Assembly (NCBI RefSeq): GCF_021869535.1
Contig: NW_026262690.1
Location: 40,300,001 to 40,364,000, forward strand
Length of the DNA: 64,000 nucleotides
DNA from: Mytilus californianus
Taxonomy: Eukaryota
Reading direction: 5' to 3'
The notes beneath the pieces are model-generated. The model did no database searches. It saw only the letters and a list, made by a program, of their open reading frames with translations, and was not told where the DNA came from. The position numbers were made by a program, and so were the translations under genes. Positions 1 through 64,000 of the stretch are shown piece after piece (the first letter of the stretch is position 1; each line of letters begins with the position of its first letter).

Positions 1-1247
1 GACTGATTGGATTGATTCTGGATTCTCCGTGAATGCTCACCACTGATCAACACTTAGTGATATATATTATATTGATATTGATAATTGATAATTCATAAAT
101 ATCAATAGAATGTGAAAAGTGCGGAAAAACATTACAAAAAACGAACGTTGTTCCTATCCCATTGGAAAAGACATTTATAGATATAAGATTGCTACTCTGT
201 TCAAAATTTCCTCTGCTGCTTCGAATAACAATAGTCTCAAAACTATCTCGTATGAATTGTTTAACTTTTTCTCATGTAAGGAACCTTTTATAGCTGACTA
301 TACTGTATGGGTTTTGCCCATTGTTGATGGCCGTACGATGACCTATAATTGCACACATTAACGTCATTTGTACTGTAGTGAATAGTTTTCTCATTGGAAA
401 TCATACCACATATGTTTATTGTCATACTCAAAGAACAAGCCGTCACATCAAATTCATTCATGAGATGATTGGGTGCAAAACAAATAATTTCTAACAAGAA
501 ATTTACATCATTTGCATTTTTAATAGTATGAGCAGTAAATATGATGTTACTGATTAACATTTATAAGGATTAGCTCTTAGTGATTGTAGACTATTTAGTG
601 TAGTTAACAAGCTGTTTTCTGCTATATCCTGTTTTATTTGTACCTCTTCATCATCAATGTTTGTCACATTCATAATGGTGCTTGCAATTATGATAATGCT
701 GGTAGATAAACCGGATTTTTAAAGTTTTATTAAGCCTATATTTAAAGCAGATAATATGTGCTAATGAAAACCATAAAAATAACCAGTCATAGTGCGTCAT
801 TGGTCTAGGAAATGATAATTTGCAAACATTGCCACCACAGCCTATAGCTTCATCAATCATTTACTTACATAAAAAAGGTTTTTGTTCTTCAATATTACAT
901 GTGGTCATAATCAAAACTAGAAAAAAAACTTGACAAGTTGTACTATAGTTTAAAGAGAGGCGGAAGACACCAAAAGGGATAGTCAAACTCATGAGTCGAA
1001 AACGAACTGACAATGCCATGGCAAACAACAGTTTACAAAAAACAACATAGAAAACTAAGACTGAGCCACAAGAAACATGTGAGGCTACGGAAAATATATT
1101 TCAATGTATTGCAAAATTAAGCTGCCACTCAAATATGAAGTTTTTATTGAGACAACTGATAATCATTTTAAAACAATAACAGCGAATTCACTCTGCATAT
1201 TTTTGTATTTCGTTTTTGTTTAGAAGAGTTACCTTTTATCATCATAG

Positions 1248-1650
1248 AAATAAGGAGATGAGGTATGATTGCCAATGAGACAACTATCCACCAAAGTTCA
1301 AATAAAGTGGATGTAAGCAATTATAGGCATCCGTACGGCCTTCATCAATGAGAAAAAACCCATACCGTATAGTCAGCTATTAAAGGCCCCGACATGAAAA
1401 ATATGAAACAATTAAATTGAGAAAACTAACGGCCTAAATTATAACAAAAACATTAACGAAAAACAAATATGACAGACATGAACCAACGACAACCACTGAA
1501 ATACAGGCTCTTGACTTGGGATAGGCGCATAAAGAATGTGGCGGGGTTTAACATGTTTGTGAGGGCTCAACCCTCCATTAACATGGGACAGTGTTGTAAC
1601 AGCACAACAGAAGAGCAAACTATAAAAATCAGTTGAAAAAGGCTTAACTG
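1248..1650. repeat. Dispersed repeat R1 (ends ...gttgtctcattggcaatcataccacatct); other copies at about 290-420, 3222-3545, 6280-6380, 14865-14925, 23060-23165, 23790-24040, 31785-31850, 36240-36335, 42335-42748, 52312-52616, 55145-55335, 55570-55720
   Basis: Direct sequence similarity among more than 12 copies; often abuts RT fragments or other tails. Confidence 0.8.
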
Positions 1651-1966
1651 TTCATTAGACACGTTTATCATCTAATTTGATTAAATTAAGACCTTAATCA
1701 AAGAAATATTTTTATGTTCGGTAGATCACCTGAATTAGTCTTCGTTTTCGTTGGTTATTTCAGGAATTAATATTTTATATTTATTTGGCTTAGTAAGGTT
1801 AAAAAAAGTGTTACAGATAGATTCAGTTACAGACGAATAAAAACTATAACTATTTTCCTCTTTCGCGGTAATGCGGAGAAAATAAAAATATGCTATGTCC
1901 GATTGTCTCCAATTTATGAGTTTAAATGATCCCTTTGACCTCTCATTTTGTTTATTAATTACTTAC

Positions 1967-4900
1967 TGTCTTCACTGATCATAACTTGATCTTCAGCTTT
2001 TAGAGCTGTAGCTAATTCCTGTAACAAAAAAATACAATCGAAACACATGCAACGTTATGATCTACATTCTACATCCTAAGAGTTGAATTAGGATATTACG
2101 TATTTGTAAGGGGATGGAAGCCATATCCCTTCTTACAGAAAACACAATTAACTCATCAATCAGACTTCTAATGTATGTATGCAAAGTCCGATATAATGGC
2201 ATAATTGATCATTTTATGGTAAAAACATTAAACTTTGCACAGTGTTAGTTATGATGCTAATGAACCTTTTATTTAATGGAGCCACGAAAAAAAAAACCAA
2301 AATGTACGCCAAATTAAAGATGGCTGACATAAGGTACTTGGAATACAACACCATACACTTAATGATGGCTTCCAATATGCAAGAGAACAATACGTTTTCA
2401 AGAGAGACGAAAACAAATTGACAACACCACGGCTAAAAAAGAAAATGACCAACAGACAAACAATAGTACACAAAACACAACACAGAAAACTAAAGACTGA
2501 GCAACACAAACCCCACCAAAAACTGGGGGTGATTTCATGTGTTCCCGAAGGCTAAGCAGATCTTGCTACACACGTGACCCCGTTGTGTTGCTCATGTTAG
2601 TTCAAACCCGGTGATAAGTCTAATTCGGTATGTCACATTCAGGGAACAGGTGACGGGATTGTAGTTACGACAAAAGGAATATATCATATATATAAATGTC
2701 ATCTGTAAAACGGATATTCCATAACAGTCAACCAACTGATGATGGTGTCCGTAAAATTTACAAAGCGATGATTTCAAGCTGAAATCATCTCTTGTGTCGT
2801 AAAGTTTGTTTTCAAACGACCCTCATTGTCAATTTCTAGATGAAAGTCATGATATGAGGCAGACAGAACTTTGTATCCTTTATCTCAAGTTCGATGGGAT
2901 AGATGCGTTCAACATAGTCACCAAATTTTGAATTATTTAGTGAGATAACATCATCTATATAGCGGAAAAATAAGTTACAGGATATAGCTAACGTCTTTTC
3001 TTTCTTCCTAAGAAGTTCCTGCATGAAGCAGCCTCAGATGAATAAAGAAACAAATCGGAAAGAAGAGGGGCACAGTTGGTTCCCATGAAAATGTCGATTG
3101 TTTGTTGAAAAACACGTCCTCCAAACGTAACAAATATGTTGTCAATCAAGAAATCAAGCATCTTGATAATGTCAGTTTCAGAAAATTTTTTGTTTGAATC
3201 GGAGTGATTTTTAGCAAATATAAATAAAAAGATGTGGTATGAGTGCCAATGAGACAACTATCCATCAAAGTCACAATGTGTAAAAAGTAAACAATTATAG
3301 GTCAAAGTACGGCCTTCAACACGGAGCCTTGGCTCACACCGAACAGCAAGCTATAAAGGGACCAAAAAAAGACTAGCGTAAAGCAAAAGCAATTCAAACA
3401 GGAAAACCAACGGTCTAATCTATATAAAAAACGAGAAACGAGAAACACTTATGAACCACACAAAAAAACGACAACCACTGAACAACAGGCTCCTGCCTTA
3501 GGACAAGTGCATAAAAACGCAGCGGGTTTAAACGTTTTAACAAGCATAAAACCTTAAAAGTACTATTCGTCCCTCCCTAAGACATGATATTTTTTTATCT
3601 ACGTTGGTCATACTTTTTTATGAAACAAAGCAGGACCAACTCTTTCAATTTGTCTTTTAGTTTGGTGGGGAATACTTGTGTAAAGTGTAGAAAAGTTGAA
3701 TAGAACATCACAAAAAACCCTTGGTATTATATTTCTAAATATTATCATGTTTTCAGCTTAATTGTTCTGAAATCTTCTCACAATTAAAATATATACCACT
3801 CCATGAAAAATCGTCCAAAATGCTAAAACAAACCTGCATTCGTTGTTACCAATTACATGAAATACAAAAACTATTGAACATTTGATATTTTCTGATTGTT
3901 ACTGTTTGACTTGATATATTTGGCCACATTTGACCTGTTTAGCAATTTTGTAGTCAAAATAAAGGGAAGAAGGCAAACTTTTTTACTCAAATAACTGTTT
4001 AACGGTAATTTATTCCCCGAGGGTATCACCAGCCCAGTAGTCAGCACTTCTGTGTTGACATGAATTATCATTGATATGGTCATAATTATAAATTAACTGT
4101 TTACAAAACTTTGAATTTTTGAAATACTAAGGCTTTTCTACCTCAGGAATAGATTACCTTAGCTGTATTTGGCAAAACATTTAGGAATTTATGGTCCTCA
4201 ATGCTCTTCAACGTCTTACTTTATTTGGCCTTTTTAACTTTTTTTTATTCGAGCGTCACTGATGAGTGTTTTGTAGACGAAACGCACGTCTGGCGCAAAA
4301 AAAAAATTTCAATCCTGGTATCTATGATGAGTTTATTTACAACCACTGGGTCGATGCCACTGCTGGTGGAGTTTTTATTCCCCAAGGGTATCACCAGCCC
4401 AGTAGTCAGCACTTCTGTGTTGACATGAATTATCATTGATATGGTCATAATTATAAATAAACTGTTTACAAAACTTTGAATTTTTGAAATACTTAGGCTT
4501 TTCTACCTCAGAAATAGATTACCTTAGCTGTATTTGGCAAAACATGTAGGAATTTATGGTCCTCAATGCTCTTAAACTTCGTACTTTATTTGGCTTTTTA
4601 ACTTTTTTTTATTCGAGCGTCACTGATGAGTGTTTTGTAGACGAAACGCGCGTCTGGCGCAAAAACAAAATTTCAATCCTGGTTTCTATGATGAGTTTAT
4701 TTAATGGTCACCATTTATTGTACACTGTATAAGCTGTCTGATAAACAACAGAACAGGGAATTTTAATAAGGTAAAAAACCTAAAAATATTTAACCGACAT
4801 ATTTAAACTTAAAACTTTGAATTTTAAACACTGATAACTTTTATTAATTCGACTAAAAATAATCTGATATAAATAAGTAGTATTAACAAAAACAACAGAT

Positions 4901-6152
4901 GCTTATTCGACTGTCTGGCTCGCCTAATGTCATTCCTGTAGCTTTAACTTTGAAAAGGATTAACATATTTTCAAGACCTTCTCAAGTTTTTGTCTTAATT
5001 ATTCAAACTCAAAACGCTCATGTCAACCTTCTGAAATAAAAAGTTTTGTTGATTGAAACAGATTGGTTTTTTTGCAACAATGTACTTGTCATCTATGAAC
5101 CCCAGATATCTATCACTTTCTTACACAAAATATTATGGCAATGGAAAATATTACACCTACCCCTGGACAAAATATTATTGCAAATTAAAAAAGTACCATA
5201 GGTGATGTTAAACTTGTCCTAAAAATACTTCGGTAAAAGATATTTAGATAATAAAAAAAAATCACATTTGACGAGTTACCATGGCAACAAACCATGACAA
5301 AATATGTAAAATATCTAGATTTTCCTTGTTTTACATCAATTCTTTAAGTAAAATTTGCATTGGAAAGTACTTGCGCACTCAAGAAACAACTTTATATGTT
5401 TATGGGGAAAAAACGAAAAAACGACGAAAAGACAAAACACTACATACAAAGCTAAAGACTGAGCAACACGAATGTCATCAAAACCTGTGGTGATTTCAGG
5501 CGTTGTGGTCATAGATTTTCGAGCACGATTATCGTACTCAAACTCAGAAACCAACCAATCAAAATACTGGATTTGGTGTTTCGAGCACAAATTTTGTAAT
5601 CCGAGTACTGAGAAAAGTTTTATGACCGAGGGCCAAGGTGTTACATGTGACACCCGTATTTTACTTTTAAAAATAGGTTGATAAGTTATAATAAGTGATT
5701 AGGCATCCGAAATATTGTGTGGAAGAAAACAAACTAAACCTACTCAAGCCCTACTAATCCGGTAGTGAATCACGTCATTAAGACATTGTCGTCACTCCTT
5801 TTGTTAACCATTTATACGCAAAAACAACGTTAAACACCTCAGAATCAAATTTGTGCAATGTGAAAAGTAAGATTTAAAAGATCCAAACTGAAATATTCAT
5901 TTTTACTGTTCATCAGCAATTACAATTGTCTTAATATATGCAAACATAATTTTTATAGACAAAAAGTAGATATCTTAATAATTCTGATTACATACTGTCT
6001 ACAAATGCAACTCTTTGTGCTAACAAGACATTTAACCGACAATCTGCGGATATTGAACAGAAATATGTCTTTGGTAAATTACATACCTTAATTGCTGCAA
6101 GGATATCTTCACAGTCTCCTGGTAACATTCTACGAATAGTGTACTTTTCCAT
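1967..6152 (-). CDS. Diamine (spermidine/spermine) N-acetyltransferase, SAT1/SAT2 family GNAT; partial (coding exons 6152-6087 and 2018-1967; later exons not found, probably left of the window)
   Basis: Spliced translation MEKYTIRRMLPGDCEDILAAIK|ELATALKAEDQVMISED aligns without gaps to the human SAT1 N-terminus [40 protein letters not shown]. Donors gtatgt (6086) and gtaagt (1966), acceptor ttgttacag (2019). Exon sizes 66 and 52 nt match the first two SAT1 coding exons as recalled. Confidence 0.88.
2380..3218 (-). mobile_element. Decayed Naiad-type RT fragment of a second subfamily with its 3' tail (tail type R2)
   Basis: IKMLDFLIDNIFVTFGGRVFQQTIDIFMGTNCAPLLSD, FRYIDDVISLN and KFYGHHHQLVD lie in shifted frames, followed by the tail tgaatgtgacataccgaattagac...cacccccagttttttggtgggg. 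Confidence 0.82.
4253..4296 (+). ncRNA. Minimal type I hammerhead ribozyme, copy 1 (predicted cleavage after 4290, GUC)
   Basis: Stem I gcgtca/tggcgc, core CTGATGA, stem II gtgt-tttgt-agac (one G.G mismatch), GAAA, stem III C-gcac-G, GTC. Confidence 0.75.
4617..4660 (+). ncRNA. Minimal type I hammerhead ribozyme, copy 2 (predicted cleavage after 4654, GUC)
   Basis: Same as copy 1 but with a palindromic GCGC loop III (GAAAC GCGC GTC). Confidence 0.82.
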
Positions 6153-6252
6153 TCTGTTTTAAAATCATGTACTGTTAAATCAGAATTATATATTTTAAAA
6201 TCAGAATAGTATCAATTCTAAAAATTTCTATATGTAAATTTTAGACAATATA

Positions 6253-6283
<31 letters not shown>

Positions 6284-6679
6284 GGAGATGTGATATGATT
6301 GCCAATGAAACAACTATCCACAATAATCACAAACGGCCTTCAAAATGTAAAAAACCCATACCATATAGTAAGCTATAAATTTTAGACAATATACATAATA
6401 TCTCATTTATTTTGTTTCAACTATAAATTAACGACATAAAAATGGAACATCATAATTTACATATGTACAAATTCTTTAGTCTAACGGAAAAAAAGTAACA
6501 TATACAAATATTTCTGTAATATTTCAATCCAGACGTTCATTACAAGGTGAAGGTAAGTAATTTAGACCAGGATCTAAGGAAAAATCGGGTTATTGAATTG
6601 GTGAAGTACTTACGCAATACATTAGAAACGTTTTAATCAATGCCTTTCAACTTTTAATACGTTTATACTTATGACATTA

Positions 6680-7378
6680 TTGAGATTAAGTTCGATATTG
6701 ACGAATTTCACTTTACCGTTCTGGAGTTATGGTACTTGATATATTGGAATATGATCCTTTATGTCGTTTCCGTTCAATAACTTATAAAACCTTCTATCAA
6801 TTCTTTTCAAATTATAATATGTTGTTACTGATGACAAAATGGAGGTCAAGTTTGATATTGACGATTTTCACTTTTAATGTTCAGGGGTTATGGTCCTTGA
6901 TCTGTTTGAAAATGGCACATTATGTCGTTTCCTTGCAAATTCTTATGAAACAATTGAACAATGCTTTTTAAAATTTTAATATATTGTAACTGATGAAAAA
7001 ATGGAGTTCAGGTTCGATATTTATGGTTTTCACTTTCGCCGTCCAGGAGTTATGATTCTTGATAGATTGTAAACTGGCATTTTATATCGTTTCCGTGCAA
7101 TTACTTGTAAACCGTTCAAGCAATGCTCTTTAAGTTTTGATATGCTTCATTGATGTCAAAATGGTGGTCAAGTTCAATATTGACGATTTTCATTTCAGCG
7201 GTTCAAGAGTTATGGTCCTTGATACATTGAAAATGACTACCTTATGTCGCTTTAATGCAATAAGTGATGAACCGTTCAGCCAATGCTCTTAAAATTTTAA
7301 TATGCTGTTACAGATGAGAAAATGGTGGTCAAGTTTGATATTAACGATTTTGACTTTCAGGAGTCTTTGATAGATTCG
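6680..7378. repeat. About 4.5 diverged tandem copies of a 160-bp unit (satellite-like, of the kind carried inside bivalve Helentron/HINE elements)
   Basis: The aagtt.gatatt motif recurs at 6688, 6848, 7010, 7170 and 7331. Confidence 0.8.
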
Positions 7379-7379
7379 A

Positions 7380-7626
7380 AATAGGCCTTTGTTAGTCTTG
7401 TATTATTTTTAATTTTAGTTTCTTGTGTACAATTTGGAGTTTAGTATGGCGTTCATTATCACTGAACTAGTATATATATTTGTTTAGGGGCCAGCTGAAG
7501 GACGCCTCCGGGTGCGGGAATTTCTCGTTGCATTGAAGACCTGTTGGTGACCTTCTGCTGTTGTCTGTTCTATGGTCGGGTTGTTGTCTCTTTGACACAT
7601 TCCCCATTTCCATTCTCAATTTTATA
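7380..7626. repeat. Dispersed repeat R4 (ccagctgaagg...tccgggtgcggga...attccccatttccattctcaatttt); other copies at 29590-29712 and 25025-25090
   Basis: Direct similarity among three copies; internal hairpins gcggga/tctcgc. Confidence 0.7.
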
Positions 7627-8448
7627 GAATGTGGCAGGTCAAAAAAGCCTGCAAGCGCCTTAAAAAAAACAGGAAACCCGGTTTGCTGTCAATCTGACAC
7701 CTCATTCCTTGTTTATGTTTTAACAGTTCTATTAAAGATTCTGACCTTCAGATATAAGTGTAAAACGTATAAAAAAAGTATATGTTTTGCAAGACTCAGA
7801 CTCCAGAGTAGTGTTCTAAGGGACCATCTATTTAAAAAAAAATCTTATAGAAAACGCACTGTGTTCCTGTGGTCACGTAGAAAATACCTCTCATTACTTC
7901 CTCAAATGTTCAAAATATAATGAAATTCGTAGTGATACTATCGGGACAGTATCTTGTATCAACCTTAAGATTATATTATATTGGGACAGTTTTAAGTCTG
8001 ATTAGGACAATAGGCAAATATTTCATAAAGTTCCTGAATATAAAAATAGAACAAAACGTATTGAAAGTTGACCTTGTATATGTTGCATAATAAATATTGA
8101 TCTCAAATCGAGAGGATCGCGCGTAATCGACTATAATCGGACATGTGTAGTTGTTCCAGTGACTGTCTATCAAGATAATAAAAGTTAAATGTTTCTTTGT
8201 TTTTTGTTTGGTTTTTTTGTTTGGTATTTATTGAAATTTATTATATGCTACCTTAAACTGAATACACTGTTGACACGTCATATTGGTTGTCAAATAATTT
8301 GGGATTTTCGTGAGACGGATTTATAAAAGTTTTTCCAAACTTGCTTCCCAATCCCATATTTGAGTTTTATGTAAAATCGTACTTTTTCATTGTTATAATT
8401 TTACATAAATGAATACTGTTTAAACTAAATGTAAAACGCTCAGTGCCA

Positions 8449-9600
8449 AATAAAGGCAACAGTAGTATACCGCTGTTCAATTGTCATAGTTCGATTAAGC
8501 AAAAACAAATTCGGGTAACAAAATAAAACCGAGGGAAACACATCAACTATAAGAGGAAAACAACGGAACAAAAGAAACACTGAACTACAACAAAAGCAAA
8601 CGCCAATACATAGAAAATGACTGTCTGATAACAACTGCCATATTCCGGACTTGGTACAGGACATTTTAAGAAAAAATGGTGGGTTGAACCTGGTTTTATC
8701 GCTAGCCAAACATCCCGCATATATGGCAATGTTTAAAATACCGCTAAAATGACAAAACTACGTGACAAGTATACAGTACAAACAAACGCAAGAACACTCA
8801 GCACAGAGAAATACACAAATAAATAATATAATAGTATATTACAACATGTAAACCGCAGGAAAACAACGGACACCTCCCATGAATCTACAACAGCACACCA
8901 GGACACCACAAACAAAATATAAACTGCGCGTAACATGAATGGATTAACATCACAAAAAGTCGTCGTATAGCAATGCGAATTCACACTCGGCAAAACATTC
9001 ATTATGGGAATAGGTCACGTTCGGTACTAAGCAGACCAGACGACTTAGATGGTAAAGCACAATCTAAGACGTAGTAAACATGTCGTTAGTTAGTTTAGAC
9101 ACAGAAACATCGTATAGATCAACCAATTTGTGATGGTGTCCATACAATTTACGGAGTGTTATTTTAATCTTTCCTCCTCGTAACTCTGTTGGAGCAATTT
9201 CTGCATAAGGAGCACACTCCTGTATATGAGGTCCGTATAGTGTGAACATGCACGAGCATAACGTATCAATTGAGATATGTAAACACCATACGAGTGGGCA
9301 GAGGGTATGTTACTGCTAAGAAATGGGAAATTGATAATTGGGAAGTTGAAATCATCTAGTTTGTCATAGATTTTAGTCTGAAGTCGTCCATCTGTGTCAA
9401 TATTAAGGAAAAGATCAAGGTATGAAGTAGTTTTTCTAGTATCAGTAGTATCCTTAAATTCAAGATCACTGGGATATATGAGATGCAAGTACTGACTGAA
9501 ATATGGGATATTCAGTGATAGGACATCATCAATATATCTGGAAGTAAAATTAAAGAATTTCACAAGGTGCTTTTTCTTTTTGTCTTTTAGAAGGTTCTTG
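8449..9600 (-). mobile_element. Second 5'-truncated copy of the same Naiad-type element (RT C-terminus 9600-9064 plus same terminal tail)
   Basis: FNFTSRYIDDVLSLN...YGVYISQLIRYARAC is closely similar in DNA to 16700-17233. Shares about 130 nt after the stop codon and the tail ending ...ctactgttgcctttatt. Confidence 0.85.
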
Positions 9601-9634
9601 TAAAAAAGATGATAAAAAATTGTAAAAATTACAT

Positions 9635-9671
<37 letters not shown>

Positions 9672-10479
9672 TAATAATATTGTTTTCTATTGTTGAAAAC
9701 CAAATATAGAGCGAAATTTCACATGACATTATGTCTAAAATTTGGCGGAATTTAACTACAAAAAAAAAGGAATCTGGCGGGCTTAAATTTTTTTAAGCAT
9801 TCAATCTTCCCCTTAACCTGGAACAGGGGTATACATCGGTTATTAAGTGTTGTAATAAACAACTGATTTATAACAAAAAGCTCCTCCTATGTTTATACTT
9901 TTTTGCCGTTTTCTTGCAGTCTCGTTAGACATTTTCCTATGATTTCTTTTATTCATATTTAAATTCAAAATTGTTTTTAAATTTATGTTTATAGCAGTTG
10001 CTACATAGAAATAAGGAGAAAGAAAACACAATATAAAACATGTGTAATAGAAAGAGAAAAACAAAACTTAGGTATGAATATAAGAGATGATAACAACGTC
10101 AATGAAACAAATATCTAACAATTTTACCTAAAACGTTATCGATTTGTTACCAAACGGTTTCTAACAAATTCAAACAGCATGCAGCAAGTCCTGAATCGCT
10201 CCAAAGTAAGTGAAAATAAAAAAAGCATTCATTGAGACGAACACATATCTATCACCTACGACAAAGTACGAAACAAAATTTAAGAGACAGTTGTACCAAC
10301 TTGTATGATTTTAGAACTTAAGATAACTTGGGACAGGCATTTTTCGAACACAATTTGATGTAAGATTGCCGGCTTTGTATATACTTTATTTTGTTTTGCA
10401 AATAATATGTGAAGCTGTTATCGATAAATAGTCGGGAATATCACTTATATAGTAAATTCTTATCTACAATATTTCCTTA

Positions 10480-10760
10480 AATTAGGACTGAAATCATCAG
10501 AATAATTTCAGTTTTCTGTTCTTAATCTTATACTTCTGCAAATAAAACATTGGTGAATGTTTTCTTGGCTGTTACAGACATGATACGCTTTTCAAAGGAA
10601 ATTGTCAGGAACCTTGTTAGTATTTGGTATTGTCTCTTTAATTTTATGATGGAAAATTAATGTTGAAATTGAAGTTATCATCATCTCTGTTAATTCGATC
10701 ACCACATGATATAATTCTGGAGATTGAAGGCGTTATATGACTTGAAAGTATCAGATTTTA
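10480..10760 (-). mobile_element. Highly decayed Naiad-like RT C-terminal remnant
   Basis: Minus-strand RDDDNFNFNINFP resembles KRDDFNFPIINFP; the remainder is barely alignable. Confidence 0.3.
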
Positions 10761-11004
10761 TACTCAATATGAATATGTATATTTATGTAAAACGTCTATG
10801 ATTGCCTTGTATATCTTTTTTTTCACGTTTGTTACAGGTGTGTTCTTGTTAACAGTCTTTTCTCGTAAACTACTTCTTTATTTTAAGACCTTGATCTTGT
10901 TTTGATTTATGAGGTTGCACTTATTTCGTGATGTTAGATTATGATTTATTTTGTGTTTCATATGTGCATACACATGTACTCTATATACTATTTTCCGTCC
11001 TCTT

Positions 11005-11310
11005 TCCTTGAATGTGACTTACCGAATTAGATTTATCACCGGGTTAGTACTTACATGAGCATCAAAACGTCAATGCCATGTGTAGCAGAATTTGCTTACC
11101 CTCCCGATGTACTTGAAATCAACCCCGGATTATGGTGGGTTCGTGTTGCTCAGTCTTTAGTTTTCTATGTTGTGTTTTGTGAACTGTTTTTTGTCTTTTT
11201 GTCGGTTTTTTTGTTGTTGTTTTTTTTTTTTTTTTTTTTTGCCGTAGCGTTGTCAGTTTTTTTTCGACTTTTCGAGTTTGAATATCCATATGGTATCTTT
11301 CGTCTCTTTT
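11005..11310 (+). repeat. Solo R2 Naiad tail; other copies at 950-1075, 5400-5485, 41998-42225 and 58120-58265 (opposite strand)
   Basis: Collinear with the 3' UTR that follows the RT stops at about 2590 and about 14360. Confidence 0.75.
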
Positions 11311-14017
11311 TTCAGTCAATTATTTGATGGACACAGAAAAGATTCGCTAGATACAAAAACGTCGTATAATGAAATCAGAAACATTGTATAAAGAATACAT
11401 AAACATTGTATGAAGAATCTAAAAACGTCTTTAAAGAATATAGAAACGTTCATACTGAACACATATTGAGGTGAAATTATGTAGGTTTAACACACTTCTC
11501 ATTTATACGACCTTTTTCTTTACATAACAGTGTTAAAACAAATGATTTGTCTTAGTAATGTGTTTGTTCATAACTTCGTGTTTAGTGCTATTTATGAAAT
11601 ATACATTATTTTAGCGTGTCAAAAACAAAGATGTTATAATAAATCTTGTTGTGTAAGTATAATTACAATAGAACTGTTTAGTGGTTATAAATGTGTTTTC
11701 GTGTTATTTAGAATTATAAACTACAAAGCATGAATAACTCACCTAATACCTGAAAAATGTACCACTTTATAGACCTAGCGAAGATTCCTGACAACTTAAG
11801 TTTCGGATAGCTTTGTTCTCATCGATATCCTGACGTTTCGAAATATTTTGACTCGAGGTTTCAGAGTAGAAGGGAAACAGTTTTGATAATTGGCAAATAA
11901 GAATCAACGATTTCTTGTGACGGTCATACGTTTCATTCGATAGAAATCAAATCGCTTCTGCATAGAACACTCGTTGCTTTTGTTTTATAAATGGCATTAC
12001 TAATGGAGAATAGCAAAAACAGTAGTGTTCGTTTTACTATACATTTCTTCGTGTTTCATTAGAAATACATTTGTGCATCCACTCCAAATATTTCCACCTG
12101 TTAAATACACATGGCGGAATTAATCAGTTTGTTCCACTCTCACCTTATACTTTAATTCTTTTTTTTTTTCTGTTTGGGAACAATGGTGATACTTTATCTT
12201 CATCGTGATTGTAATTTGATCAAAATTTCAGAGATTTTGGACGGTACTATTTATGGGCATATGTCGAGTCTGTTCTTCATGGAAGACCGTGTGCAGACCA
12301 TTTGATTTTATTTATTGGTTTTTAGTTCAATTCAAGTTACTGCCATTTTTCTTTTAATCATGCAGAGGTTCTCTGGACTTTAGCATAATGTTTTAAACGT
12401 TGCTTTGAAAGCAACCTTAATTTGACGTAACTTAATATATAAAGTATTATTTTTATTTTTTTCTAGAATAACTCGTCAATTGCCAGTTGTTCAGATAATG
12501 ATTTGATTGACAGACTCCTCCTCTAAAAGAAGCCAACTTTTAAGTTGTGAATATATGGTATAGTTCATTTCATTTGCTATGTCCTTATAGTACTGATTCC
12601 GTCTTAAATCACATACTTTTGTGCATATATAGTTTGAATTTCATTTTTGTATCTTACTTGTTAACTACTGCCCTTTTTGTGTAAAGGACTTGCATTTTGT
12701 TGGATAATCTTGACCTTGCTGTAAGAATTGAACGTTGCACTTATTTCCTAGATAAGAATCAGTTATGTAGTCTTTTTTCTAAATATATAAAGAAAATATC
12801 TAATGGACATAGCAACTATGCATTGAATACAAGTATGTCGTATAACGAGAACAGTCACGTTGCTTACTGAGTGCAAATTAACTTACGGTCTCTATTTTTA
12901 ATCACCAACAGTGCAAATAAAAAACAAGTAGTGATTTATCTTTTTAATGATGGTATTTATAACTCCGAATGTAATGCTATTTATTTAATGTATAATATTC
13001 TAGCGTTCTGAGTGCAAAGTCGTTTCAACAGTCTAGGTAATGACAATACGGTTATGGTTTTGTAATTGTATTGTAAGTTAGATAAAAATGGCAGGAAACT
13101 AGAGGTTTCAACATGTTTAATTAACTCATCTGGTACCTGGCTATATTATAGAAAAGAAAGGTTATGGGGTATCCATCCATGACACAAACAGTACATGCAC
13201 AGCAAAAAACACAAAGAGCAAAGAAATAACGTTTTAATCGCTGTTTTTTATCTCAAAGTCACATGTAAACCTTTAACATGGAGCAAAAAAAACCAACTCT
13301 CACTCAACTGCAAGTTTAAGACGTCCCCTAGCACCGGTTTGAGCGGAATTACTTCCATTAACTGTAAAAGCAAAGATAACTTCTGAAAAATTAAGCTCCC
13401 GATGACTTTGTTTTCATGGAGGTGTTAAGTTTAAAAAGATTTCGACTGAAGGTTTTAGAGTGAAGATATCTAAAAATTATTAAACAGGTTCAAGGATTTC
13501 CTGTAACGATTAAATTTTTAAACTTTCCTATGTAACATTATATTTCATGATATTGTTCTTCCATTATACATACACCATATCCCTGTATTTCCGACATATA
13601 CATATGGGTGGATTAATTCCGTTTGTGAAAGCTCAACCCTCAAATAATAATGCAACAATTGGAATAAAAAAAGAGGCATTCATATCGAACCATGATTCAT
13701 AGCGGAAAGCTGAAAACATAAATTTGTGCCAAAACTGATCAGTATCGATCTTTTCTTGTGTTAGTAAATGAAAGTAATGAGTACCTAAATGCAGTACTTA
13801 TGCAAACAATGACATTGCTGGATGCTTAATTAGCTGGTCCAATTTAAAAAAAGGCTTTCGATTGAAATTGTAAGGAGCCTCATCAGCAGTCATCATTATT
13901 TGTTTGCGTTTCTGTTCGGAAAACAGTTGATATTAGATCTTATGTCGTCTCTTTTAATTACTTCATCGGTTTTGTTGAATTTAATGATTTCCTATCATGA
14001 TTTCCTTGATAGATGAT

Positions 14018-14655
14018 TGCTGCTTACAAGGAAGTTGTAAAACCAAGAGTTCCGAGTGGTAAAGTTGAAATCATCTCTTCGGAAATTTTACGGACATCAC
14101 CACGAGTTGGTTGAATGTTATTGAATATCTGTTTCACAGATGAAGACGGATACTGTGGGTTCATTTATTTTCGTGGGTACTAATTTTCGTTGATTAAGAA
14201 AAACTTACATGTTCATGGATATTTAATTTCGTGGTTTTGCTGAAATCTGCATACAAGCCTTAAGAAAATTTGTCATTCGTTGCACATTTAATTTCGTGAT
14301 TCAACTGTTCCCACGAAATCCACGAAAATTGGTATCCAACGAATAATAATGAATCATTAACCACAATCCCGTCCCCTTTACTCGAATGTGACATACCAAA
14401 TTAGAATTTTTCCCGGGTTTGTTCTTACATTAGCAACACGATGGGTGCAAACTGTTGTGCAGGATTTGCTTACCCTACCGGAGCACATGAAATCACCCCG
14501 AGTTTTGGTGGGGTTCGTGTTGCTTAGTCTTTAATTTTCTATGTTGTTTTGTGTAAAATGCTGTTTGTCATTTGATCGTTTTTTGGCGTATTTGTCCATG
14601 GCACTGACAGTTTGTTTTCGACTTTTAATATCCATTTGGTATCTTTTCCTTCACT
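14018..14655 (+). mobile_element. Naiad-type RT 3' end plus R2 tail, interrupted by a MITE
   Basis: LLTRKL*NQEFRVVKLKSSLRKFYGHHHELVECY followed by the same tail as 2380-2660. Confidence 0.78.
14151..14358. mobile_element. MITE with about 40-bp imperfect TIRs nested in the Naiad tail
   Basis: 5' ggttcatttattttcgtgggtactaattttcgttgat is the near reverse complement of 3' atccacgaaaattggtatccaacgaataataatgaatc. The host tail resumes at 14359. Confidence 0.7.
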
Positions 14656-15626
14656 TTTACCTGATATTTAAGCACGTTTCCCATGTCTATTATAGATGAT
14701 GGAGGGTACGACTGTCTGTTTAATGAACTAGTATTGCTCTGTCGGTTATGTCTTTTTCAAATTACCTATATGTTGATTCAATCATGAATAAATACTCTAT
14801 ACATTTTGTGTCTTGAATCGTTGCCTTAAAAGCAGCGATAATCTGAGGGAACTATAAGGACTCATTTGGTCTCTGGTGGAGAGTTGTCTCATTGGCAATT
14901 ATACCACATCTTCTTATTTTTATATTTATAGTCAATGGCCAATTGTTTAAATGTTTGTGGCATTTGGAGACTCTTTCATCAAAGAAGCCAGATTATATGA
15001 ACTCTGAGGTTTTTATTATACCTTGAGTCCAGTAAAGTTGCAATCTGATACTTTTTATATGAAGAATTATTGTACAACGAAAATATACTGATTTTATTCC
15101 ATGCTGTGTTTACATTTTTATAACATTTAAGATACCTGCACTAGATTCGCATTTCCTTCTTGTTGCAGTGCTGTTAATATTAGCTCAGCTTTTTTCTTGA
15201 AAGCTGAAATCGTGTAAAGACATAATTAATAAATTGGAGCTACGTACGAGTTACGACTCTTGGTATATATATTTTTTGGCACCGCTATATAGAGAAATGT
15301 GAGAGACTGAACATGGAAATTAGAGTAGAACAGATGTATACATTATTTTGTTCCTGACAGAAAAGAAAACTTACTATTTTGAGATAAAAAATAATTAGAA
15401 CTGTTATTGAACCTATTTTCACTCTTAAAGGAACTGCTAGTATAGTTCCTGAAAAAATTTGAAAGAAAATGAAAACATCTGTAGGCAATTCATTTGGGAT
15501 AGTAAACCAGATAGATAAAGTAAAAACAAATTCGAGTATTAGTCGATATGAAAGGGAGGGATTAGATATAAGACGCTTTTTCGTAGTTTTGTGTGAATGT
15601 TGCCCCAGTTTCAGGTTGTTATAACA

Positions 15627-18366
15627 AAAACTCTACAAAGATACAAGCTCATGATTGTGTACGCCAGACGTGCGTATTGTCTATAAATGACTCATCGCTG
15701 AAAATGGGTAAAGCGCGAACCAGACGAACCAGAACTGGACACTTTGTCTGAATGGATCAAAGATATTCGATCATGCATTCAGAAGTGCATTCAGAAACTA
15801 CGAAGTTCTATGAACACAAGGGTGTCTAACACATTCAAGAACTCGGAGGTTGTGGATGCTTTATCCTCTTTACATGACAAATATGTCGTTGTTCCAGCAG
15901 ATAAAGCCTCCAATAATATTGTCTTCATATGTAAAAACCATTATTTGCAATGTCTCACTAAAGAGCTTTGAATAAACAGCACAACTGATAATCCTACATA
16001 TTCTTTAACATCATTTACAAAGGATGAAATTTTACAAAATCATAAATCTGTCCTTCTATTTTTTGGTATCAACATCAAAGAAAACGAAGAAAATTTACCG
16101 TCATTATACTGGATACCAAAACTTCACAAAACTCCGTATAAAAAACGATACATAGCTGGATCATCAAGATGTTCCACTAAACATCTATCTAAAGCACTGA
16201 CTACTATTCTTTCTACAGTAAAAGATGGCCTTCAAAAATATTGTGATGAGATATATTCTACCAGTGGTGTTAATCAGATGTGGATTCTCAAAAATTCTAA
16301 AGATCTACTGCTAAATCTTAGATCAAAATCTTTGAAATTTTGCAGCAACATAAAGACTTTTGATTTTTCTACGCTTTACACTACTGTTCCTCGTGCTCAA
16401 TTGAAAGATCGACTTCACCATCTCATTAAACAGAGCTTTTTCTATAAAAATGGGAATCGTAGATACAAATTTCTTGTTTTGGATTATAATAATTCTTATT
16501 TTGTGAAGAACCACACTGATTCTACTAGAAAATATACTGAAGATGATATTATCAAAATGCTGCCCTTTTTGATCGACAATATATTTGTTGAGTTTGGAGA
16601 ATTGATTTTTCAACAGACAGTCAGTATTCCAATGGGTACTAATTGTGCACCCCTACTGGCCAATATGTTTTTGTACTCGCATGAAGAAGAATTCATTCAG
16701 ACCTTTTAAAAGACAAAAAGAAAAAGCACCTTGCGAAATTCTTTAATTTTACTTTCAGATATATTGATGATGTCCTATCACTGAATAGCCCATATTTCAG
16801 CCAGTACTTACATCTCATATATCCCAGTGAACTTGAAATTAAGGATACTACTGATACTAGAAGGACTGCTTCTTACATTGATCTCTTCCTCAATATTGAC
16901 ACAGATGGACGACTTCACACAAAAATCTATGACAAACGGGACGATTTCAACTTCCCAATTATCAATTTCCCATTTCTCAGCAGTAACATACCCTCTGTCC
17001 ACTCGTATGGTGTTTACATATCTCAGTTGATACGTTATGCTTGTGCATGTTCACACTATACGGACCTCATATATAGGAGTGTGCTCCTTACGCAGAAACT
17101 GCTCCAACAAAGTTATGAGGAGGAAAGATTAAAAATGACACTCCGTAAATTTTATGGACACCATCACGAATTGGTTGATCCATACGATGTGTTTGTGTCT
17201 AAACTAACTAAGGACATGTTTTCCACGTCTTAGAGTATGGTTAACCATTTACATCGTCTGGTTTTTTAAGTACCGAACGTGACCTATTCCTGAATATGAC
17301 TGTTTTACTGAGTGTTAATTCACATTACTATAAGACGTGTCTTGGTATTTGTTTATCCAGCGTTCATGTATTTAGTTACGAAGTTTTATTTGTAATTCTG
17401 ATCGGCTTTTGTTTTCTGTCTTATATTTTGTAGTTGTCATTCTATCTTTTATTTTCTATTCGTATATAAAGTAAAGATAATTAATCACCCAGTTCATTTG
17501 TATGATTTCAGTTTAAAGCTACTTTGTGCACGGGATGTATTTGTTTTACACAGTTTGATTTAAGAAAGGCCGACATAGTTAATTGCACTATTACTAACAC
17601 AATTCTATATTAATATTCTTGTAATTGTTATAAAATACATCAAATAACATAATTAGAAACCTAATCTTGATTTATATCCAATTTTATGAAATTTACCTGT
17701 AACGTTACTTTTTGTGGCGTTGATCCGTTCGTGTTACAGACACACACTTCGTTATTTTATTAAGCTGTTTTTGTGTACTGTCCTAAACTATTTTAGTTAT
17801 TCGTTGTTATTCTGTGGTTAACATGAAGAAATGTACTATTATATTATTTATTTATGTATTTCTCTGTCTTTGGTGTTTTTGCATTTATTTGTACTCTGTT
17901 CCCGTCATGTACTGTTGTCATTTAAGCGGTATATTTAACATTGCCATAAAGCGCGGAGGTTTGGCTAGCCACAAAACCATGTTCAACCCACCATTTTTTC
18001 TTTAAATGTCCTGTACCAAGTCAGGAATATGGCAGTTGTTATTTAATAGTTCGTTTCTATGAATGTTGCATTGTTGTTTGTTTTTTGTTGCACTTCTGTG
18101 TTCTGTTATTTCGTTGTTTTCCTTTTATAGTTGATGTGTTTCCCTCGGTTTTAGTTTGTAACCCGGATTTGTTTTCTCTCAATCGATTTATGACTTTTGA
18201 ACAGCGGTATACTACTGTTGCCTTTATTCATCATCGTAGCGCTCGAATCAAAAATTTAAAAAGGCAAAATAAAGTACGAAATTGAAGAGCATTGAGGACC
18301 CAAAATTCCGAAAGGTTTTGCCAAATACAGCTAAGGTAATCTACTCGTTGCGTAGAAAATCCTTGG
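15627..18366 (-). mobile_element. Retrozyme-like monomer split in two (18366-18231 and 15697-15627) by the Naiad insertion
   Basis: The 5' half ends ...gattcgagcgctacgatga and the 3' half begins cgatgagtcatttatagac...cgtctggcgtac; rejoined they give one monomer. Confidence 0.75.
15698..18230 (+). mobile_element. 5'-truncated Penelope-like (Naiad-type) retroelement: RT pseudo-ORF about 15701-17233, 3' UTR and terminal tail; 6-bp TSD tcatcg
   Basis: RT motifs ADKASNN, LYWIPKLHK, KTFDFSTLYT, long insertion in fingers, QQTVSIPMGTNCAPLLA, FRYIDDV. One nonsense codon (15969-15971) and one 1-nt frameshift near 16700. The ORF ends after RT with no C-terminal GIY-YIG. tcatcg occurs at 15692-15697 and 18231-18236. 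Confidence 0.88.
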
Positions 18367-18852
18367 TGTAATAAGGCAGTGATGTTTATGAGCTTCCAAA
18401 TGTATTCCATTATCATATCTCTAATTTAACAGTTTTGTGATTGACAAATAAACGATGCAATTGGTACAACGACGTTGTATAACGAATACAGGAACGTTGT
18501 ATAGTATTATATTTTGTAAGTCTATCACACGTCTTATATACGGCCTCCTTCTTCCAAAGACAAGTTAATAACAAGTCATTTGTCTTAGAAATAAGATATT
18601 TATAACCGAATTTATGCTTATTTTAAAACTGTACATTATTTTAACAACAATCAGTGCAAAGTCGTTACAACAATATCGTGGTCTCTGTGTTATTTATGAC
18701 CGTCTGAATTATGTTATCTAATTTGGGTTCAAGGATATAAAAATATGGAAACAACGTGACGTTCCTAGGAGCCTGAATCACTCTTCTGACAAGTTTACAA
18801 AGAAGACAACATCTGACAAAATAAGTTTCCAATTACTTTGTTTCACCAATAT

Positions 18853-19148
18853 CAGTAGTCAGCACTTCTGTGTTGACATGACTTATCATTGATATGGTCA
18901 TAATTATAAGGTAACTGTTTGAAAATTTTGTACTTTTTCGAAGTACTAACGATTGTTTACCCTAGGAAGAGATTACCTTAGCTGTTTTTGGCAAAACCTT
19001 TCGGAATTTTGTGTCCTCAATGCTCTCCAACTTCCTAATTTAAATGGCCTTTTTATCTTTTTTGATTCGAGAGTCATTGGTGATTCTTTTGAAGACAAAA
19101 CGTGCGTCTGACGTACAAAATTTTAATCTTGGTATCTATGATGAGATT
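18853..19148 (+). mobile_element. Decayed retrozyme-like monomer (same family as 4009-4702), hammerhead core destroyed
   Basis: Collinear with 4031-4338; core reads gagagtcattggtgattcttttgaagacaaaacgtgcgtc. Confidence 0.75.
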
Positions 19149-19595
19149 AACCTGAAATTTCAAGACTTCGAGAATTTTTGTTTCAATTAAAAAACACAGT
19201 CATGTTTTCATTCGATCAGAACCAAACAGAATTAGAAACAAATATATATAGGAATGCTTTAATGCATGATTTCTGAAAAGCTATGTCTAAATTTAATTAG
19301 TTGTTTAATAGAAAATGACGAAAGTGGCAAAAGTGGTAAAAGTTTACAGAAATAATACGACGTCAGGCACGAAGTAAAAACAAACATGCAACTTGTCATT
19401 TATTTACTCTGAATGTTTCGAGTGTATTTGTTTGACTTTGAGGACGGACCAACCTGCCAAAATATTGTTTATTTATCATGCGAGTTCAGCGAACAGAAAA
19501 GAAGTGCCATAGTATTAAACTGTTATATACTGATTACATGTGCGCCATCCGGAATATGTGCATTGCTTGTGCAGTGTTGCGGTAGTTTCTTGTGT

Positions 19596-19855
19596 TTTAA
19601 AAAGTAAAATAACAAAAATACCGAACTCCAAGGAAAATTCAATACGGATAGTCCCTTATCAAATGGCAAAATCAAAAGTTCAAGCACATTAAAAGAATGG
19701 AAAACAACTGTCATATTCCTGATCTGGTAGAGGCTTTTCCTTGTGTAGAAAATGGCGGATTTAACCTGGATTTATAGCTAGCTAAACCTCTCACTTGTAT
19801 GACAGTCGCATAAAATTCCATTATATTACAACAATGTGTGAACAAAACAAAGACA
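19596..19855 (-). repeat. Related tail repeat (type B); further copies at 26338-26572 (opposite strand) and 60855-61290
   Basis: Shares the cctgacttggtacagg...aaaatggtgg.tt.aacctgg...gctagc.aaacctc core with tail A. Confidence 0.7.
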
Positions 19856-20280
19856 TTTTAACTAAGACAGCTTTTACACCTCCCTATCCCAACTGTTTCT
19901 GATGAAGGTAAATGGATGAAATTTGTTATGCCATTCCCAGTTGACTCTATCAAGTGTTTCGGTACTGACCTGGCTTTGATTGCATATATATGATTAAATT
20001 CTAGTTTGATAAGTCTTGCTTTTTAAGTTGTTTCTTTTACAAAACTCTTACGAGGAAAGTTAATCTGAAACGTTTTTATCGATTCATTTTACACCGTTTG
20101 ATTTAATAGCTCAAAATGAATTTATAAGTTAATATAGCATTTTTCTGTACTTAGGTAAGATTATGATCTTAGCTAAAGTGGTAGTTCCTTTATACGCTTT
20201 CAATTTCTACAACACTTTTGCCTTGAACCATTCTTATTATAAATATCTGGTATGTTCAGTTTACTCAAATAAGATGATAT

Positions 20281-20680
20281 AAATAAAGGCAACAGTAGTA
20301 TACTGCTGTTCGAAAGTCATAAATCGATTGAGACAAAAACAAATCCGGGTTACAAACTAAAATCGAGGGAAACACATCAACTATAAGAGGAAAACAACGA
20401 AACAACAGAAACACTGAAGTGAACAAAAAACAAACGACAATGCAACACACACAGAAACGAACTATAAGATAACAACTGCCATTTTCCTGACTTGGTACAG
20501 GACATTTTAAGAAAAAAAATGGTGGGTTGAACCTGGTTTTGTGGCTAGCCAAACCTCGCACTTGTATGGCAATGTTAAGTATAACACTAAAATGACACCA
20601 TTACATGACAGGAATACAGTACAAATAAATGCAAGAACATTCAGGACAGAGAAATACACAAATAAACCATATAAATGTAC
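20281..20680 (-). repeat. Solo Naiad tail (type A)
   Basis: Near-identical to 17900-18228 and 8449-8790, with no RT attached. Confidence 0.8.
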
Positions 20681-21399
20681 TGATAATCCCATAGTAGTTA
20701 GTAATAAATTTTGCAATTTATACAAATGTTCTTGATGTATGTTTGGTTTTTCTTTTAATATATCTCTAAATGAAAATTTTGGAATCTATGACCTTTCACA
20801 CTTTTTGCCCTAAAACATTTGATGATAATATTTGTTATTCTTATTCAGCAGAGATTAATACTGGACTGCACTTCCAATTGCTATGTTAGGAATATGTTTA
20901 TAGATCTCCGGGAAATTTCCAATGTACATATTTGCATGTTAAACTGTCTGTTGTGTTTGCTTTCAGCATTCAGATAATTCAAATTGCAAAATAATAGAAT
21001 TCAGTATGTTGGACAAAAAAGAAAAAAGGCAATGGCATATTAGACATTTATTCGTTCTCTTTGCCAAATAACTTTAAAAAAAAAATCATTTCAGATGAGA
21101 TTTCAGTAAAAGAACATTTTCAAGATATCAAACTCGTGACACTTGTATATATTCAAAGGCCATGGTAATGAATTATTTTTCAGTTTTCTTCTTTAAACTG
21201 TTTACGATATTTTTCTGTCTTTTGCAAAGATTTCTTTTTTTTGCTCAATATTTTGCCTCTATGATAAAAAAAAATATCGTGATGTTATAAATAATATGAT
21301 TAATTAACCAACTTTTAACTTGAAAGGTTTGAAACTGAACACCGTCTAACAAATATACACGCAATATACATGTATATGTATATGACCTCGTTTCACAAA

Positions 21400-21572
21400 A
21401 CCTTAGCTGTATTTGGCAAAATTTTTGGTCGTCAATGCTCTTCAACTTCGAACTTTATTTGGCCTTTTTAACTATTTTTTTTTATTCGAGCGTCACTGAT
21501 GAGTCTTTTGTATAGAAGAAACGCGCGTTTGCCGTACAGAATTTGAAGCATGGCGTCTATGATGGGTTTATT
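21400..21572 (+). mobile_element. Partial retrozyme-like monomer with a degenerate hammerhead (21490-21536)
   Basis: gcgtca CTGATGA gtct tttgtat agaa GAAA c gcgc g tt; stem II closing pair lost. Confidence 0.72.
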
Positions 21573-21709
21573 CAAAGCAAGACACTCTATCTCCATGTGA
21601 AGCATGGCATCTATGATGGGTTTATTCAAAGCAAGACACTCTATCTCCATGTGAAGCATGGCATCTATGATGGGTTTATTCCAAGCAAGACACTCTATCT
21701 CCATGTGAA
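21545..21709. repeat. 54-bp unit x3, made of a retrozyme terminus plus flanking DNA
   Basis: aagcatggcatctatgatgggtttattcaaagcaagacactctatctccatgtg repeated three times. Confidence 0.9.
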
Positions 21710-22648
21710 CCATTCGCCGAAGTATCAATATTTCGGCATTGATTTATTACAATGTGAATTTCATATAAACATTCTTTTGAATAACATGAATCCCTCCATC
21801 TCAATATCTTGATCAATGGACAAGCAAATTATATTCGGGTGCAGAATGGGTATCGTTAATGTTATCAATAAAATAATAATGTATTTTAAAAATGAGAGAA
21901 AGAAACTTCAGCTAATGTAAAATCATTACTCGTATAAACCATATATACTGTCAGCAAATTAATGCTACTTCATGTATTTTTATTATTGACCCTTCTCTTT
22001 AGTTTTTGCGCTTTTGTAATCCACAACATTTGTAATTGTATTTCAGAGAGCTTCTTTGTAAATATTTTGTAAAACAAATTACGAATAATATATATAAGAA
22101 AACATATTCGACTTATTAAAATTCAAATGTGCAAAGTCACTTGATTACTCTGAAATACATGACAATTCATAAATTAAAATAAAATACCAAATGCATATAC
22201 ATGGTGATTTTTTTATGCATATAAATGCAATATATATTTGTACACCAGTTTTCCTATTTCAAATTTGATAAATATAATTAGAAAGTACTGTTAGACCAAA
22301 GAAACCATTCATTGCAAATCATGCAGGTGTAATGAAATTGGTACCCCCAAAAATAAAAAAAAAAAACGATATTTAATCAGATTGTTTATATTTTTAAATA
22401 AGAATTAAAACATTGACATGGTCTAATTAAAACGTGTGAATTCTTTCAAAGATATTTGAATACTGAATATTCATCTTCGAATTAGTTGGTGGCATTTCGT
22501 TATCATATTCCGCAAAATGATTTGACCCTTTTGTTCAATAACACAGTATTTTCTCACTTTCCGACTATACTGTATATATAATATTCAAGAGTCTATCCTA
22601 AATTGAGGTAAATTATGTGGCCTTCCAATAACCGTTTCGATTCCTAAA

Positions 22649-22690
22649 ATCACTGAAGAGACACTAATTGTCGAAATCCGGATATGGTGT
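22649..22690 (+). ncRNA. Minimal type I hammerhead of a second repeat family, intact core (predicted cleavage after 22684, AUA)
   Basis: atca CTGAAGA GACA-ctaat-TGTC GAAA T-CCGG-A TA tggt: perfect 4-bp stem II, palindromic loop III, 4-bp stem I. Confidence 0.7.
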
Positions 22691-25485
22691 ACAAAAAATC
22701 TTTGCACCTTTGTTTGCGGTATACCATCTTTGCCGCAAGTTTATTGTTTTCTGTTTGGTATTAAATTTATAGTTAAGATCCATGTATTACACCTTGTGAT
22801 CCGTTTATTTGGCAATCGCCAATGGCATTCAGCAGGATTTAAGAACATTTGTTGTTCGACTTGTTAGTCAAATGCGTTTTGTTAAAATATACTTTTTCAC
22901 TTTTTGGTCTTTTGGAAAATGTTGTTTGTGCTGTATTTAGACCCCTCTAACAAGAAATTTGTTTTGCATGCACACGTATAAAAATTGCGGTTTTTATCCA
23001 ACGCAATCATAGGTTTGAACGTTGTTTTCAATTTAGACTTCTTTATAATATATATTTATATATGTTTTGCTCGTTGATAAAGGCCATGCGGTGACCTATA
23101 GATGCTTACATCCACGTAATTTGGTGGATAAGTGTCTCTTTGACAATCATACCACCACCTATTTTTTATAATGATAAATATTTCTCGACCATTAACACTT
23201 GCTTTGAAAATGAAAGTTTATTATGTAAATAGTTTGAAATAAATAAACAGTTAATCAATCAGTAAATAAAAAGATATAAAAAATATAGAATGAAAAGAAA
23301 TAATGAAAAAACCTAGCACCTAACGGTGCACGTCAATATCGGTCAAAATATACTTCATGGTCTGTGGTGTTAACGTACAATCATCCACAATGTCCATACT
23401 ATCCGTTTCATAATACCTCCATTGTTTTACATAAAAGGCAGCACATAATATTCTATAGAAAACAACAGACTATTCTAATTATTGTTCAAAGACGTCACTA
23501 CATTGTAGAGCATGACAGTTCCTTTTTTTCTTTCCTTTCAATACTTTCTCTACAAAACAAAGAAAGTTATCGTTATGCAGCCATTGTACTGATTGATATT
23601 TTAATCTTAGATACATGATTTTTTTTATTAGTTGTTATTGTCTTTGAACTAGCTGTCAGTAACTTCGAGTACTCTCAGATTTGTATTTTGTGTCTTTTTT
23701 GTTGTTATGGGTGTATAAATACCCTGCCACGTCCGGTCTATGTTTTGTTAGATTTTTTCTGCTATGTATCGATCTGATGAATTAAGCCCTTTTCAACTGA
23801 TTGTCGTTGGTTCATGTCTGTCATATTTGTTTTTCGTCAATTATTTTATTAAATTAGGCCGTTAGTTTTCTCAATTGAATAGTTTCATATTTTTCATGTC
23901 GGGGTCTTTTATAGCCGACTATACTTTTCTCATTGTTGAAGGCCCTACAGTAGCCTATAATTTCTTGCATCCACTACATTTGAAGTTTGGTGGATAGTTG
24001 TCTCATTGGCAATCATACCACATCTCCTTATTTTCATATATGTCGAAATAATCAGCATTTAATATTTATGTGCCAGCCTTATGTTTCTCATTAGAATTTC
24101 ATTCAGGGGTCAACATGTGCATGTGTCACTAACCTTGATTGAATAGAAGAATTTATTGCAAACAAAATTAAATAGGATCCACTCATTACTGTCAATATAA
24201 AAGTACGGAGATGTTGTATGAGTACCGATGAGACAAATATCCTTAGACCAAAGGACTAAGAGGTAAACAACTATAGGTTATCGTGCGACACTCAACAATG
24301 AGCAATACCGTATAAGTCATGAAAACATATTCAACCCAGTAGTTTCAGAGTATGAATTATTTACGTCTGGTTAAGAAGTCAACTGTGTAATGAAAAAGAA
24401 ACCTTTATATCTAGTTTTTACAAACTATTCCTTTCACAAATCTGTTATTAAAGTAGGCACACTTGAAACTGAAAAAGTTAGATCTTAACTGATGGATGTC
24501 TTTTCTACACATTTTACTGTTTTTATCAAAGGCCAGATGTCTAGTAACTGCTTGACTTCGTCCGTCCTATCCGTGCTTCCGTCTTTGAAACATCTGAATA
24601 GTTTGAGCCATATTCAACAGTTTTCTTTCAACATTATTATTCAAACTTTGCACAGCTTGAAGATATTCAATGGCCATTTTTGACAGATTTTAAATTAGTT
24701 TAGATTTCCCATGTGTTGAACTTAGTTATTTCTGTCACTGAATACTATATCAGAAACCTAGTTTGTGTCATCTGTAACGCTTACAATTTTCCATCAACAT
24801 TATTCAAAACAGAAGTTGCAAAGCAGGTACAAACACGGTATCTTCTAGTGAAACATAAAGTCAGTTAATCGTTTTTTTTTTTAATGTCCGTTTATATGAA
24901 TCGATTCGTTTTGAGTCTTGATTAACTTCATAATCTGGTTCAGTTGAAAAAGTCTATGAACCTTTTGATACTAAAATACGTGGTATGCATGCTCTTTTTG
25001 GTTCTGATAACCTTATCTTTTATATAACAAATAAGATTGAGAATGGAAACAGGAAATTTGTCAAAGAAACAACAACCCGACCAAAGAGCAGAAATGTCGA
25101 CTCTCTGTTGACCTCTAGGTATCTTTTGATTATTTGGTCGTTGGATTGCTGTCTCATTGACGGATATCCCACATCTTCTTTTATATACACGACTTGCATA
25201 CAGATTTGTATAGTGCACAGGAAATTTTGTATAACAGAAATGTTTAGAGGTATATTTATATAAATTAAACACAGAATCTTCTATATGCGTGTTACTGTTA
25301 CAGTTGGGATCAGTTGTAACCTCACTTAAAATCTGTCAGGAGGACAGGGTAGAATGTTCTAGTGTAGATCTGCTGCTTATAACAGGTCTATGACAGATTA
25401 TTCTGACAGTTATAGAGAGGTATAAACTGATCACAACTGTATTTACAGAAATACACGCAAACTTTACTTTTCAATATACACTTAC

Positions 25486-28400
25486 CTTTCCATATGGTGT
25501 TGATACTTGGTTCCGGTTTACAGGTGTTCTCAATCTAAAGACAACATCAGAAAAATGTTTTACGTTTTTTGTTTGGAAATTTGCCAGGCTAGTTAAATAA
25601 CAATATCAATGTTGGAAAGGAGTTAAAACATCAAATTGCACAAACCGTAAATTATCCCAAGTATTCAAAACCACAGTAGATTTAGAAAATGAATATGACA
25701 TTCCTAAAACAGACAAGCAACACAACAAGACAATGTTGATTACTCAGCAAAGCCCCTTAACAGGCACTTCAAAAATACATTGCAAGATGGTTCAACTATC
25801 AAATAAGTATTATGTTTCCTTATTCTCAGAGCAGAGACAAAACAATCAATACATAACAATAAGAAGGGCACAAAAATACAACCAGTTTTTAAGCACATCG
25901 TCACGTCAAAAAGAAACCAAGGAATGTCAAGCTTCTTGTTAGATTTAATACTATAACTTCAAAATTGTTCTCAAAAACGCAATCTAATTATGCAATGCAC
26001 ATAAAACAACTAATAAAACTTTATTTTAAAGTCGATTGATAAATAGTACGGACAAACTTCATTTGCATATTTTAATAAAATTATCTGTACAGATACAAAA
26101 AGAGAAATATCACCATAGTTTGTGATGATAAAATGCTGGAAACATCATTTGTCACGTTAAAATTGTAATTTACAACATTGTTTTGTATATATTAAATCGG
26201 CGAACAAATCACGTCTAAACAAACAATGAAAAAAGTTCGTTTGTAACAAATATTTCGATTTTTGATACTGTTGAATGCATAGGTCTTTTATAGTGATTAA
26301 GATTATATTACAATCTTGACTGCTGTACTCCAATTTTGACATTTTTACCTTCTACGTCTGTTTGTTTTGCTCACACATTGTTGTCAGTATAATGGAATTC
26401 TATGCGACTGTCATACAAGTGAGATGTTTAGCTAGCTATAAAACCAGGTTTAATCCACCATTTTCTACATAAGGAAATGCCTGTACCAAGTCAGGAACAT
26501 GACAGTTGTTTTCCATTCGTTTTGAATTTCCCTTGGAGTTCGGTATTTTTGTTATTTTACTTTTTACATTATGTAAATATAGATACCTCTTTTCCTCCTC
26601 TGACAGTAGTATCTTCATGGCTTCAATTTCTGCTTTAAGTGGTATGTACGATTCCTTGGATACATTCAATTCTTGCAGTTTTGCAAACACAGCATTTTGC
26701 ATGTCTTGCAATCTTTTCTCCATTTCACGAAGCTGAGCAGCGGCCATTAACCTTTCTTGTGCAATAAGATCTCCCAACGAAATTTTTTCTTGTGATAAAG
26801 AGCTTACCTAAAATAATTCATTAAATATAACGAAGTAATTTACAGGCAATTTGCTGTTTATTAATTGTAAAAAGTACATTTATTTGTTTGTCATCTATAA
26901 AGAATCTGTAATATGCAGTGAATAAAGTTTACATTGGACAACCCTTTTATTTTTGTAATGGAAATTGTTATTGTTTGTTACAATCTTGAATACGAAGGTT
27001 AATGTTTGTGAAAATTTTAACGAAATTGTGATGTTAAAGTTCATAAAATGTACAGAAGAGATAAAAACAGCAACTTCATATGTTGTTATACTTGTTATTC
27101 CATTCTCCTTCGTGTATGTAAAATGTATGCTTGTTGATATAGCTGCAAGTGTTCAATGGGATACCAGCAAGTTTTGTTGAAAATTGAAACGTGTATATCA
27201 GAAATCTTTTAGCACGAATTATAGTCATATCAAATATGCAACTACATGATTGTTGGAAGATTGAAATATTCAGTTCATTTTGTACATTTTTCAATGATTT
27301 TTAACATCATATTTAATATGAACATATATACTTGTGCTTCAAGGTTGGCAATTTTAGCTTTTAAGTCACCGAAATTTCCAAAAATTCCAGCCTTCTCCTT
27401 TTCTAGTCTCGCTAAAGCAGCGGAATCACTCTCCATTTTGACTCTTAAAGCAGAGATCTGAAAAAATAAAATAATTAGAAACTTATTGAAACAAAATTAA
27501 GATAAACGTAGATTATAAGAACCAGTATCATATATACTGAAAAATAATAGCAAAACGCACATTGAATAAAGAACTATCCCATTGATTTGATTGATTTTGT
27601 TTTTTGGTGTTTTAACGCCACTTTTAAGCACCGCTTTTGGACTATTTCGTGGCGGCCAATTTTTATTGGTGGAGGAAGCCGGAGTGCCCGGAGAAAACCA
27701 CCGACCTTCGATAGGAAAACTGACAATCCTAGTCAATTAAGAGTGGAGTCGAGTGCACCCGCACGACTGGGGTTCGAACTCACAACCTCAGTGTTGACTG
27801 GCTAGTGATTACAGTAGTAACTACTTAGACCACTCGGCCATCGAGGCCCCATTGACAAATTTTAAATATACATTTGTAAAATTATTTTGATTAACATTTT
27901 TTTTTTTATTTGTTAGATTGAAAAGACTTATAATATGTGTATTACGCTGTCATTGTGTTTCCTCTCAGTCTCAGCCTGGTGCTTCCTCATATCTTCTTCT
28001 GCTGCTTGTCTTACTTGTCTCAGTAACTGGGGTATATCTGTGTCCGATTTGTTCTGCTCTCGGATTTTAGTCTCCAGATTCACTATAGTAGTTGTTGATG
28101 TATCTAAACGTTGTTTTAAATCATTCAATTGCTGTCTTAGAATGTTATTGTCAAATTCTGCTTTCTTGGAATAGGCAGCAAATTTTTCCTCAATATCTTT
28201 TCTGATTTGCACCTCTTTCTCCCATCTTCAACGTTAAAATGAAAAGGAATTTGAAATAACTGTGATGTGACCTTAAGACAAAGGACAAAGAACACAAAAC
28301 TGAAAACCGACTTTTCTTATGCTGTTCAATTAAAGCTCTCGTTTGCAATATGCTTAATATGACTTGAAATTATCTTTAATATGCAGTGATTATGTATAAC

Positions 28401-31400
28401 AAATATGAGACGCTTTGCCTAGTCGAAGACCTAAATTCGTCCATTTCATTTTTCCTTATCACAAAAAGAAGAACTCATTTTGTTTAAGTTTAAATCTTTT
28501 TTTATTGTCCTTTGTATTTGAATGAAAGGGCTATTCTGTTTAATGGTCTCAGCTGGCTTCCTGAAGGTTGCAATTTTGACATAAAACTATTGGTTTTTGG
28601 AAAAGATACCCTTTCCTACGATCAAAATGTGCAAATTGTTAAACAAGTCTTAAAATTTATGAAGAGATCCTTGGTGTTATAATATCAACATAGGTAAAAC
28701 GCACATCGTCATCCTAATCTCTGTCGTTCTTTCTTTGTCCCCTTTCCTTTTTCAGTATAGTTTAGTAATATTTATGTTATTTATATTATATAATGCTTGT
28801 TTACATTCAGTTCGTATTGTTATATATGTTGTATTGGGATGAAGACTTTATTAGTATGTTTTATTTGTATCTGATCCTATTTGCTGTGAACGAATTAAAA
28901 CATGTTTAAACCATGGAAGTATAATACTTCCATGTTTAAACCATGGAAGTATAATACTTCCATGTTTAAACTAAACAAAAACTGATGGACTTAGTAAAAC
29001 TATGCTGTAACATGGTGTATTATTTTGAGCTTAGCTTGTCTATTCCCCCATTAAAATAGAATGGAATTATTGTTTACCTTCCTTTGAAATCTTCTCTTTC
29101 TCTGGAGAAATCTGCTACTTGTTTTCTTAGCGTGGGACTCTCGTCGACAGGTTTTGGTGCTGACTTTACTTTCGTGAGTTCTTGCTCTAGACAACTTATC
29201 TTCAGTTGATAATTATTGATACTATTGACTAGTTCGTTGTTCTTATTTATTTCTTGTGTCAGCCTAATACAGAAACGTTAATGAATTACAACAAATAAAC
29301 ACAAAGTACACTGGATATGAATAGATCCCTGTTTAGAAACATTTACTAAATTGATTTAATTATGAAATCTTTTACATGTATCACTGAATCTTAGAAATTC
29401 AAATTCAAATTCAAAATTCAAATTCAAATTCTTTCTTTCCTAATCACAGGGCCCTTTCAGGCATTACAAAATTTAACACGATCATTCACACTTTCATACC
29501 AATCTTTCTCACTCCGCTCGCTCTGATTATGTTAATTAGATACAGTACATTAGAACATACAAAACAGTTATTTACCATATGAGTATAAACGACTCCGGGT
29601 GCGGGAGTTTCTCGCTGCATTGAAGACCCATTGGTGGCCTTCGGCTGTTGTCTGCTCTATGGTCGGGTTGTTGTCTCTTTGACACATTCCCCATTTCCAT
29701 TCTCAATTTTATTTTAAGTTCAGAAAGTGAATAAAGAGAGATAACTCTGAGTTTAATGTCGCAGCTTGAATTTTCAAGCAAAATCAATTTGATTTTCGTA
29801 GGAGGTAGTGGATTTAATGACTCTAGCTTATTTAAGATTTGCATTTGACCTTTTTTTTATGCCAATGATTTTCTATTAAAATAAAACATTACCTGTTTTC
29901 CAAATCCTTTATAGCTTGTAAATAGCTACCATTTTGTTGTTGATATTTGTTCTTTTCAGAAACAGTATCTTGAAGCTGTCGTCTGCAAAAAATCAAACTA
30001 GTATATATCGCTTGTATATTGACATGGTCTCCCTATTGCATATAATCTGTTATATTCTGCCTCCTAATCGTCTTAATAGAGAGTTTGTTTGCCTTAAAAA
30101 AATCATTTTCTTCACAGCGAACAACGAATATCAAACATTATGAAATCGTATAAACTTGTAAGTTAAATATAAATACCATTAAGAAGGCGGAATAACTCAA
30201 TAAATCTTTTCTGTTTACTGGGCTACATGGACTGAAGAAAGCAAAATCACATCATTTGATTAACCTTTTTGTATATTAATACAAGGGAACTTTCAAAGAA
30301 CGTAAAACTTTTTGTTGTGTCAGAAGCGCTGGATTTACTATCATTGGAGACGTTCATACCCAAAATATTGAGGGTCGAGGATATATAATTAACTTAACAA
30401 TTGAAGAAATACCAGTATATGATCAAGAGGTGCCAAAAAGAATATCCAAATCCATTTAAGGTTAGATTTGCCATAGGGAGTTGGAACCTTAGTTTTTTTA
30501 ATAATTCCTCAATTTAGCAATGGAGAATTTATAATAATTACAAAAACATGTTATAGATCTTGTCACTACCGAAGCACCGACTACTGTTTTGATAATACTT
30601 TCTGCGGGGACTAACAGTACAACAGCAATGATATAGACCGAGTGCTAGAAAAGTGAGAATAACTCTTATTAATAGATTCGTTACGTCTAAAGCGCTTTAA
30701 TGGGTTTACTTCAATTGGAACACTCATACCTAAAATATTAAAAGCCAAGGATGAACAACTATACATAAACACGTGATGATCAAAAGAGGTTTGCAAGAAA
30801 TATACAAATCCATCTATTTAAAGGTCAACTTTTAATGAAGAAATTGGAAATTTATAGTTACACGAATTTTGTTTTTTGAATTTTCTGTGTCATTTTAAAT
30901 GCTTTAAATCTTAGTACTTTGATTTATTGGGAGATAAAAATATAGTTTGAAACTGTAAACGATTTGATATTTTCCATTTGATAGAATGACATTCAAATGA
31001 ACAAAATTGTTAGCTTTAAGCGTAGTATTAATTTTCAGAGATACTGGAGTATTTTGTCTTATTATTTCATCCAGATTTGGCGCTTGCAGTTGCAACAAAA
31101 TGATTAGTTGTCAGCATCTTTTCAGTTTTTGAAAACATATTCAACTATATTATCAAGACATTCTAGAAACGAAAATTTCTTACCAAGAAGTCACACGAAT
31201 TTTGAATTTGACAAATATTTTATGATGTTTCTAGTGAAAATAAACATTTTCCACGGTTCATAATCATTGTAGAGAATTGAATAGAATATACAAACATTCT
31301 AAACATTTTAGATATATAACTTTTGATTAGTCAATGCAACAGAACGATTTAGTAGACTGTAGAACGACTTTAGACTAAATTTAAAAGTAGACCACATCTT

Positions 31401-34400
31401 TGTTTTTTTTTTTTTTTGTGCGAGTGTGTACGTATGTATGCTTTGCTTAAGAAGTGTGTTGATTATTTTAAGCCCTCTGGGTGTAATCTCAAAATATGTT
31501 CGTATCGTATAGAAACACATGTATTTCGCATGGATTTCGGTCTTATGCGTTTTGTACTACCACTGGGTAGGTACCGTTGTTTAGTGAACTATAAGTCCAC
31601 GAGAACGCAATCTGCAAAGTGCACGGTGCTTTTCTTCTGACAGGATTAAAATAATTCATTTTGTCTTAAAATTCCAGTTCACAAATATAGAATTGTATTT
31701 AAACTAAGGTTGCAACTTCCCCCAGGCAAGGATTGCATTCCATTCGACGGCTTTTTAATTAGTGACATATATACAGTCATTTAGTCCATGGTGGAGAGTT
31801 GTCTCATTGGCAATCATACGACAACATGTACATCTTATTTTCATATATTTTGGCTGGATTTGACACATGTTATTCCAAAAACATGTTACATCGGGATAAG
31901 ACAGGTTTTAATGTCTTTTACTTTTCAGAACTTTCAAACTCGATTTTAACAGAAAGATGGAACTTGCTTTGTTGAATAGTTTTGTGCATCTAAATGAAAT
32001 TTAGAAAAGTTATACGATAGAAATATTATTTAAGGTATGTTAACAATATACCGCCACCTTAGATTGTAAAATAGCAGTACACAATCGGTCTAGTTCTTTG
32101 CTGAAATTTGCAAATTTTGAGACAGATTGGCAATTAATGTGTAAGACTTTATTCAAATTAAGAAAAATAAGTAATGTATTGCATTATTTAGACTGTTTTA
32201 ACAAATACCAAATATTTGTTATGTTTGATTCAATTTTTCAACTTAGCCTTGTAAGGAGAGATACATCTTTCAATAAAAAAATAATATAAATGAATGTTCA
32301 TGAAATGTTCATGTTTTACTTGTAGCAAGAACACAAGTTCGGTGACACAATTTTTTATTTCTATTTTCTTAAAAGAACATTGTAAAACCTATCCCATAGA
32401 TTTCTGTTTTTATTCACAAGAAAAATGTTTGAAAAATAGGCACGGTGACCTTTACTTTTTATTATATTTTTGAAAAAAAATGATAAAATCTACATTTTGG
32501 CAGAGTATGAGAAAATTCTATCTGAAGAAATATTTAGTGATGACCGATACCTAAACCAATTGTTTGGTATCCCCATTGGGTATAAACTTTTTTTTAGTAT
32601 ATGAATAAAAGTAGATTCGCAGTTATCGTCATTGAAACAGCAACACAACGATAATAAAAAAACACCATCTGGTGGGTATTACTTGACACAAATTATCCAT
32701 TTCTATGTATTGAATTGACAGGTACAGAGTCAAACCGGATCAAACAGCCGTCGAAGTTTTAGCAGGTCATAAAATGTGATATTTACTGTATTTTGTAAAT
32801 AGACAGAAGGAAACTGTGTTCCAAAACAATCAATCAGTAAATTTTACATACTCCTTCTTCGTTAACTTTTTTATTTAGTAATTTTATAAACAAATATGTT
32901 TAACATATTCAAGTATATGTTACCTTATATTTTGAAGTTCAGATTCATACATTGCTTTCAGTTTTCCCAATTCATCTTCCAGTATCTTAATAGACTGGAT
33001 GAAAGCAGCAGAATCTGTTTGTCCATTTCTTTCTCCAAGCTGTCTTACTCTAGTGATGTATTCAGATAATCTATTATTCAGTCTCAGTAATTCATCCTTA
33101 TCGGACAATCGTCCGAATGAAGATTGTGGTCTGTAGTTGGTTGTTGGTGTTCCCGGGCTGTACTGTAAACTTTGTAGTCCCTGAGTTGCTGATCGTTCCA
33201 GTCCATGAGTTGCTGACCGTTCCAGTCCATGAGTTGCTGACCGTTCCAATGATCTCGACAAATCACCAACGTTTATTTTGCTCTGCTTATAAGTTGGGTT
33301 TAAGCTTTTCGACATAGAATTACTTTTAGCCAAAGATTTTCCTGGATAGCCATAGTATGTTCTGTAGGTCGTGTTGAAAGAACTTAGAAAAGATAAAATA
33401 AAAATACAACAGCCTCATAAAAAATGTTTCTAAAAAAATAATTTACTTTTCGTGAAAATTTGAAGCTAAATCAAATGAAAGAAACTAAGAAACTCTTGTC
33501 ATAGTTTTTCCACGATGGAACCTATCAGTAGGGACATTGAAATCATCTCATTTGTCTTGAAATTTTGTTCTAATTTGCCCCCTTCTGTCAAAGGTATCTG
33601 TCGTTTATTTAAAGGGTATACATCGTTAATCTAAAGGATAACACTACCTTCTTTTCATTTTTTAAAAAAATTATCTTAATTCATCACCAAATTCTTTAAA
33701 GGGAAAAAAATGAAAGACAGCCACTTTTCTGGTTTCTTACTTGGAACAGAATCCTTGTAATTCTGTTAGAATTGTGTGTTTTGACTAGATAATTCACCGT
33801 TTTCTTTGTAATGAAAATATTGAATTCATTTTAAACTGAGATGACCGCCAAATACACGCATATCAGTGCAGGAACACATTTTTACTAAGAGAGGAATAAA
33901 AGTCCTTACCAACGACGGTGTGAAGGAAGTCTGTTTGGTACAAATAAAGGAATTCACGAGAAAAAAATGCACATTTGGTCCCTACACAAATGCCGACTGT
34001 CTGATGAAAAACACATCAACTAAACATACATTTATTACAAATATATTGTCAAAAAAATTACAGTTTAAAAGAAGCTTTAGCTTAAATCAAAGTGCCTTTG
34101 CAAGTAACATTTGTTTCTTTCAGAAATAGAATACTTATCATACCTGTATCTTCTTTGACCATTTTTTTTTTTTAAATTTAACCTGTTCTTTAGTTAAAAA
34201 CATGAGACAAAAAGTTAGAGAAGTCAAGTGTAATTTTATTGCTTTAGGAGAGGGGCCTAGATTGTTCGTACTCTTCAGATCTTTTGAGAATCCACATATG
34301 ATTCATATCACCTCCATTGTAAACCTGGGTAGGGTTTTGATTGCTGTTTCGTAAAGCAACTGGCAGACCCGGTAATATGACATTGTTTGCTTTACACGCT

Positions 34401-37165
34401 TATATAACTTTTTCCTCCCCAGCAAAACAGTTCTTCATGTTTGGCCGAAAAAGCAAAAAAAACATAACACAGATTTTTGACAAACAAGGATGTCCTCTTG
34501 AATGAGTATCGTTGGGTACCTATGATGATTTTGCTGTGCCTTAAGTTAAAATTTCCGGTACGTCTGTCAGATATACCTAATAATCATACTTCTTTAAAGA
34601 TTCAATTTCTGTAGCTTAAAATTTGTATTTGTTTTTTGTTTTATTTTTTTGTACCATTAGATTTTTTTTATGAATTAACTAATTCTTCATTGTTGTTTGT
34701 TGTATCAACCTCAGAATTTCAGCTTGTTCATTTTTACAGGCAAAAATATAATCCTATGAATCATAATTTCTGTAATAAAACAAATCCCTATCGCTGATCA
34801 TTTTACAATTTACTAGTCTTGAGTGTTGTACATTTAATCGATGTTGAAAGTAAACCCTAGTCCCCAAAAATCAAGTGAATAAATTTTATAAAAAAAAAGT
34901 AACTAATTTAAAATGTATTGAAAAACAGTTTTTCTCTTTGAAAGCATAAAATTCATTGTAGTCATCTTGGAACTTGAAATTGATAGTGGGTTTACGCGAT
35001 ATATCTTGATAGGAAGTCAACGTTTGAACTTTTAATCACAACTCTATCAACTTCAACATTTTTTTAAAACTTGCCATAATTTGTTTTTGTTAATGGTTGA
35101 ATTTTACCATGAGCCAATCTCGAAGAAGACATCAGACACTTTTTAAAGAACTCCGGACGTCATTAACAAATTCGAATCGAGTTGTGTTATGAGACTTATA
35201 GTATTGTAGTCTCGCGGATTGTAATTGGTCACCAAGCTCATTGTTTGTATATATCTACTTCATTTAAAAATCTGATTCCTTGTCTGGATATGGCTATACT
35301 TTAGGTCCTTTTTGTTTTGATCAGCTCTACCAAAGTTTGTATTAGGTTTTGTATTTTCAAATATTTCGTCCTCGAGCATCACTGAAGAGACATTAATTAA
35401 TTGTCAAAATGCGCATCTGGTGCATAAAAATCGGTACTGTTAATGTTGTAATGGTTCTGAGAAATTGTATTAACCTTTGCTTCTTTTTGATTTTTTTCTG
35501 TATACCATTCTCTTTGAAATTGTCGGTTTATTGTTGATTTTAAAGTTTCAAGAGCAGTTCTTTATTTTACAATTGAAAATTGCTTCTATTTTACCAGGTT
35601 TGTACTTTGAGCTTACTCTCAGTCCATGTGATTATTCTTTGTTACGGTATTATTCAGCACTGTTTTATTTGTATGTCTTTGTTGTCTATGATACCGTATA
35701 TTATACTATGTATAGTATAGTGCATTGTCGGTTTGTAATTATGGTTATTCCACTTATCGAATTTAAAACGAAATGTTGAGTGAAAAAAACTTGATCAACC
35801 CTTCCACGTGTTTATCATAAAGATTTGTGCCTGTTCCAAGTCAGGGACATCGTCAGCAGAGGGGTCATTCCTTTATCCTTTGAGAATTAAGATTTATAGA
35901 TTCAAATATCTCTGTGAATTGTTGGGTAAGTGTTTCATTCACGAGTTTTAGTTCTTATTGTCGGTATTTTTATTATTGGTGAGCTTTCACATATCTGGCA
36001 TATAATAATCACGATTTTAATCTTCAATTCGGATTTAATAATGTAGGATATTTAACAAAATAAATGAAGTACGGACTGAAATTGGTATTATATTATTGAT
36101 GAAAATAAATATATGTAATAAGTCTTCACTTTTTTGTGCACCAATAGGTATATATATGTACGTTAAGATGTTATATTTGATATAAAAGTAGAATTTTTAT
36201 TACTTTTAATCTAAAACTAGTGAAAGTGTGTTCTCCTTGTTGAGGCCGTACGGTGGCATTTTATTACTTAGATCTTAGTAATTTGAACTCTGTTGGATAG
36301 TTGTCTCATTGACCCTCATACCACATCCCCATTATTTGTATACTCTAGAACCCAAACGACACGACGAGTATGGGATGGATGAACGTGAAGATAAAATCCT
36401 ATGAATATCTTATATTGCTTTTACTGCTGGATTTTGTAGTTGTAAGAATGTTCCAGTTCTTTTTCTTTTCGATTTCAAACAAATTATGAACGAAAGATAT
36501 TCAATTTAGTATCAAATTATAGTTATATACTGGTTATCAGTACCGTATAATTAACGGATATTTACAAACTTTCTCACCAATAACAGAACACCGACTCGTT
36601 TCACTAAAATACTTACGAGAAAAAATACTGAACTCGTTTTAAGTCCTGAACATTTCAGTATAGCTAAAGAATCAATTTGTGTCTAAAATAAAATTCTGAA
36701 AAGAGCCCCATATAACCGGCAACCGCAATTTAAAAAAAAAAGCCGCAATCAATATGTTTTCATGATCAATATTCATTAATTTAGATTTTTGTATGATATG
36801 TGCATGTTGCCAGACCTTTGTCCTATGCTAAACAATTTCCTCGTGTACTTTATGACTATGGGTCAAATGGTTTTATTTAACAGTCAAATCCCAATTTCTA
36901 ATCTGTATCCAACATACAACGTATTAACACTGCATGTAAATTTGGCTCTCCGTGTTCCAATTTCTTTTTCCGTTAAATATCACGGAAAACAATTTATCTC
37001 CTACATTATATTTCTGACGGAACGTTAACGGGAATATTTTAATGACATAAATAGTTATTAAAGGCTTGAAAAATATATTTCCTAAAATTATCCCCTATGG
37101 TCGGGTAGATTTCGTTGCCCCATGGTATAAAAGTCTTACCTTGGTTGGTACATGCCATAATTCAT
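25486..37165 (-). CDS. Intermediate filament protein IF-B (cytoplasmic IF/lamin-type rod, no lamin tail domain). Exons 37165-37140, 33382-32924, 29263-29078, 28225-27946, 27457-27332, 26807-26587, 25534-25486; final exon uncertain; at least 449 aa
   Basis: Coil 1A motif DKDELLRLNNRLSEYITRVRQL, coil 2 start IPQLLRQVRQAAEED, rod end LKAEIEAMKILLSEEEKR. All introns are GT-AG with consistent phases. The 126-nt and 221-nt exons match the conserved LMNA/vimentin coil-2 exon sizes. Rod exon sizes equal those of IF-A. Confidence 0.9.
27583..27850 (-). mobile_element. tRNA-derived SINE in IF-B intron 4
   Basis: Head GGGGCCTCGATGGCCGAGTGG (A box), GAGTTCGAACCCC (B box), conserved centre ttctccgggcactccggcttcctccacc (V/Meta-type domain, not distinguished), (caat)n-like tail. 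Confidence 0.85.
28905..28971. mobile_element. Two tandem 23-bp hairpin inserts CATGGAAGTATAATACTTCCATG separated and flanked by tttaaac
   Basis: tttaaac 28905-28911, 28935-28941, 28965-28971; inserts 28912-28934 and 28942-28964; 10-bp inverted arms. Confidence 0.7.
34260..34370 (-). mobile_element. Short decayed Naiad RT fragment in IF-B intron 1
   Basis: DMNHMWILKRSEE versus GVNQMWILKNSKD at 16266-16305. Confidence 0.4.
35376..35423 (+). ncRNA. Second-family hammerhead with a mutated core (GAAA to AAAA)
   Basis: gcatca CTGAAGA GACA-loop-TGTC AAAA T-GCGC-A TC tggtgc; 6-bp stem I intact. Confidence 0.65.
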
Positions 37166-38828
37166 TTTCCCGGAGAAATGGATGTCAGTTTACACTAGCA
37201 ACATCAGTGTATTGATGATATTACAATGTTTGTGCATGGATAGTTTGTATCTATGGTTTCCACTCCATAAATAAAAATAAACTTTAAATTTGCATATTTA
37301 TTTGATTTTTTCTGTTCAGGGTTTCTGATATAAATAAGATGCACAACCAGTCAGTTGTTATGAACGCATCGGTTTGTTTGTTGATAGGCGTATCTGTGTA
37401 CTTTAGATTTATCTTATAAACATACTCTTCCGTTAATGGTTAAGTTTAATTTCTACTAATACCTAAGTATAAAAAGCAATTTATTTTGAAAACAAAATAT
37501 CGATGAATTCATCAGGCATAAAATAAGCTCAGTTTGATCAGATGTTTTCTTCGATGGCAAAATAATGTGATAATTCCCCTGAAAATCGATCTCTCCGACA
37601 TTATTCTTAGGTGACATATACAATAATTGAACATACTGCCGTCAATTGTTCTAGCCATGCTTCTTTTTCCTGATTTGACATGTTTTTGTTTAAGTTTACA
37701 GCAATTATAGTTTATAAATATCAGTGGATTGGATATTCCAGCATGTTATGTACTTATTGCTATACTTTGATTTGTTACCACGCAACCTAGAATAACACTG
37801 GTAAAAGTTAAGCAGGAAATCGGATATCTTGTTCTTCAAAATTTATATAAACATTTAAAATCAACAACTAATACAAAACATATCATGTCAAGACAAAATC
37901 CTCTCCATTTTAAAAAAAAATTATAATAAGAAGCACTGGATCGTTAAGCTTTAATAGGTTTTCTTCCGTATGTTAAAACCTTTCAGAAATGTTTATTTGT
38001 AGATTTGTTTATTAAAGAAGCTCAATATTCAAAACCTAATTTAAGAATAAAAGTTAAAGGGTAAATTAAATTTTCACACATGCCTAAGTATCAAAAGTTT
38101 TTTTTATTTATGAAAAAAAGATATTGATAAATTTATCCGGCATGCAATACACACGGTTTGATCAAATACTATGTCGTATGCCAAAGGTATTATAGGAGAA
38201 TGACAGTCCACCAACAACGGTACAGGGGCTTAGACAGGGACCGAAGAATGGTATCTTTTTATTTTTCAAAGCATTATATCTATATAAGTAATCATATAAG
38301 GTTAATCAATAAAAACAATTGAATTATATAAAGTTATGTCATATTCTATTGTTGCTCATAACCTGTCATCTTATTTATATGTTCCAAGTACTGAAATTAG
38401 TATCATAAAAAAGTATAACAAAAATACCGAATATTGACCAAATTGGGTGAACAACCCAAACAGACATAATAGGTTGATGTGACAATACAATTGGGATCCA
38501 GCAGCCAAAACTGTGTAAACTTACATCACAGACATTAAAAAAAATTCAAACAAACATACAAATTTATCTAACTAGACGCAAACAAAAATGTTGTAATGAA
38601 AACAACACGTTAAAAATGTCACTGCGTCCAAAGTTTGACCATGACGGTCAATTAAAAAAGTTTTTGTCGTTGATAGTACATACCGTATATAGTATACACT
38701 TTCTCGATAAAGTTAAAATTAAGTAAATACAAATACAAGGGTAAACAAAAATAAAAACAACACTGTAAAAAACATTTGTGTCCCAATCGCACCACAGGTC
38801 CCACCTGCACCAGGAATGCCCAAAGTAA

Positions 38829-39027
38829 AAAAGTCATAAAGCCGATAGCGGGATGCATAAACACCGAGTCACGTCAAAAGTCAAAAACCCGATAGCGGGA
38901 TGCATACATACCGAGTCACGTCAAAAGTCATAAAGCCGATAGCGGGATGCATAAACACCGAGTCACGTCAAAAGTCATAAAGCCGATAGCGGGATGCATA
39001 AACACCGAGTCACGTCAAAAGTCATAC
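38829..39027. repeat. 47-bp minisatellite x4.2
   Basis: aaaagtcataaagccgatagcgggatgcataaacaccgagtcacgtc at 38829, 38876, 38923 and 38970. Confidence 0.92.
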
Positions 39028-39419
39028 GACTAAAAGAAACATAATAGCACGTAGACATATAAAGGCGAAACTAAAGTAAAACAAAAAGACACACAACTTC
39101 AGTACATAGAATCTATAACTCAAGACCATCTTGTATTATTTGCGAAGTAGACGCTGAATATTTATCTATTAGTTCTTGATACTGTCCGATGAACTTTTTG
39201 AGAAAAAGTACGAGACGTTCTTTAACAAAACCGTGGCTCGTTATTTTTTTGCTCAGACATCGATGACGTTTTACAAAATCTGAGTAGCAGCTGCTAGCTC
39301 TTGAGTATCGTATGAGTATGAGTTGAAAAATGTATACTCTATACGCAAGAAGTTGGTATATTGCTGCTTAGGTGAGGAAAACTTATAATTTCAAAATTGA
39401 AATCGACCCGTTTGTCATA

Positions 39420-39780
39420 GATCATACGCTTTATATTACTATTACTTGGTCGATACCGCTGATGGTTGATTAGGATTACCTAGGGTAGCTTCCAACCAGT
39501 AGCTATTGTTTCGGGACCGGTTTAATCTGTCATGAACATTTTTTCTGCATAGATATTATAGAATTGTTTTCTATTGCTATGGTGTCAACTTTCTCCGGCA
39601 AACCTTAGCTTAGACGGTTTTGGTTCTGTGTTTAGATCCTGTTGGTTTAAATTATCTGAAGGTTTTCATATTTTTGGCTTTCAAAACTATTGATCTCGTA
39701 TCCATGATGAAGGTTATACTAGATATATTTGACGTGTACACTGAATGGATATCATACGTTTATATAACCATCAATTTTAG
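39420..39780 (+). mobile_element. Old, diverged retrozyme-related monomer
   Basis: ggtcgataccgctgatgg...ccagtagc resembles the monomer start ggtcgatgccactgctgg...ccagtagtc; only a decayed tgatgaagg core remains near 39707. Confidence 0.4.
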
Positions 39781-40794
39781 GTATCTCTAGATATCTATTT
39801 TTGTTAATTTGTGTTAAGAGAGTTGCAGATTTTTTTTTCTAAAATCTCCTTTTATGATACCTGAAAAATGTTTGGGACCAAATCTATTTGGATCAGTGGT
39901 TTAAAGGGAGAACCTTTTAGAAAAGTTTCGGGGTGAACGACAAAGCAGAACGATACTTGAGGTGTGATATAAATTAGAGAAATGTACACTAAATATCAAT
40001 TTGAAAGCAACTTAATTGGTCATTATACTGATTTAAGAATCCACATAACGTTTTCTGAAATAACTGTCAGTAGTGCGAGACCAAAAGTTTACAAGTTATC
40101 GGGATAGAAGTTTTGAGACGCGTCAATAGCATCCAAACAAAAATAATTCTTCTATGGACAATTTTGACTAGGAAGTTTAAACTTTATAGGCTTTCTTTCT
40201 ATGATAACATAATATATTAACCGACTAATCAATAGTCAGACCCGTTTTGAATCATTTACTAGCTACTAAGCAAGTGATATTATATAAGATTGACAGTCAA
40301 GCAACCATCAGCGATGCAAGTTTGAATGTTAATGGCAGAAAAGGGAACACAGAATAATAGAATATTCATTATTTTTAAGGCAGTACATCTATATCATCTA
40401 ATCATAAGATACATAAATACATATAGTTGGCAGGGTTACATTCATTTCTGTCATATTTACTACTTTTATATAACTGTTTTTTTTATTCAGTAGAATATAT
40501 AATTCTGTTAAGAAGCAGCTCTATATTGCAAGGTGGGAAGTTCATGTATTCATCTACAATGATATAATTAATTTGGTGCTGTTGAAGGTTCACTCGATTG
40601 CTCATTGTTTGATATGCAGTCTTCTTAATCTGTGAAAAGAACAAAAAATCTTATGAAAATTGAATTTAAATGCATTAATTATTTGTGTGTGGAATAAGGT
40701 TTAAAGGTTAGCATTCGTATTCCATTGCTGTATTTTTTTAAAGAACATTTGATCTTCTTCACGGTGAAGATGTAACATAAAACTATTTCATAAT

Positions 40795-41410
40795 TAAATA
40801 CTGTCCAGGACAATATTTCATTATGAAATAGTGTCCTTGTCCATGAAATTTTGTCTCCTCCCTCTGGACAATATTTCACTATAAAATACTGTCCATGACA
40901 ATATTTCACTGTGAAATTATGTCCATGACAATATTTCACTGTGCAATACTGTCCATGAAAATATTTCTTAATCTAAATATGTCTTCCCTGAGGATTCCTC
41001 TGTTTCTGGATTTAAAAAAAATATTTTTCATGAAAAGTATATGTATAACCATAAATTGCTGTATAACTTAATTAAGCAGGTTTGTTTGTTATTATCAATC
41101 AACATGACAAAAAAAACCACTTTAATGATATCATTATCCAAAATATTAAATGTCTATAACCTCCCTTTATGAGACAAAATTTCATGACAATCCATCTTTG
41201 AAATAATGTCTTATTAAATATTCACAAAATGTAACTGTTGATAACGTCCCTTTAACAAGACAAAATTTCATACTATTCATCTATGAAATATTGTCTGTAT
41301 ATGGACAAAATTTCATATGGAAATTTGTCCTTCTCTGGATAATATTTCATAGATAGGGACAACATTTCATGATACAAAGTACAATATTTCATAGGACAAT
41401 ATTTTGCTTT
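40795..41410. repeat. 30-bp tandem units and short inverted gga/gtccatgacaatatttca motifs just 3' of IF-A; MITE-like
   Basis: gtccatgacaatatttcactgtgaaattat x3 or more at 40860-40970; inverted ggacaaaatttcat/atgaaattttgtc motifs on both sides. Confidence 0.55.
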
Positions 41411-41639
41411 ACAAAGATACCATACAATAAAAGTAACTAACGATGTGTTTCTGTACTAGACTTGAAGGTCCATTTGTATCACATGGTTCATAAATAAATG
41501 TCTTTCAAAATGTCACTGTTTTGACATCACATTAAAAATGAATTCAGAGTCTGAATTTGACGGTTATATAGTTTCTATTTCAAGGTTTATATATTATATT
41601 ATTCATGAAAAAGAATCAATGAACGATTCGACTATATAT

Positions 41640-43693
41640 CTAGTAATAAGAATAAAGCTTACATCTATATTTCGTGTGATAACGTTTGCAGTAACCAGGC
41701 CTGTAGGATGCTTGATGATAAGCAGTTTTATGTCCACCGGTTCCTACATAAGTACGCGTCACAGCAGGGATGTAGCTAGCTGCTTGTGTACGTGTCACTG
41801 CAGGGGTGTAGCTAACCGCTTGTGTACGCGTCACTGCAGGGGTGTAACTAGCTACTTGCGTTCGTGTCATTGCAGGGATGTAACTGGACACATTTGATAC
41901 TGAAACAGTGCTTTCATAATTTATTGGTGCACTAAGTCTGAAACGGAAAAAAATATGTAAAATGAAAACATACAATAAAACTTGATAAATCTATAAACGA
42001 AGCGGAAGATACCAAAGGGAAAATTAAAATTAATAAGTCAAAGAGACACTGACAACGCCACGACAAAAACTACGAAAAGACAAGCAATACATAAAACTCT
42101 ACATACATAGAACTAAAGACTGAAAAACACGAACTCCATCAAAAATCAAGGGGGGGGGGGGGTTATCAGATGTCTTGGTAGGGTTATCAGATCCCGCTCC
42201 ACATGATGCACCCGTCGTATAGCTCAGTCGATCATAAGTAACATTCAATTGTAAGAGGGGAAAAGAGGAAGGAATTTTGGCTACAATTAGAACAAGTCAT
42301 ATTCGTGGTCATTAGTGACACACATATTGCACAACATATAAATAAGAAGATGTGGTATGAGTGCTAATGAGACAACTATCCATCCAAGTCACAATGTGAA
42401 AAAAGTAAACAATTATAGGTAAAAGTACGGCCTTCAACACGGTAACTTGACTCACACCGAACAGCAAGCTATGAAGGGCCCCAAAAAGACTAGTGTAAAA
42501 CAATTCAAACAAGAATACCAACGGTCTAATCTATAAAAAAAAAAACGAGAAACGAGAAACACTTATGAACCACACCAGCAAACTGCAACCACTGAACAAC
42601 AGGCTCATGACTTGGGACATGTGCATAAAAATGCAGCGGGTTTAAACGTTTTAACAGGCGCCAACCTTCACACTAACCTGGAACAGTGGTATAACATTAC
42701 AACACGAAAAGACACACAATAAAATATCAATTGAAATGGCTTAACTGTCTACCAAGTCATGATGGCGACTGTAAAACTTTGAAGAGATGGCTTCAACTTT
42801 ACCACTAGGAACCCTTGCTCCAATAGTGTCCCCGTCAGCAGCAACATTACCAAGGCATCATAATAGGAAACACAATCTCTGGAATATTGTATCAACTGGG
42901 AGATATATAGTCCATAAGCAGACCAGCTTGAATGTTGGTACAAAGAAGTGGAAAGTTTACAATTGGAAATTTGAAATCATCTGTTTTATCGAATTATAAA
43001 TATAGTATATCATAGATTTTCAGGAGACACAGCAGGGTTGTTGATTTGCTATTTATCCGTAGCTAGAAGACTTTTCTAAGAAGATCTATTCACATTTGTA
43101 AATCCTGATTAATTAAATTTATAGTGCATGTATGCTGCAAACATAAACGTCATATTTCTTATGATTAATATAATGAGTTCGTTCTAACTCTTTTAAAAGA
43201 CCAACACGCGCAAACAGAGAGTTTCGAATTTTGTAAGTATTTTCTCCGATGCACTTGTGTAAATTCATTTATACGGCATGGTTTTATATCTAAATGATTG
43301 CAGGTATCCCTCAAATTCTATTTCATGTTTTTGAACATTATACCTTCTTTCTTCTTCTGCTAATAACATTTTCATTGCTTCAATTTCTGCTTTAAGTGGT
43401 ATATAAGAATCCTTTGAAACTTTTGCTTCTTCTAGCTTAACAAACAGAACATGTTGAATCTCTTTAAATCTTTTTTCCATCTCTTGAATTTGTCCAAATG
43501 CCCTTGATCTTTCTTGTGACAATAAAGCTTCTAATGACTGTTTTTGTTGTGCCATTGCGCCTACCTAAAAGAAATTAGATTCCTTTATTCGAATGTCTTT
43601 ATTTGTGAACTGATAGCAATATTGACCAGTTGTGGTTTTATGTGCTTGCTTTGAATTTTTTTTTAAAGTTATGTAAGTTGCAGAAAATATAAA

Positions 43694-43735
<42 letters not shown>

Positions 43736-46700
43736 TGAATAAAAGGTATTCTGTTTATTGATAATAATTCTGATCATCTAGTTATCGGATTGTATTCGTG
43801 ACTTAAAGTCACTTTCATGGTCGAAACACACGGTTGTTGTTTTCTAAACTAGTCGGAATGGGCTCAGATTAAACATATCAACATCGGGACAAATATTTTT
43901 ACATCAGTGTTTTTTCTTTAACAAACTAGTCAGAAGAAGACTGAATTAAACTTAAAATCAGCAATATCGGGTCAAGCATTTTGACGTTAGTATGTTTTTA
44001 CAAGGTAGTCGGGTAAACTGGTTAAACACATCTGACGTAGATGTTATACAAGCACCGAAAACAGATACACAAAAAGATGTATCAAACTTACCACTGTTCT
44101 GTGTTTGAAACAATAATTATGATACCCTTTCTGCAATAATTCTTTACCTTGATCGAGGTAGTATTTTATGTAAAGATCTTACTTGTGATTCTAAAGCAGC
44201 AATCTTGGCATTTAAATCCCCGACACTACCCATTACATAAGACTTTTCTTTCTCCAATCGCCCAATTGTGTCGGCGTCGTTCTCCATCTGTGATTTCAAT
44301 ACAGAAATCTGAAAAAAATATATCGTATGATGATATTGTGAAAATTGTAATACTAGTATACAACTGTATCTGAATTGTGTCGGGAGACTTAACAGTTGTG
44401 TAAAAATTCATTCAGTTATGTTGCTGGAGTTATTATGAGATAATCGTAGAAACGTATGATAGGTACACCACGTGTTAGTGGAATAACCTTCCAAAGGTCG
44501 TTCGAAGCCAAAAGGTTAAAAAAAAAAAAAAAAATGTTTGGGCAAAATGACCAAAAGCGTTTAAAAAGAACAACCAACTCCATACAAGGCCACGTGATGG
44601 ACATGTATTCTTAGTTTTTTATTGTACAATTACATCATTTTTATGCTGAAAATGTACAAAAAATGTACCTTCTAAAGCATACCGACACAAACGCACTGGT
44701 TACCTCCAGACAGATGCAAATTTTCAATTTTCATTGTTTGCGGTCAAAAAACGATTTTGATATAAATCGTTAAAAATTGAGCTTGTCTGTATACAAACTA
44801 TATATAAACATTTCGTTAAATGTGTTCATAAAAACCATGATTTAACGCAAGATGCGCTCGGATGGACGACCAGATATATATATATACCATAGTTCATACG
44901 TGGTTGAGGATTTGATAGTTAGGCTTATGCTTGAACTACATGTATTTTCACTTAATTAACCACTTTATTATTACGTAAACTTATCTGTACTCATCTGTTC
45001 TACGGAAAATAGTTGGTATTGCGAAGGATATATTATTAATGAAATGTCTATAAAAACTTACACTTTTACCATATCTGGATTCAATATCCGACTGGTGTTT
45101 CTTCAATTCATCTTCCGCTGCATGTCTTACTTGTCTGAGGATGTCTGGGATATTTGTATCGGTTTTACTCAGTTGACGAATACGTGTCTCAAGTGACAGT
45201 ATATTGGCGGTTGTAGCCTCTAACCGTTGTTTCAGATCAGCAACATGCTGTCTAAGAACATTGTTGTCAAACTCGTATTTTTTTGTTGACGCAGCAAATC
45301 TTTCCTCTACGTCTTTTCTGGTCTGTAGTTCTCTTTCCCATCTAAAAAAAATATTGTCTTTGCAATATTAATTAGCATCCGATAAATTTCAATATATACC
45401 AATTATGTTTTGTCCCAAAATAAACTTAGATTATAATGTACCGAAGTTAATTTGTTACGCCATATGAGCATTTCGAAAATGGTTTATTCCATTATTGGTG
45501 CTCGATCATTTAAACTCCGAAGTATTAAACATTGAAGATAGATAGTGAGACCAATAGGTTTACCAAAATTAGCTTATGGGTGATCAAGTATTACTATGAT
45601 ATATACAAAAAAAAAACAAGTTATAAAAAATGGACGAATGGCTGTTACATTTGTTTTCTTTTCAACATTGTCAAATTGTCCGCCTGTTGAAATATCAATG
45701 GACTGTCGAGCATCGCTCTTACCAAAACGCAAACTTTTATTTTAATGTGAAAGTGCAACGTTTAACAGTCGGGGAAAAAATATAATCAACAACTAACAAA
45801 TCAATCATAGGTAACAAAACCAACAACTAGAAAACGAAAAACTATTTTGCTAACTTAGCTAAAAACATGTCTTTTTTTCTGGTACATTTTTTGTAAAATC
45901 TATTCTGAGGCAAACCAAGAAGACAACTTTAGTAAAAAAAAATCAAAATACAACTTTGAAATATGTACCAAGGAGACAGATCTATCTGTGAAAGTAGTGA
46001 GTTTGTGTGCCGTCTGTCTTTCTTCGTCTTACAATTTTTAATTATTTCCCCAAATACATTTTTACTGCTTTTGAAAGGAATATTACTAGTTATTTGACAT
46101 GGTACTCGAAGAAATAACCTAACTTAATTATTACCTCCCTTTGAAATCTTCCTTATCCCTCCTGAGATCTGCTATCTCTTTCCTAAGACTTGGACTTTCA
46201 TCCAGTGGTTGTGGTGCCGATCGTAGTTTAGCTATTTCTTGTTCTAGGCAACTTATTGTCTGCTGATAGCTAGTGACATTTCCAACAAGCTCACGGTTCT
46301 TGTCAACTTCTAGTGCTAATCTGTTGTATTGATAAATTTATTTTGTTATTTCAACGGATTCTTTTCCTAAACATATTAGTATATTAAATACGCACAGAAA
46401 CTTATGGTTGTAATCTGATTGAAATACAGATTACGTGTCCAAGCTTAGCTTACAAGGATATGAAAACGCTCCGTTCTTCCTTCTTTGTGTTCAAAGGCAT
46501 TTAGGGATCCTCTGGTCTTGTCAGATGAATAAAATTCAAAACTTTGAAGTCTGAAATTGCATTAGCTGGTGAAATAATTCCAAGAACAAAGCTTGGACAT
46601 AGGATCTGTGTTTTAATCAGATTGTTATGCTTGTATCATTTATTCAACTCTATTGACAAACATTCCTCCGCATTAGTATGCCAGTAATAATAACTATTAA

Positions 46701-49700
46701 TGTTTAAACTAAAACTTTAAATTTTAACACAAGTTGCGTAATGTATTTTTGCAAATATGAAACCAAAATTTTTATATTAACATCACTGTGAATGGACAAG
46801 AAGTCACAAGTTATTTGACTAAGTAATGATGGAAAATAGTTTTCCCTAAAACAAATACTAGCTCGCTGCATAAAAGAACAATACTCCGGTTATATTTTGT
46901 AGACCGCTTGAGGTCTCTTACCATCAACATACTTCTAACAACGACCGATAATACAGCCGACAATCCTTTTTCACGTATCGAAATCAATTTGATAACTCCT
47001 ACCTAATAATGCCACTTCATTCCAGTCAAATCAGGAACGGGAATAATTTTATATGAATTATGGATATTGTTATAGAAAAGACATTCCAAACTGAAAAAAG
47101 TTAAAAACTTAAAATGCAAATAACAAACTTTTATGCATTTTTTTTAATTTTTGTGATAAAAATTTATTGAACATTTCCATGGCTGAGGCAACAAATAAAT
47201 GATACTAAAATTACCATACGCAAAATCTTTCAAAAAAAATTATTGAAGGACTATTGTGTGCTTAATGTCCAGTGGCAAATATCTCATGCATATTTAAGAC
47301 GAGGACAAATTAGCAATTAATACAATAGGTAGGTTATTCAAGGTAGATCGGAAAATTTCGACTGAAACTGGAAAATGAGGGTATCTTGGATACAGCCATT
47401 TTGCCTTGTAACAGTCCACCTATGGACCCCTTTGAGAGTTGTTACAAGAGCTCTTTTACGTGAAGAGAGCACTTACCCAACATTGGGCACGGGGTTTAAC
47501 ATCCCCATTCCGACCGGACATGGCTACGCATTTATACATTCCGCACAGTCAAAAGGGTGCCCCTCTATATCAAGGATTTTACCGCATGACAGGAGAAGTC
47601 CAGGGATGACCATGTTTATATACCCTTTCCCTGAATTACAGGAAGTCATAACGTTAATTTTTTTTACTTAATTTGGTATGACTAATTTGATTTGGTGTGA
47701 AGACCGAAAGTGAAATGAAAAGAAAACTGCTGAAAGTCATGTTAACGGTTGGTGATAAATAAAAAACATAGTTTTATTTTTCTTTTGTCATCAGTTGTAT
47801 TACCTCTTTTCCAAATCCTTAGAAGTTTGAATAAAACTTCCGTACTGTTGTTCCAAACTGTTCTTATCTTGTACACTACCTTGTAGTTGTCCTCTGTAAA
47901 AGTAGGTACATGAACACTTAATTCATTCAACTATTTATATTTAATATTATTTTTTCTTGAAACATGGAATTTAAATGGATTCTTTCACGAATCGTGGAAT
48001 TAAGATGGAAATTGTTTTGCTTTTACTACAATTACCTTTCTTTAGAAATGTTTCAAATTGAATCCAAATGTTCAAAAGGTAAATATTTCGTTCTTCTTTT
48101 ATATCCGTCAAATTTTATACTATATGTATGGCTTTGAAATATTTCGATTAAGAATATATAATATTTCAACATAAATCATGCTTTTACAATTAAAGTCATA
48201 CATCATATAGCATGCTCATTGCATTAGTTGATTTGAAACGGTTTAAATGGCTGTTTAAAATTGAATTCCATTTTGATATAATTCGAGTTTCATAAATCGA
48301 TAAATCTATTACGTTAGGGCTTAACAATATCACTCTGTAAGTGGGTATTTTTCAGCAAAGAAAACATAAAAGTATTCTTTATAGTACAAACTTATGTATT
48401 TGACATTTCAAAATCAGTGGTTTTAGTTCGTCAAGAACATTTCTGTATAAGTGGTATAAATACCTTTGTTTCTACTCTCTTCCAACTTGTGGTTTCTATT
48501 ATCCCTTTAGTATCTTCTTTTTTTAATAATATGAAAACAAATGTGCTTAACTTTAATAAAATTTAAAAATTTAAAGTTTAAATTCCCTTGCAATATAGAA
48601 AAAAAAAACCACAAAAAATGAGAATAGGAAGAACCCTTGGATGTCTTTTTTGTTCTTTTTTGTTGTTGAAAAGAAAAAATTCCAATTGTAAAAATTTGTA
48701 TCGTACTTATTTTTAAATCTACAATACCTTAAGTTTGCGAGTTCGTATTCATATAAATCCTTCAGTTTTGCGACTTCGTCTTCCAATATTTTAATTGATT
48801 TCAGGAATGCAGAGGAATCGATCTGTCCACGTTGTTCCCACAGCTGTCTTACTTTGGCTATATAATCTGACAACCTATCATTTAGCCGTTGTAGCTCTGC
48901 CTTGTCCTCTAACTTAACCGTTCTCTTCATCCCATAGTCATTACCTGACCCTGTCTTTACGTAACTGAGGTTTGTCACTCCAGTATTAAAGTCATCTCCA
49001 CCAGTGGAAGTATATGTCTGTTCCCAAGCTTGCTGTGTTGACGGATAATATGATGGTGACCGAAATGGTGTTGTTCTAGGACTTGCAAAGGCATTTGTAA
49101 CTGTCTTGTATTGGTAGGGTTGGTCATAGCTTTTGTACATGTAATTACTTTTGTTGGGTTTGTATGTGCAGCTTTTGCAGACCTTGTCATTATAGAAAGA
49201 TCTGTAACTGGTATCATATCTGAACAAAAATATTAGAAGAGTTTAAAGAGTACCAGTGAAAGTTACTGTAATATTACACAAATGTGCATTGTTTTTATAC
49301 GAATGTTTTAACAAATGTTTGTTTCAAAATACTTTAGTTCTTTGTATCCCTTTCCTAATTTTATGAGGCTTTAATCACAATTGTTTTATGTGGTAATAAT
49401 TTAGCATGCAATTGACTATTATATTGATTTAATAAATTCGGGATAATCTCTCTCCCCTCAACATGTTCAGTTCAAATTATTATTCCTAACTGTGATTCAA
49501 ACATGTCCATCGACTACATGTCACAAGTCTTTTTATATGTTTGTCACTCTGACATGATAGACCGTTTGGAATGTTTATTATTGATTAATTATGACATTAA
49601 ATAGATGGTTGTTAAACTATCTTTGAGAAAACATCAAGACGATCTGGTTTGGAGATGGTTAATAACTTGAATATAGTCCATACGATTACAACACCAATCA

Positions 49701-52700
49701 AAGTAAAATCTTCCTACTTTGCTGCGTATTTAAATATATTTTCGCCAAAATACTCAAAAAAACATAAGTATAACTTCACCAATTTACAGCCAAAATAAGC
49801 AAAAAAAGTCAAAATATGCCTTCGTCAGAAACGTTCAATTCCACAATATACCAAAAACCCTTCATATGTGCCTTCACGAAAAACGTTCAGTGCCAAAATG
49901 AACCAAAAACCCCTAAATGTATCTTCCTCCTGAACGCTCAGTCCAAAAATATATAAATAACCCTTAATATACCTTCACTAGAAATGCTAAGGGCAAAATT
50001 ACACAAAAAAAACTAAATATATCTTCACCAGAAAAGCTAAGTGCTAAAATACACTTAAGAACTAAATATACAATCACCAGAAACGCTTAGTGCTAAAATA
50101 CACAAAAAACCTAAAAACCTTCCTTCACCAGAAATGTTCAGTGCTAAAATACACCAAAAACCCCTAAATGTATCTTCCTTCTGAACGCTCAGTCCAAAAA
50201 TATATAAATAACCCTTAATATACCTTCACTAGAAATGCTAAGGGCAAAATTACACAAAAAAAAGTTAAATATATCTTCACCAGAAAAGCTAAGTGCTAAA
50301 ATACACTTAAGAACTAAATATACAATCACCAGAAACGCTTAGTGCTAAAATACACAAAAAACCTAAAAACTTCCTTCACCAGAAATTTTCAGTGATAAAA
50401 TACACCAAAAACCTAAATATATTAACTTTACTTCGTTATATTGATTGTATTTACCGAGTTTATTAGACAGGGTAGGGTGTACTGTAATTTAACAAGTCCA
50501 GTAAAGGCCAAATTCGAGATTAAAAATGGCCAAATTCGAGTTTAAAAATGGCCAAATTCGAGTTTAAAAATGGCTAAATTCGAGTTTAAAATTAAATTGA
50601 ACTTGCATGAACGCAGAAAGAATAGAAAATTTACAGAGAGAGGAAAGCCTTTTCAGCGTATTGCCTACATTCATATTTAGAAACATTTGAAATGAGGACA
50701 CATTGAGAACTTCGCTTGTTTACAGTATAGTAACATTTTTAGTGTGAAATAACTTTTCGTCATGGTTAAGAGAAAAAAATGAAACCCGTTGTTACTTTGC
50801 TTTATATGTCGGTTCTCATTTTGTACGTCCATGCTATAAACAAATAAGACATTTTCTTTTAGCATATGATTCAAAGATAGTACTTAATGTAAGTAACTAA
50901 GTAATATCGGTTAAAAGTTATGTGTTTCAAAATTTTCTGTTGAGTAGTTTTATATTAAAAAGTAAACCACAAGAAATTGAAAAACATAAAAACACAGGCT
51001 ATTGAAATAACGTACCATGGACACAGTTGAGTAACATCATATGCATTATAAAGAATGAATGTTGTAGCGATTTAAACTTAAATGTGGCTGTAAAATAAAT
51101 ATTTAATGCATTCAGCTTAAGTTATGGTTGTATCCCGGTATGTTAAACTAAAAGGTGTGTAAGAACAAAATTTATTACTAAATTGTTTCGACGAATGTTT
51201 GTAGGTAAAAATGTCTTATTCTTTTTCCAATTGTGTATGTCAAGATTAAAAAATAAATTGATGAAAACGCAATAACTTTAACATGGAAAGGTGTTTTCTG
51301 AAAGGTATATGCATGACTTGGTAAGAAGTAGTCAGTAGTTACTTGAAAACATAATAAAAAAAACTCGATAATTAAATTAGATTTTAGCCTAATTGATAGT
51401 ATATTTAGACTAAGAAAAGGCTTACTAACTGTTTTTTTTTTTTTCAAATTGAAATTTTATTCAAAATATTAATTTTAATAAAATAATAAAAAGAGATGTG
51501 GAATAATGCTAAGCGACAGAAACTAAACGAAACACAAACAGCAAACGACATCTAGCGGCAGACAAATTTCTTCAACAATAGATAGGCGTATGTGCGATAA
51601 GACTGTGGCTAAATTTAACAGACATGAACAATGGCAATTACTGATTCTGTCTATTTCTGTTTTGCCAATTTCATTATTTGTGTTCATGTCACATTTTCTG
51701 TTACTGTTAATTTTGACCATTTTGTCGATTTAGCACTGTATTTGCTGTAGCCAGTGGTCGTAAATTAAAGAAGGTGAGAGTAATGTTCAAATGAGTCAGC
51801 GATTCAGCAACAGAAAAGTAATTTAATGCTAACAATGACACAGATCTACAAAATCGACAGGTATAAATCGTCCCGAGTCCAAATAAATTTGACAAACTGT
51901 CAAAGATCTACCATCTACAACAATTTGTTAAGGACAAAAACTCGAAGATATAACTGAAGACAATCAATAATGAGTTCCTGATTGGAGCCAATCACATTAT
52001 CGTGCAACTAGTTGTCAGTACTTACAACTTGTTATATCAGTTAGGGGAAGAGCAAAATGATACAGATGATCCTATCAAAACTAAATTCGAAATATGCACT
52101 TAGCACTTTAATATCGGTATGAAAGACGACTAAAAAAAGTACGTGTTAACGACGAAGGGAATTTTGGCGCATTGATAGGACATTTTAGCGAAAAAAATCG
52201 GACGATTTAGTGCTACAGTAAAACACATTTCAGCGCCAGATTTTTAACCCCTTCTTGTGAACAGTGAGATCAATGCCCATTTAAGCTACAGAAATAAATT
52301 TAAAGAACATCATAGATATAGGAAGATGTGGTATGAGTGCCAATGAGACAACTCTCCATCCAAGTCAAAATTTATAAAAGTAAACCATTATAGGTCAAAG
52401 TACGGCCTTCAACACGGAGCATTGGCTCACACCGAACAGCAAGCTATAAAGGGCCCCAAAAATTACTAGCGTAAAACCATTCAAACGGGAAAACCAACGG
52501 TCTAATCTATATAAAAACGAGAAACGAGAAACACGTATGAACTACATAAACAGACGACAACTACTGTACATCAGATTCCTGACTTAGGACAGGTGCAAAC
52601 ATTTGCAGCGGGATTAAAATCATGTCCATTAAAATACAGCACTTAATGTCTAAAAAGTTAACTCAAATGTAACAATTCCGTTCTATCCTGGAATTTATAT

Positions 52701-54318
52701 CCCAGTGAACGTACGTAATGAGCTCTTTATCTTCTCTACATATTGCAATATATTTTGTTTGTAATTTGATGACAGTATCTAGAAAAACCATCACATATTA
52801 CACTTTTATCTCCCATTTGTTTCAACAAAATGCATTTCCATGTTTAACCAAATGAAAATGCAAACAACTTAAGCATTAAGCCAGCTTAAATTACTGTATG
52901 GCATTTTTTTGCTAAAATGGGAAATCGAAAATACAGGAGAACGGTTCAATTCGGCGCTAAAATGGGCTGTCTGTGCTCAAATGCCCCCAAGTATTTTAAT
53001 TTTCTTTTCGCTTAAATGTCCTGTACCCTGTGTTATACAGTAGCAATTTTCTAAGAGCACAAGTTCTTGTAGACAGGTTACTCGAGGTTTAGTTGCTGCA
53101 CAAGCCCTTGCATGATAGTTACGGATTTGTTCAAGTATGCATTCCACCCAACCATACAGACGTCCCTCAGCAAGACGACCTGTATGTACTTGTGTGTTCA
53201 GAAAGCCTAATATACTCCCACACTTGATGTTCATTAAGTGTACGGGTTCAGCATGATAACATTGTTGACGCTTACAGGCATCTTGGCGACCGTTGTGTAG
53301 ATCACTGATTTTTAAAAGACAAAAGATTGTCAAGTTTGCAAGTATTTTTGTCAACCCTCTCACAATGCAAGATAGGCAGATAACAATTCTTATTGAAACT
53401 GGCGGGATTTTGAAACATACAAATTTTAGGCTTAACAATGGTCTTGGGGGACACACAGAGACTTCGAAGTATGAATTTAAAAAAAAAACTACGAGTCTCA
53501 TCATAATGTTACTTTTCATGTTGGGGCATCGGTGGCCATTGGTATAAGAAATCCAACTACTGTATCACTAGTCTGTCAACACTGAGTTTGTGAGTTCGAA
53601 TCTCGCTCATGGCAGGTGCGTCATAGTCTAATCTTGGTTGACTAGGATTATCAGTTTTCCTACCGAAGGTCGGAGGTTGTCTCCGGGCATTCCGGCTCCC
53701 TCCACCAGTAAAAACTGACCGCCACAAAATAGCTAATAGTGCTGAAAGTGGCGTTAAACACAATCAAGCAATCAATCATCTTTTCGTGTTGTTGTTTGGT
53801 TTGTGAAGCATAAATACTACATAAATATCTCAACTGTAGTGAGATCAATAGTACTTGTTTGTTCTATCGCGATTTTGTTTTACATTCACCCTGATTTAAC
53901 GTCATTCTAAAACTGGTTGTTGTTCTGTCCCCAATAAATCTTCATGTGGTCTGTTCACAATTAACGTCTCAAAATGATCTTTAAGTCGAAGTATCGGATC
54001 AATTTTGATCTTGCATCATTTATTGTTGAGTGTCGATGCATATACGTTTTTATTTAATATTTCAATCATTTGGTGTACTCTGGAGATTGCATGGGTGTTA
54101 TTTTCATGTCAGTAACTTGATTTCTAGCAGTTTTTATATCAAGATCAACACTTGTCAAAATAGCTATACTTTTGAAATACTTAAACAAATATTATTCGAA
54201 AAACGAAAAAATATATATAACTTCAGCTCCTGGTTTAGTCATGTCAGTTTTTCTTATGGTTCTTTTCTTACCTTGGATTTTGCTTTCTTCCATAATTTTG
54301 ATTCATCCATGGAAACAT
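41640..54318 (-). CDS. Intermediate filament protein IF-A, predicted 549 aa. Exons 54318-54272, 49219-48728, 46320-46135, 45341-45062, 44308-44183, 43564-43344, 41937-41640
   Basis: Coil 1A EDKAELQRLNDRLSDYIAKVRQL. DILRQVRHAAEDELKKHQSDIESRYGKS aligns without gaps to lamin A [28 protein letters not shown], with the same phase-0 intron after it. Rod end EIEAMKMLLAEEERR. Exons sum to 1650 nt in frame. First exon (NYGRKQNP AG|gtaaga) is homologous to the IF-B first exon (NYGMYQP AG|gtaaga). Confidence 0.92.
42749..42943 (-). mobile_element. Naiad-type RT C-terminal fragment fused to an R1 repeat
   Basis: SAYGLYISQLIQYSRDCVSY...LLLTGTLLEQGFLVVKLKPSL matches the RT C-terminus of the other copies. 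Confidence 0.7.
47265..47645. mobile_element. Probable SINE-like fragment in IF-A intron 2
   Basis: GC-richer island with cttaatgtccagtggcaaatatctcatgcat and ggggtttaacatccccattccgaccggac; no A/B boxes recovered. Confidence 0.35.
49770..50420. repeat. About 50-bp minisatellite with a 251-bp (5-mer) higher-order duplication
   Basis: cccctaaatgtatcttcc at 49910 and 50161; the monomer variants repeat in the same order. Confidence 0.88.
50506..50593. repeat. 22-bp unit x4
   Basis: ggccaaattcgagtttaaaaat repeated. Confidence 0.9.
53523..53778 (+). mobile_element. tRNA-derived SINE, same family, in IF-A intron 1
   Basis: ggggcatcggtggcc...gagttcgaatc...ctccgggcattccggctccctccacc...gtggcgttaaacac plus caatc tail. 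Confidence 0.8.
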
Positions 54319-55916
54319 ATTCGAAAATCTTGATCTGCCTTAGATATATATCTATCGAATTCAGTCTAGAAGTTTACAAGAGCTTTACAATACTGAACCC
54401 TTTTTAGAATGACGACTGTAACCAGGAGGTAGATCGTTAACATGAGAAATATGCATAAATAGTTCTGCTGATCTGTATTCATTTATTTATGTCCTTAAAT
54501 ACAGAGAACTTAGTATATAAAATACTTACGAATGTGTTATAGTAGCCAAATATTCGGTTATTCACCTTTTGCTTAATTAAATTTGTACTCTCTGTTTCCC
54601 AAAAAGACCATAGACACTAGATACTTTTCGATAGAAAATAAATCAGTAATGATAAAATATTCTCTCACAGTATTAAAAAAAAATTCAGGTACATTGTTTA
54701 TACAATTATGAAAATTATCTTTATTTTCTACTCTAACAAGGCGCATGTGAAATGCAAATGTAACACACTTTATTGTTTGATTACAGTCAAATATACAGTA
54801 TAGGTTAGCTGTAATTATATTACATGTATAAAGTCGGTCCTTAGAAAACTTGAAAGATGCTTTTAAGAATTAACTCTTTTTACAGAGTTGTTGTAAAGTA
54901 TAGTGATACAATAAAGTATATAAAACACAGGTATAATAGGACTTCTATTAAAAAGACTTTTTGAAAATAGTTACTTCTATTTCTTTATTTAACAAAATAA
55001 AAGAAAACAATAGCAAGCTCCAAATTTTCGTTAAAAACTGATAAAGACTTGTGTGTATGTTTTTACTATTTTTTTTGTTTTCGAATGAATGTGATACAAA
55101 TCAGGAATATTACAGCGATTATCTGAAATGAACATATTTTTTACTTAAATCAGGGCGTCAGTTTTTTCGTTTGAATTGTTTTACATTTGTCATTTCGGGG
55201 ACTTTTATAGCTGACTATGTGGTATGGGTTTTACTCATTGTTGAAGGCAGTACGGTGACCTATAGTTTTTAATTTCTGTGTTATTTGGTCTCTTGTGGAG
55301 AGTTGTCTCATTGCCAATGATACCAGATCTTCTTGTTTTTATATATAATATTTTCTCTTTGCAAAGTTTGTGTTATATTTTTTTCTCTGTGTTAATCTTG
55401 AGCTGAAAATGAGCCAAAGACAAAATATGTACTAGTAAAATTCAGGTGTTGTGTTAACTAAGACGTTTTTTTTTATTTTAATTGTTATTTTAATGTGCTT
55501 ATTACATACACTACCAATTTAAATAAACATAGCTTAATAGCTTAATAAGTTAATATGCATTTTTTCATACCGGGCCTTATATTGATTACTATATTGTATG
55601 GGTTTTGACCATTGTTAAAGGCAGTACGGTGGCCTGTAATTGTTCACATCTTAGTCCTTTTGATCTATGAATGGTAGTACTAGTGTCTTATTGCCAACGA
55701 TGCAACATCTACTTTTTATATATTGAACATTTTCTTTTTTTAGATGTGATATGTTAATAACTAGATATAAAGTGATTTACGTTTAACTTGTAGGCATTAT
55801 ATGTTTGAAATGATCTTGCATGTACTGCGGAAAGGTAACACATTCACTTTTTATCTCTTTTGATGGTTCATTCAATGTTCAAGAGATTTTCTATGATACC
55901 AAATTCGGTGTGTTTA

Positions 55917-56183
55917 TTGATTGATTGATTGATTGGTGTTTAACGCCACTTTCAACACTATTGTGCTATTTCGTGGCGGTCAGTTTTTATTGGTGGAGGA
56001 AGCCGGAGTGCCCAGAGGGAACCACCGACCTTCGGTAGGAAAAATGACAATCCTAGTCAATTAAGATTGAGTCGAGTGCACCTGCCACGTGCGGGATTCA
56101 AACTCACAACCTCAGTGTTGACTGGCTAGTGATACAGCAGTTCGACTACTTAGACCACTACCCCACCGAGGCCCAGAGGCCCC
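55917..56183 (-). mobile_element. tRNA-derived SINE, same family, with a 12-bp TSD, 160 bp downstream of the FAHD1 stop
   Basis: tcggtgtgttta at 55905-55916 and 56184-56195; (attg)n tail. Confidence 0.88.
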
Positions 56184-56342
56184 TCGGTGTGTTTAAATCA
56201 TACAAATGGCAAAATTATTGGAACAGTCTCTTGAAGCATCATACAGGTCGAGCATACATACAGTTACCAACAGAATCTTCACAGATCTAAAGTTTGAAAG
56301 ACAGACAGATTTAGTACTCGAATTTTTATTTTTGTGACATTC

Positions 56343-59300
56343 TCATTTTGCAACAGAAAATTTCATGGACACTATATCAGCAAGTCCTGCTTCCATGATT
56401 TGTCCTTCTGTCACTGGCCCTTGACCGTCAGGTGTTCCTGTCAAAACAACATCTCCTTCCTCTAATGTTATATATTTACTGATGTAAGAAATGACTTCTG
56501 GGACAGAGAATATCATATCAGAGGTACTATCGTCCTGTTTTATAACGCCATCTACTTTTAACCATAACCTTAAATCTTGATAATTTGGAACTTTTTCTCT
56601 TTCAATAAAGTCGCTAACTGGACAGGAAGTGTCAAATCCTTTGCTAAGAAACCATGGCCGAGAATTAGCTTTTGCATCGTTGTGAAAGTCTTTAGCGGTC
56701 ATATCTAGAGCAAGAACAAAGCCACCAATATAATCATCGACATCTGAGACAGCAACGTTGGAACATTTCTGCTTTATGACAACTCCTAGTTCAACTTCAT
56801 GGAACAATAGATTACAACCTTCAGGAATCTGTAAGAAAAATAGAAACATATATTAATTCACAGTCAAGTGTATATATATTTATACATATACAGATTTTCA
56901 TCCGACCAGCATGTTACTTCCACCCACACATAAAAAGCCCAAAATATACCATTTAAGTAGTGTCCCCTGTATCAAATTAATATAATTCAAGTACTAACGC
57001 TTAAGTTGAATTTCTCGTGCTGATTGTTGAAAAAGCGATACGAAATGAAAAGTTTGATAGATAATGCTTTCAGTCTTAACTTACTAAGTGATTTTCTCGA
57101 ATTAACATATAAAAAATGCAAATGATTCGATACATCACGATTTAATATGTTCACGAATTGATTTCCCGCCTTTTCTACCCAACCATGTACCGTATGATGT
57201 ATCATGCTTAAGCCATCGTTGAAGCCATTATTCAAAGAGTTGTTGTGATTATTGTTATGTTTTAAAAGAATTACATACACAAATTGATTGTCCTTCGGTA
57301 ATATATGCAGTTGTTGGCTTTGCAAACAGGCTTGGCGTCTTCGGATTAGGTATTCCTTGAGCAGCCGTAAGACCTCTGTAAAATCAAACTTAATTAAGAT
57401 TGTTTATAAGTCTTAAAACAGTGTATGTATTTCATTAAGCTTTCAAATATTCTAACAGACTTAGTCCAGTATAGCGTTTACTGGTGAGGCTTGGTGGTTT
57501 TGATTGCCTCGATTTGGACATCAATCTCTAACATTCAAACACCTTCAAACAGATACACAAAGTAGTCTACTTAGATGCATCAATTGCGCAATCAAGATTA
57601 ACATGAGAAGAAAAATGATCGAGAAATGGAACTATCGTGAGTTATGGCATTAGGTGAAGTACAGTGACTCTACGAGGAAGATTATTTTAGTGTTTTTTTT
57701 TTGTATTTGTATTTAAGTATAGTAAATATGACATTGTTATAGTAGAGGCAATCAAAACCAAATAAGTCGAAGAAAGACCGACAGTACCATGGCCAAAACC
57801 AAATAAGTCGAAGGAAGACCGACAGTACCATGGCCTAAACAAATAAGTCGAAGAAAGACCGACAGTACCATGGCCAAAACAAATAAGTCGAAGAAAGACC
57901 GACAGTACCATGGCCAAAACAAATAAGTCGAAGAAAGACCGACAGTACCATGGCCAAAACAAATAAGTCGAAGAAAGACAGACAGTACCATGGCCAAAAC
58001 AAATAAGTCGAAGAAAGACCAACAGTACCATGGCCAAAACAAATAAGTGAGAAGAAAGACCGACAGTACCATGGCCAAAACAAATAAGTGAGAAGAAAGA
58101 CCGACAGTACCATGGCCAAAACAAATAGACAAAAAAAAAAAGCCAACAAATCACCACACAGAAAAATTGAGAAACATAAACTAATAAAATAAACCAGGGG
58201 TGATCTCAAGTGATCCTACAGGATTAACAGTTCCTGTATATCTAGAGTGACGTTACATCCGTCGTTTTACTTTATGTTATATTCTTTGGCGATAATGCTT
58301 CATACCATAGCAGATTGGTCGATGATTCTTAAGTAACCATAAGACATAACCATTTTTAAAGCATCAACATAAATCATTTATTATATATTATATATTTCAC
58401 AACCATTAACATTGTCGAATGTGAAAGTTTGAAATCGAGAAGTGTTTTGTGATAAAGATGGACAAGATCATGACCGATAGAAACAACACATACATTGAAC
58501 ATTAAATAATCACAAGAAACAGTACAGCACAGACTTTTAAAAACTTGTATGAACTCGTTTGATCCAACTCCCTCAGACAAAGTTTACCAGAGATGGATTT
58601 GGCTATTCTTTTTGGTCTCTTTTTGTCTTATAGCTCTTCACGTATTCAAGTAATTATACATCCATCGCCTACATATGTTTTGGTTTGACAGTTCGCGATG
58701 ATGGCAAATCAAGAAAAGTGAGTTGGACGCACCAAATAACAATCTAATGAAAATATAGATCTTTGATTTCGTTATACTCATTGACACAAGTTACGCTATA
58801 TCCATATTTTAATTAGATTGCACCAAATAAATAAGTTGTTATTTTTATTTGATACGGATTCCTGTTCGTGTATAGTGTTTGACTACTTATTGAATATAAC
58901 TACTAATAAATATTACTCTACCACATATGGATGTGGTGTACGGCGACTTATAGTTGCTTCCATGTTGGTCTCTTTCAGAACGCTCGATAGTACTACCGCT
59001 TTTTACGAGGGTTCACCTTACGAATCGTTTAGTTTGTATGGTTTTGTTTATTAACATCTCGTTTGTTTTCGAAATTGTTTCGTGTTGGTGCGTTTGTCCT
59101 ACTATCTGCAGGTGTTTTTATCGTCCCTTGATCTCTGTAGTAGTCTAAAAAGGTTATCTTCCATTTTATTTTGTTCAAATCTAGATTTCACAATAATATT
59201 CCAAGTGGTTTTTTTTTGGCAGACCGAATTCTTTAAAAATTCTTCAAAAAAGTACTTTCCTTTTTTTTTACAAAATAAAGTATCATTCCAAGTTAGTCTT

Positions 59301-59679
59301 AAAAGTTTATTTGAGTGGATAATGCAACACGCAAACATAAAGTTGTTGTAGACAATATTCAGATCAACGTAATTTTTTAAATAACAAAATATCGCCATAT
59401 TTTCATATCAAATATTTGATTAAATGTAAATTAAACGAAAAATAAATATAAAGTGTGAAAAGGGGTGCCATTGTGGCATCAGAGTTAAAATGAACCAAAA
59501 AATGAGAAATATGATATCAAGTACCTTAATGATTATTCCAGGTCCTTTGTCTCACCTGTTGAATGGTTACATCAAATAACTGATTTTTATAGAATAGAAG
59601 GTTATACTAACTTGTAGTTTCGGCAGACTGCAACTACTTTCTTCCCAATTTCTCTAAAATGTTTCAATCGTTCAGTCAT
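56343..59679 (-). CDS. FAHD1: FAHD1-like fumarylacetoacetate hydrolase domain protein (acylpyruvase/oxaloacetate decarboxylase family), 216 aa. Exons 59679-59612, 57375-57279, 56828-56343
   Basis: MTERLKHFREIGKKVVAVCRNYK|GLTAAQGIPNPKTPSLFAKPTTAYITEGQSIC|IPEGCNLLFHEVELGVV...LDMTAKD...PWFLSKGFDTSCPVS...GDVVLTGTP. Exons 68+97+486 = 651 nt in frame, GT-AG introns, metal-binding ExE...D and the Lys123 equivalent present. Confidence 0.95.
57760..58122. repeat. 40-bp minisatellite x9 in FAHD1 intron 1
   Basis: aaataagtcgaagaaagaccgacagtaccatggccaaaac repeated; accounts for the spurious overlapping ORFs at 57687-58209. Confidence 0.95.
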
Positions 59680-60071
59680 CGCGATGGCCAACTACCAATG
59701 TACCATACATGTATATGAACCTGTTGATTTGTGTTTCACCTTTCTTAAATTTATTATGAATTATACGTGTTATCAATCTCAACTTTGATTATGTTATCTC
59801 ATCTTAAATTATTTTGTTTGTTTAAAGGCACTCACCGTATGTCGGTTGATATCCTCAATCAAGATTTTATTAGCGGTTACAGTAAAAAAAATATTTTTAA
59901 TTATGCTCTGATTTTCTAAATACTTTGGGTTACCGAGTCTTCATGATATGTTCATGATGTTATACTGAATACCTGCTGAAATCATAAGTATATCTTTAAA
60001 TAAAGCTGAAAATTTAAATTATTGTTCCCCCCATGTCTATTGTTAGCTAATGTGGAGTGTTAGCTGTATAT

Positions 60072-60272
60072 GAGGGGCCTGATGGGTTATTTTCGTTCTT
60101 CGTGATCGGCGCATTTTCGCTATCGTGATCCGTTTTTCTACAGATTTAATTTTTTTCTATATTTTCGTGATCCGTGATCATGAAAATTTATTTTTTGTGA
60201 ATCGTGATTGACAAAAAAATCAACTCGTGAATCGTGATGAGACCCCCCCCCCCTCCCCCCATCAGGCCCCTC
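60072..60272. mobile_element. 201-bp MITE, 15-bp perfect TIRs, 6-bp TSD gtatat
   Basis: gaggggcctgatggg (60072-60086) / cccatcaggcccctc (60258-60272); gtatat at 60066-60071 and 60273-60278; internal cgtgat repeats. Confidence 0.85.
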
Positions 60273-61537
60273 GTATATTCCACCACTAGATGAATCGTCG
60301 TCCGTTTCTGATCCATTCTTCTGGAGAATCATTTAATTTATAAAAAAAAAACAAATTTAGCAGATGAATCAATTATGTTATCAGTTTCACTGAGTGAGTT
60401 TTGTAAAGTAGTATTCTCATTTCTTGTATTTTCCCAAAAGCATGGTCAGAGAGCTTTGTTACCCTTGTTTTTTTTAAGCGGTGACAGAGCAGACACATGA
60501 ACTCTTAATTTGAACAGCCTCTTCTATGTAAATGATTTTAGTACACATTATAAATCGGCAGATGGCCTTCAGACATCCGTAGTATGGATAGACTTTCAGA
60601 ATATTGTAAAATGTGGGGGTTGAGTTTAATAGGAAAAAGACAAAATGTGAAGCCTGCAATAAGTTGGAAAAGGTATATTAAAAGAAATCCAATATAATAA
60701 TAATGTCATAGAAAATGCCAAAAACAACCGCTACATCGGAGTTATATTTCACTGCTCTGACAGTTTTAAAGAAGTCATACAATCCAAATACCAAAAAGGC
60801 TTAAAAGCATATTTCAAACATTGCAAAGCATTTGAGAATCAAAAACCTAAGATGAAAAGTAAAATCACAAAAATACCGAACTCCGAGGGAAATCAATACG
60901 GAAAGTCCCTAATCTAATGGCAAAACCGAAAGCTCAAACACATCAGACGAATGGATAACAACTGTCATATTCCTGACTTGGTACAGGCATTTTCTTATGT
61001 AGAAAATGGTGGATTAAACCTGGTTTTTTAGCTAGCTTAACCTCTCACTTGTATGACAGTCGCATAAAATTCCATTATATTGACAACGATGTGTAAACAA
61101 AACAAACAGACATAATAGGCAAAAATGTCAAAAATAGGGGTATAGCAGTCAATATTGTGTTATAATCTTAATCACTATAAAAACAAACAAATATTTAACA
61201 AAGAAACACAAAAAGGCATACAGACAAAGCACATTCGTATAAACGAAAGACGAGAATACAAAAATCTACCATAGCACAATAACACAATGACATGTTTGCA
61301 TGTATTTGACTATTTAATTGTATAGCACTAAGCTAGAGTTGGGGGATTCTCCAAAAAGATACTTCACATACAGTAACACTTTCAGCTATCATTATTATTT
61401 TTCAAAATATATATAAAAATCTTAAACAAGAAAAGTTTCCGATTTATAAATGTATATTCATATTTATTATGTGTAAATTGGAAAACTACAAATATTGATG
61501 TTATGGAAGATGTCGGTCATTATCTATTTTTTTCTAA

Positions 61538-61585
61538 GCTTAAGCAAGGATTTGTATAGTATACTATACAAATCCTTGGCTTAAG
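61538..61585. mobile_element. 34-bp perfect palindrome (17+17) flanked by 7-bp direct repeat gcttaag
   Basis: CAAGGATTTGTATAGTA|TACTATACAAATCCTTG at 61545-61578; gcttaag at 61538-61544 and 61579-61585. Confidence 0.75.
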
Positions 61586-62180
61586 TTAAAATATCTTAAA
61601 ATACTAGACAAATTTAAAGAACAATAGTGATGTCTTATTATCTGCATGCCATCAATGTAGACATACATAAAAAAAAACAGTCTACATAGTGTGCTGTACA
61701 TAGTTTGTTGAAATACAATATAACAACAAAATTTTCTCTACAAAATTACACTTATACTCTAATATTATTAGAGGTGTTCCTGTCTATAGAAAGCTAATAA
61801 AAAGAAGAAATAGGAATCATCAGAACAGCATGAGCCGGACAAATCATCATGGCTAGGAAAAACTTCTATTCATTTTTTGACATCTTGATAAAAATACTTA
61901 AAGATTATTAAATTATAAATTTAAAGACATATTTTTTCATAGTTAAGATTGAAATATAACAAAATTTGGAAAATGAGATTTTTCTGATATGTTAAAATAT
62001 TAAAGAGTAATAAATTGCGTACTGTATATAGATTGTTTGAATCTCAATTTAAATTTGAACCATATTTAGATTTCATTGTGATTTCTTTCGACTAAGTACA
62101 CATAAATAAGAAATATAACTTAGAAGATAAATACCCTTTGATGTGAACGGCATAATATGAACACTTCATCATTTATACCA

Positions 62181-62227
62181 TTTATACCAGAGACATATAA
62201 TACATGCATATATGTCTCTGTTTATAC
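62181..62227. mobile_element. 33-bp hairpin insert flanked by 7-bp direct repeat tttatac
   Basis: CAGAGACATATA-atacatgca-TATATGTCTCTG at 62188-62220; tttatac at 62181-62187 and 62221-62227. Confidence 0.72.
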
Positions 62228-62686
62228 CGTTTAAGATTTTGAGACGAAGTTGGGGCGAATGGATTTTTGGGCGAAAATTGACACGCTAGTTTTAAATGTG
62301 AGGGCCTAGAATTTATTAGTTCTCCATCTTCATAAAAATGGAATTTCAAAAAAAAGCCAAATAACGCACAGCAAAAATAAAAACCAGAAAAAATGTCATT
62401 TATAAAAGTTGAGTATTAGTTAGATGACATGACGAAATATTGTGGCGAATGTTTTTTGGGACGAAAACGACAAGCTGAAACTCTTCTTTAAGAAGGGTTG
62501 AAAAAGGTATAAAAAGCCGTAAAATATATTTTTCTGGTGTTGTTGTGTTGCTGTTTGAACAACTCTACATGACTTACGAAAGAAATATTGATTAGCTAGC
62601 AATAGGAAATGAATCCTCTAACGTAAATATTCTGCTTAAATTATATGAGTGGAACACGATTTTTGTATTTCACAAAATTGACCTTA

Positions 62687-62745
62687 ACTAAACCTGGGAA
62701 CAGTATATCTAACTCAATATAATATATATATGTTCCTGACTAAAC
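62687..62745. mobile_element. 45-bp degenerate hairpin insert flanked by 7-bp direct repeat actaaac
   Basis: ctgggaacagtatat...atatatgttcctg at 62694-62738; actaaac at 62687-62693 and 62739-62745. Confidence 0.55.
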
Positions 62746-63000
62746 TACATCCCCTATGATCATGCTATCCTTTTAGGATACTTTGTGTCCGAATCGGTTT
62801 TCTAACCGCCCACAGTATTCAAAAATATATTAGACAGCCACAGGCCATGTGTCCGAGTGGTTGATGATATTGCGCATTTCATGATCATGTTATTCAGCAA
62901 TGTAAGATCAACAGAATTTGAACTTCTACTTCTACTGGATAATGGCCACAATCAACAAACTGAATATTTTGCCATGACTTTTGTGCGGAAATTGACTAAT

Positions 63001-63082
63001 ATGCATGTTGCGTATTGCATGTTGCGTGTTGCGCGTTGCATGTTGCATGTTGCGTGTTGCAATTTGCGTGTTGCATGTTGCA
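63001..63082. repeat. 7-bp microsatellite (gttgcat/gttgcgt)n
   Basis: Read directly. Other microsatellites: (aat)n 9637-9678, (ga)n 43703-43732, (ta)n(taga)n 6248-6281. Confidence 0.9.
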
Positions 63083-64000
63083 GAACATTACTGTTATTAT
63101 AAGGACTAATAAAAACATGTTTCAAACGTAAGATGAGCACCCTTGTCAATGACAATTTTCATAATGTTTTGAAAAATCGATTCAAAAGCATTTACTTAAC
63201 ATAAATGACTTCAATTTTACGTCATGAAATATACTGTATTATTATGCCAGAAAAAATTCTTATCTTCAATACAAGAAGCTTAGATCTTTGCCTGTGACAG
63301 TAGTAATTTTACATCAGGAGACCTGTTTTGTGTGTTCCTTCTACAGCTACCAATTGAAATTAGATCAACATGATCAATTGGTATGACTTGGTTTCGTTAC
63401 TATTACAGTTTGTTACTTCCACTTTTCATTATTTAGTTTGGATTATTGTATATGGGAAAGTTTAGAAAGTGAATGATTTCCAAAGGGCTCCCGCCATTAG
63501 ATTCATATTTATGTAAAAACTTCTTCTAAGTCTTATAGAGGGATGCCTTAACTTCATTTAAAGGTTCAGTGGAAATCTGTCATCAGGTCTTAAAATTCTG
63601 TCTGTCAAATACTCCCCAATCATCTAATAAATTATATCATATACCTTCAAATGTAACTGTTGATGACCTGTGTTGATTAGTTTATTGCAAACTTCATATT
63701 ACTTTAATTCCATAAAATTGCAAGATAAACTTTGTCCACAGTGCACTGCAGATGCGGTCTATTTACATACAAGAGACAGTTAATTTGATGCAAAACAGAA
63801 CTGTATTTCAAGTAATCTTTAACATATAAATTGTGAAACAATTTTAACTTTTTTTAAAACATTCTGTCACTTTATGATAAAATTTGGAATTTCATAGATC
63901 ATGACCAATACGATATACATATCAACGTGATCTTAATACTAATATTTGCGGAAACTAGGTCTATATCTAAAATTACACTTAGACTTACGATAACAGTTGA

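What the first reader, a model, noticed from the sequence alone, without database searches (positions are those of the whole stretch)
28905..62745. Micro-hairpin inserts at four sites with different arms but one grammar: CA..TG ends, TATA at arm positions about 9-14, 7-bp TSD
Seen: inserts of 23 bp (28912, doubled), 34 bp (61545), 33 bp (62188) and 45 bp (62694). Arms CATGGAAGTA, CAAGGATTTGTATAGTA, CAGAGACATATA and C(A)GG(G)AACATATAT; the last has a diverged left end. TSDs tttaaac, gcttaag, tttatac and actaaac all have T at position 3 and A at position 6. Inference: several distinct families of one transposon superfamily with a shared AT-rich target preference left scars at about 4 sites per 64 kb. 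That would be a large, normally unannotated class of genome-wide micro-palindromes, too short for standard repeat finders.
Basis: partly seen in the sequence, partly recalled or inferred. Interest (0 to 1): 0.75.

Follow-up and report, generated by a model that had tools for sequence, protein, structure and literature searches.

The report
Transposon excision scars in mussel DNA
The four tiny palindromes are scars left when cut-and-paste jumping genes related to the fruit-fly P element left these spots; thousands of such scars in this genome show where each family's enzyme cuts, and one of the four is still absent in other individuals.

Summary
All four inserts are real and far beyond chance. 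Each is a short remnant of the two ends of a cut-and-paste transposon, still flanked by the 7-bp target duplication made on insertion.

Genome-wide, with exact 10-nt arms and a gap of 30 nt or less, the four arm families give at least 823, 1621, 2493 and 1241 such scars. Reversed-pattern controls give 0.

- **Junctions:** they are highly diverse, and retained arms stop sharply at 18 nt in one family and about 20 nt in another.
- **Two different ends:** the family with unlike ends gives left+right scars only (1241). Left+left and right+right give 0, so these are not hairpins.
- **Not mobile:** idiosyncratic junctions, including sites 3 and 4, are unique in 1.65 Gb.
- **Source element:** for site 2's family, a 13-kb element with 38-bp terminal repeats and an exact 7-bp duplication carries a P-element-type transposase.
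- **Still polymorphic:** site 2 is absent, with one intact target copy, in contigs from two other samples.

The target rule is T2/A6 with G1/C7, not T3/A6. Site 4's "diverged" left arm is that family's normal left end. Site 2's 17+17 is a trimmed join, not the full cut length.

No transposase was found for the other three families. Earlier notes of this scan report the same kind of scar elsewhere in this genome.

The parts
28905..28971 (.). Site 1: family-1 scar, doubled. The layout is 7-bp target copy, 23-bp scar (11+12 nt of the two element ends, no filler), target copy, identical scar, target copy. That is a 30-bp unit repeated twice plus one more target copy.
   Evidence: Family 1 has 823 scar sites genome-wide against 0 for the control. 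This exact 23-mer is at 14 loci and is doubled only here. Its other loci have different exact 7-bp duplications.
61538..61585 (.). Site 2: family-2 scar. A perfect 34-bp palindrome (17+17 nt of the element ends) lies between two copies of the 7-bp target.
   Evidence: Family 2 has 1621 scar sites against 0 for the control. The exact 34-mer is at 11 loci, each with its own 7-bp duplication. An empty-site allele, with 61537 joined to 61579, is seen in contigs of two other samples (records 5 and 19).
62172..62180 (.). An extra copy of site 3's 7-bp target, followed by the two bases CA, directly upstream of site 3. It may be a minimal second scar from re-use of the same target.
   Evidence: Read. 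Not tested further.
62181..62227 (.). Site 3: family-3 scar. The 33-bp insert holds about 17 nt of one end, a short filler and about 12 nt of the other end, between two target copies.
   Evidence: Family 3 has 2493 scar sites against 0 for the control. This exact 33-mer is unique in the genome at up to 1 mismatch. It is present in contigs of X1 and X19 (records 7 and 22).
62687..62745 (.). Site 4: family-4 scar. The 45-bp insert holds the full 20-nt left end, about 18 nt of the unlike right end, and about 7 nt of AT-rich filler or duplication, between two target copies.
   Evidence: Family 4 left+right scars number 652+589 against 0 for the control. This exact 45-mer is unique in the genome at up to 1 mismatch. 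It is present in an X2 contig (record 30).

Best explanation
These are excision footprints of P-element-superfamily DNA transposons.

1. An element inserted and duplicated 7 bp of target.
2. Later its transposase cut it out with a long staggered cut. One strand was cut exactly at the element boundary, the other about 18-20 nt inside the element. Each chromosomal flank therefore kept a single-stranded tail made of the element's first 18-20 nt.
3. Host end-joining then joined the two tails. Joins were blunt, through short self-complementary stretches such as TA or TATA inside the tails, after trimming, or with a few filler bases.
4. The product is target copy, left-end remnant, right-end remnant, target copy. 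It reads as a near-palindrome because the element's two ends are inverted repeats.
5. The scars cannot move. They accumulate, and now outnumber the elements that made them.

Shown here: the anatomy, the family sizes, the sharp arm-length edge, the left+right rule, the uniqueness of odd junctions, the link of family 2 to a P-type transposase, and the polymorphism of site 2.

Inferred: the staggered cut itself and the repair route, by analogy with the Drosophila P element's 17-nt stagger.

Site 1's doubling is most likely a later 30-bp tandem duplication between target copies.
For: (1) Exact 7-bp duplications at all four sites. The same holds at 28 of 32 and 19 of 23 other scars at up to 1 mismatch.

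(2) Scar counts against controls: 823, 1621, 2493 and 1241 against 0.

(3) A sharp length edge.
- Family 2: gap 0-30 gives 1621, gap 31-60 gives 44.
- Family 3: 2493 against 89.
- Family 3b arms: at least 17 nt 928, at least 18 nt 882, at least 19 nt 26.
- Family 2 arms: at least 20 nt 524, at least 22 nt 26.

(4) Junctions are very diverse, with microhomology joins and fillers, and no variant dominates. The site 2 form is 11 of 1621.

(5) For the family with unlike ends: left+right 1241, left+left 0, right+right 0.

(6) Odd junctions do not spread.
- The site 3 and site 4 sequences are unique in the genome.
- A complex junction found at 8 loci has identical flanks, so these are paralogous copies.

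(7) True element ends are far fewer than scars: 197 extended family-2 ends and 559 family-3 ends.

(8) The 13-kb family-2 element.
- It has identical 38-bp terminal repeats and an exact 7-bp duplication.
- It holds an 885-aa ORF with the RNase H N-terminal, GTP-binding insertion and RNase H C-terminal domains.
- The ORF's only solved relative is the Drosophila P transposase, E = 4e-15.

(9) Non-coding 0.7-, 4.9-, 4.2- and 5.2-kb elements have the same ends. The 4.9- and 4.2-kb ones have exact 7-bp duplications, and the 0.7-kb one matches at 6 of 7.

(10) An empty-site allele at site 2 in two samples from two studies.

(11) The 17-nt staggered cleavage of the P element is published (PMC7776569; PMC10983969).
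Against: - No occupied allele (full element at a scar site) was seen, so excision at these four sites is inferred, not observed.
- The cut offset is read from scars, not measured.
- No THAP DNA-binding domain was detected in the family-2 ORF.
- At 13 kb, the transposase-bearing element is much larger than needed, and I read only 3.5 kb of its interior.
- No transposase was linked to families 1, 3 and 4. The larger family-3 copies I fetched are non-coding, or carry a nested retroelement.
- A minority of scars keep arms longer than the edge: 26 of 524 and 26 of 882. These need another route, probably interrupted template-copying repair.
- Scar counts include paralogous copies, so independent events are fewer than the raw numbers.
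Confidence: 0.88

Rival explanations
1. The palindromes are themselves the smallest possible non-autonomous transposons. They would be elements made of terminal repeats only, which the transposase moves around and which make a new 7-bp duplication at each landing.
For: Each copy has a 7-bp duplication and both element ends. Identical simple forms occur at several unrelated loci with different duplications: the 34-mer at 9 independent loci and the 23-mer at about 11. Site 2 is an insertion relative to the empty allele.
Against: - Junctions are extremely diverse and no master form dominates.
- Filler-containing forms are unique in 1.65 Gb or are paralogous copies with identical flanks.
- The forms that recur are exactly the filler-free joins that repair would produce repeatedly.
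- The arms end at a fixed position and lack the shared subterminal motif (positions about 22-33) seen in real elements.
- Two ends 20-45 bp apart on one duplex could hardly be paired by a transposase. This last point is inference.
Confidence: 0.05
2. The scars are extreme internal-deletion derivatives. After excision the gap was repaired by copying from a sister or homologous copy of the element. Copying stopped early on both sides and the two short new strands were joined. No long staggered cut is needed.
For: Rare scars keep 22-40 nt of an end, including subterminal sequence. Internally deleted elements of many sizes exist.
Against: Interrupted copying predicts a smooth decline of arm length. 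The observed edge is abrupt, and it falls at a different fixed position in each family: 882 to 26 between arm positions 18 and 19 in family 3b, and 524 to 26 between positions 20 and 22 in family 2. Gap 31-60 classes are 28- to 37-fold rarer than gap 0-30.
Confidence: 0.05
3. They are chance palindromes or slippage products of AT-rich DNA, or hairpin or snap-back products made from one DNA end.
For: The genome is 32% G+C. The arms contain TA-rich stretches, and some scars hold expanded TA runs.
Against: - Reversed-pattern controls are 0 for every family.
- Only k=7 flanking repeats are enriched over shuffles.
- The asymmetric family gives 1241 left+right and 0 left+left or right+right. A one-ended hairpin origin cannot produce that.
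Confidence: 0.01

Closest known systems
Drosophila P element and its excision footprints (17-nt staggered donor cleavage; Beall and Rio 1997, as cited in PMC7776569 and PMC10983969)
   Same: - The transposase has an RNase H fold interrupted by a GTP-binding insertion domain.
- The ends are terminal inverted repeats starting with CA.
- The scars keep both target copies plus up to a fixed number of bases from each element end, as expected from a long staggered cut followed by end-joining.
   Different: - The target duplication is 7 bp, not 8.
- The inferred offset is 18 nt (family 3b) and about 20 nt (family 2), not 17.
- No THAP domain was detected in the one ORF examined.
- The host is a mollusc-type animal genome, with several co-existing families.
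- These are natural germline scars in the thousands, not laboratory revertants.
Galileo and 1360 (Hoppel), the 7-bp-duplication members of the P superfamily in Drosophila (PMC4168063)
   Same: The duplication is 7 bp. The palindromic target consensus has G, T at positions 1, 2 and A, C at positions 6, 7: published GTANTAC, and here T2 and A6 at 73%, G1 and C7 at 37%. Insertion sites are AT-rich.
   Different: Galileo has very long, internally repetitive terminal repeats, while the elements here have repeats of about 30-40 bp. The Galileo paper read here (PMC4168063) does not mention excision scars (0 occurrences of 'footprint'). Protein relatedness to Galileo specifically was not tested.
Miniature inverted-repeat elements (MITEs)
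   Same: Short, non-coding, bounded by inverted repeats and target duplications, and present in thousands of copies.
   Different: MITEs are copies of a master sequence with a conserved interior, and they move. These scars have no interior. They show a different junction at almost every locus, and their odd variants are unique.

Membership tests
P-element superfamily of DNA transposons (family 2, the family of site 2) | Transposase with an RNase H-like catalytic domain split by a GTP-binding insertion domain | tested here: met
   The L043 ORF (885 aa) matches PF21787 at 9e-21, PF21788 at 3e-19 and PF21789 at 7.6e-6, all above their cut-offs. Its only PDB match is P element transposase 6p5a, E = 4e-15.
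P-element superfamily of DNA transposons (family 2, the family of site 2) | The transposase gene lies inside an element bounded by the family's terminal inverted repeats and a target duplication | tested here: met
   Extended ends at C165:50966354 (+) and C165:50979344 (-) bracket the ORF. The 38-bp terminal repeats are identical, and the same 7-mer flanks both sides. The 4.9-kb non-coding copy shares about 120 bp with each terminus.
P-element superfamily of DNA transposons (family 2, the family of site 2) | Target-site duplication of 7-8 bp | tested here: met
   7 bp at all window sites, at full elements and at most scars. k=6 and k=8 give nothing.
P-element superfamily of DNA transposons (family 2, the family of site 2) | N-terminal THAP zinc-finger DNA-binding domain | tested here: inconclusive
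   Pfam finds no family in the first 426 aa, even at E up to 5. The domain may lie in an upstream exon that I did not read.
P-element superfamily of DNA transposons (family 2, the family of site 2) | Unusually long staggered cleavage at the element ends (17 nt in Drosophila) | tested here: met
   Indirect, read from the scars. Retained arms stop at about 20 nt in family 2 (524 against 26) and at 18 nt in family 3b (882 against 26). This is not a biochemical measurement.
P-element superfamily of DNA transposons (family 2, the family of site 2) | GTP requirement for transposition | not testable with these tools
   Only the presence of the GTP-binding insertion domain is shown.
P-element superfamily (families 1, 3 and 4, the families of sites 1, 3 and 4) | Association of these terminal repeats with a P-type transposase | tested here: inconclusive
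   - Family-3 copies of 4.2, 5.2 and 8.4 kb have no transposase ORF.
- The young L044 transposase family does not lie inside family-3b end pairs.
- Supporting resemblance only: the same 7-bp duplication, the same scar anatomy, the same target logo, a subterminal motif shared between families 2 and 3, and shared bases 11-20 between family 1 and the right end of family 4.
Galileo-like clade of the P superfamily | 7-bp duplication with palindromic consensus GTANTAC | tested here: met
   Logo of 47 independent targets: T2 and A6 at 73% (34% expected), G1 and C7 at 37% (16% expected), 46 of 47 with T2 or A6. Published consensus in PMC4168063. The inner positions 3 and 5 are only weakly biased here.
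MITE or other self-mobile element | The same internal sequence present at many non-paralogous loci | tested here: not met
   The site 3 and site 4 sequences are unique. A complex junction at 8 loci has identical flanks. Only filler-free joins recur, and at about 1% of their family.

The most novel reading that the evidence does not exclude
P-type excision scars form a large, unannotated and still-growing sequence class in this genome. There are at least 6,000 sites for just these four families, roughly ten scars per surviving element. Together they are a natural record from which each uncharacterised transposase's cut position (18 nt, about 20 nt, against the fly's 17) and the germline end-joining habits of a mollusc can be read directly.
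Probability: 0.65. Interest if true: 0.55.

Novelty: new member of a known kind. Interest (0 to 1): 0.45.

Why it matters
P-element excision footprints are textbook products of laboratory crosses in flies. Here the same product appears as a natural genome-wide deposit in another phylum. That has four practical consequences.

1. Repeat annotation misses thousands of 20-45 bp palindromes. These could otherwise be mistaken for regulatory hairpins, tiny mobile elements or assembly artefacts.
2. The abrupt end of the retained arms gives the enzyme's cut position for each family without biochemistry. It suggests that the long stagger is a conserved trait of the superfamily whose length varies (17, 18, about 20 nt).
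3. The junction spectrum is a ready-made readout of germline double-strand-break repair in a bivalve-type genome.
4. The ratio of scars to elements, and polymorphic scars such as site 2, show that these families have excised often and recently. That bears on the very high structural polymorphism reported for such genomes.

Tried and rejected
- **Transposase loci:** I looked for the four arms inside the 20 transposase loci returned by the family search and found none. The loci (about 3.4 kb) were too short to reach the element ends.
- **Boundary by similarity:** I tried to find an element boundary from where copies stop aligning. No clear terminus came out.
- **L044-L048 family:** I tested whether this young transposase family is the family-3b autonomous element. 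It is not. Its roughly 5 copies lie elsewhere.
- **Larger family-3 copies:** I fetched them hoping for a transposase. The 4.2- and 5.2-kb copies have no ORF, and the 8.4-kb copy holds a nested reverse-transcriptase element. tblastn with three P-type proteins found no remnants in the non-coding elements.
- **hAT considered:** the ends fit its loose terminal motif and the target has a T...A pattern. I rejected it because the duplication is 7 bp, not 8. hAT excision does not leave 18-20 nt of each end (my own knowledge). The linked enzyme is P-type.
- **Typed list:** I redid the logo by reference.
- **Site 4 alleles:** read laying could not resolve the allele state. Two contigs stop aligning exactly at 62686, but their remaining ~115 nt were not shown.
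- **Not done:** the species was not verified, and no whole-genome de novo census was possible with the pattern tool's 100-row listing.


Full report
OBSERVATION. The four sites are exactly as described. Each is a short insert with inverted-repeat arms starting CA and ending TG (site 4 starts CT), between two exact copies of a 7-bp sequence. Site 1 (28905-28971) holds the 23-bp insert twice, with three copies of the 7-mer. Site 2 (61538-61585) holds a perfect 34-bp palindrome. Site 3 (62181-62227) holds 33 bp and site 4 (62687-62745) holds 45 bp.

This is not chance. In the window, a scan for a k-bp direct repeat flanking an 18-60 bp insert with perfect arms gives 5 hits at k=7 and 0-1 for every other k from 2 to 10. 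Over 231 kb of held DNA with the targeted centres masked, k=7 gives 9 hits against 2,0,0,0,0 in shuffles, and k=6 and k=8 give none. That scan also turned up two further arm families.

GENOME-WIDE FAMILIES. The window is G000:C110:40300001-40364000 of a 1.65-Gb, 32% G+C assembly. I name the arm families F1 to F4 after sites 1 to 4. Requiring both arms as exact 10-mers with 0-30 nt between them gives these counts:
- F1: 823 sites
- F2: 1621 sites
- F3: 2493 sites
- F4: 652+589 sites

The reversed-pattern control is 0 in every case. On the loci I could read, 28 of 32 scars have flanking 7-mers that agree at up to 1 mismatch, as do 19 of 23 further ones. The raw counts include some paralogous copies, so independent events are somewhat fewer.

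WHAT THE SCARS LOOK LIKE. Junctions differ from locus to locus. They include blunt joins of two full arms, joins through self-complementary TA or TATA inside the arms, trimmed arms, and short fillers that are often copied from nearby arm sequence. No form dominates. Site 2's 34-mer is at 11 loci of 1621, and site 1's 23-mer is at 14 loci of 823.

The length distribution has a hard upper edge:
- F2 gives 1621 sites at gap 0-30 but 44 at gap 31-60.
- F3 gives 2493 against 89.
- Many of the long cases are one family's scar, with its own 7-bp duplication, nested inside another family's scar.

Using the true element sequence as a ruler, F3b arms of at least 17, 18 and 19 nt number 928, 882 and 26. 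About half of the 26 can equally be read as 18+17 joins. F2 arms of at least 20 and 22 nt number 524 and 26, and perfect 20+20 joins recur. So the retained remnant ends at 18 nt in F3b and about 20 nt in F2. By eye, F1 and F4 complete joins are 20+20 and 20+19. Site 2's 17+17 is therefore a join of two arms each trimmed by 3 nt. Its match to the fly's number is a coincidence.

NOT HAIRPINS. F4 has unlike ends. It appears unchanged in 1241 scars and in a scar nested at C88:5367342. Left+right combinations number 1241, while left+left' and right'+right number 0. Every scar therefore holds one copy of each end of a two-ended element. A snap-back or one-ended hairpin origin is excluded.

NOT MOBILE. 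If the palindromes moved as such, idiosyncratic junctions would spread. They do not.
- Site 3's 33-mer and site 4's 45-mer are unique in 1.65 Gb even at 1 mismatch.
- One complex 46-bp F2 junction does occur at 8 loci, but all 8 have identical flanks for 40 bp on both sides. It is one scar carried along by a larger repeat.
- The forms that recur at unrelated loci with different duplications are the filler-free joins that repair would make again and again.

THE ELEMENTS BEHIND THE SCARS. Rare long-armed scars and a 0.7-kb element (L022) gave the sequence beyond the edge.

A 28-nt extended F2 end occurs only 103+94 times, and a 31-nt extended F3 end 280+279 times. These ends pair up as elements:
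- F2: 0.7, 1.5, about 4.9 (recurrent), 8.5-9.7 and 13 kb.
- F3: about 2.2-2.6 and 4.2-4.4 kb (recurrent).

Scars thus outnumber elements by roughly 16 to 1 in F2 and 9 to 1 in F3. The elements I read in full (L063, L066, L068) have exact 7-bp duplications. F2 and F3 share a subterminal motif at about positions 22-33, just inside the edge. It is a candidate protein-binding site, and it is absent from the scars.

THE ENZYME. A search of the genome for the P-type RNase H N-terminal domain gave 51 hits. The best hit, L043 at C165:50973932, lies between the extended F2 ends at C165:50966354 (+) and C165:50979344 (-). With about 20 such end pairs covering about 130 kb of 1.65 Gb, and 51 hits, I expect about 0.004 coincidences by chance.

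The two ends have identical 38-bp terminal repeats, and the same 7-mer lies outside both, so this is one insertion. Its 885-aa ORF has the RNase H N-terminal, GTP-binding insertion and RNase H C-terminal domains, all above Pfam's cut-offs. Its only relative among solved structures is the Drosophila P element transposase, E = 4e-15.

No THAP domain was found. It may sit in an unread upstream exon. The 4.9-kb non-coding F2 copy shares about 120 bp with each terminus of the 13-kb element.

For F1, F3 and F4 I found no transposase. Their assignment to the same superfamily rests on the shared duplication length, scar anatomy, target logo and partial end similarity.

TARGET PREFERENCE. Across 47 independent target copies the logo is symmetric:
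- T at position 2 and A at position 6, each 73% (34% expected).
- G at 1 and C at 7, each 37% (16% expected).
- 46 of 47 have T2 or A6, and 23 have both.

This matches the outer positions of the Galileo consensus GTANTAC for its 7-bp duplication (PMC4168063).

POLYMORPHISM. I laid contigs of three samples of the same species label, and one of a related label, on 61000-63000.
- In X1 (record 5) and X19 (record 19), from different studies, a contig runs from 61537 straight to 61579. It skips exactly 41 bp, which is one target copy plus the 34-bp palindrome. These individuals carry the intact empty site, so site 2 is a recent event.
- Site 3 is present in X1 and X19, and site 4 is present in X2.
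- Two contigs stop aligning exactly at 62686, the base before site 4. What follows was not shown, so site 4's state in those samples is open.

Contigs show presence, not absence, and no occupied allele was seen.

MECHANISM. The published P element reaction cuts one strand at the element boundary and the other 17 nt inside, leaving 17-nt 3' tails (PMC7776569; PMC10983969). The donor break is repaired by homologous recombination or by end-joining.

The same scheme, with an offset of 18-20 nt, explains every feature seen here:
- both target copies are kept;
- each scar has one left and one right remnant;
- there is a family-specific hard edge;
- joins occur at self-complementary TA or TATA stretches, because the two tails are identical rather than complementary;
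- fillers are present.

Whether it has a role in cleavage is unknown.

The few scars with longer arms probably come from interrupted template-copying repair.

Site 1's doubling is most simply a later 30-bp tandem duplication between target copies. Two independent repairs would rarely give the same uncommon 23-bp product, and the doubling is unique among that product's 14 loci. The extra target copy plus CA just upstream of site 3 (62172-62180) could be a minimal second scar from re-use of the same target. I did not test this.

COMPARISON AND NOVELTY. This works like P element excision. For F2 it passes the membership tests I could run, except THAP, which is inconclusive. It differs from the fly element in duplication length (7 bp, as in Galileo and 1360), inferred offset, host and scale.

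My searches of the held library found no paper describing natural, genome-wide P-type scars in a mollusc. That library is incomplete.

Earlier notes of this scan describe the same kind of scar at other places in this genome. They call the organism a Mytilus mussel. I did not verify the species. My conclusions rest on the tests above, which agree with those notes.

I class the finding as a new member of a known kind. The mechanism is familiar. The abundance, the readable cut offsets and the ongoing activity are the new content.

Noticed in passing
window 62172-62180: A third copy of site 3's 7-bp target, followed by just CA, sits directly upstream of the scar. It may be a minimal second scar from re-use of the same target.
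   Followed up: no
window 61000-61300: Contigs of all four runs pile up here at summed depths of 10^5 to 10^6, with many internal joints. It is an extremely high-copy repeat next to site 2.
   Followed up: no
window 62686/62687: Contigs X1 record 7 and X19 record 22 both stop aligning exactly at the base before site 4's first target copy, with about 115 nt left over. These samples may carry another allele (empty or occupied) at site 4.
   Followed up: partly
L081, L090, L091 (G000:C57:1277743, C132:31333522, C132:69299787): Here the family-1 23-mer is the centre of a longer palindrome. Its flanks are inverted repeats of each other for at least 20 bp in L081 and L091, not direct 7-bp repeats. 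It looks like a fold-back duplication of one flank plus one arm, in a repeated unit.
   Followed up: no
G000:C88:105579817, C88:5367342, C13:56687250 and others: Scars of families 1, 3 and 4, each with its own 7-bp duplication, lie nested inside family-2 scars. So these elements insert into each other's remnants or ends.
   Followed up: partly
L092-L099 (8 loci, e.g. G000:C2:527886): One family-2 scar with a complex 46-bp junction is carried as a passenger by a larger repeat, present at 8 or more loci with identical flanks. The host repeat was not identified.
   Followed up: partly
L022:1518-1534, L063:66-78, L064:72-88: Families 2 and 3 share a subterminal motif (GATTGG or GATTCG, then a short A-rich stretch and CT) at about positions 22-33 of the end, just inside the scar edge. 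It is a candidate transposase-binding site.
   Followed up: no
L044:1-286; arrays such as G000:C35:39196288-39208436: The first 286 bp of the L044 transposase locus belong to a tandem array family with a period of about 539 bp, found in long arrays on several contigs.
   Followed up: no
L068:142-3120: A 992-aa ORF with a reverse transcriptase domain lies nested inside a family-3b element. It doubles that element's size to 8.4 kb.
   Followed up: partly
L034:1147-1197 and L029:411-450: Two further scar-like inserts flanked by 7-bp duplications have arms of other families, one of them without the TATA-like stretch.
   Followed up: no
held DNA, 231 kb: Short palindromic inserts flanked by 4-bp direct repeats are mildly enriched, 9 against 2-5 in shuffles. 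They may be scars of another transposon class.
   Followed up: no

What the first reader, a model, noticed from the sequence alone, without database searches (positions are those of the whole stretch)
61538..61585. 17+17 bp perfect palindrome with a 7-bp target duplication: candidate P-superfamily excision footprint
Seen: CAAGGATTTGTATAGTA joined to its exact reverse complement, flanked by gcttaag on both sides. Established: Drosophila P transposase cuts with 17-nt 3' overhangs, so the donor site keeps about 15-17 nt of each terminal inverted repeat between the duplicated target; Galileo and 1360/hoppel (P superfamily) make 7-bp TSDs. Inference: this is the repaired scar left by a P/THAP9-type element, which would imply the 17-nt staggered cut operates in this lineage.
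Basis: partly seen in the sequence, partly recalled or inferred. Interest (0 to 1): 0.8.

Follow-up and report, generated by a model that had tools for sequence, protein, structure and literature searches.

The report
Transposon excision scar in mussel DNA
This 34-letter perfect palindrome between two copies of gcttaag is most likely the scar left when a jumping gene cut itself out of a mussel chromosome, and many such scars record how that gene's enzyme cuts DNA.

Summary
Window 61545-61578 is a perfect 17+17 bp palindrome between two gcttaag copies, with a chance expectation of about 4e-9 per window.

Another individual of the same species carries the exact empty site: one gcttaag and no palindrome. 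So this is a recent, polymorphic insertion-type event with a true 7-bp target duplication.

The 17-mer is the tip of a roughly 36-nt terminal inverted repeat. Four longer element ends in mussel-derived public contigs share it.

Eleven other short TIR-TIR inserts of this family, seven with exact 7-bp TSDs, have near-identical arms. Almost every one has a different junction: blunt, short overlap, or filler. That points to independent end-joining repair, not a copied mini-element. Read pile-ups show the palindrome is multi-copy in four related species.

Two further CA...TG families of the same kind lie in this window, at 28912 and 62188.

- No transposase was found, so P/THAP9 membership is untested.
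- Arms of 19-21 nt are common, so the cut stagger is about 17-21 nt, not proven to be exactly 17.

The scan had already noted at least seven similar palindromes elsewhere in this genome, all unchecked first-reader notes.

The parts
61538..61544 (.). left copy of the 7-bp target-site duplication, gcttaag
   Evidence: Run X2 contig record 27 carries a single gcttaag at this site.
61545..61561 (+). 17 nt of the left terminal inverted repeat, CAAGGATTTGTATAGTA
   Evidence: It is identical to the first 17 nt of the long element ends L013, L067, L052 and L087.
61562..61578 (-). 17 nt of the right terminal inverted repeat, the exact reverse complement, joined blunt to the left arm
61579..61585 (.). 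right copy of the 7-bp target-site duplication, gcttaag
62181..62227 (.). second insert of the same kind from another family: tttatac, then a 33-bp CAGAGACATATA...TATATGTCTCTG insert (62188-62220), then tttatac
   Evidence: The pile-up depth is about 100 times single copy, and the indels listed there lie within 62203-62208, around the insert's centre. The insert is present in the X2 contig record 29.
28905..28971 (.). third family: the 23-bp insert CATGGAAGTATAATACTTCCATG occurs twice in tandem, with each copy bounded by tttaaac (three copies of the 7-mer)
   Evidence: TRF finds period 30, 2.4 copies, 100% matches.

Best explanation
This is a donor-site scar (excision footprint) of a cut-and-paste DNA transposon family of mytilid mussels. 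The family has terminal inverted repeats of about 36 nt beginning CAAGGATTTGTATAGTA and makes 7-bp target duplications. The inferred history is as follows. An element inserted at a single gcttaag and duplicated it. Its transposase later cut it out with a long stagger, so each chromosomal end kept about 17-21 nt of the repeat as a 3' overhang. Host end-joining then sealed the two identical, non-complementary overhangs. At this locus they were joined without loss (17+17), which gives a perfect palindrome by necessity. The only transposase chemistry known to leave that much of each end behind is the P-element/THAP9 type, and the 7-bp TSD fits the 1360/Galileo branch of that superfamily. Shown here: the structure, the empty allele, longer elements with the same ends, and junction diversity among sister copies. 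Inferred: the order insertion then excision, the stagger, and the P-type transposase.
For: 1; contig record 27 from another individual of the same species (run X2; 483 nt) joins 61537 to 61579 with 0 and 2 other letters on its two sides. This is an exact empty site. A k=31 graph cannot jump across a 7-bp repeat, so the junction must exist in reads.
2; four long ends (L013, L067, L052, L087) share the 17-mer plus a conserved continuation ([A]GAA[G/C/A]GGAT..GAATCTCG). L067 and L087 are 70.7% identical over 205 nt (E 2e-17).
3; eleven other short inserts of this family lie at unrelated loci. Seven have exact 7-bp TSDs that differ in sequence between loci, except that gttttat occurs at two. Arms are nearly mutation-free, but almost every junction is different: 17/18+16, 19+20, 20+20, 20+17, 17+8, and 17+filler+12.
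4; most 'fillers' are TIR positions 18-21 of the long ends, so the short forms derive from long ones.
5. No arm lies between 22 nt and the long ends (at least 147 nt held). This suggests a discrete cap rather than a continuum.
6; in four species the pile-up at 61560 is about 1000 times single-copy depth. The listed variants are a 2-nt loss (the TA-microhomology join) and +A (18+17).
7. (PMC2895639): fly P-element junctions have the same grammar, namely TSD + up to 17 nt + up to 17 nt + TSD, with blunt joins, TA/AT microhomology and templated inserts.
8. (PMC7776569) documents the 17-nt stagger. (PMC3698922) gives 7-bp TSDs for 1360 and Galileo.
9; three independent CA...TG inserts with 7-bp TSDs lie in this window, against 0.05 expected, with none at TSD length 6 or 8.
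Against: - No transposase gene and no long element with both ends was recovered. L013 holds 2.6 kb of interior without a second end or a long ORF.
- Arms of 19-21 nt exceed what a strict 17-nt stagger can leave.
- In the fly junction tables shown the blunt 17+17 join appears once, whereas here the reference-like centre takes most of the pile-up depth. That pile-up is biased towards reference-like copies, and summed depth is not a copy number.
- No allele with the full element at this locus was seen.
- The polarity of the polymorphism (insertion or precise deletion) lacks an outgroup. No contig of organisms B-D listed spans the site.
Confidence: 0.65

Rival explanations
1. It is a footprint of a TIR transposon, but not a P-type one. 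An unknown or other superfamily with 7-bp TSDs excised, and the 17-21 nt arms come from a few nucleotides of copying from the sister chromatid (aborted synthesis-dependent repair) followed by end joining, not from a long staggered cut.
For: No P/THAP9 transposase was found. Arms exceed 17 nt in many copies. Internally deleted derivatives arise this way in many superfamilies (general knowledge). A profile-based survey of bivalve genomes included a P profile, but the passages shown (PMC10294476) name no P element in its counts or its curated library.
Against: Aborted copying should give a continuous spread of arm lengths. Here about 24 arms are 21 nt or shorter and nothing lies between 22 nt and the long ends. 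Several independent copies stop at exactly 19-20. No other characterised transposase leaves this much of each end. 7 bp is a P-superfamily TSD length.
Confidence: 0.17
2. The 34-bp palindrome is itself a mobile 'TIR-only' micro-element that is cut out and re-inserted as a unit, each insertion making a new 7-bp TSD.
For: The identical 34-bp form appears to be multi-copy in four species. All copies have their own TSDs. Another first-reader note (s1-333284) proposed this for a 37-38 bp palindrome.
Against: Almost every sampled copy has a different centre while the arms are conserved. This is the opposite of what copying from a master element gives. The centres contain TIR positions 18-21 of long elements. 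A 34-bp duplex is far too stiff to bring its two ends together in one transposase complex, and a 17-nt stagger from both ends would release only two single 17-mers (inference from PMC7776569). There is no room for internal transposase-binding sites.
Confidence: 0.08
3. The palindrome is an in-situ collapse of a short foldback-like element or MITE. A longer hairpin-forming insert lost its centre by replication slippage or hairpin cleavage, independent of transposase cut geometry.
For: Palindromes are deletion-prone at their centres (general knowledge). The indels listed in the pile-up lie at the centre. Arm lengths vary from 7 to 21.
Against: The long ends are not foldback-like. Their interiors are non-palindromic beyond about 36 nt. 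Asymmetric products (17+8, 19+7, 20+17) and non-templated or templated fillers are end-joining signatures. Centre-out collapse predicts no recurrent stops at 17 and 19-20.
Confidence: 0.08
4. The structure is a chance palindrome or an assembly artefact.
For: The filled allele at this exact locus is seen only in the assembly.
Against: The chance expectation is 3.7e-9. The same sequence with other TSDs occurs in independent public assemblies and runs of several species.
Confidence: 0.01

Closest known systems
Drosophila P-element donor-site repair junctions ('footprints') after transposase cleavage with 17-nt 3' overhangs (PMC2895639, PMC7776569)
   Same: The layout is the same: TSD, up to about 17 nt of each inverted repeat, TSD. 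Both show blunt 17+17 joins, joins at a terminal TA microhomology, and short and templated insertions. Both ends start with CA.
   Different: The TSD is 7 bp here, not 8. Arms of 19-21 nt are frequent here, whereas none exceeds 17 in the fly tables seen. The fly junctions were recovered in an excision assay, whereas these are standing, multi-copy features of wild genomes. The transposase is unknown here.
1360/Hoppel and Galileo, the P-superfamily families with 7-bp TSDs (PMC3698922)
   Same: Both have a 7-bp target duplication and TIR-bounded cut-and-paste elements.
   Different: Those are insect elements, and Galileo has very long foldback-like TIRs.
MITEs (miniature inverted-repeat elements)
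   Same: Both are short, bounded by inverted repeats and TSDs, multi-copy and non-coding.
   Different: At 23-40 bp these are well below the usual size of MITEs (my own knowledge, not checked here). Each copy has its own centre, and the inserts consist only of the two element tips.
hAT/Transib-type excision footprints
   Same: Both are scars left at donor sites between retained target duplications.
   Different: Those chemistries form hairpins on the flanking host DNA. They leave a few nucleotides palindromic to the flank, not 17-21 nt of each element end (general knowledge).

Membership tests
Transposon excision footprint (donor-site scar) | The insert is bounded by an intact target-site duplication, and an allele with a single copy of the target exists | tested here: met
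   gcttaag lies on both sides. The X2 contig joins 61537 to 61579, leaving one gcttaag (record 27).
Transposon excision footprint (donor-site scar) | The inner sequence equals the outermost nucleotides of both ends of a longer element | tested here: met
   L013, L067, L052 and L087 begin with the same 17-mer and continue as a TIR of about 36 nt. L067 and L087 are homologous over about 200 nt.
Transposon excision footprint (donor-site scar) | Independent copies differ at the junction (repair diversity) while the arms are conserved | tested here: met
   Twelve inserts were compared. The ten that can be resolved into two arms have ten different arm and junction structures. The variants listed in the pile-up lie at the centre.
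Transposon excision footprint (donor-site scar) | A full element occupies the same site in some allele or relative | tested here: inconclusive
   No such contig is listed.
P / THAP9 superfamily | A transposase with an N-terminal THAP zinc finger and an RNase H-like catalytic domain interrupted by a GTP-binding insertion domain | not testable with these tools
   No autonomous copy is present in the window or the fetched loci (Pfam scans). The host genome outside the window cannot be searched. Notes s1-318234 and s1-328211 mention THAP transposase genes elsewhere in this genome, but these are unchecked.
P / THAP9 superfamily | Target-site duplication of 7-8 bp | tested here: met
   Eight inserts of this family have exact 7-bp TSDs: this one and seven at other loci. 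Two more families in the window also have them. The TSD-length histogram has a spike at 7 and zero at 6 and 8. The reference lengths come from PMC3698922.
P / THAP9 superfamily | A long staggered cleavage (17 nt in Drosophila) that leaves element tips on the donor | tested here: inconclusive
   Retained arms reach 17-21 nt and then stop, which is compatible with a long stagger. The exact length (17 or about 20) cannot be fixed from 12 biased copies.
P / THAP9 superfamily | Sub-terminal transposase (THAP) binding sites and sub-terminal inverted repeats | not tested
   A conserved GC-rich sub-terminal motif (..GGCGAGA..) lies about 50-80 nt inside the long ends. No binding data and no second end are available.
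MITE | A homogeneous non-autonomous copy family amplified as a unit | tested here: not met
   Centres differ in almost every copy, and inserts consist only of TIR tips.

The most novel reading that the evidence does not exclude
Mussel genomes carry many natural P-type excision scars from several transposon families. Together they would form a fossil record from which the cleavage stagger of a non-insect P/THAP9-type transposase (17-21 nt) and the germline end-joining spectrum of a wild animal can be read directly. That would show the long stagger to be ancestral to the superfamily. A more radical variant is that the perfect 34-bp form is over-represented because the scar itself can be re-mobilised as two single-stranded 17-mers.
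Probability: 0.45. Interest if true: 0.65.

Novelty: new member of a known kind. Interest (0 to 1): 0.5.

Why it matters
- The 17-nt stagger of P transposase is documented for Drosophila in the review I read (PMC7776569). The zebrafish THAP9 preprint cites that value and, in the passages I saw, maps no cut positions for its own enzyme.
- If these scars are P-type, the cut geometry of a mollusc enzyme can be inferred from sequence alone. The scars also give a large natural data set of double-strand-break repair outcomes in a wild invertebrate germline.
- Practically, such 23-40 bp palindromes are probably too short for standard repeat annotation (my inference, not checked). They break short-read assemblies, create presence/absence polymorphisms like the one shown here, and could be mistaken for tiny MITEs or regulatory hairpins.

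Tried and rejected
- 17-mer scan of viral contigs: 3 single hits with unrelated flanks, taken as chance matches.
- Extended-TIR 26-mer scan of prokaryotic genomes: 0 hits.
- 17-mer scan of prokaryotic genomes: 25 hits. Only L087, a very low-coverage contig in a SUP05 assembly that I take for host DNA, was read and is a real element end. The rest are single hits in named bacterial or archaeal records, taken as chance matches.
- L010 looked like a candidate with an 846-aa ORF next to the 17-mer. The ORF is a bacterial TonB-dependent receptor, so L010 is a chance hit.
- Pfam scans of the 10 longest window ORFs and the 10 longest ORFs of mussel-like loci found no THAP or transposase domain. They found only intermediate-filament, FAA-hydrolase and weak reverse-transcriptase-related matches.
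- Rfam scan of the whole window: nothing.
- Search for a second end downstream of the long ends: none in L013, L067 or L052, the only candidate (in L048) being a weak 2-mismatch match. BLAST of long-element interiors against the window gave only unrelated low-complexity hits.
- Long-range TIR plus 7-bp TSD scan of the window: only a weak AT-rich candidate at 21369-22227, at chance level.
- The search of earlier findings by sequence: blank.
- Literature searches for earlier descriptions of such palindromes in bivalves, or of genome-wide P-type footprints, found none in the held library. This is not proof of absence.
- I did not type a P-transposase query from memory, so no protein search was run.

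Full report
**1. Observation**

One search shows, on the + strand, gcttaag (61538-61544), CAAGGATTTGTATAGTA (61545-61561), its exact reverse complement (61562-61578) and gcttaag (61579-61585). A scan of the window finds no other perfect zero-spacer palindrome with arms of 8 or more, except an (AT)n run. The 17-mer has no other match, even at 3 mismatches.

From base composition the window should hold 2.7e-5 such palindromes, or 3.7e-9 if the 7-bp flanking repeat is also required. The window is AT-rich (about 32% G+C). It carries animal-type gene fragments, namely intermediate-filament and FAA-hydrolase matches. Earlier notes of the scan call the organism a mussel.

The flanks can therefore also be read as an offset extension of the inverted repeat (I1).

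**2. The empty site**

Runs holding this locus were found. Four runs were then laid on 58600-64000: X2 is another individual of the same species, and X11, X17 and X18 come from three related organisms.

X2 contig record 27 (483 nt, depth 6.8) aligns to 61262-61537 and continues directly at 61579-61780, with 0 and 2 other letters on the two sides. It lacks exactly 41 bp, that is, one gcttaag plus the palindrome. A k=31 assembly graph cannot jump across a 7-bp repeat, so reads with the empty junction must exist.

The structure is therefore a presence/absence polymorphism with a genuine 7-bp duplication, and it is probably young. This fits its 48 mutation-free positions. No listed contig from the three relatives spans the site, so the polarity has no outgroup.

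**3. It belongs to a multi-copy family**

- In the same pile-up the summed depth at 61560 is 7261 in X2, against about 7 for neighbouring single-copy contigs. It is similarly inflated in the other three organisms.
- The tool warns that summed depth is not a copy number. I take it only as 'many copies, in all four species'.
- The variants listed at this place are a 2-nt loss (20-31% of depth, 9-16 contigs per run) and an added A (6-12%).
- This pile-up is biased towards copies that resemble the window. Copies with longer centres probably cannot align, because their flanks are unrelated.

**4. Sister copies and longer elements**

An exact scan of public metagenome contigs for the 17-mer gave 71 loci. 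Most are chance hits in microbial contigs. About 17 are AT-rich mussel-like contigs.

Seven of the mussel-like contigs hold short inserts with exact 7-bp TSDs, all at different loci:

| Locus | TSD |
|---|---|
| L020 | gttttat |
| L021 | tgtagat |
| L025 | caatact |
| L028 | tgattac |
| L034 | gttttat |
| L038 | tttagag |
| L050 | atttttg |

Four more have imperfect TSDs (L012, L022, L033) or none recognisable (L011). L048 (with an exact TSD, tttaaag) and L051 keep a recognisable arm on one side only.

Three loci carry the 17-mer as the start of a long sequence. L013 and L067 continue AGAAGGATTGGAATCTCG. L052 continues GAACGGATAGGAATCTCG. A fourth long end, L087, came from a very low-coverage contig filed under a SUP05 bacterium. 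I take it for host DNA because SUP05 bacteria include mussel symbionts (my own knowledge). It continues GAAAGGATATGAATCTCG and is 70.7% identical to L067 over 205 nt (E 2e-17), with a second block near 520-570.

The source element therefore has a TIR of about 36 nt and a conserved sub-terminal region. None of these contigs reaches the other end, and none has a long ORF.

**5. Junction anatomy**

Each insert was matched to the three TIR variants:

| Copy | Arms |
|---|---|
| Window | 17+17, blunt |
| L020 | 17/18+16 |
| L021 | 17+C+20 (or 17+21) |
| L025 | 17/18+8/9 |
| L028 | 19+20 |
| L034 | 20+20 (one mismatch) |
| L038 | 20+17 (one mismatch) |
| L050 | 19+7 |
| L012 | 17+8 filler+12 |
| L022 | 19+CATG+10 |
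| L033 | 17+TTT+9 |
| L051 | 20, one-sided |

Three points follow.

- The arms are almost free of substitutions, while nearly every junction differs. This is expected for independent repair events, not for copies of a master mini-element.
- What looks like filler (GAA, TTC, AG..TCT, CTTC) is mostly TIR positions 18-21 of the long ends. The short forms are therefore derived from long ones.
- No arm lies between 22 nt and the long ends (at least 147 nt held). There is a cap near 17-21 rather than a continuum.

**6. Comparison with known chemistry**

- P transposase cuts with an unusually long 17-nt stagger (PMC7776569).
- Chan et al. list fly donor-site junctions as 8-bp TSD + up to 17 nt + up to 17 nt + 8-bp TSD. 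They include blunt 17+17 joins, TA and AT microhomology joins, and short and templated insertions (PMC2895639).
- The mussel spectrum has the same grammar. The 2-nt-loss class seen is exactly the join at the terminal TA of two 17-nt overhangs. The +A class is 18+17, using position 18 of the L013-type TIR.
- 1360 and Galileo, both P-superfamily members, make 7-bp TSDs (PMC3698922).
- The other characterised cut-and-paste chemistries that I know of (Tc1/mariner, hAT, piggyBac, Transib) do not leave this much of each end on the donor. This is my own knowledge, not a tool result.

**7. What does not fit neatly**

- Arms of 19-21 nt cannot be left by a strict 17-nt stagger. Either the cut is nearer 20 nt in some subfamilies, or the position varies, or a few nucleotides are copied from a sister copy before joining. 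Several independent copies stop at exactly 19-20, which argues for a defined position.
- The blunt 17+17 form takes most of the reference-like pile-up. That cannot arise by microhomology from longer overhangs of the four TIR variants seen. It could arise if an unseen variant read ...GTATA at positions 15-19. The data at hand are few and biased, both by my 17-mer query and by assemblers breaking at perfect palindromes, so they cannot fix the number.
- In flies the blunt join appears once in the tables shown. I do not know why it seems commoner here. A difference in host end-joining enzymes is one possibility, but I did not check it.

**8. Superfamily**

No THAP or transposase domain was found in the window or in the fetched loci. 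The rest of this genome cannot be searched with these tools. Membership in the P/THAP9 superfamily is therefore untested. The finding works like P and has a P-type TSD.

**9. More of the same in this window**

A scan for short inverted repeats with flanking direct repeats finds three independent CA...TG inserts with exact 7-bp TSDs, against 0.05 expected from Markov simulations. There are none with TSDs of 6 or 8 bp.

- This one, at 61545.
- A 33-bp CAGAGACATATA... insert at 62188-62220 with TSD tttatac. Its pile-up depth is about 100 times single copy, and the indels listed there lie within 62203-62208, around its centre.
- A 23-bp CATGGAAGTATA... insert with TSD tttaaac that occurs twice in tandem at 28912-28964.

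Earlier unchecked notes of this scan describe at least seven similar cases elsewhere in the genome. One of them involves the same CAGAGACATATA family.

**10. Verdict**

The excision-scar reading is well supported. The P-type assignment is likely but unproven, and the exact 17-nt claim remains open.

It is a new natural instance of a known mechanism. Its value is that it is abundant, multi-family and polymorphic in a mollusc. I found no earlier description in the held literature.

Noticed in passing
window 28901-28971: The 23-bp CATGGAAGTATA... insert and its 7-bp TSD tttaaac form a perfect 30-bp tandem of 2.4 copies (TSD-insert-TSD-insert-TSD), preceded by an extra CATG. This is either two rounds of insertion and excision at the same target or a slippage duplication of a scar.
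   Followed up: partly
window 62172-62187: Just upstream of the 33-bp CAGAGACATATA insert there is a third copy of its TSD, separated only by CA (tttatac-ca-tttatac). It could be a minimal 2-nt scar from an earlier hit at the same target, or a plain 9-bp tandem duplication.
   Followed up: no
window 58740-58820: An 81-bp insert has CAATCTAAT...ATTAGATTG ends and an exact 10-bp TSD, caccaaataa. It is a small MITE of a different class (Mutator-like TSD length).
   Followed up: no
window 60772-61314: An extremely high-copy repeat. Summed contig depth is 1e5-1e7 in all four runs, against roughly 7-500 for the single-copy contigs beside it. It contains ...ggtacaggcattttcttatgtagaaaatggtgg..., and inverted copies lie at about 17971-20542 and 19784-26429. 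It is probably a bivalve SINE. It has no Rfam match.
   Followed up: partly
window 60067-60277: A 211-bp unit is bounded by 20-nt inverted repeats (TATATGAGGGGCCTGATGGG / CCCATCAGGCCCCTCGTATA, 95%). Its pile-up depth is about 26,000 in X2, so it is a high-copy MITE.
   Followed up: no
L051 (reverse strand, about 4658-4700): A one-sided scar sits inside a tandem-repeat unit. Exactly 20 nt of the left TIR are retained, while the right arm and most of the right TSD are deleted, as seen by comparison with the neighbouring intact unit.
   Followed up: partly
window 48571-49227 and 32920-33333: Two minus-strand ORFs match the start of the intermediate-filament rod domain (Pfam Filament, E 9e-8 and 4e-5), suggesting paralogous filament-gene exons about 15 kb apart.
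   Followed up: no
L013, L067, L052, L087, about 50-80 nt inside the long ends: All four long ends carry a GC-rich motif (..GCGGCGAGA.., ..GGCGCGAGATTT.., ..GTGGCGAGG.., ..GTGGCGAGAA..) that can pair with the ..AATCTCG.. at the inner edge of the TIR. It may be a sub-terminal hairpin or a protein-binding site.
   Followed up: no
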